A stretch of DNA of 64,000 bases from an uncultured Lentisphaerota bacterium. GTDB taxonomy: Bacteria > Verrucomicrobiota > Kiritimatiellia > RFP12 > UBA1067. The notes beneath the pieces were generated by a model. That model saw nothing but the letters and a program-made list of their open reading frames with translations, searched no databases and had not been told where the DNA came from. Of this stretch, positions 1-64,000 are shown piece by piece; within the stretch, counting starts at the first letter, position 1, and every line of letters starts with the position of its first letter. The stretch is from NCBI GenBank assembly GCA_900320225.1, contig ONRL01000038.1, positions 5,698-69,697 on the forward strand. The letters run 5' to 3'. A program made the position numbers and the translations under genes.

Positions 1-1
1 T

Positions 2-709
2 GACCCTAAAACCTCCCATTCTCCTAAAGCGTCCCAGACACCCTCCCCAAAAGCCGTTCAGCCTCCTCAATCCCCCACGCCCCCCGATCCGACGGAACCC
101 ACGGCTCCCATGTACATGGGAAGACGCGTCGTGGGACTTTCCGCAACCACCAACGCGGACGGGACGGTGGTGGAGCGCATCAGGACAGACGACGGCAAGC
201 TCCACTCGAAGGTGTACTCCGTTGCCGAGCCGGTATTGACAACCCGTACGGATCAGCTGCTTGCGATGGCGGTCGAGGGAGATGGGAACGGCCCGCCGAT
301 GCCTGCCGCGACGAAGGCCGACGAGCAGCAGTTCCTGGAATCGCTCAAGAAGCCCATCGAGATACTCGAGACCGACACTCCGGACGTCCGCGCGCTCAAG
401 GAGAAGGTCATACAGGCGCGCGCGGACATGGTGGAGCTGCTCGCGCAGGGACGCGGCTTCTCGGAGGTTCTTGCGGAACACCAGAAGCTCCAGGCGGAAA
501 ACGCCGCCGTGAGGCGAGACGTGGCGAAAGAACTTCGGTCGCTTATGGATTCCGGCGACACGGCGGCGGCGCTGGAGTACCGCAAGCGCATGAATGCCGC
601 GCTCGAGCAGATGGGCATCGCCCCCCTGACGACCGCGATAACTGAGGAAGAACGCGCGGAGCGCGCAGAACGCAGGCGCGCCAGCCGGAAAGAACGGCTT
701 GGCAAGTAG
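2..709 (+). CDS. Family-A envelope protein, C-terminal part (5' end outside window)
   Basis: Frame is open from nt 2; a Pro-rich stretch (..SPKASQTPSPKAVQPPQSPTPPDPTEPTAP..) precedes listed ORF 110..709. C-terminal half aligns by eye with products of 7042..8058 and 13932..14924 (FLESLKKPIEILETD / FLKSLETPIVIDPED; LEQMGIAPL / LEARGIAPM). Followed by an S270 paralog as in the other cassettes. Confidence 0.7.
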   Translation, partial: DPKTSHSPKASQTPSPKAVQPPQSPTPPDPTEPTAPMYMGRRVVGLSATTNADGTVVERIRTDDGKLHSKVYSVAEPVLTTRTDQLLAMAVEGDGNGPPMPAATKADEQQFLESLKKPIEILETDTPDVRALKEKVIQARADMVELLAQGRGFSEVLAEHQKLQAENAAVRRDVAKELRSLMDSGDTAAALEYRKRMNAALEQMGIAPLTTAITEEERAERAERRRASRKERLGK

Positions 710-787
710 GCGGCGGGCGTTCCGCTGTCGGCAATCCTGGCAGCGCATCCCAACCGCAAGTCAGACATCATAACGGAGAACACGAAC

Positions 788-1648
788 ATGAAGACAAAAA
801 CGATGGTAACGGCGATTGCGCTTTTCTGCGCAATGGCTGCGGAACCTCTAGTAACGATGGCACAATCGGCCCCGCCGCCCCCTCCACCACCCGGCATGAG
901 CGTGGGGGCAAACGCGCCGGACGGAAGCGGAGCCCCGCAGCAGAGGCGACGGAGGCGCAAGATGCTGACGCCCGAACAGCAGATGGAGAAATTCGGTGGA
1001 TTCGTGGAGCCGGCCTACAGCGGCAAGTTCCTCTACTTCATGGATTTGCAGGGACGGATTCCGGCATCGGCCGTCGAGTGGGTGACCGAGCAGGTGCGCA
1101 TCGCCCTCTCGCTCCCAACACGTATCGAGCGGAAAGCAACGGGGACGCAGATCCCCACCACCCTGTCGCCGGACGCAGGCGGCATGATCTCAGTCGTTGA
1201 CATTGATGGCGAGCCGTCGCTTCTCGTCGCCCCCGACAACGGCTGGGCGCGCGTGAACGTCGCCGCGCTTGCGGTGGACGGCGCATCGGCGGAGGTGCTT
1301 GAGGCGCGGGTCAAAAAGGAGTTGTGGCGGGCGTTCGTCATATTGTTCGGAGGCGGCAATTCGCTCAACGACTTTGACGTGATGCGTCCCATACGCACGC
1401 TGAAGGATCTGGATGCCTGCAAAACTCTAGTTTCGTCGCCGGAACCCTTCAACGCGATGCTGAACGGCGCGAAGGCGGCCGGGATCACGCCCGTGCGTCG
1501 CACGACGTATCTCAACGCGGTGCGGCTCGGCTGGGCACCTCCGCCTACGAACGAATACCAGAAAGCCATGTGGGAAAGGGTCAAGGCCGACAAGGAGCGC
1601 GGGCCGACGAACCCGATCACCATCCAGCCGCCGAACGCGAAGAAGTAG
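788..1648 (+). CDS. Secreted protein, family S270 (copy I)
   Basis: 286-aa ORF with signal-peptide-like N-terminus (MKTKTMVTAIALFCAMAAEPLVTMAQS). Paralog of 8055..8864 and 13111..13935 (LLVAPDNGWARVNVAAL; C-terminal KERGPTNPITIQPPNAKK shared with copy III). No catalytic motif recognised. Confidence 0.8.
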   Translation: MKTKTMVTAIALFCAMAAEPLVTMAQSAPPPPPPPGMSVGANAPDGSGAPQQRRRRRKMLTPEQQMEKFGGFVEPAYSGKFLYFMDLQGRIPASAVEWVTEQVRIALSLPTRIERKATGTQIPTTLSPDAGGMISVVDIDGEPSLLVAPDNGWARVNVAALAVDGASAEVLEARVKKELWRAFVILFGGGNSLNDFDVMRPIRTLKDLDACKTLVSSPEPFNAMLNGAKAAGITPVRRTTYLNAVRLGWAPPPTNEYQKAMWERVKADKERGPTNPITIQPPNAKK

Positions 1649-1684
1649 GGCGTGGGCTCCACCTGCACATACCGGCGTCAACGG

Positions 1685-2338
1685 CTACGCCCACGCGGGC
1701 GGGCGGTGGATCGTGCGGCCGTTGGGGAGCGGCACCACGTCCGGCAGCTGGCACCGCGCCGGCAGGTCGCGGGGGATGTGCGCGTAGTAGGAGGCGTGGT
1801 ACATGAGGTCAGATGGCCTGTCGCTTCTTGGATTGTACACCAGAACTGGCTTTTTCAACTCAAAGCGGACAATGTCAATTGGGGCTATGTAGTCGGAGTC
1901 GCCGGTGATGAGTACATAGCAATCCGCATTATTCCTGAATGCGTCGGCAAGAAAGGCGGAGGTCAGATTGACATCAGACCGCTTTTCCTCGAATTTCATT
2001 ACGTGAGCCATTCCGTCTCGCGATTTTCGGCACGACTTGCATTCCTGCGTAACGTGTGGAAGCCATATCTTGTTTCGATTGTAGTAGCCTTCCACGACAC
2101 GGACAAGCGGTTGTGCCGCAAGTGCCTGGAGATAGATGTCCTGTCGTGCGACCGCTTGTGCATCATACGGATATGGACGTATGCGAGCAGTGAAGAAATT
2201 GATGGCAACAACGTCATGTCCGTCGCGAAGCAACCTTCTCACAAGCGTGGCGGGATCAAGCCATCTACAGGACGGGTTTCCATGGAGAAGGCCATAGTAG
2301 AGGTTGAATCCATCGATATATGCAATGGTTTTCTTCAT
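1685..2338 (-). CDS. NYN-domain (LabA-like PIN-fold) putative ribonuclease, copy I
   Basis: ATG at 2338 (listed ORF begins at in-frame TTG 2356). IAYIDGFNLYYG N-terminus and VLITGDSDYIAPI acidic motif are typical of NYN/LabA (PF01936-like) proteins. Paralogs at 9851..10522 and 12415..13074. Visibly AT-richer than flanks. Confidence 0.85.
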   Translation of the reverse strand: MKKTIAYIDGFNLYYGLLHGNPSCRWLDPATLVRRLLRDGHDVVAINFFTARIRPYPYDAQAVARQDIYLQALAAQPLVRVVEGYYNRNKIWLPHVTQECKSCRKSRDGMAHVMKFEEKRSDVNLTSAFLADAFRNNADCYVLITGDSDYIAPIDIVRFELKKPVLVYNPRSDRPSDLMYHASYYAHIPRDLPARCQLPDVVPLPNGRTIHRPPAWA

Positions 2339-2443
2339 CGTATCCAGAAACTGCAAGGGCCTCTCGCCTTTCGGCTTGAGGCCCTGCCCCGCATCGCCAG
2401 AGGCTCACGGTCGGATGTGAACCCATCAAGGGGTTCGTGGGGT

Positions 2444-2472
2444 AGTGTATCAAATCGATGGGTGGTGCGCAA
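2444..2472 (-). promoter_or_regulatory. Putative promoter of NYN copy I (TTGCGC-N17-TACACT on minus strand)
   Basis: The reverse complement reads TTGCGC (2472..2467), a 17-nt spacer, then TACACT (2449..2444). The same architecture occurs upstream of the other NYN copies and of rpmE, smc, the tRNA clusters and the U32 gene. Confidence 0.5.
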
Positions 2473-2490
2473 GGGGGGATTTGGGAGAAA

Positions 2491-3372
2491 ATGAAATTCA
2501 CTTACACATATCGCTCATCCGACGGCGAGCGGCACACGGCCGAGATCGAGGCCGAGAGCCGCGACGCGGCTTTCGCGAAGGTGCGCAGCGAGCTGGGCAT
2601 CAAGCCGATCAAGGTGGTGGCGGCAGGAGATAATGCGACTGATGAAGGAAGCGGCAAGAGTGCCGCTTCCCCGAGGTGGGGAGTCGTTCCTGTCATCGCT
2701 CTTATCGTTACCATCGCTCTTATCGCTCTGGTCGTGTGGTGGTGGTTGAGCGGTCGCGGGGCGACCGCTCCCGCGCAAGAGCCGGCCGCCTACACGGTGA
2801 ACACGCCCCAAGGACCTGTTACGCTGCGCGTGGCCGAGCCATTGCCCCGCCAGATGATACCGGGCAACCGACAGCGGATTGAGGACGACCGCGACAATGT
2901 CTTCACAAACGCCGCAGAAAGGCTGTTGGCGCGTTTCGCAGAACCGGGGCGGGCTGTTGCCGCACCTAAGGGCGAGCAGCCCACGGAGGCCGATTTTGCG
3001 GCCTGCCTGCGCGAGCCGATCCGCGTGGCGTCGAGCGAACTCACCGAGCACATCGACCTTAAGCGGATCGTGTCGGGCATGAAGCGCGAGATGCGGGCGT
3101 ACATCGCCGGAGGCGGTACCATCGACGGTTATCTCGCCGAGCTGGAGAAGCGCCAGAAGCTGGAGGTTTCGTACCGCGAGCGCGCGGAGCAGAAGCTCAA
3201 CGCCATTTTGAACGGGCAAGATGCCCGTTCTCCCAGCGGGCGAGATTCCTTGAAGGCCGCCTACGCCTACTGGCTCAAGGCCAACGCGCAACTTCAGGCG
3301 ATGGGCATCTACCCGCTCGCCCTGCCAGATACTCTCCGCTCCTACCAGATGAGCCTCGACATCGAGGAATAG
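2491..3372 (+). CDS. Family-B bitopic envelope protein (copy I)
   Basis: Start MKFTYTYRSSDGERHTAEIEAESRDAAFAKVRSELGIKPIKV, then one hydrophobic helix (VVPVIALIVTIALIALVVWWWL) and a C-terminal domain ending ..QAMGIYPLALPDTLRSYQMSLDIEE. Close paralog of 11154..12266 and more distant paralog of 8864..9673. Confidence 0.85.
   Translation: MKFTYTYRSSDGERHTAEIEAESRDAAFAKVRSELGIKPIKVVAAGDNATDEGSGKSAASPRWGVVPVIALIVTIALIALVVWWWLSGRGATAPAQEPAAYTVNTPQGPVTLRVAEPLPRQMIPGNRQRIEDDRDNVFTNAAERLLARFAEPGRAVAAPKGEQPTEADFAACLREPIRVASSELTEHIDLKRIVSGMKREMRAYIAGGGTIDGYLAELEKRQKLEVSYRERAEQKLNAILNGQDARSPSGRDSLKAAYAYWLKANAQLQAMGIYPLALPDTLRSYQMSLDIEE
2647..2670. repeat. H1 hairpin repeat (GGAAGCGGCA-AGAG-TGCCGCTTCC)
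   Basis: Perfect 10-bp inverted repeat with a 4-nt loop followed by CCGAG. Lies inside the family-B copy I coding sequence (encodes ..GSGKSAASPR..). Confidence 0.9.
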
Positions 3373-3440
3373 GCTACTAGTTGTAGTTGGGTTAACGGCG
3401 GTTATCGAAAGGAGGCCAAAAAGAAAACCTATTCCTCATG

Positions 3441-3470
3441 TTGACTGCCATGATAGAATTATGATATAAT
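3441..3470 (+). promoter_or_regulatory. Sigma70-like promoter of the antitoxin gene (TTGACT-N18-TATAAT)
   Basis: TTGACT 3441..3446 and TATAAT 3465..3470 in an AT-rich spacer. AAGGAAG RBS precedes ATG 3499. Confidence 0.6.
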
Positions 3471-3498
3471 TCAGTCATCAAAATCAAAGGAAGATTCC

Positions 3499-3762
3499 AT
3501 GTTTGCAACGCAAATAAGACCCGTAACTGACTTGCGGAATCGCTATTCCGAAGTGGAAAGCGATTTGCAGCGCGGACCTGTCGTCCTGACAAAGAACGGC
3601 TATGGCGCGTCCGTACTTGTCAGCATCAGCCTTTACGACAAGCTCATGGCAAAGCAGGCACTTTATGAAGCCATTGCGAGGTCAGAGGCAGAAATCGATG
3701 CAGGAGAGGGACTTGACGCAAAATCTGCACTTGCGAAGATGAGGGCTACGCTTCATGTATAG
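3499..3762 (+). CDS. Phd/YefM-type antitoxin
   Basis: 87 aa. N-terminus IRPVTDLRNRYSEVESDLQRGPVVLTKNGYGASVLVSISLYDKL matches the Phd/YefM antitoxin pattern. Its stop overlaps the start of a ParE/RelE-like ORF. Confidence 0.8.
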   Translation: MFATQIRPVTDLRNRYSEVESDLQRGPVVLTKNGYGASVLVSISLYDKLMAKQALYEAIARSEAEIDAGEGLDAKSALAKMRATLHV

Positions 3763-3913
3763 GGTCGTCATCTCGCCGTCAGCCAATGCCGACTTGTTCA
3801 ACTCGCTCAATTACATCGCCTACAAACTGGGGAATCCACAGGCTGCGACACGACTTGCGGACGGCATTGAAAGGTGCTATGCACATCTTCCATGCGCTAC
3901 AGAACTACCTTGA
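3755..3913 (+). pseudogene. ParE/RelE-family toxin, 3'-truncated remnant (52 codons)
   Basis: My translation is MYRVVISPSANADLFNSLNYIAYKLGNPQAATRLADGIERCYAHLPCATELP*. This is a typical ParE/RelE N-terminus (..A..DL..I..YI......AA..L...I) of about half normal length. ATG 3755 overlaps the antitoxin stop. A degenerate palindrome and a convergent gene follow. Confidence 0.6.
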
Positions 3914-3946
3914 GACTCTCAAAGGCGAAGTCTGATCGCGTTGCTT

Positions 3947-3975
3947 GCGAAAACAGTTGCTGACCTGTTTTGACA
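3947..3975. repeat. Degenerate copy of the CAAAACAGGTC/GACCTGTTTTG palindrome
   Basis: GCGAAAACAGTTGCTGACCTGTTTTGACA. The right arm is intact and the left arm degenerate. Lies between the convergent toxin remnant and the ATPase gene. Confidence 0.6.
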
Positions 3976-3983
3976 ATTTGTTC

Positions 3984-5201
3984 TCAAGCCCCTAAAGCGG
4001 CCAAGGGAACGGCGTAGAAGCCGTTGCCGAAGCGCAACGTCTTGTTGCCGGAATAGAGGACGATTCCGGTAAAAGGCGTCTTGGCGATGTTTTCCGCAAA
4101 CCACTTGAGATGGCGGAAGTCATCCGTAGAAGCCTGTCCCGCCTTGACCTCAACGCCGAGCAATGCGCCGTCCTTTCGCTCGACGATGAAATCGATTTCG
4201 CGCTTGCGGTTGTCCCTGTAGTGCGAGAGGCTGTACCCGCCTTCAGCCTCGGAAATCGCGGCCAGTTGCTGATACACCCATGTCTCGACGAGTTTGCCAC
4301 TCCTGTTCTCGTCCATGTACACGTCGTCCTCGTTCCACCCAAGGACGTTTGCCGCGAGCGCGGAATCCGTTGCAATCCACTTTTCGCGTTTTCCGATCAT
4401 GTCGTAGTCGCTCTTCGTCCACGCGGACACGCTGTCGAAAATGTAAAGGGCCTTCATTGCCTCCATGTAGTTCTGCGCCGTCACCTTCGATATCGCAGCC
4501 TTTGACGCCAGTTCCTCCATTGCGAAGAATTGCGCCGTGTGGGCAAGAAGCCACAATGCGACGGAACGCAGTTCAGGAAGCTTGCGGATTTCCGTCACGT
4601 CCTTGACATCTTTCTCAAGAAGATCGTCCAGATAGACTTCGAACCACTCGCTCCTGGCGTCTGGCGAGTAGGACTGGATTTCCGGGTAGCCGCCGCGAAA
4701 AGCCGCGTGGATCAGGTCCCTTCGTGAAAAGTCACCGTAAAAGGAGTCGAAGTCCCCCGCAAAGGCCCGGCGAAGGAAAAACGGCGGATGGCCGTAGATT
4801 TCCCCTAGGGACAGCGTCCGAAGCCGCACTCTGCCGAGGCGACCGGCGAGCGAGTCCTTGACGGCCTTTGCAAACCGGAGATTCGCGCTTCCAGTGAGGA
4901 GATACTGGCCCGGCGACTGGTCCTTGTCCACGACCATTTTGATCGAATCAAGGACGTCGGGCACCTTTTGCACCTCATCTATGACAATCGACTCGCCATT
5001 GGCATGCTGCACAAATCCGTTCGGGTCGCTTTGGGCGACACCCCGCACCAACTTGTCGTCGAACGTATATCTCCTCGCATGGGGCAAGTCAACCATTCCG
5101 GCAAGGGTCGTCTTGCCGGACTGCCTCGCACCGGTGAGATTCACGCCACGGCGAACCTTCATCATGGCGCTTAACCGAGATGTCTGCCATCGTTCAATCA
5201 T
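3984..5201 (-). CDS. AAA-family ATPase (AAA_14 + DUF4143-type)
   Basis: 405 aa. Walker A in ..LTGARQSGKTTLAG.. and Walker B-like ..ESIVIDEVQKVPD... The overall layout is typical of the widespread ATP-binding DUF4143 family. Confidence 0.85.
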   Translation of the reverse strand: MIERWQTSRLSAMMKVRRGVNLTGARQSGKTTLAGMVDLPHARRYTFDDKLVRGVAQSDPNGFVQHANGESIVIDEVQKVPDVLDSIKMVVDKDQSPGQYLLTGSANLRFAKAVKDSLAGRLGRVRLRTLSLGEIYGHPPFFLRRAFAGDFDSFYGDFSRRDLIHAAFRGGYPEIQSYSPDARSEWFEVYLDDLLEKDVKDVTEIRKLPELRSVALWLLAHTAQFFAMEELASKAAISKVTAQNYMEAMKALYIFDSVSAWTKSDYDMIGKREKWIATDSALAANVLGWNEDDVYMDENRSGKLVETWVYQQLAAISEAEGGYSLSHYRDNRKREIDFIVERKDGALLGVEVKAGQASTDDFRHLKWFAENIAKTPFTGIVLYSGNKTLRFGNGFYAVPLAALGA

Positions 5202-5254
5202 CGTGCTGGTTTCCGCTGAAACACAAGCATTATACCAAGCCCCTGTAAAAATGG

Positions 5255-5307
5255 CAAGTAGGAACGTGTAAAAACGTCAAGTAGACAGGTGCAAAATCTA
5301 CAAGTAG
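5255..5307. repeat. Three CAAGTAG direct repeats at 23-bp spacing (iteron or operator-like)
   Basis: CAAGTAG at 5255, 5278 and 5301, directly upstream of the ATPase start (5201, minus strand). Confidence 0.5.
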
Positions 5308-5654
5308 GCGACATCTCAATTAGAACATCATCTCGCGAATCGGTCTCAATCGCCACTAAAAATGCCCCAAAAATCAGACTTGTTTTACCCCCCAGTTTTG
5401 TATTCATGTCCATACATCAGGTGGATGTCCCCTGTGTACGCGACATCACTTAAATAGCAATAATCGAAGTTGCCGGCAATGTAAATGACATTTTGCGAGG
5501 ATTGGATTGCAAATGAGATTACGGCGCGGAACAACTATTTCCTCTCTCTGCCCCCCAGAGCAAAAAACTTGGGAAGACCGGTTGTGAAACTTGGACTTCG
5601 GGAAGTGCCCGAAGCAAAGAAGAACGCCGGTTGGAACAGGAAAGGAAAAGAAAA

Positions 5655-6365
5655 ATGAAGAAACTTATGTTTGTCGCGGCCGTTGCCGCAGCCTTCGCCG
5701 CATCGGCGGACGGCCTTCAGTCCTCCAACACGGTGGGCTATGGCCAGAACGGCCTTCGGTTTGGCTACAGCCTTGTGACTCCTCAGTTTACGGGTATCGG
5801 TGGCACTGCGCTTTCTTTGGACGCATTGCAAGGCGTTGGTTCAGATGCTTCTGATAATGTGAACTTGGCAATGGTTGACGAATACGGCGCTGCGATTACC
5901 ACGTATACTTGGAATGACTGGGCTGCTGCCGAACCGTGCTGGGTTGATGACTCGTACGCACCAGTGTCGGATGTTACTGTCTCTGCCGGTCAGGCCTTCT
6001 GGACGGGCGGCTCTTCAAGTGATCAGTTGATCCGGTCTGCGGGTGAAGTTTGCTTCCAGGATGTTGTCGTTTCTCTCCGCTTTGGTTATACCTTGGTCGG
6101 TAATCCATTCCCTGTTTCACTTGCATTGCAGGATATCGTTGCAGGCGGTGATGAGGCGTCCGACAATGTTACCATGGCCACAATTGACGAATACGGCGCC
6201 GCAATCACCACATACACTTGGAATGATTGGGCCGCAGCTGAGCCGTGCTGGGTAGATGACTCCTATGCGCCTGTTACGGATGTGACGTTTGCGCCTGGCG
6301 AGGGCCTCTGGACGGGTGGCTCAAATAATTCTCAGTTTGTGCGGTTCCCTGCTCCGGAACTGTAA
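5655..6365 (+). CDS. Secreted protein with internal tandem domain duplication (DUP family, copy II)
   Basis: Start MKKLMFVAAVAAAFAASA (signal peptide). Two ~95-aa repeats both contain ..DEYGAAITTYTWNDWAAAEPCWVDDSYAPV... Paralog of 15581..16242. Confidence 0.8.
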   Translation: MKKLMFVAAVAAAFAASADGLQSSNTVGYGQNGLRFGYSLVTPQFTGIGGTALSLDALQGVGSDASDNVNLAMVDEYGAAITTYTWNDWAAAEPCWVDDSYAPVSDVTVSAGQAFWTGGSSSDQLIRSAGEVCFQDVVVSLRFGYTLVGNPFPVSLALQDIVAGGDEASDNVTMATIDEYGAAITTYTWNDWAAAEPCWVDDSYAPVTDVTFAPGEGLWTGGSNNSQFVRFPAPEL

Positions 6366-6413
6366 GAATTTTGGTGTGTGGCATTGTGCCGCGCATTGAA
6401 TAAAAAAAGGAAA

Positions 6414-6887
6414 ATGAAAATGAAAAAAGTAGTTATTGTGTGTGCGTTGGCGTTTATGGCCTTTGCCGCGAACGCTGCGTCTGTGAAGTGGAATGCCGCC
6501 AACATCTATGGTAGTGATGGTACGACGAAGTTTTCTGGTGTCGTAACTCTCTATTGCACAGAGTTGTCTGACTTCAAGTCAGAAGTAACAGCGTCTAATG
6601 GTGCTGTTCCGGCGACTACCGTAGCGTTGCCAGATTCGGCAGGCGGAACGACGAAGACCTTCTACTTCGTGTTTACCGACAATGGCAAGACCTTCACATC
6701 CGCAGAAAAATCTGTTGCCATTCCTGCGACGGCATCAGCTGGTGTCGCGAATTTTGGCAACATGCAATCGGCAACGCAGAATGCCTCAAACTGGAGCGGC
6801 GGCGGCGGTGACATTCCCGAACCGACGAGCGGTCTCCTGCTCCTCGTGGGTGCGGGCATGCTCGCGTTGCGCCGTAAGCAGAAGTAA
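6414..6887 (+). CDS. PEP-CTERM sorting-domain protein (copy II)
   Basis: Signal peptide MKMKKVVIVCALAFMAFAANA. The C-terminus IPEPTSGLLLLVGAGMLALRRKQK has the PEP motif, a TM helix and a basic tail. Paralog of 15062..15532. Confidence 0.9.
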   Translation: MKMKKVVIVCALAFMAFAANAASVKWNAANIYGSDGTTKFSGVVTLYCTELSDFKSEVTASNGAVPATTVALPDSAGGTTKTFYFVFTDNGKTFTSAEKSVAIPATASAGVANFGNMQSATQNASNWSGGGGDIPEPTSGLLLLVGAGMLALRRKQK

Positions 6888-6908
6888 GTAAGGCGTAATG
6901 CCCGAGGG

Positions 6909-6945
6909 AACGCCCGACCGCTTGTGCGGGCGGGCGTTTTCCTTT
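6909..6945 (+). terminator. Hairpin plus T-run between the PEP-CTERM gene and the family-A gene
   Basis: AACGCCCG..CGGGCGTT stem with inner CCGC/GCGG pairing, followed by TTTTCCTTT. An analogous element occupies the same position in cassette III. Confidence 0.5.
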
Positions 6946-7041
6946 GGGATATTCATTTGTCGTCTGTCTTTTGTCCTCTGTCCCGCCTGGGGACGGACAG
7001 AAGACGAAGGGCAGAAGATAGAGGAAGACTGGAAGCCCCCA

Positions 7042-8058
7042 ATGACATTCACAGTAACATACCGCGACAAGGACGGCGCATTACGCGAGGAGTGTGTCGA
7101 GGCCGCGAATCGAGCCGAGTGCGTGGCCGCGTGCAAAGAGCGCGGGATTGTGCCGACGGGCATCCGCGAGGGGCGAACTTCTGTTCGTCCGAGAAGCGGC
7201 AGCGCCGCTTCTCGGAGCGCGCAGCAGATCGGAAAGACCAAGCTTATCGCGGCCGTCGTGATTGCTGCCGTGACGTGTGGCATTGGCATTGCGTGGTGGC
7301 TGTGGCCACGAGCCGAACCCCAGCAGGAGGTTCGCCAGCAGCCCAAGAAAGCTGTGACGCCTCCTCCCGTAAAACGGCAGCCCAAGGTCTTAGAACAACC
7401 CTCTCGACCAGCGGAAACGAATGTCGCGCCAACGCCAGAACCAGTCAAGATCGATCCCAATGCACGGCCTGAAAAGGTGGGGGAGACGGTCAACGGCTAC
7501 ATCAAGTTGCCGTCCGGGAGGCTTCATAAGGTGAGAGGGGTCGTGACGAACGACGTCGCGCAGGCCACGCGCGGGAAATATGCCATTTTCGAGCACAACT
7601 GCGAGAATGAAATCGCGTGTTACCTCTCGCTCAAGCCCGGCGACGCGATCTTCGGGACGATGAAGTACAATGGAAGATTCAAGAAAGAATTCCTCAAGTC
7701 GCTGGAAACGCCAATTGTCATAGATCCAGAAGACTCAGACGAGGTCAAGGAGCTGAAACGGAATGTCCGCGACGCCAAGATCCAACTGAAGACTGCGATG
7801 GACAACGGCGAGGACATCGAGAAGATCATGGCGGACACGCGTCGGGAACTGCAGGACCTTGCACGTTACAAGATGGATCTCACGCGGCATCTGCATGACA
7901 TGCGCCATGACGGGAAACTTACGACCGTCGAGGATTTGCAGGACGCAGTCGACGCCGCCAACAAGATGCTGGAGGCCAGAGGAATCGCCCCGATGAAATT
8001 CGGGCCGCTCGTCCGCCAGAAGATGTTGATGGAACTTGAAAAGGAACAGAAGAAATGA
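7042..8058 (+). CDS. Family-A bitopic envelope protein (copy II)
   Basis: Start chosen at MTFTVTYRDKDGALREECVEAANRAECVAACKERGIVPTGI by homology to 13932..14924. One TM helix (LIAAVVIAAVTCGIGIAWWLW), a Pro-rich linker and a C-terminal domain. ATGA overlap with the next gene. Confidence 0.8.
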   Translation: MTFTVTYRDKDGALREECVEAANRAECVAACKERGIVPTGIREGRTSVRPRSGSAASRSAQQIGKTKLIAAVVIAAVTCGIGIAWWLWPRAEPQQEVRQQPKKAVTPPPVKRQPKVLEQPSRPAETNVAPTPEPVKIDPNARPEKVGETVNGYIKLPSGRLHKVRGVVTNDVAQATRGKYAIFEHNCENEIACYLSLKPGDAIFGTMKYNGRFKKEFLKSLETPIVIDPEDSDEVKELKRNVRDAKIQLKTAMDNGEDIEKIMADTRRELQDLARYKMDLTRHLHDMRHDGKLTTVEDLQDAVDAANKMLEARGIAPMKFGPLVRQKMLMELEKEQKK

Positions 8059-8864
8059 AGCGCTTGACTTTGGTTGCGGCCCTTTTAGCCGTGGCATTTG
8101 TGGCGGCGGTCGAGCCGCCGCCGTTCGACATCCACAAGAAGGCGGTCACTCCTGAGGAGAAGGCTCAGCGCAAGGCCTATTTCGAGAAACGCTTCCTCGA
8201 ACACACCGGCGGCAGGATTCTGCGGCCCGGCACGCGAAAGGGGACGGTCTACTACATCAACTGCCAGAAGCGCGCGCAGGCGGATTGGCTGGAGGAGTCC
8301 CGCGATTACATGGCCGGATATTCCAAGTTCAACGTGGCAATCAAAGACGGCGAGTTTGACCTCGCCGCCCCGAAGGTGGAGGGCAATGCCTCGTTGTTCG
8401 TGGTGGATGACGAAAAGTTGCCGCCGATCCTCGTGGCACCGGAGAGTCGCTGGGCAATCGTGAACGTCGCGCCATTGGCGAAGGATGCGAAGCCCGCCTT
8501 CTTCGAGGCTCGGGTCAAGAAGGCGCTGACGCGAGGTTTCTGTTTTCTCTGCGGAGCCAGCAACTCGCAGTTTCCACGTGCGCTGACAGGTGGCGTGACG
8601 GGGCCTGCTGACCTCGACAAGTTCCCCGACTACCGTCTCCCGGTTGACATCGAGAAACGCATGGCTTCATACATGGAACCCTTCGGCGTGACGCCGGCGG
8701 TGATGGCGACATACCGGCAGGCCTGCAAAGAGGGGTGGGCGCCCGCACCCGCCAATGACTACCAGAAGCAGGTTGCCGAAGCCATCGCGAAGGAGAAAGC
8801 CGAGACCCTGAAGGGACCGAAGTCTCCACGAAAGATTGTATTCGACCCCAAGAAGGGTGAGTAG
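8055..8864 (+). CDS. Secreted protein, family S270 (copy II)
   Basis: 269 aa with signal peptide MKRLTLVAALLAVAFVAA. Shares ILVAPESRWAIVNVAPL and ARVKKALTRGF with copies I and III. Confidence 0.8.
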   Translation: MKRLTLVAALLAVAFVAAVEPPPFDIHKKAVTPEEKAQRKAYFEKRFLEHTGGRILRPGTRKGTVYYINCQKRAQADWLEESRDYMAGYSKFNVAIKDGEFDLAAPKVEGNASLFVVDDEKLPPILVAPESRWAIVNVAPLAKDAKPAFFEARVKKALTRGFCFLCGASNSQFPRALTGGVTGPADLDKFPDYRLPVDIEKRMASYMEPFGVTPAVMATYRQACKEGWAPAPANDYQKQVAEAIAKEKAETLKGPKSPRKIVFDPKKGE

Positions 8865-9673
8865 TGAGATTCGTCTACGAGTACCGGACGAGCGACAACG
8901 TTCGGCATGACGGCGAAATCGCGGCGACGGACCGCGAAGCTGCATTCCGGGCCTTGAAGGAAATCGGAATCAGGCCTGGGCGTCTGGAAACGGCGCCGGG
9001 CTTCTTTAACAAGTACCTTGGGAATTGGAAGCTTCGGTTGGCGGCAATTGGCTTCTTCGCCGTGACGGCCGTGGGGGTGTCCCTTCCCTTTGTCAGCTCT
9101 TACTTTGTCGGCACGCGCGAGGAACAGGCCGTTCCGCCTGCTCCAGTCACGGAGACGTCCCTCTATGTTGATGAAAACGGCTTTGCGAAGCCGATCGAGC
9201 GTCGTCAGATATGGGGCGATGAAGCCGTGATCTCTGCCGCCGCCCGACAAAACTGGCGCGTGATCTTTTCTAATCCGGGGGAGCGGCTTCTTGCGCTCTT
9301 CGCCGAGCCAGGCATGAAACTTTCGATGTTGCCTCGTCTGCCGGACTCACTCCAGGAAGACATGGAGAAAGCCCTGCGCACGCGACTGACCATTTCACCT
9401 GACGAACTGGACGAGTATCGGCAGATGAAGTGCATAGTCGAGGGCATGAAAGCGGAACTCCGCGACTACCTTGCCGCAGGCGGAAACTTGGCGGGATACA
9501 TCAAACGACTTCAGGCGAGGCAGAACGAGGAAGTTGCATTTCTTGAGAAGGCGCGTGTGGAATTGGAAAAGCAGATCGAATCCGGTGCCGATCCAGTTAC
9601 TGCCTGGCAGGAGATGAACAAGCGCATCCGGGAACAGGGGCTTCCCGCGTTGCCGATGCCAGGGCTCAACTGA
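8864..9673 (+). CDS. Family-B-like bitopic envelope protein (copy II, divergent)
   Basis: GTG start overlaps the TAG of the upstream gene by 1 nt. MRFVYEYRTSDNVRHDGEIAATDREAAFRALKEIGIRPGRLE head, a TM helix, and a C-terminal region aligning with family B (ERLLALFAEPG.., ..LRDYLAAGGNLAGYIKRLQARQ..). Confidence 0.8.
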   Translation: MRFVYEYRTSDNVRHDGEIAATDREAAFRALKEIGIRPGRLETAPGFFNKYLGNWKLRLAAIGFFAVTAVGVSLPFVSSYFVGTREEQAVPPAPVTETSLYVDENGFAKPIERRQIWGDEAVISAAARQNWRVIFSNPGERLLALFAEPGMKLSMLPRLPDSLQEDMEKALRTRLTISPDELDEYRQMKCIVEGMKAELRDYLAAGGNLAGYIKRLQARQNEEVAFLEKARVELEKQIESGADPVTAWQEMNKRIREQGLPALPMPGLN

Positions 9674-9768
9674 GCATGGCAACCCCATTTTCAGAAAACA
9701 CATAGGTGAAGTAGGCACTTTCCTCGCCGGTCGACAGCAGCGGGATGGCTGCCCAATTGTTTCACTCC

Positions 9769-9798
9769 CTCGATGTCGAGGGCCATCTGGTAGGAGCG
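9769..9798 (-). pseudogene. Fragment of a family-B gene 3' end
   Basis: CTCGATGTCGAGGGCCATCTGGTAGGAGCG is nearly identical to the 3' end of 11154..12266 (..RSYQMxLDIE.. on the minus strand). No ORF is attached. Confidence 0.6.
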
Positions 9799-9850
9799 CC
9801 TTCCTATGCGTTCACAGCCGCTTCGATGCGCTTGCGGCCGCAAAGGAGCA

Positions 9851-10522
9851 TCAAGGCGTCTGGGACGGTGGCATCCATGCCACCGGACATTGGATGGTTC
9901 TGCCGTCTGCTGTCACGAACGAATCGGGCAGACGGCAGCCTGCGGCAAAGCCCTGAGGGATGTTACGGTAAAAGGTTGCGTAGCGGCGAAGTTCGTTGCA
10001 GATGCTCATCTGCGGGTTGAAGACAAGGACAGGAACCCCTATATGGTAACGGACGGTCTTCACTATGGGTGCGAGATCGGTGTCGCCAGAGATGAGAACA
10101 AGGCTGTCGGCGCGTCGTTCGTAAGCATCGCGCAGCATTGCATCAGCGATGTTTACATCTGTCATCTTTTCCGTGATACGAAGCACCTTGATGCGACCGT
10201 CGCTCCGTCTTTTGCCGCAGGACGTACAGGGTTCACGGACAGGGGTGAGAAGTTCGGCCTGTTCGCGATAGCGGCCTTCGATGATTTCGACGAGAGGACG
10301 ATTGGCAAGCGCTTTGAGATATTGTTCCTGCCGTTGGGCGTGGTGCTGGTTCGGGGTTTTGTCGATTACGCGAGACGTGAAGTACTTGATGGCGACGATA
10401 ACATGGTCTGGTTTGAGAAGTTTGGAGGAGAAGGTCTCAAGATCAAGCCATTTGTTGTCGGTACCGCGAAGTTGTCCATAGTAGAGGTTACTGGCATCGA
10501 TGTAGATGATTGTGTTTTTCAT
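9851..10522 (-). CDS. NYN-domain putative ribonuclease, copy II
   Basis: Start taken at MKNTIIYIDASNLYYG (10522). VLISGDTDLAPIVKTVRYHIGVPVLVFNP motif present. The listed ORF extends upstream through a duplicated, decayed NYN 5' fragment. Confidence 0.85.
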   Translation of the reverse strand: MKNTIIYIDASNLYYGQLRGTDNKWLDLETFSSKLLKPDHVIVAIKYFTSRVIDKTPNQHHAQRQEQYLKALANRPLVEIIEGRYREQAELLTPVREPCTSCGKRRSDGRIKVLRITEKMTDVNIADAMLRDAYERRADSLVLISGDTDLAPIVKTVRYHIGVPVLVFNPQMSICNELRRYATFYRNIPQGFAAGCRLPDSFVTADGRTIQCPVAWMPPSQTP

Positions 10523-10622
10523 TGATTCCTCCTGAAAGTGCAAGAGCCGGGCTTGCGCCCGGCTCCGCGCCGCCTCCCCGAAAGTCGGCGGGTTAAACGC
10601 CCCGTCATTGGGGGCAGTTGGA

Positions 10623-10651
10623 AGTATACCAAAGATAGTGGCGGCGCGCAA
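10623..10651 (-). promoter_or_regulatory. Putative promoter of NYN copy II (TTGCGC-N17-TATACT, minus strand)
   Basis: The reverse complement reads TTGCGC (10651..10646), a 17-nt spacer, then TATACT (10628..10623). A GAGCCGGGC-GCAA-GCCCGGCTC hairpin and a GGAGG RBS follow. Confidence 0.5.
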
Positions 10652-10675
10652 GGGGCCACTCGAAAAATTCGGCAA

Positions 10676-10723
10676 TCCATCGATATATGCAATAGATTTC
10701 TTTATCGTATCCTGAAACTGCAA
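10676..10723 (-). pseudogene. Decayed 5' fragment of a NYN gene
   Basis: Encodes ..QFQDTIKKSIAYIDG, matching the copy I N-terminus (QFLDTMKKTIAYIDG), but the ATG is mutated to ATA and homology stops after 16 codons. Confidence 0.6.
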
Positions 10724-10810
10724 AGGCCTCTCGCCTATCGGCTTGAGGCCCTGCCCCGCATCGGCAGAGCCTCACGGTCGGATATCAACCCTTTAACGGG
10801 TTCGGACGGT

Positions 10811-10839
10811 AGTGTACCACATCGCAGGGCATGGTGCAA
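10811..10839 (-). promoter_or_regulatory. Orphaned NYN-type promoter (TTGCAC-N17-TACACT, minus strand)
   Basis: Same box sequences and spacing as at 12285..12313. It now drives only the NYN 5' fragment. Confidence 0.4.
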
Positions 10840-10903
10840 GGGGGTGTGCAAAAAAAGAGGAAGTTCACACCAGGTTAGAATTTCATTTTTTTCAATTACC
10901 CCC

Positions 10904-10932
10904 TTGCGGACGGGCAAGGCATGTGGTATCAT
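10904..10932 (+). promoter_or_regulatory. Putative promoter upstream of the Abi remnant (TTGCGG-N17-TATCAT)
   Basis: CCCCCTTGCGG..TGGTATCAT, the same pattern as the promoters upstream of rpmE and the tRNA cluster. Confidence 0.4.
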
Positions 10933-11000
10933 ATCGTCATCTCAACCGCCTCGCCTCTCTGCCGTAAGGCATGATGCGCGTATTTGGCGGTTACTTTTTT

Positions 11001-11149
11001 ATGCCGACACCAAACCGTACCAATCCATTGAACAGCAAATCGCTTTGCTGGAGAGTCGCGGTTTGGCGATTGATGTCGACGCAGATGTCGCCAAGCGGTT
11101 CCTTGCGAACGTGAACTATTACCGCCAAAACAGGTCTGACCTGTTTTGA
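11001..11149 (+). pseudogene. Abi (abortive-infection, Abi_2/AbiD-F-like) gene remnant
   Basis: The frame encodes ..TKPYQSIEQQIALLESRGLAIDVDADVAKRFLANVNYYR.., the characteristic N-terminus of Abi_2 proteins. It is out of frame with ATG 11001 and is cut off after ~45 codons where the palindrome at 11126 begins. Confidence 0.6.
11126..11148. repeat. REP-like palindrome CAAAACAGGTC-T-GACCTGTTTTG
   Basis: Perfect 11-bp arms. Lies between the convergent Abi remnant and family-B copy III. Confidence 0.9.
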
Positions 11150-11153
11150 CACT

Positions 11154-12266
11154 TTACTCGTCGATGTCGAGGGACATCTGGTAGGAGCGGAGGGCGTCGG
11201 GCAGGGCGAGCGGGTAGATGCCCATCGCCTGAAGCTGCGCGTTGGCTTTCAGCCAGTAGGCGTAGGCGGCCTTCAGGGAATCTCGCCCACTGGGAGAACG
11301 GGTATCTTTCTCGTTCAACATGTCGTTGAGCTTCTGCTCCGCGCGCTCGCGGTACGAAACCTCCAGCTTCTGGCGCTTCTCCAGCTCGGCGAGATACTGC
11401 TCAACCGTGCCGCCTCCGGCGATGTAGGCCCGCAGTTCGCGCTTCATGCCGGTGACGATGCGTTTGAGGTCAACCACCTCCGTGAAGTCCGTCGAGGCGA
11501 TGCGGATCGGCTCGCGCAGGGCGGCCTCGAAATCGGCCGGTATCGGCCGCGCCGCATGTGAAGCGGCGAGAGCGCCGCTTCCCCGAAGGGTACCGACGTT
11601 GGATGAAGCGCCGCCTCCCCGAGGGGAAGCCGACTCTCGGGGAAGCGACACTCCTGTCGCTTCACCCGGCGCGAGGGTCGCCGGTGGTGTCTCAAGAGTC
11701 GCGGGCGGCTGCCGCCCTGGCTCGGCATAGCGCGCGAGCCACCTCTCGGCCGCGAATTTGAACACGCCGTTGGTCGGTTGGGATTTCGCCTCGCTGGAAG
11801 AAAGGGCATCGCGCCCGTTCATCGCTCCTTCAATTCTTCGCCTGTCGCCCGGTATCATCTGGCGGGGTAATGGCTCGGCCACGCGCAGTGTCACCGGCCC
11901 CTGCGGGGTCGTGACCGTGATCGGCTGGTCGGAGTTGGCTGCGGGCAATTCGCCGTTCGGGCGTCGCATCCACCACACCACGCCGCCGAGGACGGCGGCG
12001 AAAAGAACAACGGCCGCGACGAGGAGATTGCGCTTCTTGAATGAAGCGGCGAGAGCGCCGCTTCCCCGAGGGGAGCCGCTATTCGGGGAAGCGGCACTCT
12101 TGCCGCTTCCTTCATCAGTCGCATTATCTCCTGCCGCCACCACCTTGATCGGCTTGATGCCAAGCTCGGTCCGTATCTTGGCAAACGCCGCGTCGCGGCT
12201 CTCGGCCTCGATCTCGGCCGTGTGCCGCTCACCATCGGACGAGCGGTATGTGTAGGTGAACTTCAT
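11154..12266 (-). CDS. Family-B bitopic envelope protein (copy III, expanded by hairpin repeats)
   Basis: Start at MKFTYTYRSSDGERHTAEIEAESRDAAFAKIRTELGIKPIKV. Ends ..QAMGIYPLALPDALRSYQMSLDIDE. Longer than copy I because of segments containing four H1 repeats. Confidence 0.85.
   Translation of the reverse strand: MKFTYTYRSSDGERHTAEIEAESRDAAFAKIRTELGIKPIKVVAAGDNATDEGSGKSAASPNSGSPRGSGALAASFKKRNLLVAAVVLFAAVLGGVVWWMRRPNGELPAANSDQPITVTTPQGPVTLRVAEPLPRQMIPGDRRRIEGAMNGRDALSSSEAKSQPTNGVFKFAAERWLARYAEPGRQPPATLETPPATLAPGEATGVSLPRESASPRGGGASSNVGTLRGSGALAASHAARPIPADFEAALREPIRIASTDFTEVVDLKRIVTGMKRELRAYIAGGGTVEQYLAELEKRQKLEVSYRERAEQKLNDMLNEKDTRSPSGRDSLKAAYAYWLKANAQLQAMGIYPLALPDALRSYQMSLDIDE
11560..11581. 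repeat. H1 hairpin repeat
   Basis: GAAGCGGCG-AGAG-CGCCGCTTC followed by CCCGAAG, inside the family-B copy III CDS. Confidence 0.85.
11642..11663. repeat. H1-like hairpin repeat (variant arms)
   Basis: GAAGCGACA-CTCC-TGTCGCTTC preceded by CTCGGG, inside the family-B copy III CDS. Confidence 0.75.
12043..12064. repeat. H1 hairpin repeat
   Basis: GAAGCGGCG-AGAG-CGCCGCTTC followed by CCCGAGG, inside the family-B copy III CDS. Confidence 0.85.
12087..12110. repeat. H1 hairpin repeat (opposite orientation)
   Basis: GGAAGCGGCA-CTCT-TGCCGCTTCC preceded by TTCGGG. It is the orthologous copy of the repeat at 2647..2670. Confidence 0.9.
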
Positions 12267-12284
12267 TTTCTCACACATGCCCTC

Positions 12285-12313
12285 TTGCACCATGCCCTAC
12301 GATGTGGTACACT
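12285..12313 (+). promoter_or_regulatory. Putative promoter of NYN copy III (TTGCAC-N17-TACACT)
   Basis: TTGCAC 12285..12290 and TACACT 12308..12313. It lies 18 nt from the divergent family-B start codon (12266). Confidence 0.5.
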
Positions 12314-12414
12314 ACAACCGAACCCCTTGATGGGTTGCTAACCACCCGCTGAGCTACGGCAATGCGGTGCAGAGCCGGGCGTAAGTCCGGCTCTTGCCTT
12401 TTCGGGAAACAGTT

Positions 12415-13074
12415 ATGCAAAAGAAACAGACAATCTTCTACATAGATGGCTTCAACCTTTATCATGGTCTGTTGAAAGATACGCCCTCTCGCCAGTGGCT
12501 CGATCTTGAGCGTTTCGCAACATCCCTGCTCCCGCGTCTGGAAGAACATGATGTCGTCGCCATCAAATACTTCACGGCCCGAATCAAGTATAATCCCGCA
12601 GACCCGCAAGCCGCATTCAACCAAGACCGCTATCTTGATGTCCTTGGGACTTTCCCCAAGATCAAGATCATCGAAGGCTTCTACAAACGATTTCGGGTCA
12701 AGCTTCCTTTCGCGGCAGAACCATGCAAGAGCTGCGATAAGATGCCCTACGGTCTCGTATACCGCACGGTCGAGAAACGTTCTGACGTAAACCTTGCCAC
12801 TGAAATGATGGCCGATGTCATTCGCCGTGCCGCCGATACATTTGTCGTCATAAGCGGAGACGTTGATTTCGCCGCACCGCTTTGCTTCATCAGACATGAG
12901 GCTAAGTTGAGAACACTGGTCTTTAATCCACATGAAAAAGTGTGTGAGGAGCTTCGTCGCTTCACATCCTACTACAGGAACATCCCTCGCGACCTGCCGA
13001 CGCGGTGCCAGCTGCCGGACGTGGTGCCGCTTCCCAACGGCCGCACGATCCACCGCCCGCCCGCGTGGGCGTAG
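12415..13074 (+). CDS. NYN-domain putative ribonuclease, copy III
   Basis: ATG at 12415 (MQKKQTIFYIDGFNLYHG). VVISGDVDFAAPLCFIRHEAKLRTLVFNP motif present. The C-terminal ..RCQLPDVVPLPNGRTIHRPPAWA is identical to copy I. Confidence 0.85.
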   Translation: MQKKQTIFYIDGFNLYHGLLKDTPSRQWLDLERFATSLLPRLEEHDVVAIKYFTARIKYNPADPQAAFNQDRYLDVLGTFPKIKIIEGFYKRFRVKLPFAAEPCKSCDKMPYGLVYRTVEKRSDVNLATEMMADVIRRAADTFVVISGDVDFAAPLCFIRHEAKLRTLVFNPHEKVCEELRRFTSYYRNIPRDLPTRCQLPDVVPLPNGRTIHRPPAWA

Positions 13075-13110
13075 CCGACGACGCCGGTATGTGCAGGTGG
13101 AGCCCACGCC

Positions 13111-13935
13111 CTACTTCTTCGTGTTTGGCGGCGGAATCGTGATCGGGTTCGTCGGCCCGCGCTCCTTGTCGGCGCGTACCTCATCCCATATCTTCTGCTG
13201 AATGGCATCCTTGGGCTTTTCCGCCCAGCCTTCCTTGCATGCCTGCCGGTAAGAGACATAGATGGCAGGTGTGACGCCGATTGGCTCTAGGTACGGTGCC
13301 ATGCGCGCCACAACGTCCATCGAGAGGCGTTCGTCCGAGATGTGGTCAAGGTCTTCTGGCTTGTACATGCCACTGGTGAGCGAGCCGGGGAAGTTCGAAC
13401 TCATCGCGCCGCACAGGAGGGCGAACCCCCGCGACATCTCCTTGAGGACTCGTGCCTTGAAAAAGGCGGGGGCGGATCCCCTACCCGTCTTCAACGGAGC
13501 AACGTTCAGGACAGTCCACCTGTTCTCGGGGGCCGCCACAAGGGAAGGGAATGTGGGATCGTCAATAATGTAAAGAGAGGCATTCCCCTCAATTTTCGGG
13601 GACGGGAATGAGAACGTGCCGTCCCTGAGCGTGATCTGCAGGCGGGTTTCCTTTTTGAGGTACTCAATTGATCGCTCTAGGACTTCCTTCTCGGCGGCCT
13701 TCTGACAATTGACGATGGTAATCTCACCTTTCAGCGAGTCTTTCCGGACAAGCGTTCCTCCGGTACGCTCGTATTTCCGCTTCATCAGCCACTCCATACG
13801 GATCTTGCGCTCGGCCTCGTTGGTCGGCTTCGTGCGTGGATCGTACGGCTTCGCCTCGTCCGCCACCGCGCCGGAGGCCAAGCAGAATGCCACCGCGCAG
13901 AGCATCCATTTCCCGACTGTCATGTATCCGTTCAT
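13111..13935 (-). CDS. Secreted protein, family S270 (copy III)
   Basis: 274 aa with a signal peptide (MLCAVAFCLASGAVA). Contains SLVAAPENRWTVLNVAPL and ends KERGPTNPITIPPPNTKK. Confidence 0.8.
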   Translation of the reverse strand: MNGYMTVGKWMLCAVAFCLASGAVADEAKPYDPRTKPTNEAERKIRMEWLMKRKYERTGGTLVRKDSLKGEITIVNCQKAAEKEVLERSIEYLKKETRLQITLRDGTFSFPSPKIEGNASLYIIDDPTFPSLVAAPENRWTVLNVAPLKTGRGSAPAFFKARVLKEMSRGFALLCGAMSSNFPGSLTSGMYKPEDLDHISDERLSMDVVARMAPYLEPIGVTPAIYVSYRQACKEGWAEKPKDAIQQKIWDEVRADKERGPTNPITIPPPNTKK

Positions 13936-14924
13936 TTCTTGTTGTTCCTTTCTTCTTTTTCCTTCATGAGGAGTTCCATGCGTTTCCTGGTGATGGGACC
14001 GACCTTGAGCGGCGCGATTCCCTTTTCAGCCAGCAGGATGTTGGCCGCCTTGATGAAGTCCTCCACATCGTCGTCCGTCACGCCTTCCTTCTGCCGGTAT
14101 TCACTGAGCTCGTTCTGGAGGAGACGCTTGAAATTGTGCAATTCCTGCATTTCACGCCGGGTATCGAGCATGATCTGCTCGATGTCCTCGCCGCGGTCCA
14201 GCGCCGCCTTCAAGTTGATCTTGGTGTCACGGACGGCTTTCTTCAGTTCACGGGCGTATTCGTCGTCTTCGGGGCCGATGACGATCGGGGTCTCAAGGGA
14301 CTTGAGGAACTCCGCCTTGAAGCTCCCGTTGTAGCGAGGATCGCCCACCAACCCTTCTCCGGGTGTCATCGTGAGGAAGCACGCAATCTCGTTCTCACAG
14401 TGATGCTCGAATATCTCGTACTTGGAGACGCTGGTGCGCGACACGTCATTTGTCACCTCGCCCCTGATCCGGTGCAGGCGTCCGGACGGCAACTTGATGT
14501 AGCCGTTGACGATTTCGCCCACCTTTTCGGGACGGGCGTTCGGGTCAACCTTCACAGGCTTGGGTTCGACGGGTTTTGCCACGACGTTGGTTTCTGCCGG
14601 TTTCGGGCGCGGCTTCGGTGTGGCCGCCGGCTTCGGAGCGGCTTGTTTCTTTTGCACGGGTTTGGGAGCGGGAGTTGGCTGTGGCTTGGGCGACAGGAAG
14701 AACCATGCCACGCAGGCAATTATGACAACGACGGCAGCGGCGACGGCGCCCTTTATCCACGCGGGCCTGCGTGATGGAGACGCGACGTGCCCGCCCTCTG
14801 TGACGGAACGCGGGACGATCCCGCGCGCGCGGCACGAGGCAACAGCCGCCGCGCGGTCGGCGGCATCAATGACCTCTGTCGCAGGAGATCCGTCTTGCCT
14901 TCGGTATGTTACAGTAAACTTCAT
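13932..14924 (-). CDS. Family-A bitopic envelope protein (copy III)
   Basis: MKFTVTYRRQDGSPATEVIDAADRAAAVASCRARGIVPRSV head, TM helix (AVAAAVVVIIACVAWFFL) and a Pro/Lys-rich linker. The C-terminal domain is collinear with 7042..8058. ATGA overlap with the S270 gene. Confidence 0.85.
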   Translation of the reverse strand: MKFTVTYRRQDGSPATEVIDAADRAAAVASCRARGIVPRSVTEGGHVASPSRRPAWIKGAVAAAVVVIIACVAWFFLSPKPQPTPAPKPVQKKQAAPKPAATPKPRPKPAETNVVAKPVEPKPVKVDPNARPEKVGEIVNGYIKLPSGRLHRIRGEVTNDVSRTSVSKYEIFEHHCENEIACFLTMTPGEGLVGDPRYNGSFKAEFLKSLETPIVIGPEDDEYARELKKAVRDTKINLKAALDRGEDIEQIMLDTRREMQELHNFKRLLQNELSEYRQKEGVTDDDVEDFIKAANILLAEKGIAPLKVGPITRKRMELLMKEKEERNNKK

Positions 14925-14966
14925 GGCAATCCTCCCGTCTGAAAACGAGACTCTTGGGCGGTTGTG

Positions 14967-14997
14967 AAAAAGCCCACCCGCAATGTGCGGGCGGGCC
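14967..14997 (-). terminator. Hairpin plus T-run between the PEP-CTERM gene and the family-A gene (cassette III)
   Basis: The minus strand reads GCCCGCCCGCA-CATT-GCGGGTGGGC followed by TTTTT. Same relative position as 6909..6945. Confidence 0.5.
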
Positions 14998-15061
14998 TTT
15001 CTCTTAGTGGAACACGCAACTCGCGCATTCCAGAGCGGGTTGGCAACCCGTTCTATTAGAC

Positions 15062-15532
15062 TTACTTCTGCTTGCGGCGCAACGCGAGCATGCCAGCGCC
15101 CACGAGGAGTAGAAGCCCGCTCGTCGGCTCGGGAATGTCACCGCCGCCCCAGTTGCTGGCGTTCTGCGTAGCGGAGGCCATGTTGCCAAAACCAATGGCT
15201 GCAACATCAGAAGCCTGGGCAATTGCACTAACAGACTGCGAGGTGAATGTTTTGCCGTTATCCGTAATGGTAAAGTAGAAGTTATACTCATTACCCGCTA
15301 CAAATGCAGCATCTGAGAATTCAGTATTTGCAGCCTTAACCGCACCACTAGCGGCAGTAGCAGCTGCCGAGAATGACGCGACCTCAGCGCAATACAAAGT
15401 GACCGCACCAGACCACTTCGTTGTACCGTCGGAGCCATAGATGTTGGCAGCCGACCACTTAAAGGACGCCGCATTGGCTACTGTTGCAACCAAGGCAAGC
15501 GCCATAACAATCATTACTTTTTTCATTTTCAT
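15062..15532 (-). CDS. PEP-CTERM sorting-domain protein (copy III)
   Basis: Start MKMKKVMIVMALALVATVANA. C-terminus IPEPTSGLLLLVGAGMLALRRKQK. Shares SFKWSAANIYGSDGTTKWSGAVTLYC with copy II. Confidence 0.9.
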   Translation of the reverse strand: MKMKKVMIVMALALVATVANAASFKWSAANIYGSDGTTKWSGAVTLYCAEVASFSAAATAASGAVKAANTEFSDAAFVAGNEYNFYFTITDNGKTFTSQSVSAIAQASDVAAIGFGNMASATQNASNWGGGDIPEPTSGLLLLVGAGMLALRRKQK

Positions 15533-15580
15533 TTTCCTTTTTTTCCTATGTGTCACACAATGTGACACATTTGAAATTGT

Positions 15581-16242
15581 TTAGAGTTCCGGAGCTGGGA
15601 AACGAAGTGACTGGCTCGTGCTCTTGCCATACACCCAAAGGCCCTGGCCCGGCGCGAAGGAGACACCTTCAACCTTTTCAAAATCCTCATCCGCCCAGCA
15701 AGGTTCATCTGCAGTCCAGTCATTCCATGTATAGGTGCAACCGTCAACGGTACGTCCAGCAGCATCAAGGACATCCCCCTCGGGGATGATGTCATCAAGA
15801 TCAAGCGCAACAGGGAACGGATTACCCGTCGGGGTACCACCATTACGAAGCGTCACGATCACATCAGCGATACCAACCTGCCCACAGGAACGCAGACCTT
15901 GCGTGGTGGTTTTGCCATACACCCAAAGACCTTGGCCCGGCGCGAATGAGACGCCTTCAACTTTTTCAAAATCCTCATCCGCCCAGCAAGGTTCATCTGC
16001 AGTCCAGTCATTCCATGTATAGGTGCAACCGTCAACGGTACGTCCAGCAGCATCAAGGACATCGGGACAAGCGAATCCAACGAAATCGTGTTACCAGACA
16101 TCGGCGCGAACTGCGGAGTGACCATCGTGGCTCCGTTACGCAGATCACTCTGACCATAGCCGACCGTGTTGGCGGATTCAATGCCTTCGCCGAACGCGGC
16201 GAATCCTGCGGCAACCGCCGCTGCAAACATGAGTTTCTTCAT
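15581..16242 (-). pseudogene. DUP-family secreted protein (copy III), frameshifted
   Basis: ORF 15859..16242 (MKKLMFAAAVAAGFAAFG.. signal peptide) loses homology after ..SLDSLVP near 16061..16067. The homologous sequence (DVLDAAGRTVDGCTYTWNDWTADEPCW..) continues in another frame into ORF 15581..15922. Confidence 0.6.
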
Positions 16243-16263
16243 TTTTCGTTTCCTTTTCCGGGC

Positions 16264-16288
16264 GGTCGCGCAGGAGCGCGACCCTCCC
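16264..16288. repeat. H2 hairpin repeat (reverse orientation)
   Basis: GGTCGCGC-AGGA-GCGCGACC followed by CTCCC, in the 5' leader of the DUP copy III gene. Confidence 0.85.
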
Positions 16289-16418
16289 TTTTTTGCTCTG
16301 GGGGGCAGAGTGAAGAAATACGCTCTGTGTTGGAGAGGAGGGAAATTGGCCGAATCTGCTCCGGTGGCGAAGCCGGTGCGGGTAAAATATCCGCTTCACC
16401 ATAAAGAAAGGACAACAA

Positions 16419-17426
16419 ATGAAAGTGATACCAACCATCAAGATGGTTCTGGAAACCTATCCGAAGTTCGCCGCCATCGAGCGGATGAGGATGGAGAAGC
16501 CCTGCGAGAAGACCGTGGCGAGCGCCGTGAGCGGCACGCGGCGCCTGTGCGAGATCGGCGGCATCTCGCTCGACGAGCCGATCACCGTGTTCAACCGGAA
16601 GCAGCTCGAGCGCATCCTCGACCTCGCCCGGCTTTCGGAACTGAAGCCGATCTCCGTGTGGAGCTACCTCTACTCCCTGCGCAAGCTCTTCGCGAAATGG
16701 ACGCATCGCTACTACGCCGACAAGAAGTGGACGCTCCCGCAACTCGAGATGCCGTCGTGCCAGCGCCAGTCGCCGCGCTACATCCGCCCCGACACCACCA
16801 CCCTCGCCAAGGTCAAGGCGTGGTATCGCGGCCTTGAGGCGCGTTCGGATCCGCGCGAGTGGATCCTCGCCACGCTCATGCTGGAGTTCGCCATGCGCAA
16901 CGGCGACGCGGAACGCCTGCGCTGGTCGGATTTCCGTCCGGCAAGACAGTGCAATCACGGTGCGGACCAAAATGAGATTACGGTTCGTATGAAATCCAAT
17001 GACGGCAACGCGCGCATGGTTCTGTGCTACACGCCGCACAAGACGCGGCTCTCGTCGGGGCGTGTCGTCGCGTGGCCGGTCCATCCCGACATCTGGACGC
17101 GCCTGTGCGCCTACCACGACGGCGGCAGGTTCCGGAACAAGCGGAATGGCTGGGCGAAGAACGAAAGCCGGGATGCGCCGCTTGTCGTTCCGTGCGCGCG
17201 CGACGTGTACGTCCGACTTAACCGGGAATTGCGCACGAGCAAGATCTTCACCGGCTCGAAGGGCTGCTACGAGCTGCGCAAGATCTGCATTGACCACATC
17301 TACCAGAAGTTCGGGGCGGAGATGGCGTCGTCCATTAGCGGCGACGACATCCGCACGGTGATGCGCTACTACGCCGACCCGAGCGCAGTGAGCGTGGAGG
17401 GCGTGCGCGTGGTGGATCTGCTGTAG
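16419..17426 (+). CDS. Tyrosine-type site-specific recombinase/integrase
   Basis: 335 aa. ..LEFAMRNGDAERLRWSDF.. (box I Arg), ..TPHKTRLSSGRVV.. (Lys hairpin), ..YELRKICIDHIYQKFG.. and ..IRTVMRYYADPS (C-terminal Tyr) fit the phage-integrase family pattern. Confidence 0.7.
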   Translation: MKVIPTIKMVLETYPKFAAIERMRMEKPCEKTVASAVSGTRRLCEIGGISLDEPITVFNRKQLERILDLARLSELKPISVWSYLYSLRKLFAKWTHRYYADKKWTLPQLEMPSCQRQSPRYIRPDTTTLAKVKAWYRGLEARSDPREWILATLMLEFAMRNGDAERLRWSDFRPARQCNHGADQNEITVRMKSNDGNARMVLCYTPHKTRLSSGRVVAWPVHPDIWTRLCAYHDGGRFRNKRNGWAKNESRDAPLVVPCARDVYVRLNRELRTSKIFTGSKGCYELRKICIDHIYQKFGAEMASSISGDDIRTVMRYYADPSAVSVEGVRVVDLL

Positions 17427-17455
17427 TTGCAAAACAGGTCTGACCTGTTTTGCAA
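17427..17455. repeat. REP-like palindrome TTGCAAAACAGGTC-T-GACCTGTTTTGCAA
   Basis: Perfect 14-bp arms, immediately after the integrase stop codon. Confidence 0.9.
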
Positions 17456-17457
17456 GA

Positions 17458-17510
17458 ATTATCACGTGGATGTGAAGATTATCACGTGCGCGTGATAATT
17501 GTGTGATAAT
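17458..17510. promoter_or_regulatory. Cluster of TTATCAC / GTGATAA half-sites (operator-like) upstream of the RAYT gene
   Basis: ATTATCACGTG occurs twice (17458, 17478) and GTGATAAT twice (17492, 17503). This includes the inverted repeat ATTATCACG-TGCG-CGTGATAAT. GGTATACT -10 at ~17549..17556; ATG at 17595. Confidence 0.45.
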
Positions 17511-17594
17511 CATGTGATTTTCATGTGAAGATTTTCATGCGGCCTTTCGGTATACTGCTGGCGTCTCTAACAGCCAAAAGAAAGGACAAGTAGT

Positions 17595-18725
17595 ATGTCG
17601 AATTCAAACAGTAGAAACAAGGAAGTTGAAACGGTTCACCATCTCACGAGCCGCATAGCGCATCGGGTCTACTTTCTCAAGGAATGTGAACGAAACGATT
17701 TTCTCGAGATCGTGCGCCGAGCTGCGGATTTCGCTGGCATTAAACTTCTAGGTTGGTGTGTCATGTCGAATCATTTCCATCTCCTTGTTCATTTGCCCGA
17801 GCGAGTCGAGGTCTGTGAGTCGGAGGTCTTGAGACGTTACGGCGTACTGAAGGGGAGGGCGGCAGCCGAAGAAATTGAAAAGTCATTCGTGACATGGCGT
17901 AAGGATGAGGTCAATGGTGAGGCGAGGGTCACGGCGTGGCTTGAATCGCAACGTCGCCGCATGTATGACGTTGGAATCTTCATGAAGATCGTCAAGCAAT
18001 GGTTCACGGAGGAGTACAACAAGCGTAACGGCCACTGCGGTACGCTTTGGGAGGCCGTGTACCATGATCGAGTGGTGCCTTTTGAAATCAAGGCCATGTC
18101 AGAATGCCTTGGATACATTCATTTAAACCCGATTCGCGCGGCCGTGACGGACAGGTTTGACGGATATGCGTGGAGCAGTTATGCCGCGTTCTGCCGTGGG
18201 GACGAAGTTGCAATTGAGGGAATGCGCTTTATCTACGGGGAGGAATGTTCCGCCGAAGAAATGTCCCAGATGCATGAGGAACTCCTTGAGTGTCTGTTGG
18301 AGAAGGAGAAGTTGCGCCGTGCTGCCGAGATCGTCAGAAGGCGGGCGGCGGGGTATGAAATGCCGGCAGACCCGCTCACCACAGAGGCATACCTTCGTCA
18401 GGCTGCTATGCGACTTGAGGAGATTCGGCTTGAGTCAATGCGTTTGCGGGAGGAGAGGATGTTGCCCTTGTCGCGAGTGAAGAAGAGAGACCACCGTGAA
18501 CGAGAAGTCATTGCCGCTCTGACCTTGAATCCGAGTGCGGACGTGAAAGACCTCTCCAACTACCTTGCAATCCCTGTAAGAACGGCTTACGATTTACTTC
18601 AGAAAATGGAATCCAAAGGCCTTGTCATGCATACAGATCGTGGAGGTTTCTGGACAATGTTGCAAAACAGGTCAGACCTGTTTTGCCGGTTTGGGGACGC
18701 CGGGAAAATTGCAAAACAGGTCTGA
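17595..18725 (+). CDS. IS200-like Y1 transposase-domain protein (REP-associated tyrosine transposase-like) with C-terminal HTH-like extension
   Basis: HUH motif in ..CVMSNHFHLLVHLPE.. and the catalytic-Tyr motif ..CLGYIHLNPIRAAV... The C-terminal ~70 aa (..LSNYLAIPVRTAYDLLQKMESKGLVMH..) look like a winged HTH. The ORF ends inside the downstream palindromes. Confidence 0.8.
   Translation: MSNSNSRNKEVETVHHLTSRIAHRVYFLKECERNDFLEIVRRAADFAGIKLLGWCVMSNHFHLLVHLPERVEVCESEVLRRYGVLKGRAAAEEIEKSFVTWRKDEVNGEARVTAWLESQRRRMYDVGIFMKIVKQWFTEEYNKRNGHCGTLWEAVYHDRVVPFEIKAMSECLGYIHLNPIRAAVTDRFDGYAWSSYAAFCRGDEVAIEGMRFIYGEECSAEEMSQMHEELLECLLEKEKLRRAAEIVRRRAAGYEMPADPLTTEAYLRQAAMRLEEIRLESMRLREERMLPLSRVKKRDHREREVIAALTLNPSADVKDLSNYLAIPVRTAYDLLQKMESKGLVMHTDRGGFWTMLQNRSDLFCRFGDAGKIAKQV
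18662..18686. repeat. REP-like palindrome GCAAAACAGGTC-A-GACCTGTTTTGC
   Basis: Perfect arms, within the last codons of the RAYT ORF. Confidence 0.9.
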
Positions 18726-18737
18726 CCTGTTTTGCAA
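18709..18737. repeat. REP-like palindrome TTGCAAAACAGGTC-T-GACCTGTTTTGCAA
   Basis: Identical to 17427..17455 and 22 nt from the previous copy. Confidence 0.9.
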
Positions 18738-18935
18738 CTTTCGGCGGGGAAATATGGTATAATATGCCGCGTGACGAAGGTAGCGACAGACCCGTTTCTC
18801 GAAGTGACCGATCCCGGCGAGGCCATCGGGCTCTGGAGTCGGCCGGCCCGCTACGAGGTGAAGATCGCAGTACGGCAGGAACCGGTCAGGCCTGATTGCC
18901 GGAGGAGGAGCGGGTTTCGAAATGGAGTGTTTCAC

Positions 18936-20018
18936 ATGAAAGAGTATGGAAACGGATGTTTCTTGAAACGCGCAGGACGAGTTGCCGCAGTTGCGTGTGG
19001 CATTGTCTTGCTTTTGGTTGTCGCCGGATGCGCGACGGCGCCGGAGCTGTCGCTCTGGCGCGACGAAGCGCCGGCGAAGAAGGCGTTGCTGGAGTACGTG
19101 GAGGCCGTGACGGACACAGGATCGCCCGACTACATCCCCCCGGCGGCGCGCGTGGCCGTGTTCGACTTCGACGGCACGCTCTTCTGCGAAACCGATCCCA
19201 CCTACTTCGACTGGTTGCTGTTCGAGCACCGCGTGCTGGACGATCCGTCCTACAAACCCACGGGCGAGCAGCGCCAGGCCGCCATCGCCTCGCGCACGCG
19301 CACGTCCATCCCGGGCCTCACGCCCGACCGCGAACGGCTGATCGTGGAGGTCTACAAGGGGATGACGCTTGACGAGTTCGCCGCCTACGTGCGCGCGTTC
19401 ATGGAGGAGCCGCAGCCCGGCTTCACGGGACTGAAGCGCGGCGCGGCGTACTACCTGCCGATGCTGGAGGTCGTGAAACTGCTGATGGCGAAGGATTTCC
19501 GCGTGTACGTGTGCAGCGGGTCGGACCGTCTGCTCCTGCGCGAGGTGGTGCCGCCCGTGATCGACTTGCCGCCGGACCGGCTCATCGGGTCCGACAGCGC
19601 GATCGTCGCGCGCGGGCAGAACGGACGCGACGGCCTCGCCTACACGTACCGTCAGGACGACGCGCTCGTGATGGGCGGGAAGAGCGTGATCAAGAACCTG
19701 CAGATGAACAAGGTGCCTGCGATCATCCGCGAAATCGGCGTGCAGCCCGTGCTCGCCTTCGGCAACAGCTTCTCCGACGCGAGCATGCTCAACTACACGC
19801 TCTCGCGCAACCCGCACAAGGCGCTCGGGTTCATGCTCCTCTGCGACGACACCGAACGCGAGTACGGCAATCTGGCGAAGGCGCGGAAGGTGCGCGAGGC
19901 CTGCGGGCCGAACGGCTGGATTCCGGTCTCCATGAAGGACGATTGGACGACGATCTATGGTGACGGCGTGAAGCGGAAGGAAGCGGCAGGAGTGCCGCTT
20001 CCCCGAGAAAAGAAGTGA
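18936..20018 (+). CDS. HAD-superfamily hydrolase lipoprotein
   Basis: Start at MKEYGNGCFLKRAGRVAAVACGIVLLLVVAGC (lipobox). HAD motif I VAVFDFDGTLF, motif II-like VYVCSGSD and motif IV-like AFGNSFSDASM. The listed ORF start 18732 lies in the RAYT flank. Confidence 0.75.
   Translation: MKEYGNGCFLKRAGRVAAVACGIVLLLVVAGCATAPELSLWRDEAPAKKALLEYVEAVTDTGSPDYIPPAARVAVFDFDGTLFCETDPTYFDWLLFEHRVLDDPSYKPTGEQRQAAIASRTRTSIPGLTPDRERLIVEVYKGMTLDEFAAYVRAFMEEPQPGFTGLKRGAAYYLPMLEVVKLLMAKDFRVYVCSGSDRLLLREVVPPVIDLPPDRLIGSDSAIVARGQNGRDGLAYTYRQDDALVMGGKSVIKNLQMNKVPAIIREIGVQPVLAFGNSFSDASMLNYTLSRNPHKALGFMLLCDDTEREYGNLAKARKVREACGPNGWIPVSMKDDWTTIYGDGVKRKEAAGVPLPREKK
19979..20002. repeat. H1 hairpin repeat
   Basis: GGAAGCGGCA-GGAG-TGCCGCTTCC followed by CCGAG. 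It forms the last codons (..EAAGVPLPREKK*) of the HAD lipoprotein ORF. Confidence 0.9.
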
Positions 20019-20027
20019 GGCAGTATC

Positions 20028-20570
20028 ATGCACGCAACGCTGGCAGATGTCATCGCCGACACGGCGCAGAACTCCATCGAGGCGGGGGCGAAACACGTCA
20101 CGCTCACGCTCGTCGAGGACGGCACGACCATCGCCGTCACGATCAAGGATGACGGGAAGGGCATGGACGAGGCCACGCAGGCGCGCGCCTTCAATCCGTT
20201 CTACACCGAGGCGGGAAAGCATGACAAGCGGAAGGTGGGCCTCGGTCTGCCGATTCTCAAGCAGCTGTGCGAGTCAACGGACGGCGCGGTGAGCCTCACG
20301 TCGCAGAAGGGCGTGGGCACGGAGCTCCGCTATTCCTTTTCCGCCACGCACATCGACTTGCCGCCGATGGGCGACCTCGCCGAAACGGTGTTGATGCTCT
20401 TCAACTATCCCGGTGATTTCGACCTCACCTTCACCCACCGGAAAGGCACGGAAGAGTATTCCATCTCCCGCCTTGAGCTCGCCGACGCCGTGGGCGGGTT
20501 GGAATCCATCGAGGGGATTTCCCTCGCCCGCGAGTTCCTTCAGTCGCAGGAATCAGCGCTAACAGCTTGA
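20028..20570 (+). CDS. GHKL (histidine-kinase-like) ATPase domain protein
   Basis: 180 aa. N-box-like ..AQNSIEAGA.., G1 ..KDDGKGMD.. and G2 ..VGLGLPI... No HisKA domain is present. Confidence 0.7.
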   Translation: MHATLADVIADTAQNSIEAGAKHVTLTLVEDGTTIAVTIKDDGKGMDEATQARAFNPFYTEAGKHDKRKVGLGLPILKQLCESTDGAVSLTSQKGVGTELRYSFSATHIDLPPMGDLAETVLMLFNYPGDFDLTFTHRKGTEEYSISRLELADAVGGLESIEGISLAREFLQSQESALTA

Positions 20571-20664
20571 AAACGGCACTAACTGGGAAAACGGCCATAT
20601 TGGAGGCTGAAAAGGCGAGATAGGTGTTGGTGAGATTACGGTGCGGAACGGTCGAGCCTTCAAC

Positions 20665-20689
20665 GGGAGGGCCGCGCTCCTGCGCGGCC
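20665..20689. repeat. H2 hairpin repeat
   Basis: GGGAGG-GCCGCGC-TCCT-GCGCGGC, intergenic. Confidence 0.9.
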
Positions 20690-20744
20690 GCCCGGCGCGA
20701 GGTGCGCCAGTGAGATTATGGTGCGGAACGGTCGAGCCTTCAAC

Positions 20745-20769
20745 GGGAGGGCCGCGCTCCTGCGCGGCC
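20745..20769. repeat. H2 hairpin repeat
   Basis: Identical to 20665..20689 (second unit of the 80-bp tandem repeat). Confidence 0.9.
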
Positions 20770-20832
20770 GCCCGGCGTAAGGTGCGCCGGTGAGATTATG
20801 GTGCGGAACGGTATGAAAGAAAGGATAATAAA

Positions 20833-22500
20833 ATGAGAACAGGACAAATTGGGTGGCGGTCTGTTGTTGTGGCCGCTGGATGCGGCATGATGGCATTGGG
20901 TGCCATTTCGGGAACGGTCGAAACGACGCCCGTTGCCCGGATGGAACTGCGTGCGAAGGGCGAGATCCGGAAACGCGATCCGGGCATCTTCGGCGACTAC
21001 TGGTGGGCCAACCGCTTCCTGAACCACCGCGAGCAGGTCGCGCGCCTCAACGGACGGCCGGTGGACGTGGTTCTCGTGGGCGATTCCATCATGCACTACT
21101 GGGAGTGGCGGCACCTCGCGAAGTGGTCCGCGTTGACGAACGGCCGGACGGTCCTCAACCTCGGCTACGCAGGCGACCGCACGCAGCACGTCCTCTGGCG
21201 CATCGAGCACGGCGAACTGGATGGGTTCACGGCGAAGAACGTCGTCCTCATGATCGGTACGAACAACAACTCCTCTGACAATACCGACCCCGCCAACGTC
21301 GCCAAGGCCATTGAGGAGATCATCGCGCGGATCCGCGAAAAGCAGCCCGGCGCGCAGATCATCCTCCATCCCATCTTTCCGCGCGGCGCGTCCGCCGACT
21401 CGAAGCGCCACGCCGCCGCGCGCGCGCGGAACGACAGGACGAACGTTCTCCTGAAGGAATTCGCCGCCGCGCACCCCGAGGTCACATGGGTGGACTTCAA
21501 CGACAAGCTGGTCGATTCGACGGGTTGGGTGCCGCGCACGATCATGGCGGACGAGATCCATCCGACCGACGCCGGCTACGACCTCTGGCTGGAGGCGCTC
21601 CTGCCGCATCTGCGCGACGACCGCGTGCCGCTGGCGGATCCGTTCATCCTGTACGAGAAGGGAACCTACTACGCCTACGGCACCCATTCGCGCGTCGGCA
21701 TCACCGTGGCGACGTCCACGGACCTCGTGCATTGGAAGATGGACCAGGGGCGGTCCAAGGACGGGCTGGCGCTTCATATGGACGATTCGTTTGGGACGAA
21801 GTTCTTCTGGGCGCCGGAGGTCTACCGCGTGGACGGACGGTACGTGATGTACTACTCCGCCGAGACGCACGTGTGCGCGGCGACGGCGGACAGTCCGCTC
21901 GGCCCGTTCCGTCAGGCGGAGAAGAAGCCCATCCTCGAACGGCGCGGCATCGACAACTCGCTCTTCATCGACGACGACGGGCGGACATGGATGGTGTACG
22001 TGCACTTCGACAAGGGGAACGTCGTCTGGCTAACGGAGATGGAGAAGGACGGTCTGCACGCCAAGCCCGGCACGGCCCGTATGGTGCTGCGCGCCGAGAA
22101 GGGGTGGGAGATGATGAATCCGCGCTGCTCCGTCACGGAAGGTCCGTTCATCGTCAAGATCGGCGGCACGTATGTGCTCACCTATTCCGCGAACGACTAC
22201 CGCGACCGCGACTACGCCGTGGGCGTGGCGACGGCGCGGAGCCTCGAGGGGCCGTGGACGAAGTACGCCGGCAACCCGATCCTCCGTCGGCGCTTCGGCC
22301 TCGTGGGCGTGGGGCACCACTCCCTGTTCAAGGATGCGGACGGCAAGTGGCGGATCGTGTTCCATGCGCACAACGGCGGGGGCAAGGACACCATCCATCC
22401 TCGCTGCATGTACATCGCCGGGATTGACTTCAAGGCGGTGGACGGCGTGCCGGTGCCGGTTGTGGACGACAACCTTATCCGTTGCGTGGACACGCATTAA
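20833..22500 (+). CDS. Fusion protein: SGNH/GDSL esterase domain + glycoside hydrolase family 43-like domain
   Basis: The N-terminal half has VVLVGDSIMHYW (GDS block), ..GYAGDRT.., ..IGTNN.. and ..DEIHPTDAGYD.. (DxxH). The C-terminal half has ..DPFILYEKGTYYAYGT.., ..FWAPEVYRVDGRYVMYYSA.. and ..TEGPFIVKIGGTYVLTYSAND.., typical of GH43 five-bladed propellers. Confidence 0.8.
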   Translation: MRTGQIGWRSVVVAAGCGMMALGAISGTVETTPVARMELRAKGEIRKRDPGIFGDYWWANRFLNHREQVARLNGRPVDVVLVGDSIMHYWEWRHLAKWSALTNGRTVLNLGYAGDRTQHVLWRIEHGELDGFTAKNVVLMIGTNNNSSDNTDPANVAKAIEEIIARIREKQPGAQIILHPIFPRGASADSKRHAAARARNDRTNVLLKEFAAAHPEVTWVDFNDKLVDSTGWVPRTIMADEIHPTDAGYDLWLEALLPHLRDDRVPLADPFILYEKGTYYAYGTHSRVGITVATSTDLVHWKMDQGRSKDGLALHMDDSFGTKFFWAPEVYRVDGRYVMYYSAETHVCAATADSPLGPFRQAEKKPILERRGIDNSLFIDDDGRTWMVYVHFDKGNVVWLTEMEKDGLHAKPGTARMVLRAEKGWEMMNPRCSVTEGPFIVKIGGTYVLTYSANDYRDRDYAVGVATARSLEGPWTKYAGNPILRRRFGLVGVGHHSLFKDADGKWRIVFHAHNGGGKDTIHPRCMYIAGIDFKAVDGVPVPVVDDNLIRCVDTH

Positions 22501-22562
22501 CTATTGACCCATGCGGGGAAATCGGCTATACTCCAAACGTAAACTTTCAAAGGCAAATTGCA

Positions 22563-23744
22563 ATGAAACGAATCGCCCTGCTGTTTAGCGCCGTCGCCAT
22601 CGTGTGCGGCTGCTCGACGACGAAGTCCGCCGCTCCGTGTGCGGAGACGAAACCCCAAGCCGCTTGTACGGCGTCGTCATCTCCGGCATCGGCAGTCGCG
22701 CCCCTCAAGGTGGGCGTGTACGCCGACCAGGGGCCGGGCGGCATCGGCGCGGTGGAGTGGTTCCGTCTCGTGGACGAGTCGCCCGAGATGGAGCTGCACC
22801 TCCTGGACGGCGCGGCCGTGCGCGCGGGCGCGCTGGACGGCCTGGACCTCCTCGTGATGCCGGGCGGCAGCAGCATGACCGAGTTCGATTCGCTCGGCAC
22901 GAACGGCGTGGAGCGGATGAAGGCGTTCGTCCGCAACGGCGGCGGCTACGTGGGCACGTGCGCGGGGTGTTGTCTGCTGATGGACGGCCCGAAGAAGCGC
23001 GCGCGGATGATGCCGTGGAACAGCTCCGGCGCGGAGAGTCACACGATGTTCCCCACCATCAACCTCAACGCGAAGGGCGCGAAGGCGCTCGGCCTCAAGG
23101 CGGGCCCGCACGTCATGCGCTACCACGGCGGGCCGTTCCTGCAGCCCACCACGAACGTGATCGCGGACGCGCACATGGAGATCTGGGGCACGTTCGACGC
23201 GGAGGCCACCTTCAAGGGCCGGATCAATCCGAAGAAGCAGATGTACGGCTCCGGCGCCATCGTGGGCGGCACCTACGGCAAGGGCCGCGTGTTCGTCACG
23301 TCCGCCCACCCCGAGTACTTCAACGGCACGCTCTACGTTATCGAGGCCGCGCTCAAGTACGTCACGGGCCGCACGATCACCTTCCCGCCGCGCACGCGCG
23401 CGCCGCGCGTCCTCTCCGTGGGCTTCCTCGCCAAGGGCATCAGCGGCGTGAAGACGGCCGAGACCGCCGTGGCGCTCGCGCGGGCGAAGGACCTCGATCT
23501 CGTCCTCATCGACCTAGACGGCATCGCTCGACGCCGGATGGACAACATCGACGTGCTGGTGGTGCCGAGCGCGGTCTTCGTGAAGAACAAGAAGGTCTCC
23601 GAGGCCATCTCCGCGTTCACGGCGCGCGGCGGCAAGGTCGTCTACTGCAGCCTTGGCGCGAAGGACGCCCCTGCCGGCGCGGTGGTCAGTACGTCCGGCG
23701 ACGCGGTCGTCGAGGCGGTCCGCAAACTTTTCCCCACACATTAA
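22563..23744 (+). CDS. Lipoprotein with class-I glutamine-amidotransferase-like (BPL_N / DJ-1-like) domain
   Basis: Start MKRIALLFSAVAIVCGC (lipobox). ..LKVGVYADQGPGG.., ..LDLLVMPGGSS.. and ..FVRNGGGYVGTCAGCCL.. resemble the GATase1-like fold. Confidence 0.6.
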   Translation: MKRIALLFSAVAIVCGCSTTKSAAPCAETKPQAACTASSSPASAVAPLKVGVYADQGPGGIGAVEWFRLVDESPEMELHLLDGAAVRAGALDGLDLLVMPGGSSMTEFDSLGTNGVERMKAFVRNGGGYVGTCAGCCLLMDGPKKRARMMPWNSSGAESHTMFPTINLNAKGAKALGLKAGPHVMRYHGGPFLQPTTNVIADAHMEIWGTFDAEATFKGRINPKKQMYGSGAIVGGTYGKGRVFVTSAHPEYFNGTLYVIEAALKYVTGRTITFPPRTRAPRVLSVGFLAKGISGVKTAETAVALARAKDLDLVLIDLDGIARRRMDNIDVLVVPSAVFVKNKKVSEAISAFTARGGKVVYCSLGAKDAPAGAVVSTSGDAVVEAVRKLFPTH

Positions 23745-23771
23745 CAACAAACAGAAAAAAGGAGTTCAATC

Positions 23772-24716
23772 ATGGATTTCATGAGTACCGTCAAGGGTTC
23801 CCTGCTTGAGGGCTTCTACCCCAAGGGCTGGGACATGGCGAAGATCGACCGCTGCTGCGCGAACCGTCCGGCGGACGCCGGGAAGCGCCAGCCGTTCTGG
23901 AACAAGGACTTCAAGCCGCTTCCCTGCGCGGACGTGGCCGAGTTCGACGTGAAGATGGGCCACGAGATCGCGAACGAGATCCGCAAGGCCAAGGAGGCCG
24001 GGCGCAAGATCGTGTTCATCCTCCCCGTCGGGCCGATGGGCATGTACAAGTGGGCCGTCTACTTCCTGAAGGAGTGGAACGTGGACTGCAAGCACGTGTG
24101 GTGCTTCAACATGGACGAGTGGGCCGACGCGAAGGGCAACACGCTCGTGGGCGACGCCTCCTTCCAGTACGCGATGGAGCAGGCGCTCTACAACCCGCTC
24201 GGCAAGCTCACCGTGCCGAAGGACCACCGCAACTTCGCCACGAAGGACAACCTGCCGACGTATCCGAAGAAAATCGCGGCCCTCCGCGCCGAGGGCGCGC
24301 GCCTCGTGCTCGTGTACGGCATCGGCCGCATGTGCCACATCGCGTTCTGGGAGCCGATGATCGGCGGCGAGTTCTCGAGCGACGCCGCGTGGCTCAAGCA
24401 GCCCTACCGCATCGGCGTGAAGCTCCACCCGCTCACGATCGAGCAGAACGCCATCACCTCGTTCAAGAGCCGCACCACGCTCGTGCCGTGCCGCGCGAAC
24501 ACGATGGGTCCCGGCATCATGTTCCAGGCCGACTGGGCGATCGGCGGCGCGGACGGCGCGCTCTCGCGCGGCATGCAGTGGCAGGGCATGTCCTTCTGGA
24601 TGACGCTCCGCTACGGACCGAGCCGCTGGGTGACCTCCAGTTGGATCCCCACGCTGCCGGGACGCCTGTTCTACCTGTCCGAGCTGGCGGGTCCGCTCGT
24701 CGCCGAGGCGAACTGA
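23772..24716 (+). CDS. NagB/6-phosphogluconolactonase-superfamily sugar-phosphate deaminase/isomerase-like protein
   Basis: ..[14 protein letters not shown].., ..CFNMDEWAD.. and ..[15 protein letters not shown].. parallel the LPTG / FNxDEY / GIGxxGHIAFNEP blocks of NagB. Confidence 0.65.
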
Positions 24717-24729
24717 GGAGGGAACCGAG

Positions 24730-25587
24730 ATGGCCGGCGTGGACGCGGAACGGATCGGCGTGTGCAGCTGGAGCTACCAGCGCCCGCTGCGTGAGGTCGC
24801 CGACGAGATGGCGAAGATCGGCGTGAAGGGCATCGACCTCGCCCTCACGCCCTTCGTGGCGCCGGACGGGCGGCACGGCGTGGAGGAGGGCGAGGAGGCG
24901 CTCGCGTTCGCGAAGGCGCAGTTCGCGAGCGGCGCGTGGCGTCTCTTCGCCACGATGATCTCCTTCCCGCAGGAAGACTACTCCACGCTCGACACCATCC
25001 GCAAGACGGGCGGCGTGGTGCCGGACGACTGCTGGCCGCGCAACCGCGAGATCGCGGCGGCGGCGGCCGAGCTGTCCGGCACCCTCGGCGCGCCGTACAT
25101 GCTCTTCCACGCCGGCTTCCTCGACGAGTCGAACCCCGCGGCCTACGCCGCGTACGTGGAGCGCGTCTCCTTCGTGCGCGACGCCTGCGCGCGCGCGGGC
25201 GTGCAACTGATCCTCGAATCCGGCCAGGAGACGGCGGAAGACCTCGCGCGCTTCCTGCGCGACGTGCCCGGCCTCTACGTCAACTTCGACCCCGCGAACA
25301 TGATCCTCTACGGGAAGGGGCGTCCGATGGAGGCGCTCGAGACGCTCGTGCCGTGGATCCGGAAGATCCACGTGAAGGACGCGGACGCGACCGCCGTGCC
25401 GGGCACGTGGGGCACGGAGCGTCCGTGGGGCGAAGGCCAGGTGGGCGGTGCGGCGTTCATCGATGCGCTGAACGGCCTCGGCTTCACGGGAAACATGACA
25501 ATTGAAAGAGAAGGCGGAGACGACCGCGTGGGCGACATTGCCCGCGCCGCCGCGCGCCTGCGGGAGGGCCGCGCTGCCGCGCTGTAA
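24730..25587 (+). CDS. Xylose-isomerase-like TIM-barrel protein (sugar phosphate isomerase/epimerase family)
   Basis: 285 aa. ..YMLFHAGF.., ..LILESGQETAEDLARFL.., ..VNFDPANMILYG.. and ..IHVKDA.. are typical of the AP_endonuc_2 family. Confidence 0.8.
   Translation: MAGVDAERIGVCSWSYQRPLREVADEMAKIGVKGIDLALTPFVAPDGRHGVEEGEEALAFAKAQFASGAWRLFATMISFPQEDYSTLDTIRKTGGVVPDDCWPRNREIAAAAAELSGTLGAPYMLFHAGFLDESNPAAYAAYVERVSFVRDACARAGVQLILESGQETAEDLARFLRDVPGLYVNFDPANMILYGKGRPMEALETLVPWIRKIHVKDADATAVPGTWGTERPWGEGQVGGAAFIDALNGLGFTGNMTIEREGGDDRVGDIARAAARLREGRAAAL
25562..25584. repeat. H2 hairpin repeat, degenerate
   Basis: GGGAGGGCCGCGCTGCCGCGCTG. It forms the last codons (..LREGRAAAL*) of the TIM-barrel ORF. 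Confidence 0.6.
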
Positions 25588-25591
25588 AATC

Positions 25592-25616
25592 GGGAGGGCC
25601 GCGCTCCTGCGCGGCC
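25592..25616. repeat. H2 hairpin repeat
   Basis: GGGAGG-GCCGCGC-TCCT-GCGCGGC, intergenic. Confidence 0.9.
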
Positions 25617-25633
25617 GAATCAGGAGATCTGAA

Positions 25634-26338
25634 ATGAACGTATTGGCAATTGGCTGTCATCCAGATGACGTGGAAATCGCGTGCGCGGGCACGCTCGCGA
25701 AATGCGTGAAGCGCGGCGACCGCGTGGTGACCGCGCACCTCTGCACGGGGTCGCTCGGCCACGTGGTGATCCCGCCGGAGGAACTCGTGCCCATGCGCGC
25801 CGCCGAGGCGCGCGCCGCGGGCAAGCTCGCCGGCATCGAGGTGCTGGACGGCTTTTTCGGCGACCTCGACATCTACGCCGACAACGCGGAGAGCCGCAAC
25901 AAGGTGGTGGAGGTGATCCAGTACGCGCAGCCGGACGTGATCATCACCCACAACCCCGACGACTACATGCCGGACCACACCGCCACCTCGAAGCTCGTCT
26001 TCGACGCGGCGTTCACGGCCACGCTGCCGAACTGGCCCTCGAAGACGCGCAAGGCCGCGAAGCTCGTGCCGATCTACTACATGGACACGCTCGCCGGCGT
26101 CAACTTCGTGCCAGAGGAATTCGTGGACATCACGGACGAGATCGACCTCAAGATCCAGATGCTCGAGTGCCACCACTCGCAGCTCGACTGGATGCGCGAG
26201 CACGACGGCATCGACTTCGCGGACATGGTGCGCACCTGCTCACGCTACCGCGGCTACCAGTGCGGGGCCGCCTACGCGGAGGGCTTCCGGATGTGCAAGG
26301 CCTACCTGAAGGGCACCACGCGCCGTCTGCTGCCGTGA
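25634..26338 (+). CDS. PIG-L (LmbE-like) family deacetylase
   Basis: Start MNVLAIGCHPDDVEIACAGTL.. (the PIG-L signature HPDD). ..IITHNPDDYMPDH.. present. The listed ORF start 25502 runs through the H2 repeats and is rejected. Confidence 0.85.
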   Translation: MNVLAIGCHPDDVEIACAGTLAKCVKRGDRVVTAHLCTGSLGHVVIPPEELVPMRAAEARAAGKLAGIEVLDGFFGDLDIYADNAESRNKVVEVIQYAQPDVIITHNPDDYMPDHTATSKLVFDAAFTATLPNWPSKTRKAAKLVPIYYMDTLAGVNFVPEEFVDITDEIDLKIQMLECHHSQLDWMREHDGIDFADMVRTCSRYRGYQCGAAYAEGFRMCKAYLKGTTRRLLP

Positions 26339-26362
26339 TACGCCGGGAAAGGGGAATGCTCC

Positions 26363-28228
26363 ATGGGAAAGTTGTTGGCATGCGTCGCGGGTGCGGTTCT
26401 GGTAACCGCTGCGCGTGCTGGTAGCGCCACAGCGGATTTCCGGGACAAGGCCAGCGGGGTGGATTGGGATCTGGGCGGTACGGAATACCATGCCGAGCGC
26501 GGCCGGAAGTTCCCGGCCGACGCGGCCGCCGTGCTGGCGAGCCCGCAGTTCGTCGGCAGCGTCACTTCCGTCACGTTCGTGGCGTCGATTACGACGTCGA
26601 GCAGCCCCGCACCCGAATTCGGCGTCTGGGCGGGCGCGGACCCCGCGTCGGCGACTCTTGCGGACGTCTTCACGATCTCGAAAACAAACGACCGCTTCAC
26701 GAACACGCTGGCGTTCGCGGCGGCGGATGCCGTGCACGCGGTGAAGTTCACGTGCAGCCGCAACGGCAACGACAGGACAAACCTGTACGTAGAACGCGTC
26801 ACGGTGCGGTGGGCGGGCGGACCGTTCGGCGTGCCGGGCGACTTGGAAGCGAGCAACATGTCGTCCAATTCGTTCACCGCCTCGTGGAACGCGGTGGAAG
26901 AGGCCGAGGGGTATGCGCTCCGCGTCTGGCAAGAGGTGGCCGTCCCGCGATCCGGCGACGACGTGTGGAGCGAGTCGTTTGGGGGATTGGCGGAATCCTT
27001 CTTCGACGTGCCGGGCTGGACGGGCCACAACTTCCGGCGCCCGAGCAACCATGAAGGGATCGTTCAGGTCGGGACGTCGTCCAGTACCGGCACCGGGGCG
27101 TTGCTGTCGCCGGCGATTCCCGCCGAATTGGGGATGAAGCTTGTGGTGGAGGGGCAATTCCCCGATCGTGCCACGGGGACGATGCCCGTGTGCCTCGTCA
27201 GGGGTGACACGACGAATCTCCTTGCGGACGTCGCATTCGGCAAATCGCCGAAGACGGTGGAGATTGACCTTCCCGCGCTCACGGCGGAATGCCAGCTGCT
27301 GTTCAGTTCGCCGACAAACGGCGCCGACAGGCGCGTCTGGCTTGATTCGGTGGCGGTGGTTTCAAACTATGTCGCGGCGGGCGTGGCGGAGGTGGCCGTG
27401 CCGGGCTGGGAGGCCTACGCCACGACGACGACCTCCGTCGACGTCACGGGACTTTCGACGGGCGAATACTACTGGGCGGTGCAGACGGTCGTCGGCGCCG
27501 AGCGATCGGCGTGGTCGGCGCCGTGCCCCGTGTTCCTGGAGGACGCGGCCGTACGCATGATTCCGCTCACGAACCGGGAGTGCGTCTACACGAACGACTG
27601 GGACTGGTTGGGCGCCCATGACAGCGTCTGCACGAACGGCATAGTAGGGCTGGGGTTGTTGGCGGCCAAGTCTAAGGCCGCGTGGAACGGCAATCTGACC
27701 TCCGTGACGAACGGGCACAAGTTCACGCTGGGTGGTTTCTACTCACAGGCGATGGCGGATGCGTCCGACCGCGCGTTCGTGATGCGCGCGACGGGCGAAG
27801 ACGACCATGTGCTGACCGTGACGGTCGTGAACAACGGAAAAACGGCAATTGAGTCATTTGACATTTCCTACCTCGGCGTCCAGACTTTCGACGGCGCGAC
27901 AAACGCCCCGCCGCGCCGTCTGGAAGCAGCGTGGTGCACGGCAACGGCGGCGACGTATCCAGACCCCTTCGCGGCAGAAGGTTGGACGGCTGCGCCGGAT
28001 CTTGATTTCGCTGAGTTGTCTTCCGTCAAGGCCGGCCCCGTATTCTTGACAACCGGGATCCATGGCGTAATCACGCTGGAACCGAAGTTGGAGCCGTGCA
28101 GGGTGTTCTCGTTCCGTCTCAAGCTCGCCAAGGGATCAAACGCGCCTGCGCTGGGAATTGACAACCTGCGCCTCGCGGCCACGTTCGCACCGCCGGAAAA
28201 AAGACCCACTTACGTGATCTTCAGGTAA
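26363..28228 (+). CDS. Large secreted protein with FN3-like modules (function unknown)
   Basis: 621 aa. N-terminal hydrophobic segment, then ..SNSFTASWNAVEEAEGYALRVW.. and ..VDVTGLSTGEYYWAVQTV.. (FN3-like). It stops 2 nt before a REP-like palindrome. Confidence 0.7.
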   Translation: MGKLLACVAGAVLVTAARAGSATADFRDKASGVDWDLGGTEYHAERGRKFPADAAAVLASPQFVGSVTSVTFVASITTSSSPAPEFGVWAGADPASATLADVFTISKTNDRFTNTLAFAAADAVHAVKFTCSRNGNDRTNLYVERVTVRWAGGPFGVPGDLEASNMSSNSFTASWNAVEEAEGYALRVWQEVAVPRSGDDVWSESFGGLAESFFDVPGWTGHNFRRPSNHEGIVQVGTSSSTGTGALLSPAIPAELGMKLVVEGQFPDRATGTMPVCLVRGDTTNLLADVAFGKSPKTVEIDLPALTAECQLLFSSPTNGADRRVWLDSVAVVSNYVAAGVAEVAVPGWEAYATTTTSVDVTGLSTGEYYWAVQTVVGAERSAWSAPCPVFLEDAAVRMIPLTNRECVYTNDWDWLGAHDSVCTNGIVGLGLLAAKSKAAWNGNLTSVTNGHKFTLGGFYSQAMADASDRAFVMRATGEDDHVLTVTVVNNGKTAIESFDISYLGVQTFDGATNAPPRRLEAAWCTATAATYPDPFAAEGWTAAPDLDFAELSSVKAGPVFLTTGIHGVITLEPKLEPCRVFSFRLKLAKGSNAPALGIDNLRLAATFAPPEKRPTYVIFR

Positions 28229-28230
28229 GT

Positions 28231-28256
28231 GTCAAAACAGGTCGACCTGTTTTGAC
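28231..28256. repeat. REP-like palindrome GTCAAAACAGGTC/GACCTGTTTTGAC
   Basis: Perfect 13-bp arms with no central nucleotide. Confidence 0.9.
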
Positions 28257-28367
28257 AGTTTTTGATCTCGCGCGCATGAAACGGCAGGAAGAAATGTTGC
28301 AAAAAGGTGTCAGACGGCACACGTGCCGCGGCCTAACACAGATGAATTGGTAAACAGGAGACGAGCC

Positions 28368-28793
28368 ATGAACAACATCCGAATCATCTACATGGTTGTG
28401 CTGGCCCTTGTGGGCTCGGCCGCCTTTGCCGATACCTACCGCGACGCGATGGGGCGCAACCGCGGCACCTCGACCACGGATCGCTACGGCAAGACGACCT
28501 ACCGCGACTCCATGGGGCGCACCCAGGGAACGTCCTCCACGGACCGTTACGGCAAGACGACCTTCCGCGACGCGATGGGCCGCAATCAGGGGAGCGCCTC
28601 CACGGACAGTTACGGCAAGACGACGTTCCGCGACTCGATGGGGCGCACGACTGGTACGGCCACGACGGACAGCTACGGCAAGACAACTTATCGCGACTCG
28701 ATGGGCCGTGTGACATGCACGGCCACGAAGGACAGCTCCGGCAAAATCACCTATCGCGACGCAATGGGCCGTACGATCGGCACCCAGAAATAA
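28368..28793 (+). CDS. Small secreted protein made of ~6 tandem 20-aa repeats (YD-repeat-like)
   Basis: Start MNNIRIIYMVVLALVGSAAFA, then TYRDxMGRxxGTxxTDxYGK repeated with a 60-nt period. Confidence 0.75.
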   Translation: MNNIRIIYMVVLALVGSAAFADTYRDAMGRNRGTSTTDRYGKTTYRDSMGRTQGTSSTDRYGKTTFRDAMGRNQGSASTDSYGKTTFRDSMGRTTGTATTDSYGKTTYRDSMGRVTCTATKDSSGKITYRDAMGRTIGTQK

Positions 28794-28839
28794 CGAAACG
28801 ATCCACGCATCGCGCCAGATATGCTATACTAATGGCGCT

Positions 28840-29547
28840 ATGAAAAAGTGGACAGTTGCAACTTTCAGGGCCGCGAAGGGCGTGCGCAAGCTTGGCTGCT
28901 GCACGGCGTACGACGCGTGCTTCGCGCGCCTGGCCGATGAGGCGGGCGTGCCGTGCATCCTCGTGGGCGACTCGATGGGCATGGTGTCGCTCGGCTACGC
29001 CACCACGCTTCCCGTGTCGATGCAGGAGACGCTCTCCGCCACGGCCGCCGTGGCGCGCGCGGCGAACTGCCTGAAGGCGGGCGCGGACGGCGTGAAGCTC
29101 GAGGGCGGCGCGCGCGTGTGCGGGCTCATCCGCCGCATGACCGAGGCCGGCATTCCCGTGCTCGCGCACGTGGGCATGACGCCGCAGAGCGTGAACGCCT
29201 ACGGCGGCTTCAAGACGCAGGGCAAGACGCGCGAGGCCGCGCTGCAGGTACTCGAGAACGCGAAGGCCGTGGAGGCCGCGGGCGCGTTCGCCGTCACGCT
29301 CGAGTGCGTGCCGGACGAGCTGGCCGCGGAGATCACCGCTGCGTTGAAGATCCCAACGGTCGGCATCGGCGCAGGGCCCGTGTGCGACGCGCAGTGGCTC
29401 GTGATGCATGACCTCCTCGGCCTCAACGAGGGGCACGTGCCGTCGTTCGTCAAGCGGTACGCGAACCTCGCCGCCGACGCGAAGAAGGCCTTCGCGCAGT
29501 ACGTGGACGAAGTCGCGTCCGGCACCTTCCCCCCGCCCCGGCGGTGA
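28840..29547 (+). CDS. panB: 3-methyl-2-oxobutanoate hydroxymethyltransferase (PanB), with an internal ~25-aa gap relative to canonical PanB
   Basis: ..CTAYDACFARLADEAGVPCILVGDSMGMV.., ..GVKLEGG.., ..HVGMTPQS.., ..LECVP.. and ..IGIGAG.. are collinear with E. coli PanB as I recall it. The ..LLxADxPFxSY.. segment is missing. Confidence 0.85.
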   Translation: MKKWTVATFRAAKGVRKLGCCTAYDACFARLADEAGVPCILVGDSMGMVSLGYATTLPVSMQETLSATAAVARAANCLKAGADGVKLEGGARVCGLIRRMTEAGIPVLAHVGMTPQSVNAYGGFKTQGKTREAALQVLENAKAVEAAGAFAVTLECVPDELAAEITAALKIPTVGIGAGPVCDAQWLVMHDLLGLNEGHVPSFVKRYANLAADAKKAFAQYVDEVASGTFPPPRR

Positions 29548-29548
29548 C

Positions 29549-31981
29549 ATGCGGCTTCTGGCGGCCATCTTGCTGACTGCTGGGACGGCGTTCGGCGCGA
29601 CGGACGTGACGTTCCTCATGTGCTACAGTCCGCAGATCCTCCGCTTCACGGCGGCGCATCCCGAAATCCGTCCGTTCAAGTGGGGCGGCCTCACCCTCCC
29701 CGGCGGCGGCGGACGCGCCGCGTTCATGCTCGCGCTCGCGGGCGGCACGGCGCCGGACGTCTACAAGGCCTGGTTCCACATCCTGCGCCACGACATCGAC
29801 GAGGGGTTCTGCCATCCGCTCAACGAATGGCTCGGCGACGACGCGGACGGCGACGGCAAGCTCTCCGACGCCGAAGCGAAGTGGCCCGGCTGGAAGGACG
29901 TGCCGCAGCTCTGGCGTGACGTGGCGACGAAGGAGGGCAAGGTCTATGCCGTCCCCACGCCCGGCTTCGCCTATTACGGCATCGTCTACCGCAAGGACCT
30001 CGTGAAGGCGGCCGGCCTCGACCCCGAGAACCCGCCGCGCACGTGGGATGCGTTTGCCGACTGGTGCCGCAAGCTCACGTTCGCGGACAAGACGATCCCC
30101 GGTGCGACGGTGCAGCGCGGCCAGCGCGCGTTCGCGATCGAGAACCGTCCCTGGGGTTTCCTGCCGTGGGTGGGCGCGGCCGGCGGAGATGTGATTAGAA
30201 TGGGGAACGGGGAACGGGGAACGGGGAACGGGGAACGGGGAATGGGGAATGGGGAACAAACCTGGGAGGCGTGCTTTGATTCGCCGGAGTGTTTGCGCGC
30301 GGCGAAGTTTCTGCAGGGGCTGATCGCGGACGGCGTCGTGCGCGCGCTGCCGCAGCTTTCGATGTCGAACGAGGTCGCGGACATGTTCGTGAACGGCGAG
30401 ATCGTGAGCGTGTTCGGCGGCGAGGATCTCGTGGTGTACCTCACGGAACGGCTCAATTTCCCGTCCGAGCAGATCGGTCTCATGCCGTTTCCGGCGGCGG
30501 ACGAGAACTGTCGTCCGGTGCTTCAGGCGCACAAACACTTTTACGCGATGACGGAAGGCGTGGGGCGGCGTCCGAAAGAGGAGCGCGACGCGGTGTGGGC
30601 GTGCGTGGAGCAACTTGCGTCCGGCGAGGTATATGACGAGACGGTGCGCAAGAACGTGGCGGAGGGTCGTGCGCGGTGGTGTCTGCCGGCCGACCTCAAG
30701 CGCCTCGGTTTCGACGAACACCTCGCGGAGGTGCCGCCCGGCATCCGCCAGATGTACGACGACCTCGCGGCGGGTCGCATCCGCGCGGTGACGGAGCCGT
30801 ACATGGGGTTCTGGCAGGCGGCGAGCGATCTCGTGAGCCGTCGGTTCCTCGGCATCCTCCTCAGCGACGCGGGAAAGGACCTCGACTGCGCCGCCGCGCT
30901 GAAGTCGATCTCGGACGACGCGAACCGCGGGCTTATGTTCGATGCGGACAAGGAGCGCATTGAAAAGGCGCGTCCCGTGGCGCGCGTGGTGCTCGGCGTG
31001 CTGGTGATCTGCGTGCTCGCGTGTGTCTGGCTCGTCATCAAAGCGGGAGGGTCGCGCTCCTGCGCGACCGAAAAGTCGGGAGGGTCGTGCTTGTCGCGAC
31101 CTCTGAGTCGGCGGTTGCTCCCTTGGCTCTTTCTTTTACCCGCGATCGTTTCCATCGCGCTGTGGAGCTACTGGCCGCTCGTGCGCGGCGCGCTGATGGC
31201 GTTCCAGGACTACCGCATCGTGGGCGCGGGCACGTGGGAGGGGCTGGACAACTTCATCCGCGTGGCGTCCGACCCCGGCTTCTGGAAGGCGTGGGGGCGC
31301 ACGCTCCAGTACGTCGTGATCACGCTTGCGCTCGGATTCGTCTCGCCGATCATCCTCGCCTTGTTGCTGAGCGAGATTCCGCGCGGGAAGGTGTTCTTCC
31401 GCACGGTCTACTTCCTGCCGCATCTCACGAGCGCGCTCGTGGTCACGCTCATGTGGAAGATGATGTTCGATCCCACGGAGAACGGCATGCTCAACCAGGC
31501 GCTCGCGTGGTTCGGCGTGGGACGGCACGCCTGGCTGCAGGATCCGGCGTGGGCGATGACGTGCTGCATCCTGCCGGGCGTGTGGGCGGGGATGGGCACG
31601 GCGTCGCTGATCTACATCGCGGCGCTCGGGTCGCTGCCGCCGGACTACTACGAGGCGGCGGCGATCGACGGCGCGGGCATCTTCGCGCGTTTCCGGCACG
31701 TGACGCTGCCGCAGCTCCTGCCGCTCATGGTGATCAACTTCGTGGGCGCGTTCATCGCGGCGTTCCAGGGCATGGGATCGATCTTCCTCCTCACCTTCGG
31801 CGGACCGGGCGACGCGACGAACGTGCTCTCGCTCGTGATCTGGAAGGAGGCCTACAACAACCTGCGCTTCTCCACGGCCACGACGATGGCGTGGTTTCTC
31901 GGCACCGCCCTCATCGCGTTCACGTACCTCCAGATACGTTTCCTCCGCCGTGTCGAGTTCCGCCAGGCCGCCGCGAACTGA
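29549..31981 (+). CDS. Fusion: ABC-transporter solute-binding domain + TM linker + MalF/UgpA-type permease domain
   Basis: ATG at 29549 (MRLLAAILLTAGTAFGA signal). An SBP-like ~480 aa is followed by a TM helix (VVLGVLVICVLACVWLVI), a linker containing two H2 repeats, and a six-TM permease with the EAA motif (YEAAAIDGAGIFARFRHVTLPQL). Confidence 0.75.
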   Translation: MRLLAAILLTAGTAFGATDVTFLMCYSPQILRFTAAHPEIRPFKWGGLTLPGGGGRAAFMLALAGGTAPDVYKAWFHILRHDIDEGFCHPLNEWLGDDADGDGKLSDAEAKWPGWKDVPQLWRDVATKEGKVYAVPTPGFAYYGIVYRKDLVKAAGLDPENPPRTWDAFADWCRKLTFADKTIPGATVQRGQRAFAIENRPWGFLPWVGAAGGDVIRMGNGERGTGNGERGMGNGEQTWEACFDSPECLRAAKFLQGLIADGVVRALPQLSMSNEVADMFVNGEIVSVFGGEDLVVYLTERLNFPSEQIGLMPFPAADENCRPVLQAHKHFYAMTEGVGRRPKEERDAVWACVEQLASGEVYDETVRKNVAEGRARWCLPADLKRLGFDEHLAEVPPGIRQMYDDLAAGRIRAVTEPYMGFWQAASDLVSRRFLGILLSDAGKDLDCAAALKSISDDANRGLMFDADKERIEKARPVARVVLGVLVICVLACVWLVIKAGGSRSCATEKSGGSCLSRPLSRRLLPWLFLLPAIVSIALWSYWPLVRGALMAFQDYRIVGAGTWEGLDNFIRVASDPGFWKAWGRTLQYVVITLALGFVSPIILALLLSEIPRGKVFFRTVYFLPHLTSALVVTLMWKMMFDPTENGMLNQALAWFGVGRHAWLQDPAWAMTCCILPGVWAGMGTASLIYIAALGSLPPDYYEAAAIDGAGIFARFRHVTLPQLLPLMVINFVGAFIAAFQGMGSIFLLTFGGPGDATNVLSLVIWKEAYNNLRFSTATTMAWFLGTALIAFTYLQIRFLRRVEFRQAAAN
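30202..30257 (+). repeat. Heptanucleotide microsatellite (GGGGAAY) x 8 inside a CDS
   Basis: Eight contiguous units (five GGGGAAC, two GGGGAAT, one GGGGAAC) encode ..MGNGERGTGNGERGMGNGE... Confidence 0.95.
31045..31069. repeat. H2 hairpin repeat (variant arms)
   Basis: GGGAGG-GTCGCGC-TCCT-GCGCGAC, inside the SBP-permease linker (..GGSRSCAT..). Confidence 0.85.
31078..31101. repeat. H2-like hairpin repeat (variant)
   Basis: GGGAGG-GTCGTGC-TTGT-CGCGACC, 8 nt after the previous copy, inside the same linker (..GGSCLSRP..). Confidence 0.7.
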
Positions 31982-32102
31982 CGGCGGGGAATGCGCGGGG
32001 AATCGGATAAGACAACCATCCCGGGGACGACGAGACATTCATGAACGACGTCTACCATGCGAGTGACTAAATCAAACCACGCTCTTCAAGGTGCGTGGAC
32101 AG

Positions 32103-32131
32103 TTGACTTTGTGCCGAGGAGGTTGTATCAT
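32103..32131 (+). promoter_or_regulatory. Putative promoter of the U32 peptidase gene (TTGACT-N17-TATCAT)
   Basis: TTGACT 32103..32108 and TATCAT 32126..32131. ATG at 32160. Confidence 0.5.
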
Positions 32132-32159
32132 ACGTGCGCTTTGGCAAGGATAGGAGCAC

Positions 32160-33398
32160 ATGCACAAACCTGAAATACTCGCGCCGGCGGGGGACATGAC
32201 GTGTCTGCAGGCCGCGCTTGACGCGGGGGCGGACGCCGTGTATCTCGGGCTTGAGGCCTTCAACATGCGCGCGCGGGCTTCCGCGAACCTCACGCGCGCC
32301 GAGCTGCCCGAGGCGTCGCGCCGGTGCCGCGAACGGGGCGTGAAGCTCTACCTCGTCCTCAACACGATCGTGTTCGAGGACGAGCTGGCGGCGGTGGAGG
32401 ACATGATCCTTTTCGCGAAACCCTACGCCGACGCGTTCATCGTCTCGGACTGGGGCGTGATCGCGCTCTGCCGCAAGCACGGCGTGGCGTTCCACGTCTC
32501 CACGCAGATGAGCTGCTCCAACTCATCGGCGGCTACATTCCTCAAGGCGCAGGGCGCGTCACGCGTGGTGCTCGCCCGCGAATGCACGCTTGCCGAGGCG
32601 GCGCGGATTGCGAAAACGGCGGGCATCGAAATCGAGACGTTCGTGCACGGCGCGCAGTGCGTGGCGGAAAGCGGTCGCTGTCTGCTCTCGCACGACGCCT
32701 ACGGCTGCAGCGCGAACCGGGGCGAGTGCCACCAGCCGTGTCGACGCCGGTTCCTCGTGAAGGCGATCGACCGCTTCACGGACAAGGACGGCAACCCGAT
32801 CCACGACGCGGACGCCGAATTCACGGTGGAGCCGCATACGGTCCTCTCCGCGAAGGACCTCTGCTCGCTGCCGTTCGTGGACAAGCTGATGGCGGCGGGG
32901 ATCGCGAGCTTCAAGATCGAGGGGCGCGCGCGGAACGCCAACTACGTGAAGACCGTGACCGAGGCGTACCGCGAAGCGGTGGACGCCGTGGCGGACGGCA
33001 CGTTCACGCCCGAACTGGCCGAGCGGCTCGTGGAGAAGACGAAGACGGTGTTCCACCGCGAGTTCTCCACGGGGCTCTACTTCGGGCGTCCGGGCGCTGA
33101 CCAGTTCACGGACGCGGAGGACTCCGCGGCGAAGACGGTGAAGCGCCACGTGGGCGTGGTGATCGACTATTTCCTCAAGGCGCGGATCGCGCAGGTGAAG
33201 ATCCAGGACCATTCGGTGCGCGTGGGCGACGTGCTGCAGGTACACGGCCCCACCACGGGCGTGCAGGAGTTCCCCGTCGCCTCCCTCCGTCGTGACGACG
33301 AGGTGCCGGAGGTGGCCGAGAAGGGTACGTGGGTCACGTTCCCCGCGCCCCGTTGCCGCGTGGGCGACAAGGTTTTCTTCGTCGAGCGCAAAGGGTGA
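32160..33398 (+). CDS. Peptidase U32 family protein
   Basis: MHKPEILAPAGDMTCLQAALDAGADAVYLG.., ..VKLYLVLNTIV.. and ..ETFVHGAQCVAESGRCLLS.. are typical of U32 (YhbU/RlhA-like) proteins. Confidence 0.85.
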   Translation: MHKPEILAPAGDMTCLQAALDAGADAVYLGLEAFNMRARASANLTRAELPEASRRCRERGVKLYLVLNTIVFEDELAAVEDMILFAKPYADAFIVSDWGVIALCRKHGVAFHVSTQMSCSNSSAATFLKAQGASRVVLARECTLAEAARIAKTAGIEIETFVHGAQCVAESGRCLLSHDAYGCSANRGECHQPCRRRFLVKAIDRFTDKDGNPIHDADAEFTVEPHTVLSAKDLCSLPFVDKLMAAGIASFKIEGRARNANYVKTVTEAYREAVDAVADGTFTPELAERLVEKTKTVFHREFSTGLYFGRPGADQFTDAEDSAAKTVKRHVGVVIDYFLKARIAQVKIQDHSVRVGDVLQVHGPTTGVQEFPVASLRRDDEVPEVAEKGTWVTFPAPRCRVGDKVFFVERKG

Positions 33399-33494
33399 TG
33401 CGACATTTTTGTCGCATCGGACGCGATTTGGGGTTGCGCGCGGGGCGGGGGCGTGCGATAATAGGGGCGTTCTCGACCAGGAAAGGACATCGAC

Positions 33495-33956
33495 ATGAAA
33501 GAAATCGAAGGAAAGCTTGCGGCCAAGGGCCTGAAGATCGCGCTCGTGGCGAGCCGGTTCAACTCGTTCCTCGTGGAACAGCTGGTGAAGGGCGCGGCGG
33601 ACGCGTTCAACCGCCTCGGCGGCGACGCTGCGGGGCTCGTGCTCGTGCGCGTGCCGGGCGCCTACGAAATCCCGCTGACGGCGAAGAAGCTCGCCGCGTC
33701 GAAGAAGTTCGACGCCGTGGTGGGCCTTGGCGCGGTCGTGCAGGGGGCCACGCCCCACGCCGCGCTCATCAACGAGACGACGGCGCGCGCGTTCACGGAG
33801 ATCGCGCTCGAGACGGGCGTGCCGGTGGTGGACGGCGTGGTGAGCGCCGAGAACCTCGAGCAGGCGGTCGAGCGCTGCGGCACGAAGCAGGGCAACAAGG
33901 GCTTCGCCGCGATGCAGGCGGCGATCGAGCTCGCGAACGTCCTGAAGCAGATTTGA
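33495..33956 (+). CDS. ribH: 6,7-dimethyl-8-ribityllumazine synthase
   Basis: 153 aa. ..IALVASRFNSFLVEQL.., ..VPGAYEIPL.. and ..GAVVQGATPH.. match the RibH pattern. Confidence 0.9.
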   Translation: MKEIEGKLAAKGLKIALVASRFNSFLVEQLVKGAADAFNRLGGDAAGLVLVRVPGAYEIPLTAKKLAASKKFDAVVGLGAVVQGATPHAALINETTARAFTEIALETGVPVVDGVVSAENLEQAVERCGTKQGNKGFAAMQAAIELANVLKQI

Positions 33957-33987
33957 GAAAACAACTAAAGCAAAGAAGGAAAGTAAA

Positions 33988-35220
33988 ATGGCAGTTAAGA
34001 AAGTCGCGTTTCTGACGGCCGGCGGCCTCGCGCCGTGCCTCAGTTCCTCGATCGGGTTCCTGATCGACGCCTACACGAAGACGGCGCCGGACGTGGAGAT
34101 GATCGGTTACATCAACGGCTACATGGGCCTCCTGAAGGGCGAGTCCATCCCCGTGACGCCGGAGGTCCGCAAGAACGCCCTCATCCTCACGCAGCATGGC
34201 GGCAGCCCGATCGGCAACAGCCGCGTGAAGCTTACGAACGTGAAGGACTGCGTGAAGCGCGGCCTCGTGAAGGAAGGCGAGGACCCGCTCAAGGTGGCGG
34301 CCGACCAGCTCGTGAAGGACGGCGTGGACGTGCTGCACACGATCGGCGGCGACGACACGAACACGACGGCGGCGGATCTCGCGGCCTACCTTGCGAAGAA
34401 CAACTACAAGCTGATCGTGGTGGGCCTCCCGAAGACGATCGACAACGACGTCTACCCGATCAAGCAGTCCCTCGGCGCCTACACGGCGGCGGAGGAGGGC
34501 GCGCAGTTCTTCGCCAACGTCGTGAAGGAGAACAGCGCCAACCCGCGCTCGCTCATCATCCACGAGGTCATGGGCCGCAACTGCGGCTGGCTCACGGCGT
34601 TCACCGCGATCTACTATACCCGCATGCTCAAGCGCCGCATCAAGTTCCTGCCGGAGTTCGGCCTCACCCGCGAGCGCCAGTCGATCCACGCGGTGTACGT
34701 GCCCGAGTCGCGCGTCAACTTCGCGTCCGAGGCCGAGCGCCTGCGCAAGGTCATGGACAAGTACGACTGCGTGAACATCTTCGTGAGCGAAGGCGCCTGC
34801 GTGAAGGAGATCATCAAGGAGATGAAGAAGCGCGGCGAGGACGTCCCGATGGACGCCTTCGGCCACCCGCGCCTCGACAAGGTGAACGTGGGCCAGTGGT
34901 TCGCGAAGCGCTTCGGCGAACTTCTGGGCGCGGAGAAGACCCAGGTGTTCAAGAGCGGCTACTACGCCCGCTCGGCCGCGCCGTGCAAGAAGGACCTCGA
35001 TTTGATCAAGGCCTGCGCCGAGAAGGCCGTCGAGTGCGCCCTCGCGGGCGTCGGCGGCGTCGTGGGCAAGGACGAGGAGAACCACAACGAGCTTCGCGCG
35101 TGCGAGTTCGACCGCATCAAGGGCGGCAAGCCCTTCAACGTGCGCAACTCGCGCTTCCGCAAGCTGCTGTCCGCCATCGGCCAGCCGCGCCCGCGCAAGA
35201 CCCGCGTTGTGAAGAAGTAA
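33988..35220 (+). CDS. pfp: Pyrophosphate-dependent 6-phosphofructokinase (PfkA family, PPi type)
   Basis: ..FLTAGGLAPCLSS.., ..IGGDDTNT.. (Asp instead of Gly) and ..LPKTIDNDV.. (Lys instead of Gly) are the residues associated with PPi dependence. ..MGRNCGWL.. also present. Confidence 0.85.
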   Translation: MAVKKVAFLTAGGLAPCLSSSIGFLIDAYTKTAPDVEMIGYINGYMGLLKGESIPVTPEVRKNALILTQHGGSPIGNSRVKLTNVKDCVKRGLVKEGEDPLKVAADQLVKDGVDVLHTIGGDDTNTTAADLAAYLAKNNYKLIVVGLPKTIDNDVYPIKQSLGAYTAAEEGAQFFANVVKENSANPRSLIIHEVMGRNCGWLTAFTAIYYTRMLKRRIKFLPEFGLTRERQSIHAVYVPESRVNFASEAERLRKVMDKYDCVNIFVSEGACVKEIIKEMKKRGEDVPMDAFGHPRLDKVNVGQWFAKRFGELLGAEKTQVFKSGYYARSAAPCKKDLDLIKACAEKAVECALAGVGGVVGKDEENHNELRACEFDRIKGGKPFNVRNSRFRKLLSAIGQPRPRKTRVVKK

Positions 35221-35242
35221 ACATCAGCCGGAGTTCAAGAAA

Positions 35243-35923
35243 ATGGCAGAAGAGAAAAAGCCGCTGACGCGCGGCGTCGTGATTGAGTTCGACTTCACGG
35301 CCATCGACGGGGGCCAGATCCTGTTCGAGACCGCACAGAAGATCCTCGCCGCGAAGGGCGTGGACCTCACGATCAAGCTGGAGGCCCTGCACCTCTCCGG
35401 AGGCAACTACCAGGGCGGGCTCGCCGAGCTGTTCCGCGCGCTCGACAAGAAGTGCGACGCCGCCGCGACGGCGCGCGACCTGCACGACGCGTTCGGCAAG
35501 GCGCTGACCGCGAAGGCCGTCGCCGCCGTGACGCCCGGCCTCAAGGCCTTCATCACCGCGCTGGTGGAGAGGGACGTGAAGGTGGTGATCGCAACCCGCT
35601 CGGACCTTGAGACGCTCCGTCCCGCGTTCGAGGGCTTCGACCCCGAGAAGGTTGTCCTCTACGCCGAGCCGTCGATGACGTACGGCAACGGCAAGTGGGA
35701 TGCCTGGCGCCGCGCCTGCAGCCAGAACGGCCTCGTGGACGTCCTGACGGTCGGCGTGACCGGCAGCGGCAAGGGCGTGAAGTCGGCTCTCGTGGCCGGC
35801 ATGAGCGCGATCGCCATCCTGCACGACCATGTGGCGTACCAGGACTTCGGCGGCGCCGACGTGGTGGTGGACTCCTTCAGCGCGAAGCTCGCCGACGAGG
35901 CGTTCCGCATGCTGCACATGTAA
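35243..35923 (+). CDS. HAD-like fold protein with degenerate catalytic motifs
   Basis: ..VVIEFDFTAIDG.. aligns to HAD motif I but reads FDFTA rather than FDxDG. ..VVIATRS.. is motif II-like. ..GVTGSGKGVKSALVAGM.. aligns to motif IV without the acidic residues. Confidence 0.5.
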   Translation: MAEEKKPLTRGVVIEFDFTAIDGGQILFETAQKILAAKGVDLTIKLEALHLSGGNYQGGLAELFRALDKKCDAAATARDLHDAFGKALTAKAVAAVTPGLKAFITALVERDVKVVIATRSDLETLRPAFEGFDPEKVVLYAEPSMTYGNGKWDAWRRACSQNGLVDVLTVGVTGSGKGVKSALVAGMSAIAILHDHVAYQDFGGADVVVDSFSAKLADEAFRMLHM

Positions 35924-35925
35924 CG

Positions 35926-36726
35926 ATGACAGGCATCGAAAGACTGCATTCCATCATGGTCCGTCTCCGCGATCCGGAGACGGGCTGTCCGTGGGACCGC
36001 GTGCAGACGCTGTCTTCCCTCAAGCCCTGTCTGCTGGAGGAGACGTACGAGCTCCTGTCGGCGATGGACCGCCCGGAGGACCGCGCGAACTACGTGGAGG
36101 AGCTCGGCGACGTGCTTCTCCAGATCATGTTCCAGTGCGTCATGGCCGAGCAGGAGGGGACCTTCTCGTTCGACGACGTGGCAAACGCGATCTCGGACAA
36201 GCTCGTCCGCCGCCATCCGCACGTGTTCGGCGACGTCGTGGCGAAAGACCCCGCGACCGTTCTGAAGAACTGGGAGCAGATCAAGCAGCAGGAGCACAAG
36301 AAGGAGACGCGGCACAGCGCGCTCGACGGCGTGCCCGCCGCGCTTCCCGCGCTCCTGAAGGCCCAGCGCACGGCCGAGAAGGCCGCGCGCGTGGGCTTCG
36401 ACTGGAAGGACGCCTCCGGCGTGGTCGACAAGGTCAACGAGGAACTCGGCGAATTGCGCGAGGCCGTGGCCGAACGCGCGAGCGAGAACCCGGAAGATTC
36501 CGTCCACGTGAAGGAGGAACTGGGCGACCTGCTCTTCGCCGTCACCAACTACGCGCGCCACCTCAAAGTGGACGCCGAGAGCGCGCTCGAGGGCACCACC
36601 GCGAAGTTCGCGCGGCGCTTCCGCGCCGTCGAGGCTGCCGCGAAGGCGCAGGGACGCGACCTCAAGTCGATGACGCTCGCCGAGATGGACGCGCTGTGGG
36701 AAGCGGCGAAGAAAGATGAAAGTTGA
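35926..36726 (+). CDS. mazG: Nucleoside triphosphate pyrophosphohydrolase MazG
   Basis: ..CPWDRVQTLSSLKPCLLEETYEL.., ..EELGDVLLQI.., ..RRHPHVF.. and a second EELGDLLF repeat give the tandem MazG-domain layout. Confidence 0.9.
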   Translation: MTGIERLHSIMVRLRDPETGCPWDRVQTLSSLKPCLLEETYELLSAMDRPEDRANYVEELGDVLLQIMFQCVMAEQEGTFSFDDVANAISDKLVRRHPHVFGDVVAKDPATVLKNWEQIKQQEHKKETRHSALDGVPAALPALLKAQRTAEKAARVGFDWKDASGVVDKVNEELGELREAVAERASENPEDSVHVKEELGDLLFAVTNYARHLKVDAESALEGTTAKFARRFRAVEAAAKAQGRDLKSMTLAEMDALWEAAKKDES

Positions 36727-37585
36727 GGTCATAGAGCCTCATGGTTTTTGCATGGGTGTGAGGACGGCCGTCGAGAAAGCCTCTCGCACCCTTTCGCTTT
36801 CTTCTGGGAAGGCCGTTTACTGCCTCCACGAACTCGTGCACAACGAGCAGGTCGTGGCGGACCTGAAGGCGCGGGGTCTGCGGTTCGTGGAGTCGCTGGA
36901 CGAGGTGCCCGACGGCGCGACCGTGCTGTTCAGCGCGCACGGCGTGGCGCTTGCGGTGCGCGCGGAGGCGCAGCGGCGGGAGCTCGCGGTGGTGGATGCG
37001 ACGTGTCCGTTCGTGGCGCGCGCGCACCGCGCCGTGCGCGATTTCGCCGCGCGCGGCGTGCCGGTGGTCGTGGTGGGGCGGCCCGAGCACGCGGAAGTGC
37101 GCGGCGTGATGGGGGCGTGCGACGGCGCGCGCGTTGTCAGCACGCCGGAAGAAGTGGCGGCGTTGCCTTTCCCCGATGGCCCCGTGGGGGTTGTGTGCCA
37201 GACGACATTGTCGTCTGGGACCGTACGTACCGTGCTGGACGCGTTGCGCGCGCGCTATCCGCATCTGGAGACGCCTCCGGCGGCAGACGTCTGCACCGCG
37301 ACGCGCGATCGGCAGCGCGCGGTGGCGGACTTCGTGTGCGGCGGCGGCGACGGCGTGCTCGTGCTTGGCAGCATAGGCAGCTCGAACACGAACCGGCTCG
37401 TGGAGGTCGCCCGGGCGGCGGGTGCCGCGTTCGCGGCGCGGGCGGGGACGCTTGAGGAGATACGTGCGCTTGATTTCGCGGGCGTACGCCGCCTCGGCGT
37501 CACGGCGGGCGCATCCACCCCCGAGGATTTCTTCCGATGTGCCGTCGCCGCGCTTAATGGGCAGCGGAAGGGTTCGCGTGTCTGA
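36716..37585 (+). CDS. ispH: 4-hydroxy-3-methylbut-2-enyl diphosphate reductase
   Basis: ..GFCMGVRTAV.., ..HELVHN.., ..SAHGV.., ..DATCPFV.., ..VCQTT.. and ..GSSNTNRL.. are IspH/LytB hallmark blocks including the three Cys ligands. Confidence 0.9.
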   Translation: MKVEVIEPHGFCMGVRTAVEKASRTLSLSSGKAVYCLHELVHNEQVVADLKARGLRFVESLDEVPDGATVLFSAHGVALAVRAEAQRRELAVVDATCPFVARAHRAVRDFAARGVPVVVVGRPEHAEVRGVMGACDGARVVSTPEEVAALPFPDGPVGVVCQTTLSSGTVRTVLDALRARYPHLETPPAADVCTATRDRQRAVADFVCGGGDGVLVLGSIGSSNTNRLVEVARAAGAAFAARAGTLEEIRALDFAGVRRLGVTAGASTPEDFFRCAVAALNGQRKGSRV

Positions 37586-37612
37586 GCGTCTGATTTTTTT
37601 GAATTTTCCCCC

Positions 37613-37641
37613 TTGCGTGGACGGCGAAGGTCTGATATACT
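37613..37641 (+). promoter_or_regulatory. Putative promoter of the tRNA cluster (TTGCGT-N17-TATACT)
   Basis: CCCCCTTGCGT..TGATATACT. The first tRNA starts at 37667. Confidence 0.55.
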
Positions 37642-37666
37642 ATTTGCCGTTTTCACGACACCAAGT

Positions 37667-37742
37667 GCGAGCTTAACTCAGTTGGTAGAGTGCCACCTTG
37701 CCAAGGTGGTTGTCGAGGGTTCGAGTCCCTTAGCTCGCTCCA
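37667..37742 (+). tRNA. tRNA-Gly (anticodon GCC)
   Basis: Manual cloverleaf: acceptor GCGAGCT/AGCTCGC, D arm ACTC..GAGT, anticodon arm CCACC-TTGCCAA-GGTGG, T arm GAGGG-TTCGAGT-CCCTT, encoded CCA. Confidence 0.9.
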
Positions 37743-37768
37743 TTCATGGGGTTGTGGAAGCCGTGAAT

Positions 37769-37844
37769 GGGAGCATAGCTCAGCTGGTAGAGCAAGTGAC
37801 TCTTAATCACTGGGTCGTGGGTTCGAATCCCTCTGCTCCTACCA
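37769..37844 (+). tRNA. tRNA-Lys (anticodon CTT)
   Basis: Acceptor GGGAGCA/TGCTCCT (G-U at 1:72), D arm GCTC..GAGC, anticodon arm AGTGA-CTCTTAA-TCACT, T loop TTCGAAT (one T-stem mismatch), encoded CCA. Confidence 0.85.
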
Positions 37845-37859
37845 TTCATAAGCGGTTGC

Positions 37860-37935
<76 letters not shown>

Positions 37936-38003
37936 ATTCCTGCCAATGCTTGCCGGAGGGTTCGGCGTTTGGCATTTCTCCATCTAAAAAGCTTGAATCG
38001 GGA

Positions 38004-38032
38004 TTGCGGACGGGGCGCGATTTTGGTATCAT
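38004..38032 (+). promoter_or_regulatory. Putative smc promoter (TTGCGG-N17-TATCAT)
   Basis: TTGCGG 38004..38009 and TGGTATCAT with TATCAT at 38027..38032. ATG at 38063. Confidence 0.5.
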
Positions 38033-38062
38033 ACGTGCTTTAGGAAACCAGCGTCTTAGGCA

Positions 38063-41000
38063 ATGTACCTCAAGCAGTTGGACATACTCGGCTTCAAGTC
38101 CTTCGCGGACCGCACCCGGCTCACGTTCGAGCCGGGCATGATCGCCATTGTCGGACCCAACGGCTGCGGCAAGTCGAACGTGTCGGACGCGATCCGCTGG
38201 GTGCTCGGCGAGCAACGTCCCACGGCGATCCGCTGCTCGAAGCTCGTGGACGTGGTGTTCAACGGCACGGACACGCGCAAGCCGCTCGGTATGGCCGAGG
38301 TGTCCATCACGTTCGCCGACTGCGAGAAGGAGCTCGGCACCGAGTACCATGAGGTCACGGTCACGCGTCGCGTCTACCGTTCCGGCGAGGGCGAATACTA
38401 CCTCAATAAGGTGCGCTGCGGCCTGAAGGACATCAAGCGCCTCTTCATGGGCACGGGCATCGGCACGTCCTCCTACTCCGTGATGGCGCAGGGCCAGATT
38501 GACGCGATCCTCTCCTCCAAGCCCGAGGACCGCCGCGCCGTGTTCGAGGAGGCGGCCGGCATCACGAAGTTCAAGGCCGACCGCAAGGAGGCGATGCGCA
38601 AGATCGACCAGACCGAGCAGAACCTCCTGCGCGAAGGGGACGTCCTGCGCGAGATGAAGCGCCAGATCGGCTCGCTCCAGCGTCAGGTCGGCAAGGCGAA
38701 GCGCGCCAAGGAGCTGCGCGACGAACTGCGCGGCCTCGACATTTTCCTCTGCAAGGGCAAGATCCAGTATTTCAACCTCGCGCTCGAGGGCAACGCCCAG
38801 AAGCAGCGCGAGACGGAGCAGGCCATCATCGACCTCACGGCGGACGTGAACGCCGCCGAGAGCGGCACGCAGCAGGTGCATGCGGACATGCACGCGCTCG
38901 AGGAGCGCCTCGGCGCGCTCGCCACGGAGGCGGCGGCCGCGGACAGCGCCTACGCCCGCGCGCGCGAGGTGATCGGCGTCAACGAGCAGCGCATCGCCGA
39001 GTACCGCGCGTGGCGCGACCGCGATGGCCGGGAGATCGACGTCACCCGCCAGCAGCTCGACGAGATCGGGATGCAGACGGAGTCGCTCCAGCAGAAGACC
39101 GCGCTTCTGGAGGAAGGCGTCGAAAGCGCACGCGAGGCGCTGGCAGATGCCGAGGCGGCGTTCGGCGAGTCGTCCGCGAAGATCGACGCGCTGCGCCAGG
39201 GCCTGCAGCAGGGACGGTTCGAGTCCGTGGCCTGCGACCGCCATGCGGCCGAGGTGCGCGACGAGATCGCCCGCCTGGAGAACCAGGCGCGCGAGGTGAT
39301 TCTGAAGCGCGAACGCCTGACGAGCGAGGAGGCGCAGCTCCAGGCGAGCGACGCCGAGGCACAGAAGAATTTGGCGGACGTCGAGGCGCGCCTCGCGTCC
39401 GCGAAGGCGGCCGAGGCCGAGGCGGCGGAGCGGTCCCAGGCCGCGTCCGACGCGCTCGCGGCCCTGCGCGAGGAGATCGCCGAGGCGCGCGACCACTTGG
39501 GCGAGATGCAGACCGCCGCGGCCGAGAAGGGCGCGCAGCTGGAGATGTTGAAGGACGAGACGGCCGCGAAGGCCGTGCTCGAGAACGTGTTGCAGGATGT
39601 TTCGGGCGACGTGCGGATCATCGCGGTCGAGACCGGACGCGAAGGCGCCACAGCTGTGGCGGCGGGCGACCGGCTCGTGGACCACCTCGCGCTTTCGGAG
39701 ACCGACCGCGAGACGGCGGACCGTCTGCTCGGCGACGTGGTGCTCGTGGACGGCGAAGGCGGGAAGTGGACGCCTTCCACGGCCGTCGCTCCGTCGTCCG
39801 GCCACCGATCGCCGATCACCGAGGCGGAGAACGAGCTGGCGGACCTGCGCGACCGCATTGCGCGCGCGAAGGAGACGCTCGAGACGGGCGCGGCGCGCAC
39901 CATCGCGCTCACGGACGAGGCGCGCGCGGCCGAGGAGCGTCTCACGGCGGCGCGCCGCGGCGCGGCGCAGGCCGAGGGCGAGCACGGGACCGTCGCGCGC
40001 GACGCGGCGGCCGTGAAGGCGCGTCTCGAGGCGGTGTCAGCCGAGCTGAAGGCGGTCCTCGCGGCCAACGCCGGCGACGACGCGCGGCACGGCGAGCTCG
40101 AGCAGGACCTCGAGGCGACGCTCGCGAAACGCGACGCGCTGATGGAGCGCACGGCGCAGCAGCAGGACGAGCTGCAGCGCGTGGAGATCGCGCACGCCGA
40201 GGAGAGCCGCAAGCTCACCGAACGCCGCATCACGGCGGCGCAGATGGAGAACGAACTCCAGCTCACGGCGCAGCAGGGCGCGGACGCCGCGCGCCGGCGC
40301 GAGGAGCTCCAGAAGATGATCGAGGGGCGCGAGGCCGGCATTCGCGGGTACGAGGAATCGATCCAGCGTCTGCAGGACGAGACCGTGGAACTGATGGGCT
40401 CGCTGGACGAGCTGAAGGAAAAGGCGTCCGCGATCCACGGCCAGGTGGAGGAGGCGCGGGCCTCGCGCGGCGAGCTGCAGGCTCGGCTCTCCGCTGCGGA
40501 GGGCGCGGTGGGCGCGAAGCGCACCGCGCTCGACGAGGCGCGGACGTTCAAGGGCAAGCTGGAGGTCGCGGCTACCGAGGCGTCCATGCGCCGGCAGAAC
40601 GTGTACGACCACCTGAACCAGGAGTACGGACTCGACGCGCAGGCCGTGTTGCGCGAGCCGGATCCCGACTGGGGCAAGGGACGCGAGGCGCCGCCGCAGG
40701 AGGAGCTTGAGTCCCGCGTGAACGAGCTGAACGCGCAGATCGCCGCGCTCGGCCCCGTGAACATGGTGGCCATCGACGAATTTCGCGAACTCGAGGAGCG
40801 CTACACGCGCGAGAAGGCGCAGGAGGCGGACCTCCTCGCCGCGAAGGAGCAGATCCTCGCGCTCATCACGAACCTGAACACGAAGTCGAGCGAGATGTTC
40901 CGCACCACCTTCGAGCAGGCGAACGAGAATTTCCAGCGCATGTTCACGAAGCTGTTCAACGGCGGCGAGGCGCGCCTCGTGCTGCTTGAGAACTCCGAGG

Positions 41001-41380
41001 ACCCGCTTGAGTGCGGCATCGACATCATCGCGCGTCCGCCCGGGAAGCGTCCGCAGAGCGTCACGCTCCTCTCCGGCGGCGAGCGCACGATGACGGCCGT
41101 CGCGTTGCTGTTCGCGATCTTCATGATCAAGCCCGCGCCGTTCTGCATGCTGGACGAGCTCGACGCGGCCCTCGACGATGCGAACATCGGCCGTTTCGTG
41201 GACGCCCTGAAGGACTTCCTCGACCGGTCGCAGTTCCTCATTATCACGCACAACCAGCACACCATCGCGGGCAGTGACCTCGTCTACGGCGTGAGCCAGC
41301 AGGAGAAGGGCATTTCGCGCATCATCTCGATGCGCCTGGCGGACATCGGCGTGAAGCCCATGCCGGACGAGAAGTCGTAG
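38063..41380 (+). CDS. smc: Chromosome segregation protein SMC
   Basis: MYLKQLDILGFKSFADRTRLTFEPGMIAIVGPNGCGKSNVSDAIRWVLGEQ (Walker A head), long coiled-coil Ala/Glu-rich arms, and a C-terminal ..LSGGERTMTAVALLFAIF..FCMLDELDAALD.. (signature and Walker B). Confidence 0.95.
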   Translation: MYLKQLDILGFKSFADRTRLTFEPGMIAIVGPNGCGKSNVSDAIRWVLGEQRPTAIRCSKLVDVVFNGTDTRKPLGMAEVSITFADCEKELGTEYHEVTVTRRVYRSGEGEYYLNKVRCGLKDIKRLFMGTGIGTSSYSVMAQGQIDAILSSKPEDRRAVFEEAAGITKFKADRKEAMRKIDQTEQNLLREGDVLREMKRQIGSLQRQVGKAKRAKELRDELRGLDIFLCKGKIQYFNLALEGNAQKQRETEQAIIDLTADVNAAESGTQQVHADMHALEERLGALATEAAAADSAYARAREVIGVNEQRIAEYRAWRDRDGREIDVTRQQLDEIGMQTESLQQKTALLEEGVESAREALADAEAAFGESSAKIDALRQGLQQGRFESVACDRHAAEVRDEIARLENQAREVILKRERLTSEEAQLQASDAEAQKNLADVEARLASAKAAEAEAAERSQAASDALAALREEIAEARDHLGEMQTAAAEKGAQLEMLKDETAAKAVLENVLQDVSGDVRIIAVETGREGATAVAAGDRLVDHLALSETDRETADRLLGDVVLVDGEGGKWTPSTAVAPSSGHRSPITEAENELADLRDRIARAKETLETGAARTIALTDEARAAEERLTAARRGAAQAEGEHGTVARDAAAVKARLEAVSAELKAVLAANAGDDARHGELEQDLEATLAKRDALMERTAQQQDELQRVEIAHAEESRKLTERRITAAQMENELQLTAQQGADAARRREELQKMIEGREAGIRGYEESIQRLQDETVELMGSLDELKEKASAIHGQVEEARASRGELQARLSAAEGAVGAKRTALDEARTFKGKLEVAATEASMRRQNVYDHLNQEYGLDAQAVLREPDPDWGKGREAPPQEELESRVNELNAQIAALGPVNMVAIDEFRELEERYTREKAQEADLLAAKEQILALITNLNTKSSEMFRTTFEQANENFQRMFTKLFNGGEARLVLLENSEDPLECGIDIIARPPGKRPQSVTLLSGGERTMTAVALLFAIFMIKPAPFCMLDELDAALDDANIGRFVDALKDFLDRSQFLIITHNQHTIAGSDLVYGVSQQEKGISRIISMRLADIGVKPMPDEKS

Positions 41381-41409
41381 GCGTCCATGAGACGCCGGAA
41401 AGGAAAAGA

Positions 41410-43734
41410 ATGAAATTGCATAACTTCCCGTACGTGCTGGGAATGTCGGCGCTTGCCCTCTTCTCTTTCGTGGCGGACGGAGCCGAAGTGAACGCCTGGG
41501 CGTTTAAGGATCTCCGCGCGTGGGCGCGCGAAAAGGACGCCGTGAAACTGGTGAAGTTGTCCGACGGCGCCTTCGAGGTGCGGCACACGGGCGGCGCGGA
41601 CTGGTGCGTGAACGGCTGCCCGCAAATCGCGGTGAAGCACGGCGACGTGTTCGAGCTCTCCTGCGAGACGGAGCCGCTCGCGGACATGCCCGACTCGCGT
41701 ACCGTCTGCATGAGCGTGATCCTGCGCGACGCGAAGGGCGTGGAGGTCTCCTGGTCGTACGGTGAAGGGCATGCGAAGCCCGGTCAGCCGATCCAGACGA
41801 CCTTCATGGTGCCACGGGACGTCGCCACGGTCCAGCCGCGCGTGCTGGGCCACGGCGTGACTGCGGCGCGCGTGCGGAACGTGCGCGTCACGCGGACGGG
41901 CAACGCCCTGCCGAAGTCCGGGCTGATCGAGTCCTGCGCCTTCGCGAACGGGTCGCTGCGCGGCCGCGTGTGCGGCGCGGGCTTCGAGGTGGAGGATGTG
42001 CGCACGGGACGCACGTGGAAGCCGGCCGTCGGCTCGCGGTGGGCGGTCGAGGAGCTTTCGCGGCAGCAGGACGCGGACGGCTCCGTCCGCGCCACGTTCA
42101 TCAACCCCGAGACGATGAAGTGCTGGAAGGCGATTTACCGCGTGGAGAAGGACCGTCCGGAAGTGCTCGTGACGCTGGAGGGCGAAGGGACGATGACCTC
42201 GCCGTTCGCCTATCCGGCGGCGTTCGCCTCGCGGAAGGGCGACCGGCTCATCGTGCCGTTGAACGAGGGCATCAGCTATCCGGCGGACGATCCCGACGGC
42301 GTGCCCGGACGCCTGATCGCGTATGGCGGGCATGGCATCTGCATGGCGTTCTTCGGCGTGCAGGACGATGCGACGGGCGCGGGCTGGATGGCGATCCTCG
42401 AGACGCCGGACGACGTGGCGATGGTGGCGCGGCGCGACGCCGAGACGCAGCTGTGGACGCTCGGCCCGAGCTGGGAGGACCAGAAGCGGCAGTTCGGCTA
42501 CGCGCGGCGCATCCGCTACGTGTTCCTCGACAAGGGCGGGTACGTGGCGATGTGCAAACGCTACCGCGCGCACGCGAAGGCGATCGGCAAGTTCAAGTCA
42601 TTCAGCGAGAAGGTGAAGGAGCGTCCGCTCGTGGACCGCCTCCTCGGCGCGCCGAACGTCTGGTGCTGGGAGAAGGACAAGATCGCCGTCGCGAAGGAGC
42701 TGAAGGCGTCGGGCATCGACCGCTTCCTCTGGAGCGCGGGCGGAAACGAGGCGCAGGTCAAGTTCCTCTCGGAGATGCCGGACGTGCTCGTGGGCCGGTA
42801 CGACATCTACCAAGACATCTACCACCCCGAACAGCTCAAGAAGCTCGGCTGGAAGAGTGGCTGCAACACGGAGGCGTGGCCGAAGGACATCATCTGGAAC
42901 AGCGCCAACTCGAACGACTGGCGGCACGCGTGGGGCGTGAAGGCGAAGGACGGCACGTGGACCCACTGCGCGATGATGTGCGACAGCGTGGCGCCCGCCT
43001 ACGAGCGGCGCAACGTGGCGAAGAAGCTGAAGACGAAGCCGTACAACACGCGGTTCATCGACACGACCGTCGCCGCGCCGTGGCAGACGTGCTGGAACCC
43101 GGCCCACCCGATGACGCGCTCAGACAGTCGCCACTGGAAAATGGAGCTTCTGCGCATCCTCGGCGACGAGTTCCACCTCGTCGTCGGCAGCGAGACGGGG
43201 CACGACGCGAGCGTGCCGTTCTGCGACTACTACGAGGGCATGCTCTCGCTCGGGCCGTACCGCGTGCCGGACTCCGGGCGCAACATTTCGCAGGTCTGGA
43301 CGAACGTGCCGCCGCGCGTGGCGAAGTACCAGGTGGGCGAGAACTACCGCCTGCCGCTCTGGGAGCTCGTGTACCACGAGTGCGTGTGCGCCCACTGGTA
43401 CTGGGGCGACTACAACAACAAGCTACCGGACATCTGGTGGAAGCGTGACCTCTTCAACGTCCTTTACGGCACGATGGGCATGTACATCTTCAACAACCGC
43501 CAGTGGAAAGAGGACAAGGAGAAGTTCGTGCGCAGCTACCGCATCACCTCGCCCGTTGCGCGCGCGACAGGCTACAGCGAGATGCTCGACCACCGCATCC
43601 TCTCCCCGGACCGAACGGTACAGCAGAGCCGCTTCGCGGACGGCACGGTCGTGACCGTCAACTTCGGCGACGCGCCGTACTCGCTCCCGGATGGCACGAC
43701 GCTTGCCGCCCGCTCCCACCGCGTCACGCCCTAA
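41410..43734 (+). CDS. Secreted protein, possible glycoside hydrolase (function uncertain)
   Basis: 774 aa with signal peptide (MKLHNFPYVLGMSALALFSFVADGAEV). The functional guess rests only on size, Trp/Tyr-rich C-terminal blocks and a glycan-enzyme-rich context. Confidence 0.6.
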   Translation: MKLHNFPYVLGMSALALFSFVADGAEVNAWAFKDLRAWAREKDAVKLVKLSDGAFEVRHTGGADWCVNGCPQIAVKHGDVFELSCETEPLADMPDSRTVCMSVILRDAKGVEVSWSYGEGHAKPGQPIQTTFMVPRDVATVQPRVLGHGVTAARVRNVRVTRTGNALPKSGLIESCAFANGSLRGRVCGAGFEVEDVRTGRTWKPAVGSRWAVEELSRQQDADGSVRATFINPETMKCWKAIYRVEKDRPEVLVTLEGEGTMTSPFAYPAAFASRKGDRLIVPLNEGISYPADDPDGVPGRLIAYGGHGICMAFFGVQDDATGAGWMAILETPDDVAMVARRDAETQLWTLGPSWEDQKRQFGYARRIRYVFLDKGGYVAMCKRYRAHAKAIGKFKSFSEKVKERPLVDRLLGAPNVWCWEKDKIAVAKELKASGIDRFLWSAGGNEAQVKFLSEMPDVLVGRYDIYQDIYHPEQLKKLGWKSGCNTEAWPKDIIWNSANSNDWRHAWGVKAKDGTWTHCAMMCDSVAPAYERRNVAKKLKTKPYNTRFIDTTVAAPWQTCWNPAHPMTRSDSRHWKMELLRILGDEFHLVVGSETGHDASVPFCDYYEGMLSLGPYRVPDSGRNISQVWTNVPPRVAKYQVGENYRLPLWELVYHECVCAHWYWGDYNNKLPDIWWKRDLFNVLYGTMGMYIFNNRQWKEDKEKFVRSYRITSPVARATGYSEMLDHRILSPDRTVQQSRFADGTVVTVNFGDAPYSLPDGTTLAARSHRVTP

Positions 43735-43778
43735 CCTCGCCATTTGCATATCGGCGGGGATTTGGTAAAATACCAGCC

Positions 43779-45449
43779 GTGAAGTTACACCCGATAGTTG
43801 AACGCCTGCTCGAAAAACGGGGCATCGGCGCGGATGAGCGTGAGGAGTTCCTCGATCCGTCGCTTGCCCGATTGACGTGCGTGGATGCGCTGCCGGGCGT
43901 GCGGGAAGCCGTGGCGGTGATTTTGCCGTTCGTGCGCGACAGGCGCGAGATCGTCGTGTACGGCGACTACGACTGCGACGGCGTGTGCGCGAGCGCGATC
44001 CTCGTCACGGCCCTGCGCCGTCTCGGCGCCACGGCCGATGCGTTCGTCCCCGACCGTTTCACCGAAGGCTACGGCCTCACCGCCGCCGCGATCACGCGCC
44101 TCTTCGCCGAACACCCCGGCGTGCAGCTCGTGGTGACGGTGGACAACGGCATCTCGTCCGCGCGCGAAGTCGCCGCGATCAAGGCGCGCGGCGTGTCGGT
44201 GGTGGTGACCGACCACCATCTGCCGGGCCCGGAGCTTCCCGTTGCCGACGCGCTCGTCAACCCGCGCGTGGCCGCCGCGTCGGGCTGCGAGAACCTCTGC
44301 GGCGCGGGCGTGGCGTTCTTTCTCGCCGGCGCGCTCGTGCAGGCCGCAGAGGCGGAGGGGCTTTACGACGGTGGCAAGTTCGCCGCGCCCCTGCTCGTGC
44401 TGGCGGGCCTCGCCACGGTGGCGGACATCATGCCGCTCCGCGGCCAAAACCGCATTCTCGTGGCGCAGTCGCTCGCGTACTTCTGGCGGTGCGCGCCCCT
44501 CGGCTTGAAGGAGCTCATGCTCTCCGCCTCACGCACGGCCACTTCCGCGCCGAGCGCCCGCGACTACGGGTTCCAGCTTTCGCCGCGCATCAACGCGACA
44601 GGCCGGTTGGAGAGCGCGGCCCTCGCCTACAACCTCCTGATGGAGTCGGACCGCGAGGTGGCGCGCAACCTCGCCGTGCGCGTGAACGGCATCAACGGAC
44701 GGCGCCAGACGGAGGAGCGCGAACTCGCGTTCGCGTTGCAGAGCCAGATTGCGTCCGGTCGCCCCGCCTGCGTGGCGCGCCTGGACAAGGGCAACCTCGG
44801 CGTGGTCGGCATCGTCGCGGCGCGCGTGATGGAGCGCCTCGGCGTGCCGGTGGCCGTGGCGGTGGGGGAGTCGGACAGCAGCGTGACGGGTAGCGTGCGC
44901 GCGCCCGACGGCTACAACGTGCATGACGCGCTGACGTCCGCCGCCGACGCGCTCGAGCGTTTCGGCGGCCATGCGGCGGCTGGCGGATTTACGGTGAAGG
45001 CGGGGCGGTTTGAGGATTTCCGCCGGCTTTTCACCGAGGCGTGTGCGGCGCAGTACGCGGCAGACCGCGAGGCGATCGAATGCGCAAAGGCGATGGAGCC
45101 CGACCTCTGGATCGAACCCGGCGACCTCTCGCTGGAGCTGTACGACGCGTTGCGCGTGCTCGAGCCGTTCGGCGAGGGCAACGCGGAGCCGGTGTTCGGT
45201 TTGCGCGGCGTGCGTTTCTCGGACGCGAAGCCGATCGGCTCGGAAGGGCAGCACGCCACCTTCGCGTTCGTCAACAAGTCGATTCCGCGCGCCGTGTGGT
45301 GGAACCACGGGCGGGACGTGGAGGCGATCCGCGCGCACGACGTGCCGCGCGACGTGCTTTTTACGCTGCTGGAGTCTGACTACGGCGGCGACCCGCACCT
45401 GGAACTGAAATTGCTGGACGCGCGCGTCGCCGCGTCCGGAACGGATTGA
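43779..45449 (+). CDS. recJ: Single-stranded-DNA-specific exonuclease RecJ
   Basis: GTG start. ..IVVYGDYDCDGVCASAIL.., ..FVPDRFTEGYGL.., ..VTVDNGISS.. and ..VVVTDHHLPG.. are DHH-family RecJ motifs I-IV. Confidence 0.9.
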   Translation: MKLHPIVERLLEKRGIGADEREEFLDPSLARLTCVDALPGVREAVAVILPFVRDRREIVVYGDYDCDGVCASAILVTALRRLGATADAFVPDRFTEGYGLTAAAITRLFAEHPGVQLVVTVDNGISSAREVAAIKARGVSVVVTDHHLPGPELPVADALVNPRVAAASGCENLCGAGVAFFLAGALVQAAEAEGLYDGGKFAAPLLVLAGLATVADIMPLRGQNRILVAQSLAYFWRCAPLGLKELMLSASRTATSAPSARDYGFQLSPRINATGRLESAALAYNLLMESDREVARNLAVRVNGINGRRQTEERELAFALQSQIASGRPACVARLDKGNLGVVGIVAARVMERLGVPVAVAVGESDSSVTGSVRAPDGYNVHDALTSAADALERFGGHAAAGGFTVKAGRFEDFRRLFTEACAAQYAADREAIECAKAMEPDLWIEPGDLSLELYDALRVLEPFGEGNAEPVFGLRGVRFSDAKPIGSEGQHATFAFVNKSIPRAVWWNHGRDVEAIRAHDVPRDVLFTLLESDYGGDPHLELKLLDARVAASGTD

Positions 45450-45460
45450 AGGAGAATGAC

Positions 45461-48209
45461 ATGACCCTGCGAACCATCCTGACCACTTTTGTCGCGCTTC
45501 TGGCCTGCGGAGCCTTTGCGGCCCACACGGACGCGCCGCCCGGGCGCTACGACTACACCGCGAAGGTGGCGGCGGCAGGAGCCGCCGGCAAAGCGGCCGC
45601 GACGAAGAGCAACGAGCCGGAAGAGGCGCTCGCGCTCGCCGACCGCACCTACGCCTACGTGGCGAAGACGCTCGGCGAGGCGGCGCTCAAGGACGAGAAG
45701 GCCGAGCTCGAGGCGGACCGCACGTGGCTCGCCGCCGCGAAGACGGAGCGCGAGCGCAAGACGGTGGAGAAGGAAATCCGCCGCCTGCGCCGCCACATCC
45801 TCTTCCGCCATCCCGACCTCCAGTTCAAGAAGCTGCTGGCCGTCCAGCGCGGCATCCCGTATTCGCGCGAGAACCACATGGTGGACCAGTACCTCGGCCG
45901 CTGGAGCCGTCCGGGCCCCGGCCTCGTCGTGCTCGAGAACTGGCAGACCGCGCCGAAGAAATCCTCCCTGCTCGGCGACAAGCTGCCGACTGGCACGGTG
46001 ATCAACCCCGACCTCCACTGGAACGCGGACCGCATCCTCTTCTCGTTCTGCGACCACACGGCGAAGCCGCCGGCGGACGCGCAGAAGCTGAAGGTGCCCG
46101 AGGTGATCGTGCGCGACGACCCGTGGGTGAAGAAGGTCGATCCCGCGCACCCGATCTACGGGCCCGGCTACAAGGCGGGCGGCGAGCGCGCCGTCGCCCA
46201 CCGCCGCTACTTCATCTACGAGTGCGCGGCGGACGGCAGCTGGGTGCGCCAGGTGACGGGCTGCCCCGGCGACCCGATGGAGACGCAGGGCGGACGCCAG
46301 ACCGCGATGATCGAGGACATCGACCCGTGCTACCTGCCGGACGGCGGGTTCGTGTTCTCGTCCACGCGTGGACAGAACTACGGCCGCTGCCACTGGGGCC
46401 GCTACGTGCCCTCGTTCCTCCTCTACCGCGCCGACGCGGGCGGGAAAAACATCCGCCAGATCTCCTTCGGCGAGGCGAACGAATGGGAGCCTGCCGTGAT
46501 GAACGACGGCCGCATCGCCTACACGCGCTGGGACTACATCAACCGCCACGCCGTGTGGTTCCAGTCGCTCTGGGCCACGCGCCCCGACGGCACGGCCGTC
46601 TCGCACGTCTACGGCAACTATTCCGAGGACATCGGCGTCGTCACCGAGACGAAGGCGATTCCCGGCTCGCGCCTCCTCCTCTGCACGGCGAGCGCGCACC
46701 ACAACATCACGAGCGGGTCGCTCTTCCTGCTCGACCCGAGCGTGGGCGAGGACGGCCTCAAGCCCGTCACGCGCGTCACGCCCGAGGTGCCGTTCCCCGA
46801 GAGCGAGGGCTGGAACACGCCCGGCGCCTACTGCTCGCCGTTCCCCGTGAACGACACGCTCTTCCTCTGCTCGTACTCGGACGAGACGCTCGGCTATCCC
46901 GACTACCATCCCCGCCACCGCCGCGAGGAGTACATGGCCGCGTGGCCGTCGCCGGCCGCGTTCGGCATCTGGCTCGTGGACACGCTCGGCGGCCGCGAGC
47001 TCATCTACCAGGATCCCGAGATCTCCACCTTCAACCCGATCCCGCTCGTGAAGCGTCCGATGCCGCCCGCGCTCGTCTCCACCCTGCCGCCGCCCGACAA
47101 GGCGCCGGACACGGGCCTCTGCTACGTGGAGAACGTGTACGACTGCCGCTCCGAGCTGCCGAAGGACTCGATCAAGTGCCTGCGCATCAACAAGCTCGAC
47201 GTGATGGGCGCGTGCCGCCGCGAGACGCTCAACCAGCACGACGACCTCGACCTCCACAAGGAGTTGCTTGGCACGGTGCCGGTGGCCGCCGACGGCTCGG
47301 CGCAGTTCCGTATCCCGGCGGGCGTGCCGATCCAGCTGCAGGCGGTGGACACGAACGGCGTGGCGGTGTTCACGATGCGCTCGTTCATCTACGCGCAGAA
47401 GGGCGAGGTGCAGGGCTGCACGGGCTGCCATGAGAACAAGTTCAAGAGCGGCGCGGCGAAGTACGCGGTGCAGAGTCCGGCCGGCCGCACCACGTACGAC
47501 CCGAAGCCCGAAGTCGACCTCGGCTACACGCCTCGGCTACACGGGTCCGTTCAGCTTCACGAAGAGCGTGCAGCCGATCTTCGACAGGCACTGCATTTCC
47601 TGCCACGGGCTCGGCGAGGGGCGGCGTCCCGCGTTCTCGCTCGTCGGCACGAACGGCGTCTACAACCTCATCAAGCGCAAGCAGATCTCGTTCGTGGCGA
47701 GCTACCGCGAGACGCGCGAGTCGAAGCCCTACGACTACTTCGCGGCGGCGAGTCCGCTCTGGAAGAAGGTGAGGCGCGGACACGGCGGCGCGAAGCTCTC
47801 CAAGGACGAGCTCCAGACGCTCGCGCTCTGGATGGACCTCAACGTGACGGAGTTCACCGTGGGCGGCGGCTACTCGTGGAACCGTCCGGAGTCGCGCGAG
47901 GCCGATCCGGCCGGCGAGGCGGCGCTGCGCGCGGCCGTGAAGGAGGTCCTGGGCGAGAAGGTCGCGGCGCAGCCGTTCGACGCGCTCGTGAACCGCGGCA
48001 TGGAGGAGCGGAGCCGCGTGCTGTGGCTCGTGAAGCCCGAGGACCGCGACCGCTTCCTGACGCTCGTCAAGGCGTCGCTCAAGCCGAAGCCCGCGCATGA
48101 CATTCAGGGCACCTGCGGACGCGACGACGCCTGCGAGTGCAACTCCTGCTGGATCCGCCGCGGCGGCTACAACGACCCGAAGCGTCTCCAGCCCACGAAA
48201 ATTCGCTAA
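45461..48209 (+). pseudogene. Secreted beta-propeller-like protein with two CxxCH motifs (C-terminal PSCyt1-like), disrupted by a frameshift
   Basis: ORFs 45446..48100 and 47268..48209 join into one collinear protein if one copy of the 13-bp duplication at 47518..47543 is removed (..EVDLGYT|GPFSFTKSVQPIFDRHCISCHG..). ATG 45461 follows an AAGGAG RBS. Signal peptide MTLRTILTTFVALLACGAFA. CTGCH and CISCH motifs present. Confidence 0.7.
47518..47543 (+). repeat. Perfect 13-bp tandem duplication (CCTCGGCTACACG x 2)
   Basis: 47518..47530 equals 47531..47543, read directly from the sequence. Confidence 0.95.
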
Positions 48210-48218
48210 AATCCCCCC

Positions 48219-48247
48219 TTGCAAGTGGGCGCGAGATTAGGTATAAT
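48219..48247 (+). promoter_or_regulatory. Putative rpmE promoter (TTGCAA-N17-TATAAT)
   Basis: CCCCCCTTGCAA 48219..48224 and TATAAT 48242..48247. ATG at 48279. Confidence 0.6.
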
Positions 48248-48278
48248 ATCAACTCAATTTTTTTGGAAAGGTTAGATC

Positions 48279-48485
48279 ATGAAAGAAGGCATCCATCCGA
48301 AGTACGGCGACGCCACGATCACGTGCGCGTGCGGCAACGTCATCCACACCCGCTCCACGAAGCCGGAGATGCAGGTGAACACCTGCTCCGCGTGCCACCC
48401 GTATTTCACGGGCCAGAAGACGATGGTTGATACGGAAGGCCGCGTCGACATGTTCAAGAAGCGCTACGCGAAGTTCGCGAAGTAA
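48279..48485 (+). CDS. rpmE: 50S ribosomal protein L31
   Basis: MKEGIHPKYGDATITCACGNVIHTRSTK..CSACHPYFTGQ.. is the L31 signature with a CxxC zinc ribbon. Confidence 0.95.
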   Translation: MKEGIHPKYGDATITCACGNVIHTRSTKPEMQVNTCSACHPYFTGQKTMVDTEGRVDMFKKRYAKFAK

Positions 48486-48509
48486 GCCGGTTCGCAAGAC
48501 CGGGTCTGC

Positions 48510-48546
48510 GGCGCCGCCTCCCCAGGTGGCGCCTTTCTGTTTTTTA
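48510..48546 (+). terminator. Rho-independent terminator after rpmE
   Basis: GGCGCCGCC-TCCCCA-GGTGGCGCC stem-loop followed by TTTCTGTTTTTTATT. A smaller hairpin CCGGT-TCGCAAG-ACCGG precedes it at 48487..48503. Confidence 0.8.
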
Positions 48547-48652
48547 TTGGCGGTTGTGACAGCCCTGATGAGCGTTGGGGTACCGTCGGGGGATGCGTCT
48601 GTCAGAGGTTGAGCAGCGTGCGGGACCGTGAGATTTTGGTATACTATGCCGC

Positions 48653-49717
48653 ATGGACACATTGATACTCACCGGATGGGGATGGAGCGAATATGCCGTG
48701 GCGGCCGCCGCTGCGCTACGGGCGCTGAATGGCCAGGCCGCGGTGCTCGGCATGAGCAAACGGCGTCTGCCGGAGTTCATGGAATCTGAGGGCGCAAACT
48801 GGAAACGCATATTCTTGATCGGGCTCTCGCTCTCCGGAAACGAGGATCGCCTTGCGGTGGCGCTGAAGGATCTGCGGCACCGCACGGAGGTCACGTGGAT
48901 CAGCGGACTTCCGATGTCTGAAAGCCAGGCGCGCGAGATCGCCCCGCTCCTGAAGGCGCACGTCTTCGGCGGCGGGCCGTTCAACGGCTCGCTCGTGAAG
49001 GCCGTCGGAACGGTGTTCAAGACCGACGTCTCGGACCTGTTGCCCTTCGCCTTTGAGGGGAACAAGATTCCCAAGACCGTGCCTCCCTACCACGAGCTCA
49101 TCGCGGCGGCCATGTACGCCTACCGCAACTACCAGGACAGGGACTCCTATTCGACCGCCATCCGCTACCTGGCCAGCGGCGTCGCCGAGGAGGCGTGGAG
49201 CGGCGAGATGCGGCATCTCGTTGCGCATTACCGCCGTTACGGCAACCGCGAGCTTGTCGGAAAGGGGCGGAAGATGAAGGAGCTGCGCGACGAGATCGCG
49301 CGCGTGGCCGTCCACCCGGAGGCGCGCGTGCTGATTCTCGGCGAGAGCGGCACGGGAAAGGAGACGGTTGCGCTGCAGATCCACACGAAGTCGCCGCGGC
49401 GCAACGAGCCGTTCTACGCCTTCAACTGCGCAAGCGTGACGCCCAACCTGCTTGAGAGCCGCTTCTTCGGACACGAGAAGGGCGCGTTCACGGGGGCGGA
49501 GAGGCGCGAAGACGGGCTCTTCCTGCTGGCCGACGGCGGCACGCTCTTCCTCGACGAGATCGGCGAGCTTCCCCTGGAGGCGCAGGGCGTTCTTCTGCGC
49601 GTGCTCGAGGGCGGGCGCTTCATGCGCGTGGGCGGCCGCGAGGAGATCAAGACCGACGTGCGGCTCGTCACCGCCACGAACAGGAACTTGCCATTGCTTG
49701 TCCGGCAGGGAAGGTAG
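48653..49717 (+). CDS. Sigma-54-interaction (AAA+ EBP) domain protein, truncated within the AAA+ domain (possible pseudogene)
   Basis: ..[11 protein letters not shown].. (Walker A), ..[10 protein letters not shown].. (GAFTGA loop) and ..[12 protein letters not shown].. (Walker B). It stops at ..LLVRQGR*. A shifted frame continues ..GKVDFRYRL.. (like GRFREDLYYRL) up to the convergent prfA stop. No HTH domain. The N-terminal ~200 aa are unrecognised. Confidence 0.7.
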
Positions 49718-49766
49718 ATTTCCGCTATCGGCTTACCATGGAGAAAAAGTGGCGTCTTTCTTGTCT

Positions 49767-50858
49767 TTAGGCCGTTGGGGCGGACTGGGAAAGCGCGGTG
49801 GTGATGCGTTGGTCGACGTCACGGGCGCGCAGGGCGTCCAGCACGGGGTCGAGCGCGCCCTCCATCACGCGGTCGAGCGAGTAGAGCGTGAGGTCCACGC
49901 GGTGGTCCGTGAGACGGTTCTGCGGGAAGTTGTAGGTGCGGATGCGCTCCGAGCGGTCGCCCGACCCGCGCAGGGAGAGGCGGTTCGCCCCCACCTTCGC
50001 CTCTTCCTCGCGGCGGCGCTGGTCGAGGATGCGGGCCTTGAGCGTGGCGAGGCACTTTTCCTTGTTGCGTTGCTGGCTGCGCTCGTCCTGGCACTGCGCC
50101 ACGAGGCCCGTGGGCAGGTGCGTCATGCGGATGGCGGAGTAGGTGGTGTTCACGCCCTGGCCGCCGTGTCCTCCCGCGCAGAAGATGTCGATGCGCAGGT
50201 CCTTCTCGGGGATGTCGATGTCGTCGTCCGCCTCGTCCGCCTCCGGGAACACGATCACCGTGGCGGCGCTCGTGTGGATGCGCCCCTGCGCCTCGGTCTC
50301 GGGCACGCGCTGCACGCGGTGTCCGCCGCTCTCGAAACGGAACGCGCCGTAGGCGCCGTCGCCCTCTACCGTGAAGAGGATTTCCTTGTAGCCGTCGAGG
50401 GAGGTCTCGTTCGCGCTCATCACGTTGACCTTCCAGCCGCGCGTCTCGCAGTAGCGGGAGTACATGCGGAAAAGGTCGCCCGCGAACAGCGCGGCCTCGT
50501 CGCCGCCCGTACCCGCGCGCACCTCGAACACGGCGTTGCGTCCCTCCAGCGGGTCCGGCGGCAGCAGACCCGCCAGCACGGCGCGCTCCGCGTCTGGCGC
50601 CTCGGCCTCGAGCCGTTCCAGCTCCTCCTTGGCCATCGGACCGAACTCGGGGTCCTCCAGAAGCGCTTTGTTCCCGTCGATGTCGTCCAGCAGCTTGAAG
50701 TAACGCGTCGCGGCGGCTTCCAGCTTGCGCAGCGCGGCGTGCTCCGACACAACGGCGCGGTAGCGCTTCGCGTCGGCAATGACGGCGGGGTCGCCCATGG
50801 CGGACTCCACTTCGCGGAGCCGTCCCAGTACGTTGGCTATCTTTGACTTCTCTATCAT
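49767..50858 (-). CDS. prfA: Peptide chain release factor 1
   Basis: Start at MIEKSKIANVLGRLREVE... ..RVPETEAQGRIHTS.. (PxT tripeptide region) and ..GGHGGQGVNTT.. (GGQ motif). Confidence 0.9.
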   Translation of the reverse strand: MIEKSKIANVLGRLREVESAMGDPAVIADAKRYRAVVSEHAALRKLEAAATRYFKLLDDIDGNKALLEDPEFGPMAKEELERLEAEAPDAERAVLAGLLPPDPLEGRNAVFEVRAGTGGDEAALFAGDLFRMYSRYCETRGWKVNVMSANETSLDGYKEILFTVEGDGAYGAFRFESGGHRVQRVPETEAQGRIHTSAATVIVFPEADEADDDIDIPEKDLRIDIFCAGGHGGQGVNTTYSAIRMTHLPTGLVAQCQDERSQQRNKEKCLATLKARILDQRRREEEAKVGANRLSLRGSGDRSERIRTYNFPQNRLTDHRVDLTLYSLDRVMEGALDPVLDALRARDVDQRITTALSQSAPTA

Positions 50859-50901
50859 GCGGTTGGGCGATAGTATACCATAATTTTCCGTCGGCAACCA
50901 C

Positions 50902-50930
50902 TTGACGGCGCGGCAAGGAGGTGGTACACT
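50902..50930 (+). promoter_or_regulatory. Putative promoter of the tRNA-Ser/tRNA-Gly pair (TTGACG-N17-TACACT)
   Basis: TTGACG 50902..50907 and TGGTACACT with TACACT at 50925..50930. The tRNA starts at 50947. Confidence 0.55.
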
Positions 50931-50946
50931 ATCACCCTGCTTTCAC

Positions 50947-51036
50947 GGAGAGGTGGCAGAGCCTGGTTGAATGCACATGACTCGAAATCATGCATACCGC
51001 AAGGTATCGGGGGTTCGAATCCCTCCCTCTCCGCCA
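50947..51036 (+). tRNA. tRNA-Ser (anticodon CGA)
   Basis: Acceptor GGAGAGG/CCTCTCC, anticodon arm CATGA-CTCGAAA-TCATG, long variable arm (ATACC-GCAA-GGTAT), T loop TTCGAAT, encoded CCA. Confidence 0.9.
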
Positions 51037-51038
51037 AG

Positions 51039-51112
51039 GCGGGCGTAATTCAATGGCAGAATAGGAGCTTCCCAAGCTTCTTACGTGGGTTCGATTCCCA
51101 TCGCCCGCTCCA
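51039..51112 (+). tRNA. tRNA-Gly (anticodon CCC)
   Basis: Acceptor GCGGGCG/CGCCCGC, D arm ATTC..GAAT, anticodon arm GGAGC-TTCCCAA-GCTTC, T arm GTGGG-TTCGATT-CCCAT, encoded CCA. A T-run follows. Confidence 0.9.
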
Positions 51113-51133
51113 TTTTTTTGTCCGGAGAGAGTC

Positions 51134-51790
51134 ATGGCCGTCCAGATCCTTCCATCACTGCTCGCCGCCGACTACGGCGCGCTGGCCGCGGACATCGCGC
51201 GTGCCTACCAGTCGGGTGCCGACGCGCTCCATCTGGACATCATGGACGCGCACTTCGTGCCCAACCTCTCGTTCGGGCCGGACGTCGTCTCGCTCTGCCG
51301 CCGCGTGGAACCCGCGTTCTACCGGCACGTGCACCTGATGATGACGCGCCCCGACCTCTATCTTGAAGTCTTCGCAAAGGCCGGCGCGCAGACGATCCAG
51401 ATCCACGTGGAGGCGGACTGCGACCTCCATGTCGAACTTCCGCGCATCCGCGCGCTCGGCGCGCGCCCGGCCATCGTGCTGAACCCCGAGACGCCCGTGG
51501 AGGCCGTCTACCCCTACCTCGCCCTCTGCGACGAGGTGCTCGTGATGACCGTCCACCCCGGCTACGGCGGGCAGTCCTTCATCGCGGACTGCCTCCCGAA
51601 GGTCGCCGCGCTCCGTGCGCGCGCGCCGCACCTCGACATCATGGTGGACGGCGGGGTGAACGCCCAGACCGCGCTCGACGCGGTACGCGCCGGCGCGAAC
51701 CAGCTGGTGGCCGGCAGCTTCCTCTTCAAGCAGGCGGACATGGCTGCCGCCGTTTCCGCCCTCCGTGCCGCCTGCGACGCCGCATGCTGA
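51134..51790 (+). CDS. rpe: Ribulose-phosphate 3-epimerase
   Basis: ..ILPSLLAADYGAL.., ..LHLDIMDAHFVPNLSFG.., ..MTVHPGYGGQSF.. and ..VDGGVN.. are Rpe signatures. Confidence 0.9.
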   Translation: MAVQILPSLLAADYGALAADIARAYQSGADALHLDIMDAHFVPNLSFGPDVVSLCRRVEPAFYRHVHLMMTRPDLYLEVFAKAGAQTIQIHVEADCDLHVELPRIRALGARPAIVLNPETPVEAVYPYLALCDEVLVMTVHPGYGGQSFIADCLPKVAALRARAPHLDIMVDGGVNAQTALDAVRAGANQLVAGSFLFKQADMAAAVSALRAACDAAC

Positions 51791-54468
51791 CCCTGCACCT
51801 GGACATCATTTCCGAAGAAGCGGCAAGAGTGCCGCTTCCCCGAACGGCCGCGTTCCGCGGGGAGCGGCCTGCGGGGTTGGAAGGAACCCCCGAGCCGCTT
51901 GTGGGGGATGAACTGCTGGAGGCGGTGCGCGAGGTGGTGTGGTTCAAAGATGAGGTTCTGCTGGAAGGGGATCGTGCCGTTCCCTCCATGCAGAACCTCC
52001 TGATGTTCCTCTCCGACGTGCGGACGCGCCGCTTCAAGGCGGGCGTGTTCCTCGGAGACGACGTGCGGACGGCGGCCGAGACTTTTCGCGCCGCCGCGCG
52101 CACCGTCGCCGATGGTGCGTACTTGCCGCATCTCGTGGAGGAGGGCGACGGCTTCGCCGCGAGGTGGTTGCCGCTTGACGCGTCGCACGGCGCGTTCTTT
52201 GTGCGGCTCGTGGACGGTCTCGCGCGCTTCGGCGGGCGCACGCCGCTCGAGACGGGCGCGGTGCGTCCCGATACGGTGCACGATGCCTGGTTGCACGCGC
52301 TCCGCAGCGACAACGGACGCGTGGCATGGCCGGATGAAGGCGAGATCCGCATGCTCATGCACGACCTCGCCGTGTGGCGCGCGCCGCTGCGCATCTCCGC
52401 CGCCGACCGCGCCGCGCTGCGCTTCTCCCTCGAGCCGCCTGCGGCCGAAGATGGTACGTGGCGGCTACGCCTCGCGTCCGCGCCCCGCACGCGCGCGGGA
52501 CTCGTCTCGCTTGGCCAGGCCGCCTCCCTCTTCCCGCCGCTTGCCGCGCTCCACGGCACCGAGGCCGAACTCGACCGCGCGGCGGCGGAGTCGTTCCTCC
52601 GTACGGGCGCGCAGGCGCTTTCCGCCGCCGGCTACGCGGTGGACCAGCCGCCCGGCTTGCTCGGCGAACACATCGCCGCCGAGGCCGACCTCACGCCCGT
52701 TTCCGATGCGCCGTCCGCGCCCGTCACGACGAAGCTCACGATCCGCGTGGACGGACAGGTCGTCAGCGAGCAGGAGATCAAGTTCCTCCTCGACCAGAAT
52801 TCCCCGTTCGTCTATTTCCGCGACCACTGGATCGAGGTCGACCGCGCCGTGTTGCGCGAGGCTTTGCGCGCGCTGCGCGACGTGAAGGGGAAGAAGGTGC
52901 CCGTCCACGACGCGATCGCGCTCGCCTTCGGTCTCCGCCGCGCCGGGGGACTCCGCGTGGACCACGTGCGCGCGCACGGCTGGCTGCGCGGTCTCCTCAA
53001 CGAACTGCGCGGCGAGGAACGTTTCCGCGTGCTGGAGGCGCCCGCCGACTTCAACGGCACCTTGCGCGACTACCAGTTGCGCGGCACGAGCTGGCTTGCC
53101 TTCCTCGCGAAGTGGGGGTTCGGGGCGTGCCTGGCGGACGACATGGGCCTCGGCAAGACGGCACAGGCGATCGCCTTCATCCTCCACCGCCGAGCCCCGC
53201 GTCCCGCGCTCGTCGTGGCGCCGGTCTCGGTGACGACGAACTGGACGCGCGAGCTCGCCCGCTTCGCGCCGTCGCTGAAAGTCTACCTCCACCAGGGACC
53301 GGAGCGTTTCATGGGCAGCGCCTTCAACAAGACCTGCCGCGAGGTGGATGTGGTCGTGACGGGCTACGCCCTCTTCGCGAAGGACTTCACGCTCTTCGCC
53401 GAGAATGTGTTTTCGGCACTCGTGCTCGACGAGGCGCAGACGGTCAAAAACCCCGACACGCGCATCTCCCGCGCCGTCCGCGCGCTCAACGTGCCGGTGC
53501 GCGTGGCACTGACCGGCACGCCGCTCGAAAACAGCGCGGACGACCTCTGGGCGCTGGAATCCTTCCTCAACCCAGGGCTGCTCGGCGAGCGACGCGCGTT
53601 CGCCGACGCCTTCACGCGCGCGCTCCGCACGGACGCCCACGCCGGCGCGGCGTCGCGTCTCCGGCACATCCTCGAGCCGTTCATGCTCCGCCGCCTCAAG
53701 ACCGACCCCGGCATTGCCGCCGAACTCGGCGACCGGCGCGAAATCCGCGAGTGGTGCACGCTTGACCCACGCCAGCGCGCGCTCTACGAATCGGCGCTCG
53801 CCACGTTCCGCGCAGAAATGGCCGAGGTGGCGGACTCCCGCGTCCGCAACACCCGCCAAGGCCGCGTGCTCGCGTTGCTCACCAAGTTGAAGGAAATCTG
53901 CGATTCCGCCGCGCTCGTGGAGGGCGGCGGCGACGCGGACGGCGGGAAGGTGCGTCGCCTCGACGAGCTGCTCGATTCGATCTTTGACGCGGGCGAAAGC
54001 TGTCTCGTGTTCACGCAGTACGCGCGGATGGGACGTCTCCTGCGCGCGCATCTGCAGGAGCGGTTCGGCCGCCGGTTCCCGTTCCTGCACGGAGGCCTCA
54101 CGCCCGGACAGCGCGAGGAGGAGATCGCCGCGTTCAACGGCGATCCCGAGCCGAACGCGTTCATCCTCTCGCTGAAGGCGGGCGGGTTCGGCCTCAACCT
54201 CACGCGCGCGACGCACGTGATCCACTTCGACCGCTGGTGGAACCCCGCCGTGGAGAACCAGGCCACGGACCGCGCGCACCGCATCGGACAGCTGCGCGAC
54301 GTGTTCGTGCACCTGTTCATCTGCGCGGGCACGCTGGAGGAGCGCGTGGACGAGCTGCTGGAGTCGAAGCGGCACCTGGCGGGCGAGATCGTGGGCAGCG
54401 GCGAGTCGTTCCTGCTGAAGATGTCGGAACAGGAGTTTGAAAGGATGGTGTCGCTCGATGGGGAGTAG
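51784..54468 (+). CDS. SNF2-family helicase (DEAD/H-like ATPase + helicase C)
   Basis: ..LRDYQLRGTSWL..CLADDMGLGKTAQAIAF.. (motif I), ..VLDEAQTVKN.. (motif II), ..LTGTPLENS.. and ..LKAGGFGLNLTRATHVIHFDRWWNPAVENQATDRAHRIGQ.. (motifs V-VI). Confidence 0.9.
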   Translation: MLTLHLDIISEEAARVPLPRTAAFRGERPAGLEGTPEPLVGDELLEAVREVVWFKDEVLLEGDRAVPSMQNLLMFLSDVRTRRFKAGVFLGDDVRTAAETFRAAARTVADGAYLPHLVEEGDGFAARWLPLDASHGAFFVRLVDGLARFGGRTPLETGAVRPDTVHDAWLHALRSDNGRVAWPDEGEIRMLMHDLAVWRAPLRISAADRAALRFSLEPPAAEDGTWRLRLASAPRTRAGLVSLGQAASLFPPLAALHGTEAELDRAAAESFLRTGAQALSAAGYAVDQPPGLLGEHIAAEADLTPVSDAPSAPVTTKLTIRVDGQVVSEQEIKFLLDQNSPFVYFRDHWIEVDRAVLREALRALRDVKGKKVPVHDAIALAFGLRRAGGLRVDHVRAHGWLRGLLNELRGEERFRVLEAPADFNGTLRDYQLRGTSWLAFLAKWGFGACLADDMGLGKTAQAIAFILHRRAPRPALVVAPVSVTTNWTRELARFAPSLKVYLHQGPERFMGSAFNKTCREVDVVVTGYALFAKDFTLFAENVFSALVLDEAQTVKNPDTRISRAVRALNVPVRVALTGTPLENSADDLWALESFLNPGLLGERRAFADAFTRALRTDAHAGAASRLRHILEPFMLRRLKTDPGIAAELGDRREIREWCTLDPRQRALYESALATFRAEMAEVADSRVRNTRQGRVLALLTKLKEICDSAALVEGGGDADGGKVRRLDELLDSIFDAGESCLVFTQYARMGRLLRAHLQERFGRRFPFLHGGLTPGQREEEIAAFNGDPEPNAFILSLKAGGFGLNLTRATHVIHFDRWWNPAVENQATDRAHRIGQLRDVFVHLFICAGTLEERVDELLESKRHLAGEIVGSGESFLLKMSEQEFERMVSLDGE
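51816..51837. repeat. H1 hairpin repeat
   Basis: GAAGCGGCA-AGAG-TGCCGCTTC followed by CCCGAAC, at codons ~11-18 of the SNF2 ORF (..EEAARVPLPR..). Confidence 0.9.
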
Positions 54469-55267
54469 GCATTATCCAGTGCGCGTGACGCGGAACGCGT
54501 TCGGCATCCGCGCGCAGGACCTGCGCACGCTTGCGCGCGGTACGTGGTGGGCGCGCCGGTGGATCGCCGCGCTGGAGGCGATGCGCCTCGGCGCGCGCTT
54601 CGGGCGCGGGCGGCAGTATGCGGTGAGCGGACAGGTGACGGACCTCGTGGCGGAGGGGGCGCACGTGTCGGCGTCGGTCGTCGGGTCGCGTCCCGACCCC
54701 TACCGCGTGACGCTCGACTTCACGGCGGCGGAGGGGCCGGCGCGGGAGCGGATCGCGGAGGCGATCCGCGCGCAGCCGATGACTCTCGGACGCCTTCTCG
54801 CGGGCGACCTGCCGATCGAGGTGGGCGAACTGTTCCGCGCGGAGGGGATCCCGCTCTTCCCGCAGGCCGAGCCGCGCGGGAAGACGCCGGAGGGCAAGAT
54901 GGTCTGGGACGTCGTGATGCGGTGCAGCTGCCCGGACTGGTCGCGTCCCTGCAAGCACATGGCGGCCGTGCTGCTGCTCCTCGGCGAGGAGGTGGCGCGC
55001 CGTCCGGCGACGCTGCTCGCGCTGCGCGGCGTGGACGTGGAGGCGTTCGTGCCGCCCGACGAACCGGACGCGCCGGAAACGTACGCCGTGCCTGAAACGG
55101 ACTCCGCCCACGTGTCCGGCGGCGCGATGCTCATGCGGCGGCTGGGCGCGGTGCCGTACTGGCGCGGCACGGCGCGGTGCGTCGAAACGCTGGAGAAGAT
55201 GCAGATCCGCGCAGGGACCGTTGCCCGCGAAGGCGCTTCCGGCAATTCCATCGACCTGCGCGTGTGA
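54458..55267 (+). CDS. SWIM zinc-finger protein
   Basis: ..VVMRCSCPDWSRPCKHMAAVLLLL.. is a CxC..CxH SWIM motif. Its start overlaps the end of the SNF2 gene. Confidence 0.8.
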   Translation: MGSRHYPVRVTRNAFGIRAQDLRTLARGTWWARRWIAALEAMRLGARFGRGRQYAVSGQVTDLVAEGAHVSASVVGSRPDPYRVTLDFTAAEGPARERIAEAIRAQPMTLGRLLAGDLPIEVGELFRAEGIPLFPQAEPRGKTPEGKMVWDVVMRCSCPDWSRPCKHMAAVLLLLGEEVARRPATLLALRGVDVEAFVPPDEPDAPETYAVPETDSAHVSGGAMLMRRLGAVPYWRGTARCVETLEKMQIRAGTVAREGASGNSIDLRV

Positions 55268-55313
55268 GGACCGAAATGTGGTATAATAACGTGACACAGA
55301 CAGGGAGGCAGAA

Positions 55314-56396
55314 ATGAATTTCGAGAAAACGATGCGACTTTTCCTCTGCGGGGCGATGGCGCTGGCCGTGGCAAGCGGCGGCGCGGCGGAGCGTCCGCTG
55401 CGCGGACCTTTTCCGTTGCTCGTCACGCCGTGGACGGCCGACGCCCAACTGGACGTGCCCACGCTCGTGAAGGAGGCGGCGTTCGTGAACCGGTGCGGAG
55501 CGGGCGGCGTGATCTGGCCGAGTGCCGCCGAGGTGCTGGGCAACCTTTCGATGGACGAATACCGCCGCGGACTCGACGCGCTCGCGGCGCGGGCCGCGCG
55601 TCCCGACTTCAAGGCGCGCCTCACGGCGGTCTGCCCCGGGCGGTCGTCGGCGGAGGCCCTCACGCGCGCGCGCCTCGTGAATGAACTGCAGAAGAAACAC
55701 AACGTCGAGATGGCGCTGCTGGCGCGTCCGCCGGACAACGCGACGAACGAGGCCGCGATCGTCGCGCACTACCGCGCGCTCGGCGAGGTGGCGGAGTGCC
55801 CCGTGATCATCCAGACGTACAACGGCAAGAGTCCGCAGCAGTCCGTCGCCTCGATCGTCGCCCTCGCGAAGGAGTTCCCGCAGGTGTACGGCTGGGTGAA
55901 GGAGGAGTCGCCGGGCGGGCTCGTGAACGGGCGCATGGCGGAGCTCGTGGCGGCGAAGCCCGCCATCAAGACGGTCTTCAGCGGCTGGGGCGCGAAGGGC
56001 TGGCTCTACCAGGGACGGCGCATCGGCACGGAGGGCGTGGTGACGCAGCGCGCGCCCTACGCGGACCTGCTCGTCTACATCTGGAAGCGCATCGAGAACG
56101 GCGACGCGGACCATACGCTCATGGACGCCTACTCGAAACTGCTCCTCATGTACAACCTCGGCGATACGTTCGGCAGTAACAGCGACAGCATGCGTGGTCC
56201 GCACCTCTACGTGCTGCAGAAGCGCGGCATCTTCACCAACCGCCTCACGCGCGTGCACGCGCCGAAGGGCGCCAAGGGCAAGAAATGGGAGATGAAGGAT
56301 GTACCGCTCTCGGATCTCGAGAAGGCCGAAATCGACGCCCGCCTCGAGGCGCTGAAACCCTATTTGCTCAAGGGCGAGATCTGCCCGCGCGATTGA
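55314..56396 (+). CDS. Dihydrodipicolinate synthase/N-acetylneuraminate lyase family (class I aldolase) protein with N-terminal signal-like segment
   Basis: ..FPLLVTPWTADAQLDVPTLVKEAAFVNRCGAGGVIWPSAAEVLGNLSMDEY.. and ..YGWVKEESPG.. (putative Schiff-base Lys) resemble DapA-family blocks. Confidence 0.65.
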   Translation: MNFEKTMRLFLCGAMALAVASGGAAERPLRGPFPLLVTPWTADAQLDVPTLVKEAAFVNRCGAGGVIWPSAAEVLGNLSMDEYRRGLDALAARAARPDFKARLTAVCPGRSSAEALTRARLVNELQKKHNVEMALLARPPDNATNEAAIVAHYRALGEVAECPVIIQTYNGKSPQQSVASIVALAKEFPQVYGWVKEESPGGLVNGRMAELVAAKPAIKTVFSGWGAKGWLYQGRRIGTEGVVTQRAPYADLLVYIWKRIENGDADHTLMDAYSKLLLMYNLGDTFGSNSDSMRGPHLYVLQKRGIFTNRLTRVHAPKGAKGKKWEMKDVPLSDLEKAEIDARLEALKPYLLKGEICPRD

Positions 56397-56409
56397 AAAC
56401 GGAGATGAA

Positions 56410-57192
56410 ATGGCACTTAATGAACAGTCTGTTGTAGCCGTGCACGAGGACGCGGGGCCGGGGTACCGGTTCCTCGTTCTGGAAGCCCCCCAGCTCGCCG
56501 CGGTGCTCGTGCCGGGCCAGTTCGTGCACGTGCGCGTGCCGGGGCTGGAGACGACGGCCCTGCGCCGTCCCTTCAGCGTGTTCGACGCGGACGCAGGCCG
56601 CGTGACGCTGCTCTACAAGGTCGTGGGACGCGGCACGGCGGCGCTTGCGCATGTGCGGCCGGGCGACGCGGTGGAGGTGATGGGCCCGCTCGGACGCGGT
56701 TTCCCGACTGCTCCAAAGGGCGTACCGCTCCTCGTGGGCGGCGGCTACGGCGTGGCGCCGCTCCACTTCCTCGCAAAGCGGTTGAAGGACCCGCGCGCGG
56801 TGCTGTTCGTGGGCGGGCGCACGAAGGACGACCTGCTCGCGCTCGATCGCTTCGCCGCGCTCGGCGTGGAGGTGCGCGTCGCGACGAACGACGGCAGCGC
56901 GGGCGCGAAGGGCTTCGTGACGGGTCCGCTCGACGAGGCGCTGGACGGCCTGCGCGCCCGTGGCGAGGCGTATGAGCTGTTCACGTGCGGGCCGGACGGT
57001 TTGCTGAAGGCCGTGGCCGACCGCGCGCTCGCGGCGGGGATGCCGGGCTGGATCTCGATGGACCGCCACATGGTCTGTGGCGTCGGCGCGTGCTTCGCGT
57101 GCATCCAGAAAGTGCGCCGGGCGGGCAAGATCTTCAACGCGCGCTGCTGCATGGACGGACCGGTATTCAAGGCGGAGGAGCTGGTATGGTGA
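56410..57192 (+). CDS. pyrK: Dihydroorotate dehydrogenase electron-transfer subunit
   Basis: ..RRPFSVF.. (FAD-binding RxxS), ..LVGGGYGVAPL.. and a C-terminal ..CGVGACFACI..CCMDGP.. 2Fe-2S cysteine cluster. Confidence 0.9.
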   Translation: MALNEQSVVAVHEDAGPGYRFLVLEAPQLAAVLVPGQFVHVRVPGLETTALRRPFSVFDADAGRVTLLYKVVGRGTAALAHVRPGDAVEVMGPLGRGFPTAPKGVPLLVGGGYGVAPLHFLAKRLKDPRAVLFVGGRTKDDLLALDRFAALGVEVRVATNDGSAGAKGFVTGPLDEALDGLRARGEAYELFTCGPDGLLKAVADRALAAGMPGWISMDRHMVCGVGACFACIQKVRRAGKIFNARCCMDGPVFKAEELVW

Positions 57193-58112
57193 ACATGGCG
57201 GTGGACCTGGGCGGGCTGAAGATGCGCACGCCCGTGACGACGGCAAGCGGCACGTTCGGCTACGGCGCCGAGTACGTGGGCATGGTCGACTATTCCAAGC
57301 TCGGCGCGGTGACGGTAAAGGGCGTCCGCATGGATCCCTGGCCCGGCAACGAGATGCCGCGCCACGCGGAGGTGCCGGGCGGGCTCGTGAACGCGATCGG
57401 GCTGCAGGGACCGGGCGTGGATGTGTTCGCGGCCCACTACGTGCGGCATTACACGCGGCAGGTCGGAGAGAACGCCCCGCCGCTCATCGTCAACATCTGG
57501 GGCGGGTCGGTGGAGGAGTACGCCGCCGTGGCGCGCCGGATCACGGAGGCCGTGAATTCCGTCATCGGCGCTTTGGAGATGAACGTGAGCTGTCCGAACG
57601 TCAAGGCGGGCGGGCACACGTTCGGACAGGACCCGAAGGTGCTGTACGAGGTCGTGTCGGCCGTGCGCGCGGCCACGACGCTGCCGCTGCTCGTCAAGCT
57701 CGCGCCGAACGTGCCGTCGATCGCGCCCTACGTGAAGGCGTGCGAGGACGCGGGGGCGGACGCCCTCTCGCTCATCAACACGATTCCCGCGATGGTGATC
57801 GACATCGAGACGCGGCGTCCGGTGCTCGCGAACCGCACGGGCGGCCTTTCCGGCCGGTGCGTGCATCCGGCGGCGGTGAAGCTCGTCTACGACGCGCACA
57901 ACGTCACGAAGCTGCCGATCCTCGCGATGGGCGGCATCTACGAGGCGAAGGACGCGATCGAGTTCTTCCTCGCGGGGGCGACGGCGGTGGCCGTGGGTAC
58001 CGCGACCTTCACCGATCCGGGCGTCATTGCGTCCGTCCACGACGGCCTGGTCGCCTACTGTGAACGCCACGGATTCACCTCCGTCGCGGAGTTGACCGGC
58101 GCCTTGGCGTGA
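57186..58112 (+). CDS. pyrD: Dihydroorotate dehydrogenase (class 1B) catalytic subunit
   Basis: ..TASGTFGYG.., ..VNAIGLQGPG.., ..EMNVSCPNVK.., ..LSLINT.. and ..GGLSG.. are PyrD class 1 motifs. Overlaps the end of pyrK. Confidence 0.9.
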   Translation: MVNMAVDLGGLKMRTPVTTASGTFGYGAEYVGMVDYSKLGAVTVKGVRMDPWPGNEMPRHAEVPGGLVNAIGLQGPGVDVFAAHYVRHYTRQVGENAPPLIVNIWGGSVEEYAAVARRITEAVNSVIGALEMNVSCPNVKAGGHTFGQDPKVLYEVVSAVRAATTLPLLVKLAPNVPSIAPYVKACEDAGADALSLINTIPAMVIDIETRRPVLANRTGGLSGRCVHPAAVKLVYDAHNVTKLPILAMGGIYEAKDAIEFFLAGATAVAVGTATFTDPGVIASVHDGLVAYCERHGFTSVAELTGALA

Positions 58113-58136
58113 TCTGCTTCACGACCTCGGAGGTGG

Positions 58137-58757
58137 ATGCCACGATACGACATGAGAATCAGCGAGAAGAATCTGCTGCGGTTGGCAGAGTGCGCTCGCA
58201 ACGGGCGGGTGGTCGTGTTCGACACGGAGACAACCGGTTGCACCACGTATGACGAAATCTGCCAGATCGCCGCGGTCGAGTACGTGAACGGCAAGCTTTC
58301 GCGCACATTTGCGCGCTACATCTGCCCGACGTGCGAGATGAACCCGTTCGCGGAGATGGTGCACGGTCTGTCACTTGATTTCCTGCACGAACACGGCCTC
58401 GAACCGGAAGAGGCGATGCGGCAGTTCTTCGAGTTCGTGGGCGACGACGTGCTGCTCGTCGCGCACAACGCCACGTTCGACATGCGGATGGTCCGCCAGG
58501 AGTGCCGGAAGTTCGGCCTCGCGTTCGCGCCGCAGGACGTGGAGACGTGCGATACGCTCGCTCTCTCCCGCCGGCTGCGTCCGGACCTGCCCAGCCACAA
58601 GCTCTCGTACCTCATCGGCGCGCTGGATATCGACGGCGTCAACAGCCACGACGCCCTCGACGACGCCCTCGCCTGCGCCGGCGTTTTCTTCACGTTTCTT
58701 AAACAGGTTGCAAAACAGGAACAGCGCAGAGCCACGGACTGCGGATTTTTGGTATAA
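58137..58757 (+). CDS. DEDDh 3'-5' exonuclease (DnaQ / DNA polymerase III epsilon-like)
   Basis: Exo I ..VVFDTETTG.., Exo II ..LVAHNATFDMRM.. and Exo III ..HDALDDALA... Confidence 0.85.
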   Translation: MPRYDMRISEKNLLRLAECARNGRVVVFDTETTGCTTYDEICQIAAVEYVNGKLSRTFARYICPTCEMNPFAEMVHGLSLDFLHEHGLEPEEAMRQFFEFVGDDVLLVAHNATFDMRMVRQECRKFGLAFAPQDVETCDTLALSRRLRPDLPSHKLSYLIGALDIDGVNSHDALDDALACAGVFFTFLKQVAKQEQRRATDCGFLV

Positions 58758-58767
58758 TCTCTTTCAA

Positions 58768-59349
58768 ATGAAGACGATCATGACGAAATCGGACATCCGG
58801 AACTTGATGCGCACGCGCCGACGGGAGGTCGATCCCGAGGAGCGCGAGGAGGCGTCGGCGGCGATCTGCGACGCCGTGTGGGCGCGCGCCGACGTGCAGG
58901 CGGCCGTGGCGGCGAAGCATCCGTTCGCGGTGTACCTCGCGAACGACGACGAGATCGACCTCGCGCCGCTCGTGGAGCGACTCTGGGCGGCGGACGTGGC
59001 GGTGGCCGTGCCGTACTGGCACGCCGAGTCGGGCACGTACCGTCTTGCAATCTACACGAACGCCTCGACGCTGGTCGAGGGGTTTCACGGCATCATGGAG
59101 CCGGCGGAGACGTACGACATCGCGCCGTGCGACATCGGCGTGTGGATCGTGCCGGGCCTCGCGTTCACGCGCGACGGACGGCGGATCGGGTACGGCGGCG
59201 GCTGGTACGACCGGTATCTTGCGGTTGCGGCGCCCGACGCGGTCGCGCTTGCCGTCGCGTATCCGTTCCAGATCCTCGACGACGTGCCGACGGATCCGAA
59301 CGACCGCCGCGTGACCGACGTGGTAACGACAAGGAGCGATGACGAATGA
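58768..59349 (+). CDS. 5-formyltetrahydrofolate cyclo-ligase
   Basis: ..IRNLMRTRRREV.., ..GIMEP.. and ..VPGLAFTRDGRRIGYGGGWYDRYL.. are MTHFS family signatures. Confidence 0.85.
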   Translation: MKTIMTKSDIRNLMRTRRREVDPEEREEASAAICDAVWARADVQAAVAAKHPFAVYLANDDEIDLAPLVERLWAADVAVAVPYWHAESGTYRLAIYTNASTLVEGFHGIMEPAETYDIAPCDIGVWIVPGLAFTRDGRRIGYGGGWYDRYLAVAAPDAVALAVAYPFQILDDVPTDPNDRRVTDVVTTRSDDE

Positions 59350-61265
59350 AGAAGACGATGATTACGATGATTGCGGTCGCGGCAAGCGCGACCCTCTCGG
59401 CGTTTCGGCCGCCGGCCGTGCCGCTCGTGTCGGTGGAGCCGCACTTCAGTCTGTGGAGCCGGGCCGACCGGCTCTACGACGTGGACACCACGCACTGGGC
59501 CGGCGCCGTCCAGCCGCTGACCGTGCTCCTCGAGGCGGACGGCGTGACCTACCGCCTCTGCGGACGCGGCGACGGGCGCGGCGTGGAGATGCCCGTGCTG
59601 CCGCAGGTTTCGTGCCGCGTGGGCGCGACCGTGACCTCCTACCGCTTCGCCGACGGGAAGGGCCTCTCCGCCGAGGTGGATTTCACGACTCCGCGCCTGA
59701 CGGACGACCTCGACGTCTTCTCGCGTCCGGTCACCTACCTCACCGTGCGCGTGGCCGGGGCGAAGAACACCACCGTGAAGGCCACCATCTCCGCGTCGTT
59801 CGCCACGAACGACGACAAGGCGAAGATGACGTGGGAGACGCGCTCCGTGGCGGGCGTGCAGGATGTTTCCGTCGGCCGCGCCGAACAGACCCCGTTCTCC
59901 GTTCGCGGCGACCGCAAGCGCGCCGACTGGGGCCGCGTGCATCTTGTGGGCCCGTTTGGAGCGGAAGGTTGCACCACCTACATCCTCGCCTACGACAACG
60001 TGAAGAACGTGCGTTTCTTCGGGACGGAGCTGGTGGACTGGTGGCGGCGCGGCGGCAAGTCGTTCGACGCGATGCTCGCCGAGGCCGTCCGCGACGCGCC
60101 GGCGCTCGAGGCGAAATGCCGCGCGTTCGACGACGCCTTCCGGCGCGACATGGAGTCGGTCGGCGGCGCGAAGTACGCCGCGATCGCGGAGCTCGCCTGG
60201 CGTCAGAGCTTCGCCGCGTGCGCGTTCGTGGCGAACGCGGACGGCGAGCCGTTCTTGATGTCCGCCGAGAACGGCTCCGGCGGCATGATCGGCACGACGG
60301 ACGTGTTCTACCCGCAGCTGCCGCACCTGCTGCTGACGAGCCTCACGCTCGCGAAGGCGACGCTCGCCCCCACGTGCATCTACGCCGCGTCCGACAAATG
60401 GCCCTATCCGTACGCCCCGCACGACCTCGGCCTCTACCCCGTGGCGGAAGGGCAGTACTACGGCATGAAAAAGGGGCAGTCCGTCGGCGGCGGCACGGAC
60501 GACACGTTCCGCATGCCGGTGGAGGAGTGCGGCAACATGCTCATCGCGCTCGCGGCGGTGGCGAAGGCCGAGGGGAACGCGGATTTCGCGGGACGCTGGT
60601 GGGGCGAGGTGACGAAGTGGGCGGAGTACCTCACGAAGTTCGGTTACGATCCCGGCAACCAGCTCTGCACCGACGACTTCGCGGGACATCTCGCGCACAA
60701 CGCAAACCTTTCGATCAAGTCGATCATGGCGCTCGCCTCGTACGCGCTGATGGCGGAGATGCGCGGGGATCGCGCGACGGCCGAGAAGTACCGCGCGCTC
60801 GCCGCGTCGATGGCGCCGCGCTGGATCGAGGCGGCGAAGGGCGGCGCGCACGGCGGCGGACGTATCGCCTTCGACCGGCCCGGCACCTGGAGCCTCAAGT
60901 ACAACCTCGTGTGGGACCGTCTCCTCGGCTTCAACCTCTTCCCGAAGGAGGTGGCGGAGGCGGAGCTGCGCGTCTACCGCCAGGTGGCGGGCCCCTACGG
61001 CGTGCCGCTCGACTGCCGCAAGACGTACACGAAGTCCGACTGGCTCGTGTGGTGCGGCGCGCTGATCGGCAAGACCGAGGACCTCGCGTTCCTGTGCGAC
61101 GGCATCTACCGGTTCCTCGACGAGACGCCGGACCGCGTCGCGTTCAGCGACTGGTACATGACGGATTCCGGCCTCTTCCGCGGCTTCATCGCGCGGAGCG
61201 TGGTGGGCGGCGTGTACATGCCCGCGCTCTTCCGCGACGACCTCGTGAAGAAATACAGGAAGTAG
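59346..61265 (+). CDS. Glutaminase-A-like (DUF4965/DUF1793-type) six-hairpin glycosidase-fold protein, secreted
   Basis: Signal peptide MKKTMITMIAVAASATLSA. ..FRPPAVPLVSVEPHFSLWS.. is the typical N-terminus of this family. Confidence 0.65.
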   Translation: MKKTMITMIAVAASATLSAFRPPAVPLVSVEPHFSLWSRADRLYDVDTTHWAGAVQPLTVLLEADGVTYRLCGRGDGRGVEMPVLPQVSCRVGATVTSYRFADGKGLSAEVDFTTPRLTDDLDVFSRPVTYLTVRVAGAKNTTVKATISASFATNDDKAKMTWETRSVAGVQDVSVGRAEQTPFSVRGDRKRADWGRVHLVGPFGAEGCTTYILAYDNVKNVRFFGTELVDWWRRGGKSFDAMLAEAVRDAPALEAKCRAFDDAFRRDMESVGGAKYAAIAELAWRQSFAACAFVANADGEPFLMSAENGSGGMIGTTDVFYPQLPHLLLTSLTLAKATLAPTCIYAASDKWPYPYAPHDLGLYPVAEGQYYGMKKGQSVGGGTDDTFRMPVEECGNMLIALAAVAKAEGNADFAGRWWGEVTKWAEYLTKFGYDPGNQLCTDDFAGHLAHNANLSIKSIMALASYALMAEMRGDRATAEKYRALAASMAPRWIEAAKGGAHGGGRIAFDRPGTWSLKYNLVWDRLLGFNLFPKEVAEAELRVYRQVAGPYGVPLDCRKTYTKSDWLVWCGALIGKTEDLAFLCDGIYRFLDETPDRVAFSDWYMTDSGLFRGFIARSVVGGVYMPALFRDDLVKKYRK

Positions 61266-61303
61266 ACTGGCAAGATTGATTTTAACGAACAGGAGGAATG
61301 AAA

Positions 61304-64000
61304 ATGACAAGGAAAATATCGTGTTCCATTTCTCTGTGGGCGACAGGAGCGTTCATTGCCCTCGCCGGTGCGCTGTCTGCGGCGACCGTCACGGAAGATG
61401 AGGCGCGTGCAGCCGCGTCCGCATTTATTCTGGCCGATCCTGTCGGTTCTGCAGTCTTGCGCGGACGGACGGTCTCCACGGTGTTCGAACGTGATGGACT
61501 CTGGATTGCCGCACTTTCGCCCTCTGGGCACGTTATTCTGAGCGGAAGCGACCTGGCCGACCCGATCGTGGGCTTTTCCACGAATGACTTCGCGGAGCCG
61601 GACCCGGATTCCCCGGCGTACACCTACCTCGCGGGAATCAGCGCTTCGCTCGCGGCGCAGGAGGCGAATGGTGGCGTGCGCCACGCCCGATGGAATCGTT
61701 TGCTTGGCGGCGGAACGAACCTGAAGCTCATGGCGGCAGCCATTGAATCCCCGGAAACAGTCGTGATTCCGCCGTTCCTGCAGTCGCACTACAACCAATG
61801 TCAGCCTTACAACGACTACGTGCCCGTGTACAAATCGAGCACCAATGACCTAGGTTCCTATCGTGGGCGCTGTCCGTGCGGATGCGTGGCCACCGCCGCC
61901 GCGCAGGAATTTCGGCATTTCCGCTGGCCTGCGCGAATTGATCGCGTCGATTCCTTCAACCATTCCTTCACGGACACCAACAATGTCGAGACGGCGTTTC
62001 CGCTCCGCTTCGACGGGCATCTTCCAATTGACTGGGGGTCGCTCGAAGATGACTACGTCTCCTATGCCAGCTATTGTGTGACGAACTATTATCCAGGCGG
62101 AGGATACAGTTGGGGGTGGAGGTATGATTATGATCTGCGCGGTTTTGTTGACGAGTCCGTGCGTTATCCCATCGCTCGTCTTGTCCTGTTTGCGGACGTG
62201 CTCGCGAGAATGTCGTTCAAAAGCGGCAGTTCCAGTGCGAACTACGGTACGGTTGCGAACAATGCGTCTGAATGGTACGTCAAGGGCGAATGGGTTGACA
62301 TGGTTGATGGCGCAGAACGCATCAAGAACGACATTCTCGCCGGCGTTCCGTGCCAGGTCTCCATTGGCGCATACAACGAAAACAATGTGCGATACAAAGG
62401 GCACGAAGTTGTGGCACATGGTTGGGCGGAGTCCGGCTCCATACAATACTTGTACATAAACTTTGGCTGGGGCGGTTCGAACGACGGCTACTACAATCTC
62501 GCAGACAATATTCAGGACTACCAGGAAAAGCAAGTACTTGTCGGGCACTACCCGCGCGCGAAGCCTCAGATCGACCCGTTGCCGAAAGTATGTGGCACGA
62601 GCCTCTCGCTGAATTGGCATTTCCCCGACTTCTACACGAACAAACTTTCGGGATTCACGGTGTCGATTTCCAGAAACGCGACGACGCCAACGACCTTCCT
62701 CGACGATTTCTCCGCATCGACAGGTGTGTCGTCCTCTGAGGCTGGCATATACGTCACAACCGACAGCGCCGGTTATGACGACAACCTTCTGTTCACTAAA
62801 CCTACAGCCGCCGGAACCTATACGTTTCCCGGTTCCTACACGCTTACATCTGCATCTGTGTTGACATTTAAATTGTACAGCTTCGCAGCACTTGGTGCCG
62901 TGTATCAGATTGAGGCGCGTTTTAATGGCGGGGATTGGACGCCACTTTGTACACCCACGCTGAAAGCAGACTGGGGGGCATCTGGATGGAGCACGGAACG
63001 CATCTATCTCGGTTCGTATGGTGGGCAGACGGCGCAATTCAGAATCCGCAACAGCCACAGCGGTTCATATTACCCGCAAGACGAGAGCAGAATCCAACTT
63101 GACGATTTCCGTGTCACAGACGTGCTTGCGCCTGTCGCCCCGGAGACGCTGACCGTCGGCAAGACGGCGCGCAGCGCCTCGCTGAGCGGGTTTTCGGGCG
63201 GAGCGACGTACTCGTTCACCGTCACGCCGAACATCTCCGGCGCCCTTGTTGACGGCGAGACATCAGAATCCGTTTCGACAGCTATCGCCGGAACAAGGAA
63301 TACTCCGATTCCCGGCGAACAGTCGTATTCGTCCCAGAACCTCGTGTTCTCCACGACAGACACAAGCGGCACATGGTCGTATGCAGGTACTGCTGTTGAC
63401 GATACAACGGTACTCCATCGCAACAATTGCTCCGTCTCCGCTGTGATTAGCGGAAGCCTCACGGCGACATCAACGCTGACATTTGATTGGAGTACGTACA
63501 ATTATTACGGGAACGGATCGGATACGCTCTCCGTAGCTTTTATAGCGGCTGATGGAACGCAGACGACTTTATGGAACATTTCCAACTCTGCCGATGCTTC
63601 GCGTCAATCGGTTAACATCTCGTTGGGTAGTTTGGCGGGACAGTCTGGCACTGTGAAGCTTTCCTACACGCATAGTGGTTCATATTATACTTCATCAGAT
63701 GCCGGCGGCAGGTTTTACGCTCCACGAATCACCAATGTCCTTGTCCCGTCCGTTCCTGCCGTGGCGTGGGAGACGGAGACGCTGACGGCGCTCGGAACGC
63801 CGGAAATCCGCTCCGTCTCTTCCGTGTCTGAGGGCTTCTACAGCGAGTGCGGTCTGGGGACGACGACTTTCTCCGTGACCTGCTCCGAGAGCGTCACGAG
63901 CTTGCAGGCGCTGCCGAGCCACTTGGCGCTTGTCGGTGACAACGACGTGACCGTCACGCCTCGGGGCAATGGCCGGTTCACGGTCTCCGTCACGCCGAGC
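61304..64000 (+). CDS. Peptidase C10 (streptopain-like cysteine protease) with long C-terminal extension; 3' end outside window
   Basis: Not in the ORF track because it is unterminated. My translation from ATG 61304 (AGGAGG RBS at 61291) is open to nt 64000. Signal peptide, then a Spi-like prodomain (..EDEARAAASAFI..), ..QSHYNQCQPYNDYVP.., catalytic Cys in ..CGCVATAAAQEF.. and His in ..GHEVVAHGW... Visibly AT-richer than neighbouring genes. Confidence 0.8.
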   Translation, partial: MTRKISCSISLWATGAFIALAGALSAATVTEDEARAAASAFILADPVGSAVLRGRTVSTVFERDGLWIAALSPSGHVILSGSDLADPIVGFSTNDFAEPDPDSPAYTYLAGISASLAAQEANGGVRHARWNRLLGGGTNLKLMAAAIESPETVVIPPFLQSHYNQCQPYNDYVPVYKSSTNDLGSYRGRCPCGCVATAAAQEFRHFRWPARIDRVDSFNHSFTDTNNVETAFPLRFDGHLPIDWGSLEDDYVSYASYCVTNYYPGGGYSWGWRYDYDLRGFVDESVRYPIARLVLFADVLARMSFKSGSSSANYGTVANNASEWYVKGEWVDMVDGAERIKNDILAGVPCQVSIGAYNENNVRYKGHEVVAHGWAESGSIQYLYINFGWGGSNDGYYNLADNIQDYQEKQVLVGHYPRAKPQIDPLPKVCGTSLSLNWHFPDFYTNKLSGFTVSISRNATTPTTFLDDFSASTGVSSSEAGIYVTTDSAGYDDNLLFTKPTAAGTYTFPGSYTLTSASVLTFKLYSFAALGAVYQIEARFNGGDWTPLCTPTLKADWGASGWSTERIYLGSYGGQTAQFRIRNSHSGSYYPQDESRIQLDDFRVTDVLAPVAPETLTVGKTARSASLSGFSGGATYSFTVTPNISGALVDGETSESVSTAIAGTRNTPIPGEQSYSSQNLVFSTTDTSGTWSYAGTAVDDTTVLHRNNCSVSAVISGSLTATSTLTFDWSTYNYYGNGSDTLSVAFIAADGTQTTLWNISNSADASRQSVNISLGSLAGQSGTVKLSYTHSGSYYTSSDAGGRFYAPRITNVLVPSVPAVAWETETLTALGTPEIRSVSSVSEGFYSECGLGTTTFSVTCSESVTSLQALPSHLALVGDNDVTVTPRGNGRFTVSVTPS

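Follow-up and report, generated by a model that had tools for sequence, protein, structure and literature searches.

What function could be served by a set of envelope genes that occurs three times in succession in one bacterial genome? This question is raised by a 64,000-nucleotide stretch of DNA (hereafter, the window) from an uncultured Lentisphaerota bacterium, in which three old, divergent copies of one gene cassette occupy the first 16 kb. An earlier note described them as a multi-copy cell-surface or secretion-accessory module of five gene families linked to exosortase-type sorting. The observation itself was confirmed and the interpretation was partly supported: a multi-copy envelope module with a conserved gene order was found, whereas the count of five families did not hold and the exosortase link was traced to the C-terminal tag of one protein only.

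Organization of the cassettes

All ORFs proposed for the three copies were recovered at the same positions (Table 1). A and S share ATGA overlaps (8055–8058 and 13932–13935), and S2 and B2 share a TAGTG overlap (8862–8866). Paralogues from different cassettes are 26–66% identical according to blastp: 50% for A2/A3; 43%, 30% and 33% for S2/S3, S1/S2 and S1/S3; 60%, 30% and 26% for B1/B3, B1/B2 and B2/B3; 66% for P2/P3; and 62% for D2/D3 over the first 58 aa only. The likeness between the copies is well above chance, and the recurrence of the D>P>A>S>B order in 75 independent loci supports it further. Cassettes II and III are convergent, with the N2 gene between them. Cassette I, previously called partial, is indeed cut in the window, but this truncation is due to the window edge only: in contigs 100% identical to the window, the cassette is complete, and D1 (268 aa), P1 (174 aa) and full-length A1 (348 aa) are encoded upstream. 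The suggested targeting of all products to the envelope was confirmed: the D, P and S proteins start with a signal-like segment, a single transmembrane (TM) segment is present in A as well as in B, and P has a PEP-CTERM tail. The cassette region has a lower GC content (54–60% vs. 65–70%), and the cassettes are mosaics containing patches that are 83–96% identical.

Table 1. Features found in the first part of the window (positions in bp).
Feature	Position	Strand	Remarks
A1, C-terminal part (cassette I)	2–709	+	blastp; 348 aa whole in identical upstream contigs
S1, putative secreted pseudo-metzincin (cassette I)	788–1648	+	
N1, NYN-domain protein	1685–2356	-	S-B slot of cassette I; HEC-09 matched by paralogues N2, N3
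B1, bitopic membrane protein (cassette I)	2491–3372	+	PilC/GspF-type N-domain; PF28597, faint
AAA_14/DUF4143 ATPase (PADLOC PDC-S01)	3984–5201	-	outside cassette
Leader motif CTCTGCCCCCCAGAGCAAAAAA	5546–5567	+	upstream of D2
D2, secreted	5655–6365	+	two internal repeats, ~100 aa each
P2, secreted	6414–6887	+	PEP-CTERM anchor
Hairpin GCCCGACCG-loop-CGGGCGGGC + T-run	6909–6946	+	P2/A2 gap; conserved, intrinsic-terminator-like
A2	7042–8058	+	PilC/GspF-type N-domain aa 1–43, TM 65–87, Pro-rich linker, periplasmic helical domain
S2	8055–8864	+	signal peptide + predicted metzincin-fold domain without zinc site (K156-A157-x-x-R160)
B2	8864–9673	+	A paralogue, shorter linker
N2, NYN/HEC-09	9851–10522	-	between convergent cassettes II and III
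B3 (cassette III)	11154–12266	-	
N3, NYN/HEC-09	12394–13074	+	S-B slot of cassette III
S3 (cassette III)	13111–13935	-	
A3 (cassette III)	13932–14924	-	ATGA-coupled with S3
Hairpin GCCCGCCCGCA-CAT-TGCGGGTGGGC + TTTTT	14964–14996	-	P3/A3 gap; conserved
P3, PEP-CTERM protein (cassette III)	15062–15532	-	
D3	15581–16242	-	frameshifted; internal repeats 91% identical
Leader motif, same as 5546–5567	16289–16310	-	upstream of D3

Recurrence and co-evolution

The D-P-A-S-B order was found in about 75 loci of species-representative genomes, mostly of animal-gut or rumen Kiritimatiellia and usually as tail-to-tail pairs. Among these loci, 22 contain complete cassettes, which total 42. The D-P pair and the A-S-B trio also exist separately (D-P alone or in tandem in L010, L029, L051, L067 and L069), and the families are still linked in the rearranged, distant variants L068, L075, L078, L079 and L082. 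The median intergenic gap is −4 nt for A-S and −1 nt for S-B. The A and S identity matrices are correlated (rho 0.74 overall, rising to 0.76 within loci), with within-locus values of 0.72 for P-A and 0.69 for P-S; B, the most conserved family, is uncorrelated with the others. Shared descent of whole cassettes can be a partial source of this co-evolution. Adjacent paralogues are old (23% identity for A and 26% for D). Searches of Pfam, NCBIfam, PADLOC, PHROGs, PDB sequences and the literature yielded no described system matching the cassette, in line with the earlier note. With its conserved order across many genomes, the cassette is a real, undescribed multi-copy envelope module.

Membrane proteins A and B

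A is homologous to B (A2 compared with B3, E 4e-16; hhalign probability 99.9, E 2e-31, ~300 columns), and the cassette therefore consists of four superfamilies. Precomputed annotations of A/B homologues contain matches to PF28597 (T2SSF_N), and a 46-aa profile of the A/B N-terminus matched M. xanthus PilC (3jc8, residues 18–60) with E 1.2e-5. In the AlphaFold 2 (AF2) model of A, this N-terminal beta-beta-alpha-beta domain has a pLDDT of 94. The best Foldseek matches of the A model, YkzG and T7 Gp2, were not significant (best E 0.27); the same two proteins are the reported structural neighbours of the PulF N-domain (PMC10790770). For the periplasmic domain of A, Foldseek revealed no structural relative (best E 0.27). 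Members of A and B span the membrane once and bear a PilC/GspF N-domain. They resemble the GspF/PilC platform in that A and B start with this domain, and A shares the fold neighbours of PulF; however, a single TM segment takes the place of three, the Cyto1 and Cyto2 domains (PF00482) are missing and the periplasmic helical domain has no known relative. In T2SS, the GspF/PilC N-domain is dispensable and its partner is unknown (PMC10790770).

The S protein

In the AF2 model of S (pLDDT 88.5), five strands precede a long helix, and this order matches the metzincin fold. The best Foldseek match was archaemetzincin 2x7m (E 4.5e-7, TM-score 0.64), followed by 3zvs, 3lmc and then MMP-7, MMP-3 and MMP-1; E-values for AmzA (2x7m, 3zvs, 4axq), 3lmc and MMPs ranged from 4.5e-7 to 1e-3. 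The S model thus superposes on archaemetzincin (peptidase M54) and MMPs, but S lacks HExxHxxGxxH, the Cys4 motif and a conserved Met-turn, and comparison by sequence with Pfam and PDB gave zero matches. HExxH was found in 0 of 405 S members, which contain KExxR instead (K156 86%, E157 81%, R160 98%; G167 97%). K, R and C are spaced like the three histidines of HExxHxxGxxH, a register set by spacing only. Since HExxH is absent and KExxR is present instead, S is considered a pseudo-protease; the model and the alignment point to a non-catalytic protein with an archaemetzincin/MMP fold. The earlier note, too, had recognised no catalytic motif in the cassette, and this stands despite the protease fold.

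D and P proteins and the intercistronic hairpin

D is a family of tandem-repeat proteins with a variable core and the conserved end motifs ESANxVGY... and ...RFPAPEL (in D2, mature N-terminus SSNTVGY and C-terminus RFPAPEL). The D gene of cassette III had been located correctly but taken as one ORF; it is frameshifted near 16067 and consists of two ORFs (15859–16242 and 15581–15922). An independent assembly carries the identical frameshift, and D3 is a probable pseudogene. The D genes are preceded by predicted sigma-70-like promoters with leaders of 130–150 nt; the leader motif common to D2 and D3 is lineage-specific. A search for an invertible promoter at the cassettes found none.

The PEP-CTERM tail of P (TIGR02595, E 4e-6; also PF07589) comprises xPEPT, a hydrophobic stretch and a basic tail in 90 of 94 members, as in PEP-CTERM/exosortase sorting. 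The differences from that system are that no EPS locus, PrsK/PrsR-type regulator or exosortase was found near the cassettes, and that the four companion families match no NCBIfam PEP-CTERM-associated model. The proposed exosortase link is drawn from this tag only; neither the rest of the window nor the 124 cassette-flanking ORFs of 75 related loci contained an exosortase gene.

A terminator-like hairpin was found at 47 of 72 P->A junctions, compared with 0/87 for D->P, 3/108 for A->S, and 0/68 for S->B; shuffled sequences gave about 0. In 850 kb, 60 sites with the exact motif GCCCGNCCG-N3-10-CGGGNGGGC were counted, and for 56 of them a P gene on the same strand ends no more than 150 nt upstream; the window contains two sites only, each after P. 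The hairpin is conserved in sequence as well as structure across cassettes whose proteins are ~25–35% identical. It separates a D-P unit from an A-S-B unit within the cassette.

Neighboring genes

Every cassette of the window is accompanied by an NYN-domain gene (PADLOC HEC-09) on the opposite strand, which recurs in the same slot in other loci. The N2 ORF reaches 10723; its homologous part, like the gene call in locus L084, corresponds to 223 aa. The AAA_14/DUF4143 (PDC-S01) ATPase is the commonest cassette neighbour elsewhere (16/124 flanking ORFs), and integrases account for 5/124. An integrase-like gene adjoins cassette III, and an AbiD fragment and Phd/ParE (toxin–antitoxin, TA) genes are embedded in the region. 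These embedded NYN, ATPase and TA genes had been missed earlier, as had the terminator split, the PilC/GspF N-domain, the pseudo-protease character of S and the D3 frameshift. T2SS and T4P genes were found neither in the window nor among the 124 flanking ORFs.

Discussion

From the anatomy, homologies, synteny, terminator and co-evolution of the cassette, we infer physical interactions, an export route and a biological role of its products. The cassette probably displays variable surface proteins. Our tentative reading, with a probability of about 0.35, is that D and P are variable proteins present in abundance at the cell surface, whereas A, S and B form an escort complex without catalytic activity, maybe coupled to T2SS/T4P. 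Each cassette would then be an envelope module in two parts. The first unit (D and P), with its own promoter and long leader and ending at the conserved hairpin terminator, would yield two abundant exported proteins. P would be held at the cell surface via its PEP-CTERM tail, and the exosortase that this implies would be encoded elsewhere; D is untethered and would dock on P. The translationally coupled second unit (A-S-B), weakly expressed or reached by read-through, would produce an escort complex without catalysis. In it, A and B would be paralogous inner-membrane proteins with the PilC/GspF-type N-domain in the cytoplasm and the helical domain in the periplasm, and S a metzincin-fold protein of the periplasm with KExxR in place of the zinc-binding histidines (HExxH), so that it would bind a peptide chain without cutting it. 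A type-specific A/S pair may recognise the cognate D/P cargo in the periplasm, and the N-domains may couple it to a machine encoded elsewhere, either a T2SS or a type IV filament system, for passage of the cargo over the outer membrane. Because no gene of such a machine (nor an exosortase) is present in the window or the 124 flanking ORFs, this coupling is purely conjectural. B would be a partner of a more generic kind; its decoupled evolution is left unaccounted for by the escort model. Also weighing against the model are the dispensability of the N-domain in T2SS and the lack of a structural relative for the periplasmic domain of A.

In fimbrial operons (e.g., pap and fim), an attenuating terminator follows the major-subunit gene and the assembly genes are expressed at a lower level. 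The succession of structural gene(s), terminator and assembly genes is similar to that of D-P, hairpin and A-S-B; however, the cassette has no chaperone, usher or pilin homology, and polymerisation of D or P would be hypothetical. To our knowledge, a PilC-type N-domain has not been described in LipB/CpaB-type chaperones. LipB and CpaB of Acinetobacter are single-pass membrane proteins encoded next to the cognate exported protein and required for its export (PMC4713064), and this chaperone–cargo adjacency can be likened, by analogy only, to the coupled and co-evolving A-S pair. Surface localisation of GlyGly-CTERM/rhombosortase cargo (VesB) is T2SS-dependent (PMC6219818, PMC13393428). Like P, this cargo has a C-terminal tripartite sorting tag, and it is a precedent linking such a tag to secretion-machine parts; the tag and the sorting enzyme of P differ, and the link of the cassette to T2SS would be conjectural here too.

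The A-S coupling could also mean that S itself is the exported cargo, A its membrane-tethered type-specific chaperone and D-P a separate, merely adjacent pair. The ATGA overlap, the strongest co-evolution (rho 0.74), the several loci with an A-S-B trio without D-P and the resemblance to two pairs from the Acinetobacter T2SS, CpaA/CpaB and LipA/LipB, whose membrane-associated, cargo-specific chaperones are encoded next to their cargo (PMC4713064), are consistent with this. We consider it rather unlikely, however: the large majority of loci place D-P before A-S-B, P and D co-vary with A and S within loci, no homology to CpaB/LipB is known and a catalytically dead protease has no evident role as a final exported product. 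A trans-envelope sensor, in which D/P bind an outside ligand, S/A/B relay the signal and the N-domains modulate a T4P/T2SS motor, would suit the numerous divergent paralogues (numerous ligands) and the fact that the sole cytoplasmic parts are two ~45-aa N-domains homologous to a peripheral, regulatory-looking PilC/GspF domain. It is improbable, given that known signalling domains and nearby pilus genes are absent and that D-P, with its strong terminator and its features of high expression, looks more like a set of structural proteins than receptors.

The neighbourhood allows two readings of another kind. The cassettes could belong to phage-interaction islands, encoding variable receptors or shields, or could themselves be an envelope anti-phage system acting together with NYN/HEC-09, PDC-S01 and Abi/TA genes; the NYN gene in a recurrent slot, the flanking ATPases and integrases, the AbiD and Phd/ParE genes and the lower regional GC content point in this direction. 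Only a small probability is assigned to this, as PADLOC and PHROG gave no match for the cassette proteins, which contain neither a nuclease nor an NTPase domain, a defence gene is missing beside most cassettes of other loci, the adjacent paralogues are old rather than rapidly switching and no invertible promoter was found. D-P with its palindromic hairpin could likewise be a mobile, integron-like cassette moved by tyrosine recombinases, the hairpin being the recombination site: its sequence is kept while the proteins diverge, D-P pairs occur alone and in tandem, integrases recur near cassettes (including cassette III) and the cassettes are mosaic. Against this, the hairpin resembles an intrinsic terminator in its short length (22–30 nt), its high GC content and the T-run behind it, and a U-G wobble predicted from the sequences would stabilise it more in the sense RNA; with an attC-like core absent and a recombinase missing near most loci, such mobility is very improbable. 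Finally, nothing except that the function of the cassette is unknown speaks for the null of the earlier note, in which genes unrelated in function were only duplicated as a local segment. The identical order in 75 loci of different species-level genomes, the linkage even in the five rearranged variants, the translational coupling and the co-evolution leave it almost no probability, and a purely local duplication was rejected.

If the escort reading is right, the many old, divergent cassettes per genome would constitute a repertoire of distinct surface specificities, which may be used for adhesion, ligand binding or phage-receptor variation.

Composition and Conservation of the Cassette

All the ORFs that the earlier note had assigned to cassettes I–III were found where it had placed them. 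Here, the genes are denoted, in their order, D (secreted repeat protein), P (PEP-CTERM protein), A, S and B, where A and B are single-pass membrane proteins and a digit is the number of the cassette; L-numbers denote related loci or contigs outside the window. The gene junctions described earlier were confirmed as well: A and S are coupled by ATGA overlaps at 8055–8058 and 13932–13935, and S2 and B2 overlap in TAGTG at 8862–8866. The proposed targeting of all products to the envelope agrees with hydrophobicity and motif checks, which gave signal-like N-termini for D, P and S and a single transmembrane segment with basic residues ahead of it for A and B. The count of five families did not stand. 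A and B show full-length homology (blastp E 4e-16; hhalign probability 99.9, E 2e-31), and so the cassette consists of four superfamilies. Using hhalign, no homology was found between D and P, or between either of them and S, A and B, and the match between P and S covered the signal peptide only. In addition, each of the three cassettes is accompanied by an NYN-domain gene on the opposite strand, which was absent from the earlier list.

Cassette I had been described as partial. It is indeed incomplete in the window, but contigs that are 100% identical to the window run further upstream and contain D1 (268 aa), P1 (174 aa) and a full-length A1 (348 aa); thus, this cassette is complete and is cut by the window edge only. 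D3 is probably a pseudogene, and its frameshift is also present in an independent assembly (L084, sample ERZ919349; L084 17500–18260). Compared with the window, the L084 copy shows in-frame indels of 24 nt and 9 nt, located precisely where each internal repeat begins. The internal repeats of D3 are 91% identical, and the indels may reflect either real repeat-mediated variation or assembly collapse.

Features accompanying cassettes I–III in the window
Feature	Position	Strand	Remarks
NYN gene	1685..2356	-	Between S and B, cassette I
Phd/YefM antitoxin gene	3499..3762	+	Between cassettes I and II
AAA_14/DUF4143 ATPase gene	3984..5201	-	Between cassettes I and II; PADLOC PDC-S01, E 2e-119
Hairpin with T-run	6909-6946	+	Just past the P2 stop
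NYN gene	9851..10522	-	Cassette II
ORF with AbiD-like end	10538..11149	+	Between convergent cassettes II and III
NYN gene	12394..13074	+	Between S and B, cassette III
Hairpin with T-run	14964-14996	-	Just past the P3 stop
D3	15581..16242	-	Frameshift near 16067, two ORFs
Integrase-like gene	16419..17426		Adjoins cassette III; phrog_1, E 6e-7
REP-associated tyrosine transposase-like gene	17595..18725	+	NF047646, E 7e-15

A search in a collection of 5.8 billion proteins revealed more than 400 relatives each for S2 and A2, and the few with source names are called "hypothetical protein". Using an exhaustive profile search of 1.84 billion representative proteins, the S family was found to comprise 1158 clusters at 50% identity, 709 of them scoring at E <= 1e-30; the best 150 clusters listed were all single-domain proteins of roughly 190–295 aa. 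Scans against Pfam, NCBIfam, PADLOC and PHROGs gave nothing significant for D, A, S and B. The informative curated-model matches to the four superfamilies were limited to the PEP-CTERM tag of P and the PF28597 N-domain of A and B.

A scan of species-representative genomes identified 160 relatives over 75 distinct loci, most of them from metagenome-assembled genomes of animal gut or rumen. The loci are labelled mainly as Kiritimatiellae/Kiritimatiellia and in some cases as Lentisphaerae or Verrucomicrobia; two carry the label Akkermansia, and a few that of Firmicutes or archaea, probably owing to binning errors. The ORFs of the related loci were all classified using HMMs built for the families. 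The order D-P-A-S-B was found almost everywhere, and 22 of the loci contain 42 complete cassettes in total. The cassettes are usually arranged in tail-to-tail pairs (D-P-A-S-B followed by B-S-A-P-D) that form arrays, the densest of which contains five cassettes in 20 kb (contig L001). There are also A-S-B trios lacking D-P (L005–7, L012, L016 and others) and D-P pairs alone or in tandem (L010, L029, L051, L067, L069). In distant variants with 30–33% identity to S2 (L068, L075, L078, L079, L082), the families are still linked and their orientation is rearranged. A phage origin of the cassette was also considered and ruled out: a relative of S is encoded at only one locus among 2.9 million viral contigs.

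Within the range covered by both, positions 1–11648 of the window and contigs of five other ENA metagenome samples are 100% identical, and a contig of a sixth sample is 99.8% identical to the window (contigs L084–L090). Thus, the organism, or at least the island, is widespread in the sampled habitat. The strains differ in the sequence upstream of cassette I.

Divergence and Recombination of the Copies

The copies are true paralogues, as claimed earlier, but old ones. Pairwise blastp gave identities of 50% for A2/A3, 66% for P2/P3, 43%, 30% and 33% for S2/S3, S1/S2 and S1/S3, and 60%, 30% and 26% for B1/B3, B1/B2 and B2/B3, respectively. Among 32 non-redundant complete cassettes, the median identity was 23% for D, 24% for A, 32% for P, 34% for S and 44% for B, with no closer similarity between neighbouring cassettes than between distant ones. 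In other species, S2 has orthologues that are 62–89% identical to it; the split of the paralogues therefore predates speciation, and they constitute a stable set of types.

The families do not all vary together. The identity matrices of A and S are correlated (rho 0.74 overall and 0.76 within loci), as are, within loci, those of P and A (0.72) and P and S (0.69); the matrix of B is uncorrelated with those of all other families. Convergent B-B pairs have a median identity of 43%, indicating only modest homogenisation. A nucleotide comparison of cassettes I and III revealed a mosaic, where the bodies of A and S are 35–50% identical and the patches 1563–1762, 2448–2647 and 3117–3316 are 81–96% identical; this pattern indicates recombination or gene conversion.

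S Protein: A Putative Metzincin-Fold Pseudo-Protease

The S protein was confidently modelled with AlphaFold2 from an alignment of 36 sequences (pLDDT 88.5). A Foldseek search with the model returned metzincin catalytic domains, with archaemetzincin 2x7m at E 4.5e-7 (TM 0.64, target-normalised), followed by 3zvs, 4axq and 3lmc and then by MMP-7, MMP-3 and MMP-1 at E of about 1e-3. Searches of PDB with sequences and profiles from the S and A alignments gave nothing. The zinc motif of metzincins is HEXXHXXGXXH, and M54 peptidases contain in addition the pattern CX4CXMX17CXXC (PMC3427221). S is like archaemetzincins in fold and unlike them in the zinc motif, the Met-turn and the Cys pattern: HExxH was found in 0 of 405 family members, Met does not exceed 40% in any alignment column from 166 to 259, which leaves no conserved Met-turn, and the Cys4 pattern of M54 is missing. 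The long helix after the fifth strand carries instead K156 (86%), E157 (81%), two variable positions, R160 (98%), C166 (64%) and G167 (97%) among the 405 members. The Lys, Arg and Cys residues have the spacing of the three zinc-binding His residues, a register taken from the spacing and not from a superposition. The metzincin fold together with the loss of the zinc motif, Met-turn and Cys4 pattern leads us to classify S as a metzincin-fold pseudo-protease that is predicted to be non-catalytic.

A and B Proteins: An N-Domain of PilC/GspF Type

Precomputed matches to PF28597 (T2SSF_N) were found on homologues of A and B. A profile of the first 46 residues of A and B matches PilC of M. xanthus (3jc8, residues 18–60) with E 1.2e-5, and the match to TIGR02120 of NCBIfam at positions 1–57 is weak (E 0.09). 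The single-stretch PilC match was kept from the profile search; the top matches, to designer PPR proteins, were rejected as sums of many matches to 13-residue repeats. A PDB search with the single N-terminal sequence of B3 returned designed proteins only. Weak NCBIfam matches to BamI and GltJ involve the transmembrane and Pro-rich region of A2 and were taken as compositional.

In the AlphaFold2 model of A2, a beta-beta-alpha-beta N-domain (residues 1–43, pLDDT 94) is followed by a transmembrane helix (65–87), a disordered Pro-rich linker and a helical periplasmic domain at about 145–338, with pLDDT mostly 80–96 and a dip at 166–176. The periplasmic domain had no significant Foldseek match. The Foldseek neighbours of A2 were small proteins, including YkzG and T7 Gp2, which aligned with the N-domain only and did not reach significance (best E 0.27). 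For the N-domain of PulF, the platform protein of type II secretion systems (T2SS), YkzG and T7 Gp2 have been reported as structural homologues, and this domain is peripheral, non-essential and without a known partner (PMC10790770). A and B share the N-domain with the GspF/PilC family, whereas the two cytoplasmic helical T2SSF domains and three transmembrane segments of that family are lacking: no PF00482 match was found in A or B, and they have a single hydrophobic segment, corresponding to one transmembrane helix.

D and P Proteins

The internal duplication of D was verified using hhalign (E 3e-19). The ends of D are conserved, namely ESAN(T/I/V)VGY at the mature N-terminus and (R/K)FPAxEL at the C-terminus, and the core is variable. 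A PEP tail was found in 0 of 93 D members, which are thus without this anchor. The tail of P matches TIGR02595 (E 3.9e-6) and PF07589 (E 1.8e-4) and consists of a PEP motif, a hydrophobic transmembrane stretch and a basic cluster; the full xPEPT pattern occurs in 90 of 94 P-family ORFs. By these motif matches, P is assigned to the PEP-CTERM class. No exosortase gene was found in the window. Among the 124 ORFs within 4 kb of the cassettes at the 75 loci, the 25 most recurrent of the 60 matched families included no exosortase, T2SS or type IV pilus component.

Organization of the Cassette into Two Units

In cassettes II and III, the P stop is closely followed by a hairpin with a T-run behind it. 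A generic terminator scan across the loci was positive at 47 of 72 P-A junctions, compared with 0/87 for D-P, 3/108 for A-S and 0/68 for S-B, and about 0 in shuffled sequences. The stem sequence is conserved (GCCCG(T)CCG - loop - CGGGCGGGC). This motif has 60 sites in 850 kb: 56 follow a same-strand P-family stop within 150 nt, and the remaining four are at contig ends. The window has it at the two P-A junctions and nowhere else (0 expected). The downstream genes typically overlap or abut, with median gaps of -4 nt for A-S and -1 nt for S-B, and several D genes are preceded, at 130–150 nt, by sigma-70-like promoters, with a stem-loop right ahead of the ribosome-binding site. Thus, the cassette comprises two units: D-P, with its own promoter and a terminator or attenuator at its end, and the coupled A-S-B unit downstream. 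In operons of a known layout, the gene of an abundant structural subunit comes first and low-abundance assembly genes come after it. The D-P and A-S-B units have the same layout.

Leaders of about 130–150 nt upstream of D were observed in L010, L023, L024, L029, L032, L038, L041 and others, and in the window at 5546–5654 and 16243–16310. Their stem-loop immediately precedes the AAGGAAACGAAAA ribosome-binding region, and sub-groups of leaders have the motif GGTCTGGGTATCG or GCAAATTGTAGAGTGGTTCTGCAC in common. Such long leaders may stabilise the mRNA or have a regulatory role. One leader motif, CTCTGC5CAGAGC, was found in 5 of 82 upstream regions, all from close relatives, and so does not characterise the cassette in general. 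No invertible promoter or flanking inverted repeats were found upstream of D2 and D3, and no tRNA or Rfam element was found in 1–20 kb.

Genomic Surroundings

The NYN genes match the HEC-09 candidate defence family of PADLOC over their full length (PDLC04163, E 2.3e-42 and 6.4e-39), and they also match the NYN domain (PF01936, E 1e-11). An opposite-strand NYN slot after S recurs in L038, L043, L050, L071 and L080. Between cassettes I and III, the flanks of this slot are 83–96% identical and the NYN bodies 50–57% identical, which suggests that NYN alleles may have been swapped by recombination in the conserved flanks. The commonest neighbour of the cassettes is an ATPase of the AAA_14/DUF4143 type (16 of the 124 ORFs within 4 kb of cassettes at the 75 loci; L008–L082), followed by phage-type integrases (5/124) and DUF3800 proteins (4/124). 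This ATPase may have a functional link to the cassettes or only occupy the same hotspot.

Some other genes around the cassettes were also noted. In the window, the Phd/YefM antitoxin gene lies next to no obvious toxin partner of full length. A strain variant of the region upstream of cassette I (L087 1715–2291) contains a ParE/Phd pair and an ATPase_2 gene. The C-terminal 40 residues (11006–11125) of the ORF between the convergent cassettes match the N-terminus of AbiD/abortive-infection proteins (PADLOC E 3.5e-7, PHROG E 7.5e-8), and this ORF is probably a gene remnant.

A perfect 23-nt palindrome, CAAAACAGGTC[T/A]GACCTGTTTTG, was found at 11126–11148, 17430–17452, 18663–18685 and 18712–18734, with a half-site at 3959–3972 (nine half-site matches, 0.01 expected). 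Its copies flank the transposase-like gene and also closely follow B3, the integrase-like gene and the PDC-S01 ATPase gene. Together with the transposase-like gene, the palindrome looks like a REP/RAYT system. The GC content is 54–60% over the first 20 kb, about 65–70% over most of the rest and 55.5% in the last 2 kb, which would fit either an island or a composition specific to the family; the integrase-like and RAYT genes sit at the GC boundary. In the remainder of the window, the genes serve housekeeping and glycan degradation. Glycan-degradation genes in the high-GC part (20833..22500, 41410..43734 and 59346..61265) encode a GH43+SGNH fusion, a GH129-like protein and a GtaA-type six-hairpin glycosidase, and they fit a polysaccharide-degrading gut member of Kiritimatiellia.

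Proposed Function and Alternatives

The anatomy, homologies, synteny, terminator and co-evolution of the cassette are observed; for its contacts, export route and role, we infer that the display of D and P as surface proteins, with A-S-B as an escort complex, is the most likely mechanism (probability of about 0.35). D and P would be abundant, variable surface proteins, P being tethered through its PEP-CTERM tail and D probably bound to P. A, S and B would form a non-catalytic escort complex of the inner membrane and periplasm, in which A and S act as a type-specific pair recognising the cognate cargo and the protease-derived cleft of S would hold an extended peptide. Through the PilC-type N-domains, this complex would be linked to machinery for type II secretion or type IV filaments whose genes lie elsewhere. 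There are precedents for such an escort: GlyGly-CTERM cargo uses rhombosortase and T2SS (PMC6219818, PMC13393428), and in Acinetobacter, cargo-specific membrane-associated T2SS chaperones are encoded beside their cargo (PMC4713064). A tentative and rather unlikely proposal is that the cassette is an unrecognised envelope-sorting accessory system, where the stand-alone N-domain adaptors A and B and the non-catalytic S, derived from a protease, pass P and D to T2SS or a type IV filament machine. If true, it would provide the first function and partner for the GspF/PilC N-domain and the first export route for exosortase substrates, across a whole clade of uncultured gut bacteria.

Other explanations assign the parts differently. 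S could itself be the cargo and A its tethered chaperone, which we regard as unlikely; the A-S correlation is the strongest of those found within loci. A role of the cassette as a trans-envelope sensor, through which the motors of pili or secretion would be controlled, is improbable; it would also employ the N-domain of A and B. Embedded HEC-09, PDC-S01, Abi and toxin–antitoxin genes speak for a component of a phage-interaction or defence island; however, the cassette has no defence-type domain at all and its paralogues are old; little probability is given to this explanation. D-P pairs could also be mobile, integron-like units with the hairpin as the recombination site, which we consider very improbable. 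Integron gene cassettes are marked by attC with conserved core sites and by a neighbouring IntI with attI and Pc. The hairpin here is a short GC stem with a T-run, and the integrase-like gene beside cassette III does not match the NCBIfam integron integrase model. Mere local duplication, the null of the earlier note, is refuted by the conserved gene order in 75 loci, the test that the note itself had proposed, and retains next to no weight.

A literature search on Kiritimatiellae with PEP-CTERM or exosortase, or on T2SSF_N, found nothing relevant. We rate the cassette with its predicted function as a kind of system not yet described. Its parts are combined in no described system: an exosortase-type tag, an orphan PilC/GspF N-domain on small single-pass proteins and a metzincin fold without the metal site. 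Kiritimatiellia are widespread and largely uncultured in rumen and gut communities, and the cassette is among their large gene families. If display through the A-S-B escort complex is right, the binding partner of the GspF/PilC N-domain and the route of PEP-CTERM proteins through the outer membrane both become testable questions. Should it be wrong, an old, divergent and recombining repertoire of cassettes still probably shapes the surface that these bacteria show to hosts, substrates and phages.

Follow-up and report, generated by a model that had tools for sequence, protein, structure and literature searches.

Probable REP-type hairpin elements, most likely multiplied by RAYT transposases and tolerated in genes, in uncultured rumen and gut Kiritimatiellae

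REP and REPIN elements with their RAYT transposases, as found in E. coli, Pseudomonas and Stenotrophomonas, are G+C-rich hairpins of 20-40 nt with a short tag at one end, which occur as dispersed copies and frequent inverted dimers, in several families per genome, with a RAYT gene among its own REPs and a minority of copies in frame in ORFs. Cyanobacteria reportedly contain small dispersed repeats (SDR) of 21-27 nt that are hairpin-forming, mobile and present in many contexts including genes, and we know of no transposase associated with them. Di Nocera et al. [quoted passage not shown] The same study describes TIRYT genes, RAYT-like transposases flanked by inverted repeats that start with GGGG (GGGGWSAS), some of these repeats being self-complementary and in dimers or clusters. 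Rickettsia palindromic elements (RPE), which PMC3184786 and PMC3733652 cite from Ogata et al. (2000), are in-frame palindromic selfish repeats in many genes, housekeeping genes included, whose proteins tolerate the additional peptide; RPE-1 is ~105-146 bp long with no known transposase in these accounts, and the short RPE-4 and RPE-6 have been re-classified as CGTC REPs (PMC3733652). We found no description of REPs in uncultured rumen Kiritimatiellae in the literature searched.

The repeats H1 and H2, found in a 64-kb stretch of DNA (the window), are very probably REP-type elements of uncultured rumen and gut Kiritimatiellae, multiplied most likely by RAYTs and tolerated in genes. They are short (20-40 nt), G+C-rich imperfect palindromes with dispersed copies and frequent inverted doublets, and we place them with REP/REPINs because in related genomes a cognate RAYT gene is flanked by H1 and because a purine tag, stem and pyrimidine-rich loop are the common layout at RAYT loci. 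Unlike the GTAG and CGTC super-families they have a conserved tag of other sequence, (TC)GGGG in H1 and (C)GGGAGG in H2. As with the TIRYT repeats, RAYT-like genes are flanked by a GGGG-tagged repeat in the case of H1, but neither H1 (GGGGAAGC) nor H2 fits GGGGWSAS exactly when compared by consensus only, and a relation to these repeats is offered as a lead. An assignment to RPE was rejected, as the unit measures ~27 nt rather than ~100-150 bp, has an associated RAYT and shares only the in-frame behaviour. The SDR differ in phylum and sequence. In-frame intragenic REPs are already known (PMC3733652), and H1 and H2 are not a new kind of element.

Each unit measures ~27 nt and combines the tag with a G+C-rich stem of 8-10 bp and a loop of sequence CTCY or TCCT. 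The earlier note's view of a single mobile hairpin class is supported. A consensus scan for H1 (GGGGAAGCGGCA-CTCT-TGCCGCTTC, tag-bearing strand) gave seven copies in the window with 0-2 mismatches each (2648, 11560, 11639, 12043, 12085, 19980 and 51817), recovering all seven sites listed previously, and no match in 100 dinucleotide-preserving shuffles of the window. For H2 (CGGGAGGGYCGCGC-TCCT-GCGCGRCC), five canonical copies (16264, 20664, 20744, 25591 and 31044) were observed against 0.04 expected. Two more H2 copies had been counted: the first, at 25561, carries three mismatches and a broken right arm and amounts to half a copy, and the second, at 31078 (GGGAGGGTCGTGC-TTGT-CGCGACC) is a variant outside the three-mismatch threshold, belonging to a ‘CTTGT-loop’ subfamily that is present in other genomes too. 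Further REP-like copies not listed before lie at 3210-3230 and at 2748-2770, 7188-7216 and 59375-59393 (the last three in Table 1). Both H1 and H2 are predicted to form stable hairpins (H1, -13.1 kcal/mol, z -6.3), and the inverted H1 pair at 12036-12116 has a predicted fold of -35 kcal/mol (z -9.8). Neither family holds a stop codon in any frame on either strand. Searches of the window with Rfam 15 at the gathering threshold matched H1 and H2 to no RNA family, the sole matches being five tRNAs. An intrinsic (rho-independent) terminator was rejected as an identity for H1 and H2, since T-runs after the hairpin are inconsistent across the flanks of the 14 window copies, occurring only at 16264 and there opposite the tag strand, and many copies are intragenic.

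Table 1. REP-like hairpins in the 64-kb window
Element	Coordinates	Strand	Context
H1	2645..2675	-	juxtamembrane linker, family-B1 ORF 2491-3372; translation ..GSGKSAASPR..
H2-like hairpin GAGCGGTCGC-GGG-GCGACCGCTC + CCGC	2748..2770	.	family-B1 ORF, after TM helix
H1-like degenerate palindrome GAGAAGCGGCAGCGCCGCTTCTC	7188..7216	.	juxtamembrane linker, ORF 6898-8058
H1	11557..11587	-	mid-linker insertion, family-B2 ORF 11154-12293 (minus strand); translation RGSGALAAS
H1, GACA/TGTC stem variant	11636..11666	+	B2 mid-linker insertion block; translation GEATGVSLPR
H1, left half of head-to-head REPIN-like pair	12040..12070	-	B2 juxtamembrane linker
H1, right half of head-to-head pair	12082..12112	+	B2 juxtamembrane linker; counterpart of B1 copy at 2647
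H2	16264..16289	-	5' leader, 22 nt upstream of minus-strand signal-peptide gene starting 16242
H1	19977..20007	-	12-aa C-terminal extension (KEAAGVPLPREKK) of HAD-family gene ending 20018
H2	20664..20689	+	unit 1 of 80-nt intergenic tandem repeat upstream of GDSL/GH43 gene
H2	20744..20769	+	unit 2 of 80-nt tandem repeat upstream of GDSL/GH43 gene
H2 degenerate half copy	25561..25586	+	last ~8 codons and stop of TIM-barrel gene 24730-25587
H2	25591..25616	+	intergenic: TAA at 25585 before, ATG at 25634 after
H2	31044..31069	+	in frame, fused ORF 29408-31981: linker, C-terminal TM helix of SBP part to permease part
H2-like variant with TTGT loop and a single stem mismatch	31077..31101	+	SBP-permease linker of ORF 29408-31981
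H1	51814..51844	-	between rpe stop codon (51790) and conserved SNF2 body
H2-like hairpin GGTCGCG-GCAAG-CGCGACC + CTCTCGG	59375..59393	-	codons ~10-16 of ORF 59346-61265

The claim that all seven H1 copies lie in real ORFs holds for 2647, 11560, 11642, 12043 and 12087. The HAD copy occupies an extension past the conserved C-terminus, as alignments with homologues reach no further than residues 346-349 of the 360-aa query, in many cases because the homologue itself ends there. The ORF containing the SNF2 copy is open from an ATG at 51784, which is a candidate SNF2 start only, and the true start codon may be downstream of the copy; the orthologue at locus L037 shares this H1 copy and has a further H2-like hairpin of 30 nt with the frame kept, in poorly conserved surroundings. 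The earlier placement of the H2 pair 31045/31078 in coding sequence and of 16264, 20665, 20745 and 25592 in leaders or intergenic DNA proved right. At a related locus (L079) the 25591..25616 copy is missing and the upstream gene differs. Alignment of the B1 and B2 paralogues reveals insertion blocks in B2; the one with the 11557..11587 copy is missing from B1 and most homologues, and a further degenerate H1 copy sits between those at 11560 and 11636..11666. The B2 insert boundaries take in ~48 nt of non-REP sequence, and neither a clean mobile unit nor a target site could be delimited for H1 or H2.

Exact H1 is present at more than 110 loci among the matches listed, in at least 17 species-level gut or rumen MAGs labelled Kiritimatiellae, ‘Lentisphaerae’ or ‘Verrucomicrobia’. 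The stem covaries, pair 12/17 being AT in 118 copies, GC in 45 and non-Watson-Crick in 2, and pair 10/19 GC in 106, AT in 53 and non-Watson-Crick in 6. Inverted H1 pairs, head-to-head or tail-to-tail, are common in these other genomes.

The association with a transposase is clearest at locus L047, where H1 triplets lie on either side of an ORF (2383-3009) that matches Pfam Y1_Tnp (38.7 bits, cutoff 23), NCBIfam REP_Tyr_transpos (62.8 bits, under the 80-bit equivalog cutoff) and E. coli RayT (9e-6, phmmer). The motifs NLPHW and HUH (MPNHVHVLF) are recognizable by eye, and homologues bear the JGI label ‘REP element-mobilizing transposase RayT’. Homologues that are 68-99% identical also have H1 clusters on both flanks, and the flanks of a 54%-identical homologue hold the co-varying variant hairpin GGGGAAGCGGAATCCCTTCCGCTT. 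L047 and L120-L125 are the loci of related genomes at which H1 accompanies its cognate RAYT. Most of 80 further metagenome RAYT loci have hairpins with a tag, a 7-10 bp stem and a YYCY loop on both sides, H1-like at L128 and H2-like at L200 and L202, and across related RAYT loci the tags form a continuum of GTAG, GGAG, GGGAG and GGGG. Canonical H2 was not found flanking any RAYT, the nearest cases being H2-like hairpins at the unrelated RAYTs of L200 and L202 and beside the upstream H1 cluster of L124. Although the earlier note recognised no named family, the REP/REPIN anatomy and the H1-flanked RAYT in related genomes provide one.

Presence/absence polymorphism of the inserts was seen among homologues of both family B and the SBP-permease fusion, in the comparison that the earlier note had proposed. 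H1-derived heptapeptides occur in 30 of 120 family-B homologues (Pfam PF28597); numbers per protein range over 0-5, the segments fall in two hot spots of the linker, and the majority of homologues show empty sites. In the fusion orthologue at L012 the fused ORF is kept with a linker that is free of H2. Of the two outcomes named beforehand as contrary, chance-level counts and ancestral coding segments, neither was observed, because chance gives ~0 copies and homologues are polymorphic. Elsewhere H1 lies within purL, leuS (editing domain), gatA, metH, ABC-F and GH2 (lacZ-like) genes. By a crude estimate from a home-made codon-usage gene finder covering 68% of the DNA, at loci chosen for H1 content and with orthologous, hence non-independent, copies counted, 59 of 165 H1 copies are in predicted genes (~36%, against 67% of random positions, a depletion), as are 11 of 29 H2-type copies. 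The H1 share in genes, although below that of random positions, is thus far from negligible, and at ~1/3, itself crude, it would set H1 apart from described REPs, for which PMC3733652 reports a mostly intergenic location, no percentage being found there. Many intragenic copies neighbour a TM helix or signal peptide (as in family B, the SBP fusion, L019, L046, L101 and L057), and there is a bias toward frames with Gly/Ser/Ala-rich translations. The proposal that the repeats are tolerated in, or recruited to, disordered segments and termini stands as to tolerance, this frame bias being the one sign of recruitment.

It is most improbable that G+C-rich DNA misled the annotation and that all copies are extragenic, the ORFs across them being spurious or having a wrong start or a false fusion. 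Such DNA does hold long spurious ORFs (199 ORFs in the 64 kb reach 100 aa or more), Di Nocera et al. (PMC3733652) caution that REPs annotated as ‘intragenic’ at N-termini are in many cases misannotations, the HAD copy is a mere tail extension, the SNF2 gene may start only after its copy, and a RAYT itself (P0121) was extended by gene callers through upstream H1 copies to 262 aa, where its first ATG would give 208 aa. For internal copies, however, this reading is refuted: PurL, LeuS, GatA, MetH and GH2 are encoded by single uninterrupted ORFs with Pfam domains on either side of H1 or one match across it, family-B proteins are conserved over their whole length in 515 homologues with the repeats in between, and the SBP-TM-permease fusion is free of stop codons in two species.

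It is also improbable that H1 and H2 are selected in place as RNA elements (attenuator, 3' stabiliser, translation-pause site ahead of membrane segments, or protein-binding site) whose spread is secondary. Compensatory changes preserve the stems, several copies mark a gene end or a leader (19979, 25592 and 16264), many intragenic ones lie beside the membrane or secretion segments noted above, and REPs of other bacteria serve as RNA stabilisers or terminators (PMC3733652). Yet of the intragenic H1 copies 31 are in sense and 28 in antisense orientation, with all six frames in use, T-runs after the hairpin are inconsistent, no Rfam family matches, one identical 25-mer recurs in at least 17 species amid unrelated flanks and host genes, and copies cluster round a transposase gene; some copies may still have a secondary role at the RNA level. 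Rather unlikely, too, is spread by recombination or gene conversion, hairpin replication slippage or another enzyme, with the RAYT association reflecting a landing preference. Different families do occupy one codon site, as in the linker homologous to that of ORF 6898-8058 (H1 in L001 and L058, an H2-like hairpin in L111) or in L042 and L041 (an H1 pair against a GGGGTGGCGGGCC-family cluster); tandem duplications occur (66 nt in L014, and the H2-bearing 80-nt tandem repeat in 20630-20810); CGTC-type REPs have no associated transposase in PMC3733652; and H2 itself lacks a RAYT among the loci surveyed. Against this, one RAYT clade is H1-flanked in several contexts, a diverged RAYT has a diverged hairpin, and the tag and hairpin layout recurs at most of the 80 RAYT loci.

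Under the preferred reading of REP-type elements, HUH/Y1 tyrosine transposases of the RAYT class would most likely multiply and homogenise H1 and H2, probably recognising the folded hairpin and tag on single-stranded DNA as E. coli RayT and IS200/IS605 would suggest, and a RAYT gene between clusters of its own REPs would form a ‘REPtron’. Insertions adding a multiple of three bases would not be lethal because the units are short, G+C-rich and stop-free in six frames. Non-lethal landing sites would include flexible linkers, loops, signal-peptide or juxtamembrane segments and gene ends, where copies may persist as inserts of 9-50 residues, presumably translated and neutral. We consider it possible, though doubtful, that REP/RAYT in this lineage invades coding sequence unusually often and revisits the same linker codons with H1, H2 or a third GGGG-tagged family; the presence of different families at one codon site in orthologues is a difference from described REPs. 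If so, REPs would be a major, ongoing source of protein linker and indel variation, Gly/Ser/Ala-rich frames would be preferentially kept, and hairpins would be held intact in ORFs by RAYT-driven homogenisation or an RNA-level role.

The repeats that litter the genomes of this abundant, uncultured rumen lineage gain a name and a likely enzyme. They break metagenome assemblies, most recovered RAYT and family-B contigs being 1-3 kb, and clusters of them mislead gene callers, extending ORFs as in RAYT P0121 and at the HAD tail, and perhaps also at the start of SNF2. Natural cases of short selfish hairpins fixed in essential genes are numerous in this lineage and of use for studying insertion tolerance in proteins and target choice by REP/RAYT.

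None of the genes in the window is an H1- or H2-flanked RAYT. The one gene there that resembles a Y1 transposase (17595-18725) is of another clade, its product matching Pfam Y1_Tnp over the N-terminal half only (28.3 bits, cutoff 23) and NCBIfam REP_Tyr_transpos at 55.2 bits (cutoff 80), with a C-terminal wHTH. Here and at L111-L117 this gene is flanked by a different palindrome, H3, which is unlike H1 and H2 and resembles a bidirectional terminator.

A pattern search of the window recovered all seven sites at which the earlier note had placed H1, the first of two families of G+C-rich hairpin repeats, and returned no match in 100 dinucleotide-preserving shuffles of the window. Seven sites had likewise been proposed for the second family, H2; five are canonical copies (0.04 expected), while 25561 amounts to half a copy, its right arm being broken, and 31078, a variant whose loop reads TTGT, falls outside the 3-mismatch threshold. 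A hairpin scan of the window added four REP-like copies absent from that note (Table). The folding energy of H1 is -13.1 kcal/mol (z = -6.3), and the inverted H1 pair at 12036-12116 forms a single long hairpin of -35 kcal/mol (z = -9.8). Direct reading indicates that the H1 and H2 consensus sequences are free of stop codons in all six frames, and the unit TCGGGG...CTTC is 27 nt long, a multiple of three and a candidate intrinsic frame-preserving property.

H1 is dispersed across species. A scan of one genome per species found exact GGGGAAGCGRCRCTCYYGYCGCTTC in more than 110 stretches at least, and every listed locus (80 of 110) belongs to a MAG of gut or rumen origin carrying the label Kiritimatiellae, Lentisphaerae, Verrucomicrobia or 'uncultured bacterium', with at least 17 assemblies covered. 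The flank consensus over 159 oriented copies is (T/A/C)TC-GGGG, and pairs are very common, either head-to-head (CTTCCCCGA-N10-18-TCGGGGAAG) or tail-to-tail. The stem covaries near-perfectly at its two variable positions, with pair 12/17 being AT in 118 copies, GC in 45 and non-Watson-Crick in 2, and pair 10/19 being GC in 106, AT in 53 and non-Watson-Crick in 6. These loci, chosen by H1 and without selection for H2, also hold 24 more H2-type hairpins (GGAGGG-NCGCGC-loop-GCGCGN), the stems of which covary too. No Rfam family matches the hairpins.

A query profile of Y1 transposases and Escherichia coli RayT, run against every ORF of the H1 loci, picked a single ORF, at 2383-3009 of a locus from another genome (L047). 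Its 208 aa product scores 38.7 bits against Pfam Y1_Tnp (cutoff 23) and 62.8 bits against NCBIfam REP_Tyr_transpos, under the 80-bit cutoff, and contains NLPHW and HUH (MPNHVHVLF) motifs. This REP-associated tyrosine transposase (RAYT) gene is bracketed by near-identical H1 hairpin triplets (2209-2340 and 3019-3130); homologues of 99%, 68% and 69% identity on independent metagenome contigs have H1 clusters on both flanks, and around a 54% homologue the flanking hairpin has diverged to GGGGAAGCGGAATCCCTTCCGCTT / GAAGCGGCACGCCCGCTTC. This layout, the REP/RAYT ('REPtron') arrangement described by Di Nocera et al. (2013; PMC3733652), identifies H1 as a REP family that has a cognate RAYT, an identity missed in the earlier note, which recognised no named repeat family. 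By eye, the G+C content of the L047 gene looks clearly below that of its surroundings and flanking repeats, which hints at a foreign origin or different constraints.

The assignment of H2 is less direct. Scanning a RAYT-clade profile over metagenome contigs gave 80 loci, all of 46% identity or less, and most have hairpins on both sides that follow one design: a purine tag (GTAG, GGAG, GGGAG or GGGG), a 7-10 bp stem and a pyrimidine-rich loop of 3-5 nt. Among them, L128 has an H1-like element, and L200 and L202 have H2-like ones (TGGGAG-CGCAGGCG-TCCC-CGCCTGCG). As only such distant relatives were retrieved, the scan speaks for a general REP architecture, and no RAYT flanked by canonical H2 was found among the H1 loci, the L047-RAYT homologues and the 80 metagenome loci. 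H2 has the same architecture as H1 and co-occurs with it, for example adjoining the H1 cluster that precedes the L124 RAYT.

The window has a transposase-like gene of its own, whose Y1_Tnp/RAYT-like product ends in a C-terminal winged-helix domain and belongs to a separate family of ~355 aa that numbers over 560 members. This gene and its homologues at loci L111-L117 are flanked by neither H1 nor H2 but by H3, a third family of palindromes (AAAACAGGTCWGACCTGTTTT; TTGCAAAACAGGTCWGACCTGTTTTGCAA). Beyond its five exact occurrences in the window, H3 is confined, within the DNA analysed, to the RAYT-like loci L111-L117; the 110 H1 loci from other species lack it, and tblastn of the window protein against those loci gave no match. 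The gene thus belongs with H3 and not with H1 or H2, and the genome houses at least two REP-like systems. Runs of A and T border the H3 copies that lie at gene ends, giving them the appearance of bidirectional intrinsic terminators. The window ORF runs through two H3 copies, giving it ~20 residues more than its homologues. Directly upstream, repeated inverted motifs of the ATTATCACGTG / CACGTGATAAT type are conserved ahead of the L111 and L117 homologues and are possibly operators for the protein's own wHTH domain.

Insertion polymorphism within ORFs is seen in family B, whose two window members (B1 and B2) are paralogues alignable over their full length. In B2, additional blocks of H1 copies lie in frame, namely a second hairpin beside the shared one and a ~138-nt block of three hairpins. 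Family B is a real protein family (Pfam PF28597; 515 homologues, 290-438 aa); H1-derived heptapeptides, 0-5 each, are present in 30 of 120 listed members, concentrated at aa ~50-75 and ~190-245, and most members show clean empty sites in the alignment. The SBP-TM-permease ORF has SBP_bac_1 and BPD_transp_1 domains, and its 78%-identical L012 orthologue has an open fusion with a linker devoid of H2. Since the arrangement is kept in L012, the ORF appears to be a genuine fusion of solute-binding protein, TM helix and ABC permease rather than the product of a missed stop codon. The family B empty sites and the L012 linker bear out the presence/absence polymorphism in relatives claimed earlier, and reading of the flanking context agrees that the copies at 16264, 20665, 20745 and 25592 lie outside coding sequence. 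The claim that all seven H1 copies sit in real ORFs holds for family B and needs qualification for the other two genes. Alignments of the HAD protein (360 aa) to its homologues reach no further than residues 346-349, where the homologue itself frequently ends; they stop before H1, which therefore encodes a 12-residue tail extension. In the SNF2 gene, H1 is located past the rpe stop codon and ahead of the first codons that are well conserved, and the true start may be a downstream TTG/GTG, which would put H1 ahead of the gene; the ORF from ATG 51784 is open in both the window and L037, and the frame is kept in L037 across an additional H2-like hairpin of 30 nt and an indel of 3 nt.

Orthologous sites in other genomes also turn over. 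Gapped all-against-all blastn for filled and empty sites gave one case only, and a flank-pair approach performed better. The same codons hold H1 in L001 and L058 but an H2-like hairpin in L111, and where L042 has an H1 pair, a third GGGG-tagged family (GGGGTGGCGGGCC) forms a cluster in L041. Compared with L073, L004 has an additional H2-like hairpin between its H1 copies; L014 has a 66-nt tandem duplication of a repeat pair, and between L019 and L101 the stem in orthologous signal peptides differs by a compensated double change (GGCA/TGCC versus GGCG/CGCC). From sequence comparison, this pattern would fit either repeated landing where a copy already exists or the conversion of such a copy; the exact mobile unit and target site were not derivable from the filled/empty comparisons.

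Using an uninterrupted ORF with Pfam domains either side of H1, or a match spanning it, as the criterion, intragenic copies were identified in PurL (aa 688 and 703), LeuS (aa 385 and 399, within the editing-domain match), GatA (aa 63, within the amidase match), a MetH linker, an ABC-F ATPase and a GH2 beta-galactosidase with four copies in its linker. The L065 PurL (3-3290; from a MAG other than that of the window) has two H1 copies together with GNSGKSGNSGKSG and SGKSGKSGKSGK runs, which may be expanded remnants of the SGKS-encoding frame of H1 or independent low-complexity inserts. An initial sliding test for coding on both flanks was dropped for low sensitivity (just 36% of random sites coding) and replaced by a greedy ORF model, a crude home-made codon-usage gene finder with 68% coding coverage. 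It placed 59 of 165 H1 copies in genes compared with 67% of random positions; 31 of the 59 are at least 30 codons from either end of strongly scoring genes. H2-type hairpins behave similarly (11 of 29 genic). All these counts are rough; the loci were selected by H1, and orthologous copies are counted repeatedly.

Genic H1 copies are oriented 31 sense and 28 antisense and use all six frames unequally, reading GSGxLAAS (18 copies), SGKSAASP (16), GEAALxPL (11), EAARVPLP (6), KRQECRFP (6) and GKRHSCRF (2). This use of six frames, together with the intergenic copies, led us to reject selection for a repeat at the protein level, and the Gly/Ser/Ala frame bias is compatible with purifying selection on the encoded peptide. 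A CRISPR array was rejected on the irregular spacing of copies, and intrinsic terminators, as an explanation of H1 and H2, on the absence of a U-run. Some copies may have an additional RNA-level role.

E. coli RayT and the IS200/IS605 enzymes are the analogy behind hairpin-plus-tag recognition. By this analogy, a RAYT would recognise the folded hairpin and tag on single-stranded DNA and then copy or move the hairpin (PMC3733652, in part). Short, stop-free, G+C-rich units would survive in ORFs only if the length they add were a multiple of three and the site flexible. Di Nocera et al. (2013; PMC3733652) describe REP super-families that carry end tags, form inverted dimers and include REPtrons, 'TIRYT' genes surrounded by GGGG-initiated repeats, and intragenic REPs, most abundant in Opitutus terrae and Rickettsia conorii, that target tRNA synthetases and repair genes and for which neutrality in linkers was proposed; in-frame repeat fusions have been reviewed (Delihas, 2011; PMC3184786). 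The present repeats differ from those REPs in their tag, (TC)GGGG (H1) or GGGAGG (H2), in host lineage and, probably, in their high genic share and site turnover. The earlier view that the repeats form one mobile class, which disordered segments and gene termini tolerate, was right in substance.

Table. Positions of repeats, genes and other features in the window
Feature	Position	Remark
H1 copies	2648, 11560, 11639, 12043, 12085, 19980, 51817	
H2, canonical, intergenic	16264, 20664, 20744, 25591	
H2, canonical	31044	
Extra REP-like copies	2748-2770, 3210-3230, 7188-7216, 59375-59393	
Family B ORFs	2458-3372, 11154-12293	B1, B2; cassette of 1-16300
SBP-TM-permease ORF	29408-31981	
RAYT-like ORF	17595-18725	+ strand
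H3 at RAYT-like gene	17427-17455, 18662-18686, 18709-18737	
Other H3 copies	11126-11148, 28230-28257	at gene ends
Inverted motifs	17455-17530	upstream of RAYT-like gene
NYN-domain genes	1685-2356, 9851-10723, 12394-13074	cassette of 1-16300
'MKFTVTYR...' TM family	6898-8058, 13932-14924	cassette of 1-16300; related to family B
Secreted proteins	788-1648, 8055-8864, 13111-13935	cassette of 1-16300
PEP-CTERM proteins	6378-6887, 15062-15568	cassette of 1-16300
Intergenic tandem repeat	20630-20810	80-nt unit, ~2.3 units
Tandem repeats in small secreted-protein ORF	28434-28748	63-nt unit; ORF 28323-28793
tRNA cluster	37667-37935	Gly(GCC)-Lys(CTT)-Phe(GAA)
tRNA cluster	50947-51112	Ser(CGA)-Gly(CCC)

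Several other repeats were observed in the window. Each full unit of the intergenic tandem repeat has an H2 copy, and its motif GAGATTAYGGYGCGGAAC, which recurs at 5515-5532 upstream of a PEP-CTERM-type gene at 5631 and as a near copy in L117, may be a promoter or regulatory box. The first 16,300 nt are lower in G+C (55-59%) and comprise repeated gene cassettes on both strands. The small secreted-protein ORF has four to five repeats, each encoding 21 aa of the type TYRDAMGR.xGTxxTDxYGKT.

What the first reader, a model, noticed from the sequence alone, without database searches (positions are those of the whole stretch)
7042..7173. A ~40-aa GspF/PilC-N-terminus-like head on single-pass proteins (families A and B)
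Five genes start with the same small module: MTFTVTYRDKDGALREECVEAANRAECVAACKERGIVP (7042), MKFTVTYRRQDGSPATEVIDAADRAAAVASCRARGIVP (14924, minus), MKFTYTYRSSDGERHTAEIEAESRDAAFAKVRSELGIKP (2491), its near-identical copy (12266, minus), and MRFVYEYRTSDNVRHDGEIAATDREAAFRALKEIGIRP (8864). The pattern F-x-Y-x-x-R-x-x-D-G-x5-I-x-A-x3-x-A-x5-x-x-G-I-x-P matches my recollection of the extreme N-terminus of type II secretion / type IV pilus platform proteins. An example is the EpsF/PulF type MAAFEYKALDAKG..G.IEA.....A...LKEQGL.P. Here it is fused to one TM helix and a periplasmic domain instead of the polytopic GspF core. Families A and B also share a C-terminal G-I-x-P-[LM] motif. This hints that these proteins dock to a GspE/PilB-like ATPase or another partner of that module.
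Basis: inference. Interest (0 to 1): 0.7.

Follow-up and report, generated by a model that had tools for sequence, protein, structure and literature searches.

The report
GspF/PilC N-domain on single-pass proteins
Five membrane-protein genes in this gut Kiritimatiellia window begin with a ~44-residue domain that is a real, divergent relative of the poorly understood N-domain of type II secretion / type IV pilus platform proteins, here attached to single-pass proteins in a repeated, uncharacterised gene cassette.

Summary
Exactly five ORFs in the window start with the same ~44-aa module. Each module is followed by a linker, one TM helix and a C-terminal domain.

The similarity to GspF/PilC is real:
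- hhalign of 25 non-redundant heads against six full-length T2SSF proteins gives Prob 93%, P = 3e-7, ungapped, at T2SSF residues 4-44. Column shuffles score at most 17, against 42.7 for the real alignment.
- An HMM built only from the six T2SSF N-domains ranks the five head ORFs as hits 1-5 of 1009 six-frame segments.
- Pfam's own T2SSF_N model (PF28597) is recorded on homologues, at E <= 1e-5 on one.
- AlphaFold2 predicts a ββαβ fold (pLDDT ~95), as published for PulF.

The proteins are not T2SSF platform proteins, and no T2SS genes lie nearby. They belong to a conserved, multi-copy cassette found in gut and rumen Kiritimatiellia: PEP-CTERM protein, then A, then S, then B. S is a periplasmic metzincin-fold protein without a zinc site.

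The proposed docking to GspE/PilB is unsupported. In PulF the ATPase interface is modelled on Cyto1/2, and the N-domain is dispensable with no known partner.

Verdict: a known small domain in a new architecture and context. Function is inferred only.

The parts
7042..7173 (+). Head of A1: T2SSF_N-like ββαβ domain, residues 1-44
   Evidence: AF2 gives strands 2-8 and 14-20, helix 24-33, strand 38-43, pLDDT ~95. hhalign to T2SSF residues 4-44.
7042..8058 (+). Gene A1 (338 aa): head, linker, TM helix (residues 66-86, nt 7237-7299), disordered Pro/Lys-rich linker (93-134), helical C-terminal domain (145-337) ending in the GIAPM motif
   Evidence: No Pfam or NCBIfam family. No significant PDB fold match for the C-terminal domain.
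8055..8864 (+). Gene S (269 aa): signal-peptide protein with an archaemetzincin-like fold and no HExxH or conserved His. Overlaps the A1 stop by 4 nt.
   Evidence: AF2 pLDDT 88.9. Foldseek 2x7m E = 5.8e-7. 0 of 61 aligned sequences have HExxH.
8864..9673 (+). Gene B3 (269 aa): head (8864-8998), TM, B-type C-terminal domain. GTG start overlaps the S stop by 1 nt.
2491..3372 (+). Gene B1 (293 aa): head (2491-2622), TM, B-type C-terminal domain
   Evidence: TIGR02120 GspF profile positions 1-57, E = 0.0075.
11154..12266 (-). Gene B2 (370 aa): head (12135-12266), TM, B-type domain with a low-complexity insert. Inverted paralogue of B1.
   Evidence: Inverted repeats I1 and I2, 84-88%. A gene at the corresponding position of related contigs (379 aa, L002) is flagged PF28597, faint.
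13932..14924 (-). Gene A2 (330 aa): head (14793-14924), TM, A-type domain
   Evidence: Best window hit of the T2SSF-only N-domain HMM, E = 5e-4.
13111..13935 (-). Gene S, copy 3 (274 aa). Overlaps the A2 stop by 4 nt.
   Evidence: S HMM E = 1e-104.
788..1648 (+). Gene S, copy 1 (286 aa)
   Evidence: S HMM E = 4e-68.
2..709 (+). 3' part of a third A-type gene, cut by the window start. Whether it has a head cannot be seen.
   Evidence: Frame 2 is open from base 2. A C-terminal HMM E = 4e-12.
6378..6887 (+). PEP-CTERM protein gene (169 aa) immediately upstream of A1, followed by a terminator-like hairpin at 6919-6936
   Evidence: PF07589 E = 2.3e-4. TIGR02595 E = 4.4e-6. Hairpin.
15062..15568 (-). 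PEP-CTERM protein gene (168 aa) immediately upstream of A2
   Evidence: 92% inverted repeat with 6801-6889.

Best explanation
The five genes encode two paralogous families (A and B) of bitopic inner-membrane proteins. The topology is inferred as N-terminus in the cytoplasm and C-terminal domain in the periplasm.

Their first ~44 residues form a ββαβ mini-domain that is a divergent homologue of the N-domain of GspF/PilC platform proteins (Pfam T2SSF_N, PF28597). The domain has been moved from the polytopic platform core onto single-pass proteins.

A and B are encoded, with overlapping stop and start codons, around S. S is a periplasmic protein with a metzincin fold but no zinc site. Each A-S-B unit follows a gene for a small PEP-CTERM surface protein. 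Gut and rumen Kiritimatiellia carry many diverged copies of this cassette.

Most likely mechanism (inferred, not shown):
- The working part of the cassette is periplasmic. The helical C-terminal domains of A and B, together with S, handle the cognate PEP-CTERM protein.
- The head is a flexibly tethered, dispensable accessory module at the cytoplasmic face, as in PulF.
- It recognises a cytoplasmic-face partner also used by GspF/PilC N-domains. That partner is still unidentified.
- Through it the head localises or tunes the complex rather than forming its core.
For: Homology of the head:
- hhalign of 25 heads against 6 full-length T2SSF proteins gives Prob 93.1, P = 3.2e-7. Columns 3-43 align to 4-44 without gaps.
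- 60 column shuffles give a mean score of 10.7 (sd 1.9, max 17.2). The reversed alignment scores 13.8 and the real alignment 42.7.
- An HMM of six T2SSF N-domains alone ranks the five head ORFs 1-5 of 1009 window segments. It gives at least 10 bits to 81/120 B homologues, 50/120 A homologues and 0/120 S-family decoys.
- In NCBIfam, 9 of 25 heads hit GspF TIGR02120 (best E = 0.0027), 3 hit PilC-Myxo, 3 hit XpsF and 1 hits PilC-Thermus. The B1/B2 hits and the one family A hit examined start within the first ~7 positions of the GspF model.
- Genuine HofC and GspF N-termini cross-hit other T2SSF subfamily models only at E ~0.07. The window heads are therefore about as close to T2SSF N-termini as T2SSF subfamilies are to each other.
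- Precomputed Pfam T2SSF_N is unmarked (E <= 1e-5) on A-homologue P0158, weak on its B partner and faint on B2-like proteins. It is listed on 107/120 B and 7/120 A homologues.
- The best non-repeat PDB sequence hit is PilC (3jc8) residues 25-59, E = 0.0099.
- AF2 gives a ββαβ head with pLDDT ~95. That is the fold published for the PulF N-domain. Among the best fold neighbours of the A1 model are YkzG and T7 Gp2, the two proteins reported as structural homologues of the PulF N-domain (PMC10790770).

Accessory nature of the head:
- Many A-type proteins have the same periplasmic domain but no head.
- PulF lacking its N-domain still functions, at lower efficiency.

Cassette:
- The order PEP-CTERM, A, S, B recurs in about 20 loci.
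- Gene boundaries overlap by 4 nt and 1 nt.
- S has a metzincin fold without HExxH.
- The only cultured relative discussed in the literature encodes a T2SS (PMC5148204).
Against: - The head HMM scores bona fide T2SSF proteins only -1 to 7 bits. The link rests on profile-profile comparison and on Pfam's own model, not on simple sequence search.
- For the window's own A1, A2 and B3, related contigs carry no PF28597 hit on the A2 gene or on the genes matching A1 and B3 in length and position. B2-like proteins are only 'faint'.
- The held Pfam copy reported no PF28597 hit, so I could not score the five proteins directly.
- No experimental structure covers the T2SSF N-domain, so the fold comparison is model against published model.
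- Topology is inferred. The positive-inside bias is clear for B (3.2 vs 1.8 K+R) and slight for A (4.0 vs 3.2).
- No partner, no T2SS genes and no exosortase were seen near the cassettes.
- Heads are near neutral in charge (mean +0.3). This does not fit the purely electrostatic lipid binding suggested for PulF.
- The function of the cassette is entirely inferred.
Confidence: 0.55

Rival explanations
1. One reading: the head is a docking module for a GspE/PilB-type ATPase, so A and B plug directly into the type II secretion / type IV pilus motor.
For: The head is homologous to a domain of the protein that sits on that ATPase. Kiritimatiellota encode a T2SS (PMC5148204). A pilG N-domain mutant is suppressed by loss of the retraction ATPase PilT (PMC10790770).
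Against: In the published PulE6:PulF3 model the ATPase N2D contacts Cyto1/Cyto2, and the N-domain was left out of that model. In the PulF oligomer models it is peripheral, and PulF without it still works. No T2SSF gene and no T2SS Pfam families occur next to the cassettes. Many cassettes lack a head on A, and some lack one entirely.
Confidence: 0.1
2. The head is self-contained. It mediates A-B (or A-A, B-B) association, or simply rests on the inner leaflet, and has no functional link to type IV filament machines. The domain was merely borrowed from a T2SSF gene.
For: Both A and B of one operon usually carry a head, and their genes overlap, which suggests translational coupling. No T2SS genes are nearby. 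In MD simulations the PulF N-domain stays on the membrane surface.
Against: PulF oligomerisation does not need the N-domain. Cassettes with a head on only one partner are common. Head charge is about neutral, which argues against electrostatic lipid binding.
Confidence: 0.25
3. The similarity is convergent. The head is a generic ββαβ mini-fold unrelated to T2SSF_N. A variant of this idea is a membrane-tethered RNA-polymerase-binding domain like T7 Gp2 or YkzG.
For: The best PDB fold neighbours are YkzG, phage p56 and T7 Gp2. Heads have a nearly invariant Arg8 at the end of strand 1, and Gp2/YkzG bind RNAP through an Arg on the sheet. Short motifs of the head also hit PPR and FN3 repeats by chance.
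Against: Those fold hits are not significant (E = 0.4-1.4), and Gp2 and YkzG are also the reported neighbours of the PulF N-domain itself. No YkzG or Gp2 sequence hit appears at E <= 10. The hhalign P of 3e-7 is in exact N-terminal register and well above the shuffles. Pfam T2SSF_N reaches E <= 1e-5 on P0158. The reverse HMM ranks the five heads 1-5 of 1009.
Confidence: 0.07

Closest known systems
N-domain of GspF/PilC platform proteins (Pfam PF28597 T2SSF_N; PulF residues 1-54, Guilvout et al. 2023, PMC10790770)
   Same: Located at the extreme N-terminus. About 45 residues with a ββαβ topology. The alignment is ungapped, and the only two N-domain columns invariant across the six T2SSF proteins (Gly12, Ala21) are nearly invariant in the heads; Gly35 is nearly invariant in the heads and present in four of the six T2SSF proteins. 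Followed by a flexible linker. Apparently dispensable. Same (non-significant) PDB fold neighbours.
   Different: Attached to one TM helix and a periplasmic domain instead of the Cyto1-TM-Cyto2-TM core. Forms a distinct, divergent subfamily: 1340 representative clusters, while T2SSF proteins score 7 bits or less against its HMM. Has nearly invariant Arg8 and Arg24 of its own. Not encoded next to T2SS or T4P genes.
T2SSF platform proteins (GspF/PilC/TadB-C, Pfam PF00482)
   Same: Only the N-domain.
   Different: No PF00482 domain, one TM instead of three, and no neighbouring GspE or pseudopilin genes. These proteins are not platform proteins.
PEP-CTERM / exosortase protein-sorting system
   Same: Each cassette begins with a small PEP-CTERM protein gene.
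   Different: A, S and B are not among the described exosortase-system components that the NCBIfam or Pfam scans would recognise. No exosortase was seen in the flanks that were read.
Archaemetzincins / metzincin metalloproteases (relevant to the S protein)
   Same: Overall fold (Foldseek E = 6e-7 to 2x7m, then MMPs).
   Different: No HExxHxxGxxH motif and no conserved His. Probably a non-catalytic binding protein.

Membership tests
T2SSF_N domain (Pfam PF28597) | Significant match to the family's own profile | tested here: inconclusive
   Only precomputed hits are available. They are unmarked (E <= 1e-5) on A-homologue P0158, weak on its B partner and faint on B2-like proteins. None is recorded for A2 or for the genes at the A1 and B3 positions in related contigs. 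107/120 B and 7/120 A homologues are flagged. The held Pfam-A copy reported no PF28597 hit, so the five window proteins could not be scored directly.
T2SSF_N domain (Pfam PF28597) | Profile-level similarity to the N-termini of bona fide GspF/PilC proteins, in register | tested here: met
   hhalign Prob 93.1, P = 3.2e-7, columns 3-43 to 4-44. Shuffle maximum 17.2 against 42.7. Reverse HMM ranks the heads 1-5 of 1009. NCBIfam GspF, PilC and XpsF hits.
T2SSF_N domain (Pfam PF28597) | ββαβ fold of about 45-54 residues at the extreme N-terminus, followed by a flexible linker | tested here: met
   AF2 gives strands 2-8 and 14-20, helix 24-33 and strand 38-43 at pLDDT ~95, then residues 49-66 at pLDDT below 50. 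The fold matches the PulF description (PMC10790770). This compares a model with a published model, because no solved structure exists.
T2SSF_N domain (Pfam PF28597) | Cytoplasmic location | not testable with these tools
   Inferred from the absence of a signal peptide, a folded N-terminal domain before the only TM, and more K+R before the TM than after it.
T2SSF platform protein (GspF/PilC, PF00482) | Two T2SSF cytoplasmic helical domains and three TM segments | tested here: not met
   No PF00482 hit at E <= 1. One TM helix.
T2SSF platform protein (GspF/PilC, PF00482) | Encoded with a GspE/PilB ATPase and (pseudo)pilins | tested here: not met
   No T2SSF HMM hit in 20 loci with flanks of up to 10 kb. 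No T2SS families in the Pfam lists of neighbouring genes or in the ten long ORFs scanned between 18.7 and 35.2 kb of the window.
PEP-CTERM / exosortase system (context) | PEP-CTERM sorting domain on an adjacent gene product | tested here: met
   6378-6887: PF07589 E = 2.3e-4 and TIGR02595 E = 4.4e-6. A PEP-CTERM-like C-terminus precedes A in most cassettes (regex only).
PEP-CTERM / exosortase system (context) | Exosortase (EpsH/Xrt) gene in the neighbourhood | not tested
   None appears in the Pfam lists. No dedicated search was made.
Metzincin metalloprotease (S protein) | Metzincin catalytic-domain fold | tested here: met
   Foldseek 2x7m E = 5.8e-7 with TM (target) 0.64, followed by MMP-7, MMP-2 and MMP-3. 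Model pLDDT 88.9.
Metzincin metalloprotease (S protein) | HExxHxxGxxH zinc-binding motif | tested here: not met
   0 of 61 aligned sequences contain HExxH, and no column has conserved His.

The most novel reading that the evidence does not exclude
T2SSF_N is a portable address tag for a cytoplasmic-face site on the type IV filament / T2SS assembly platform. On this reading the A-S-B cassettes are cargo-specific adaptors. They bring individual PEP-CTERM surface proteins, held by the pseudo-metzincin S in the periplasm, to the T2SS for export. GlyGly-CTERM/rhombosortase substrates use the T2SS in Vibrio in a comparable way (own knowledge, not checked here). The cassettes would then give the first handle on the unknown partner and function of the GspF/PilC N-domain.
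Probability: 0.12. Interest if true: 0.8.

Novelty: new variant of a known kind. Interest (0 to 1): 0.5.

Why it matters
The N-domain of GspF/PilC is conserved across type II secretion and type IV pilus machines. Its partner and role are unknown: in PulF it is dispensable but raises efficiency.

Here the same domain occurs as a free-standing module on 1340 representative clusters (50% identity). Among the 150 best-scoring of these, essentially all apart from contig fragments are single-pass proteins. This shows the domain is an autonomous, transferable unit. It also supplies an independent set of proteins in which to look for what it binds.

The analysis further defines an uncharacterised, strongly expanded four-gene cassette in gut and rumen Kiritimatiellia: a PEP-CTERM protein, two bitopic proteins and a zinc-less metzincin-fold protein. 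The cassette probably concerns surface-protein handling or variation.

Tried and rejected
- Local Pfam-A on the five proteins and on the 25 heads gave nothing consistent. No hit to PF28597 was reported.
- A PDB profile search was dominated by PPR proteins. This is an artefact: a 13-residue motif (lF.e.ke.GI.P) is summed over 8-10 repeats at about 8-10 bits each.
- Three very long proteins rich in repeats (FN3-like and EGF-like by eye) among the head-profile hits are the same kind of repeat artefact, here from the β-hairpin.
- NCBIfam 'post-PEP-CTERM_1' (NF047450) hit A1 residues 1-22 at E = 0.015. It did not recur in headless or other family A members, so I dropped it. Recurrent weak GltJ, TonB, FtsN and BamI hits fall on the TM and Pro-rich linker.
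- Foldseek of the A1 model against the PDB gave no significant match for the periplasmic domain.
- A genome-contig scan with GspF + HofC returned only Escherichia and Plesiomonas. I therefore could not obtain a Kiritimatiellia T2SSF.
- The T2SSF N-domain profile rests on six proteobacterial sequences taken from E. coli and from plasmid records.
- PADLOC and PHROGs do not know A, S or B.
- Papers mentioning PF28597, T2SSF_N, post-PEP-CTERM, or Kiritimatiell* together with PEP-CTERM: none found.

Full report
**Observation**

The window's first 16 kb holds five genes that begin with one ~44-residue module:
- A1: 7042-8058 (+).
- A2: 13932-14924 (-).
- B1: 2491-3372 (+).
- B2: 11154-12266 (-).
- B3: 8864-9673 (+).

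Head identity to A1 is 52% (A2), 36% (B1) and 28% (B3). A head HMM finds exactly these five among 1009 six-frame segments. An HMM that contains no window sequence recovers the same five.

Each head is followed by a linker, one hydrophobic helix and a C-terminal domain. The helix is at A1 residues 66-86 in the AF2 model. In both families a strongly hydrophobic 19-residue segment starts near residue 65, in 116 of the 120 homologues listed for each. The A and B C-terminal domains are distantly related to each other.

The C-terminal G-I-x-P-[LM] motif is real in A1, A2, B1, B2 and the edge-truncated first ORF. B3 has GLPAL. The A1 start at 7042 is supported by homologues starting at MTF/MKF and by a terminator-like hairpin at 6919-6936.

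**Is the head related to the GspF/PilC N-terminus?** Several independent lines say yes.

1. Pfam now has a family PF28597, named T2SSF_N.
   - Precomputed hits appear on 107/120 listed B homologues and 7/120 A homologues.
   - Where graded, the hit is at E <= 1e-5 on A-homologue P0158, weak on its B partner and faint on B2-like proteins.
2. I scanned 25 non-redundant 46-aa heads against the 18,950 NCBIfam models.
   - Only seven families were hit at all.
   - Four of the seven, including the three most frequent, are full-length T2SSF models. They are GspF TIGR02120 (9 heads, best E = 0.0027), PilC-Myxo (3), XpsF (3) and PilC-Thermus (1).
   - The matches examined individually lie at the N-terminal end of the models.
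3. Calibration with genuine proteins puts these weak E-values in context.
   - E. coli HofC's N-terminus hits the GspF model only at E = 0.076.
   - E. coli GspF's N-terminus hits the Myxococcus PilC model at E = 0.072.
   - The window heads are therefore about as close to T2SSF N-termini as T2SSF subfamilies are to each other.
4. hhalign of the head alignment against six full-length T2SSF proteins gives Prob 93.1 and P = 3.2e-7.
   - The six are E. coli GspF and HofC, pO157 EtpF, and proteins from Burkholderia, Bradyrhizobium and an enterobacterial plasmid.
   - The alignment is ungapped, head columns 3-43 to T2SSF columns 4-44 of 404.
   - Sixty column shuffles scored 10.7 ± 1.9 (max 17.2) and the reversed alignment 13.8, against 42.7 for the real one.
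5. An HMM of the six T2SSF N-domains alone ranks the five head ORFs 1-5 of 1009 window segments. It reaches at least 10 bits on 81/120 B homologues, 50/120 A homologues and 0/120 S-family decoys.
6. The best non-repeat PDB sequence hit is M. xanthus PilC residues 25-59, E = 0.0099.
7. AF2 with a 63-sequence alignment predicts the head at pLDDT ~95 as β(2-8) β(14-20) α(24-33) β(38-43).
   - This is the ββαβ fold reported for the PulF N-domain, residues 1-54 (PMC10790770).
   - No experimental structure covers this part of any T2SSF protein.
   - Among the best (non-significant) Foldseek neighbours of the model are YkzG and T7 Gp2. That paper reports these same two proteins as structural homologues of the PulF N-domain.

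Two caveats apply. The head HMM scores T2SSF proteins at only 7 bits or less, although the best match is always at the N-terminus. So this is a distinct, divergent subfamily. I also could not score the window proteins with PF28597 itself.

**What the proteins are**

They are not platform proteins. They have no PF00482 domain and only one TM helix.

I searched the head profile against 1.84 billion representative proteins.
- It finds 1340 clusters at E <= 1e-3 and 488 at E <= 1e-10.
- The 148 of the 150 best hits that I could classify are A-like or B-like single-TM proteins (90), shorter or unclassified sequences that are mostly contig fragments (55), and three repeat artefacts.

Named sources, GTDB hits and sample names point mostly to gut and rumen MAGs. 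They are labelled Kiritimatiellae/Kiritimatiellia, 'Lentisphaerae' or 'Verrucomicrobiota'.

Across about 20 loci the gene order is conserved:
- a PEP-CTERM protein of roughly 165-240 aa, then A, then S, then B;
- several diverged cassettes often lie side by side, frequently inverted.

The window has three cassettes, and the first is cut by the window edge. A/S and S/B overlap by 4 nt and 1 nt, which suggests translational coupling.

The head is optional on A. Many A proteins start MAWN... and go straight into the TM helix. B almost always has a head.

S has a signal-peptide-like N-terminus and a confident AF2 model (pLDDT 88.9). Its fold matches archaemetzincins (2x7m, E = 5.8e-7) and MMPs. 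None of the 61 aligned sequences has HExxH or a conserved His, so it is most likely a non-catalytic pseudo-metzincin.

The periplasmic domain of A has no significant PDB match. PADLOC and PHROGs do not recognise A, S or B.

**Mechanism**

Shown:
- domain homology at the profile level;
- the predicted fold;
- the architecture;
- the synteny.

Inferred:
- N-in/C-out topology;
- a periplasmic A-S-B complex acting on the cognate PEP-CTERM protein;
- an accessory, partner-binding role for the head at the cytoplasmic face.

The last point rests on analogy with PulF. There the N-domain is peripheral and flexibly tethered. It is not needed for oligomerisation or basic function but raises efficiency. 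Heads are near neutral in charge, which favours protein recognition over the electrostatic lipid binding suggested for PulF.

- The published ATPase interface is on Cyto1/Cyto2.
- No T2SS genes accompany the cassettes.
- The phylum does encode a T2SS, however (PMC5148204), so the idea remains open.

**Novelty**

The domain is known: Pfam T2SSF_N and the PulF N-domain. Automated Pfam hits already touch these proteins. I found no paper on PF28597 or T2SSF_N, and none linking Kiritimatiell* to PEP-CTERM.

I rate this as a new variant of a known kind: a known small domain in a new architecture, in a previously undescribed cassette.

Noticed in passing
window 1685-2356 (-), 9851-10723 (-), 12394-13074 (+); also 3984-5201 (-): Three NYN-domain genes lie between or beside the cassettes. 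Two were scanned and match the PADLOC candidate defence protein HEC-09 over its full length (E = 4e-44 and 2e-42) and phrog_7929. The third (12394-13074) was not scanned here; it corresponds in position to a 219-aa gene carrying Pfam NYN in related contigs. The AAA_14/DUF4143 ATPase at 3984-5201 matches candidate system PDC-S01 (E = 2e-119). The cassette array therefore sits in a defence-island-like region.
   Followed up: partly
window 788-1648, 8055-8864, 13111-13935: The S proteins are predicted with high confidence to have an archaemetzincin/MMP-like fold. The whole family lacks HExxH and any conserved His, while three Cys positions (70, 166, 224) are conserved. This looks like a pseudo-protease family with no Pfam or NCBIfam model.
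   Followed up: partly
window 1568-3371 versus 11155-13191; 16419-17426; 17595-18725: Long inverted paralogous segments (84-91% identical; I1-I3) bracket about 8-11 kb. Next to them lie a tyrosine-integrase-like gene (phrog_1, E = 6e-7) and an ORF at 17595-18725 whose 376-aa counterpart in a related contig (L001) carries a weak Pfam Y1_Tnp hit. Inversion or recombination between cassettes seems possible but was not tested.
   Followed up: no
window 10674-10868: An 82% copy of the region just upstream of B1, including its first codons (2307-2501), lies after the second NYN gene. The ATG is lost (…AGGAAGTTCAC). This looks like the remnant of a further B-type gene start.
   Followed up: no
window 5631-6365 (+) and 15581-16242 (-): A 244-aa signal-peptide protein with an internal tandem duplication (5844-6036 and 6153-6345, 74%) precedes the PEP-CTERM gene. 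Its inverted counterpart near 15.6-16.2 kb appears split into two ORFs and carries a 91% internal repeat. No family was found.
   Followed up: no
window 1-20000 versus 20000-62000: The cassette and defence region has 54-63% GC. The following carbohydrate-metabolism genes have 63-71% GC; these include GH43/SGNH, PIG-L, a sugar ABC transporter, peptidase U32 and PFK. The contrast suggests an island of different composition.
   Followed up: no
window 29408-31981 (+): One 857-aa ORF combines an extracellular solute-binding domain (SBP_bac_1, residues 97-365) with an ABC permease domain (BPD_transp_1, residues 656-849). This is an unusual fusion if the ORF is real.
   Followed up: no
window 3499-3762 (+): An 87-aa ORF next to the PDC-S01-like ATPase looks by eye like a Phd/YefM-type antitoxin. 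It was not scanned against any library.
   Followed up: no
C-termini of A and B proteins, e.g. window 7975-8010: The C-terminal '...L..rGI.P' motif aligns weakly to the helix-strand 3 junction of the head itself (HMM positions 29-40, domain E = 6-70). This is not significant and is probably coincidence, but it explains the 'two stretches' seen for many hits.
   Followed up: partly
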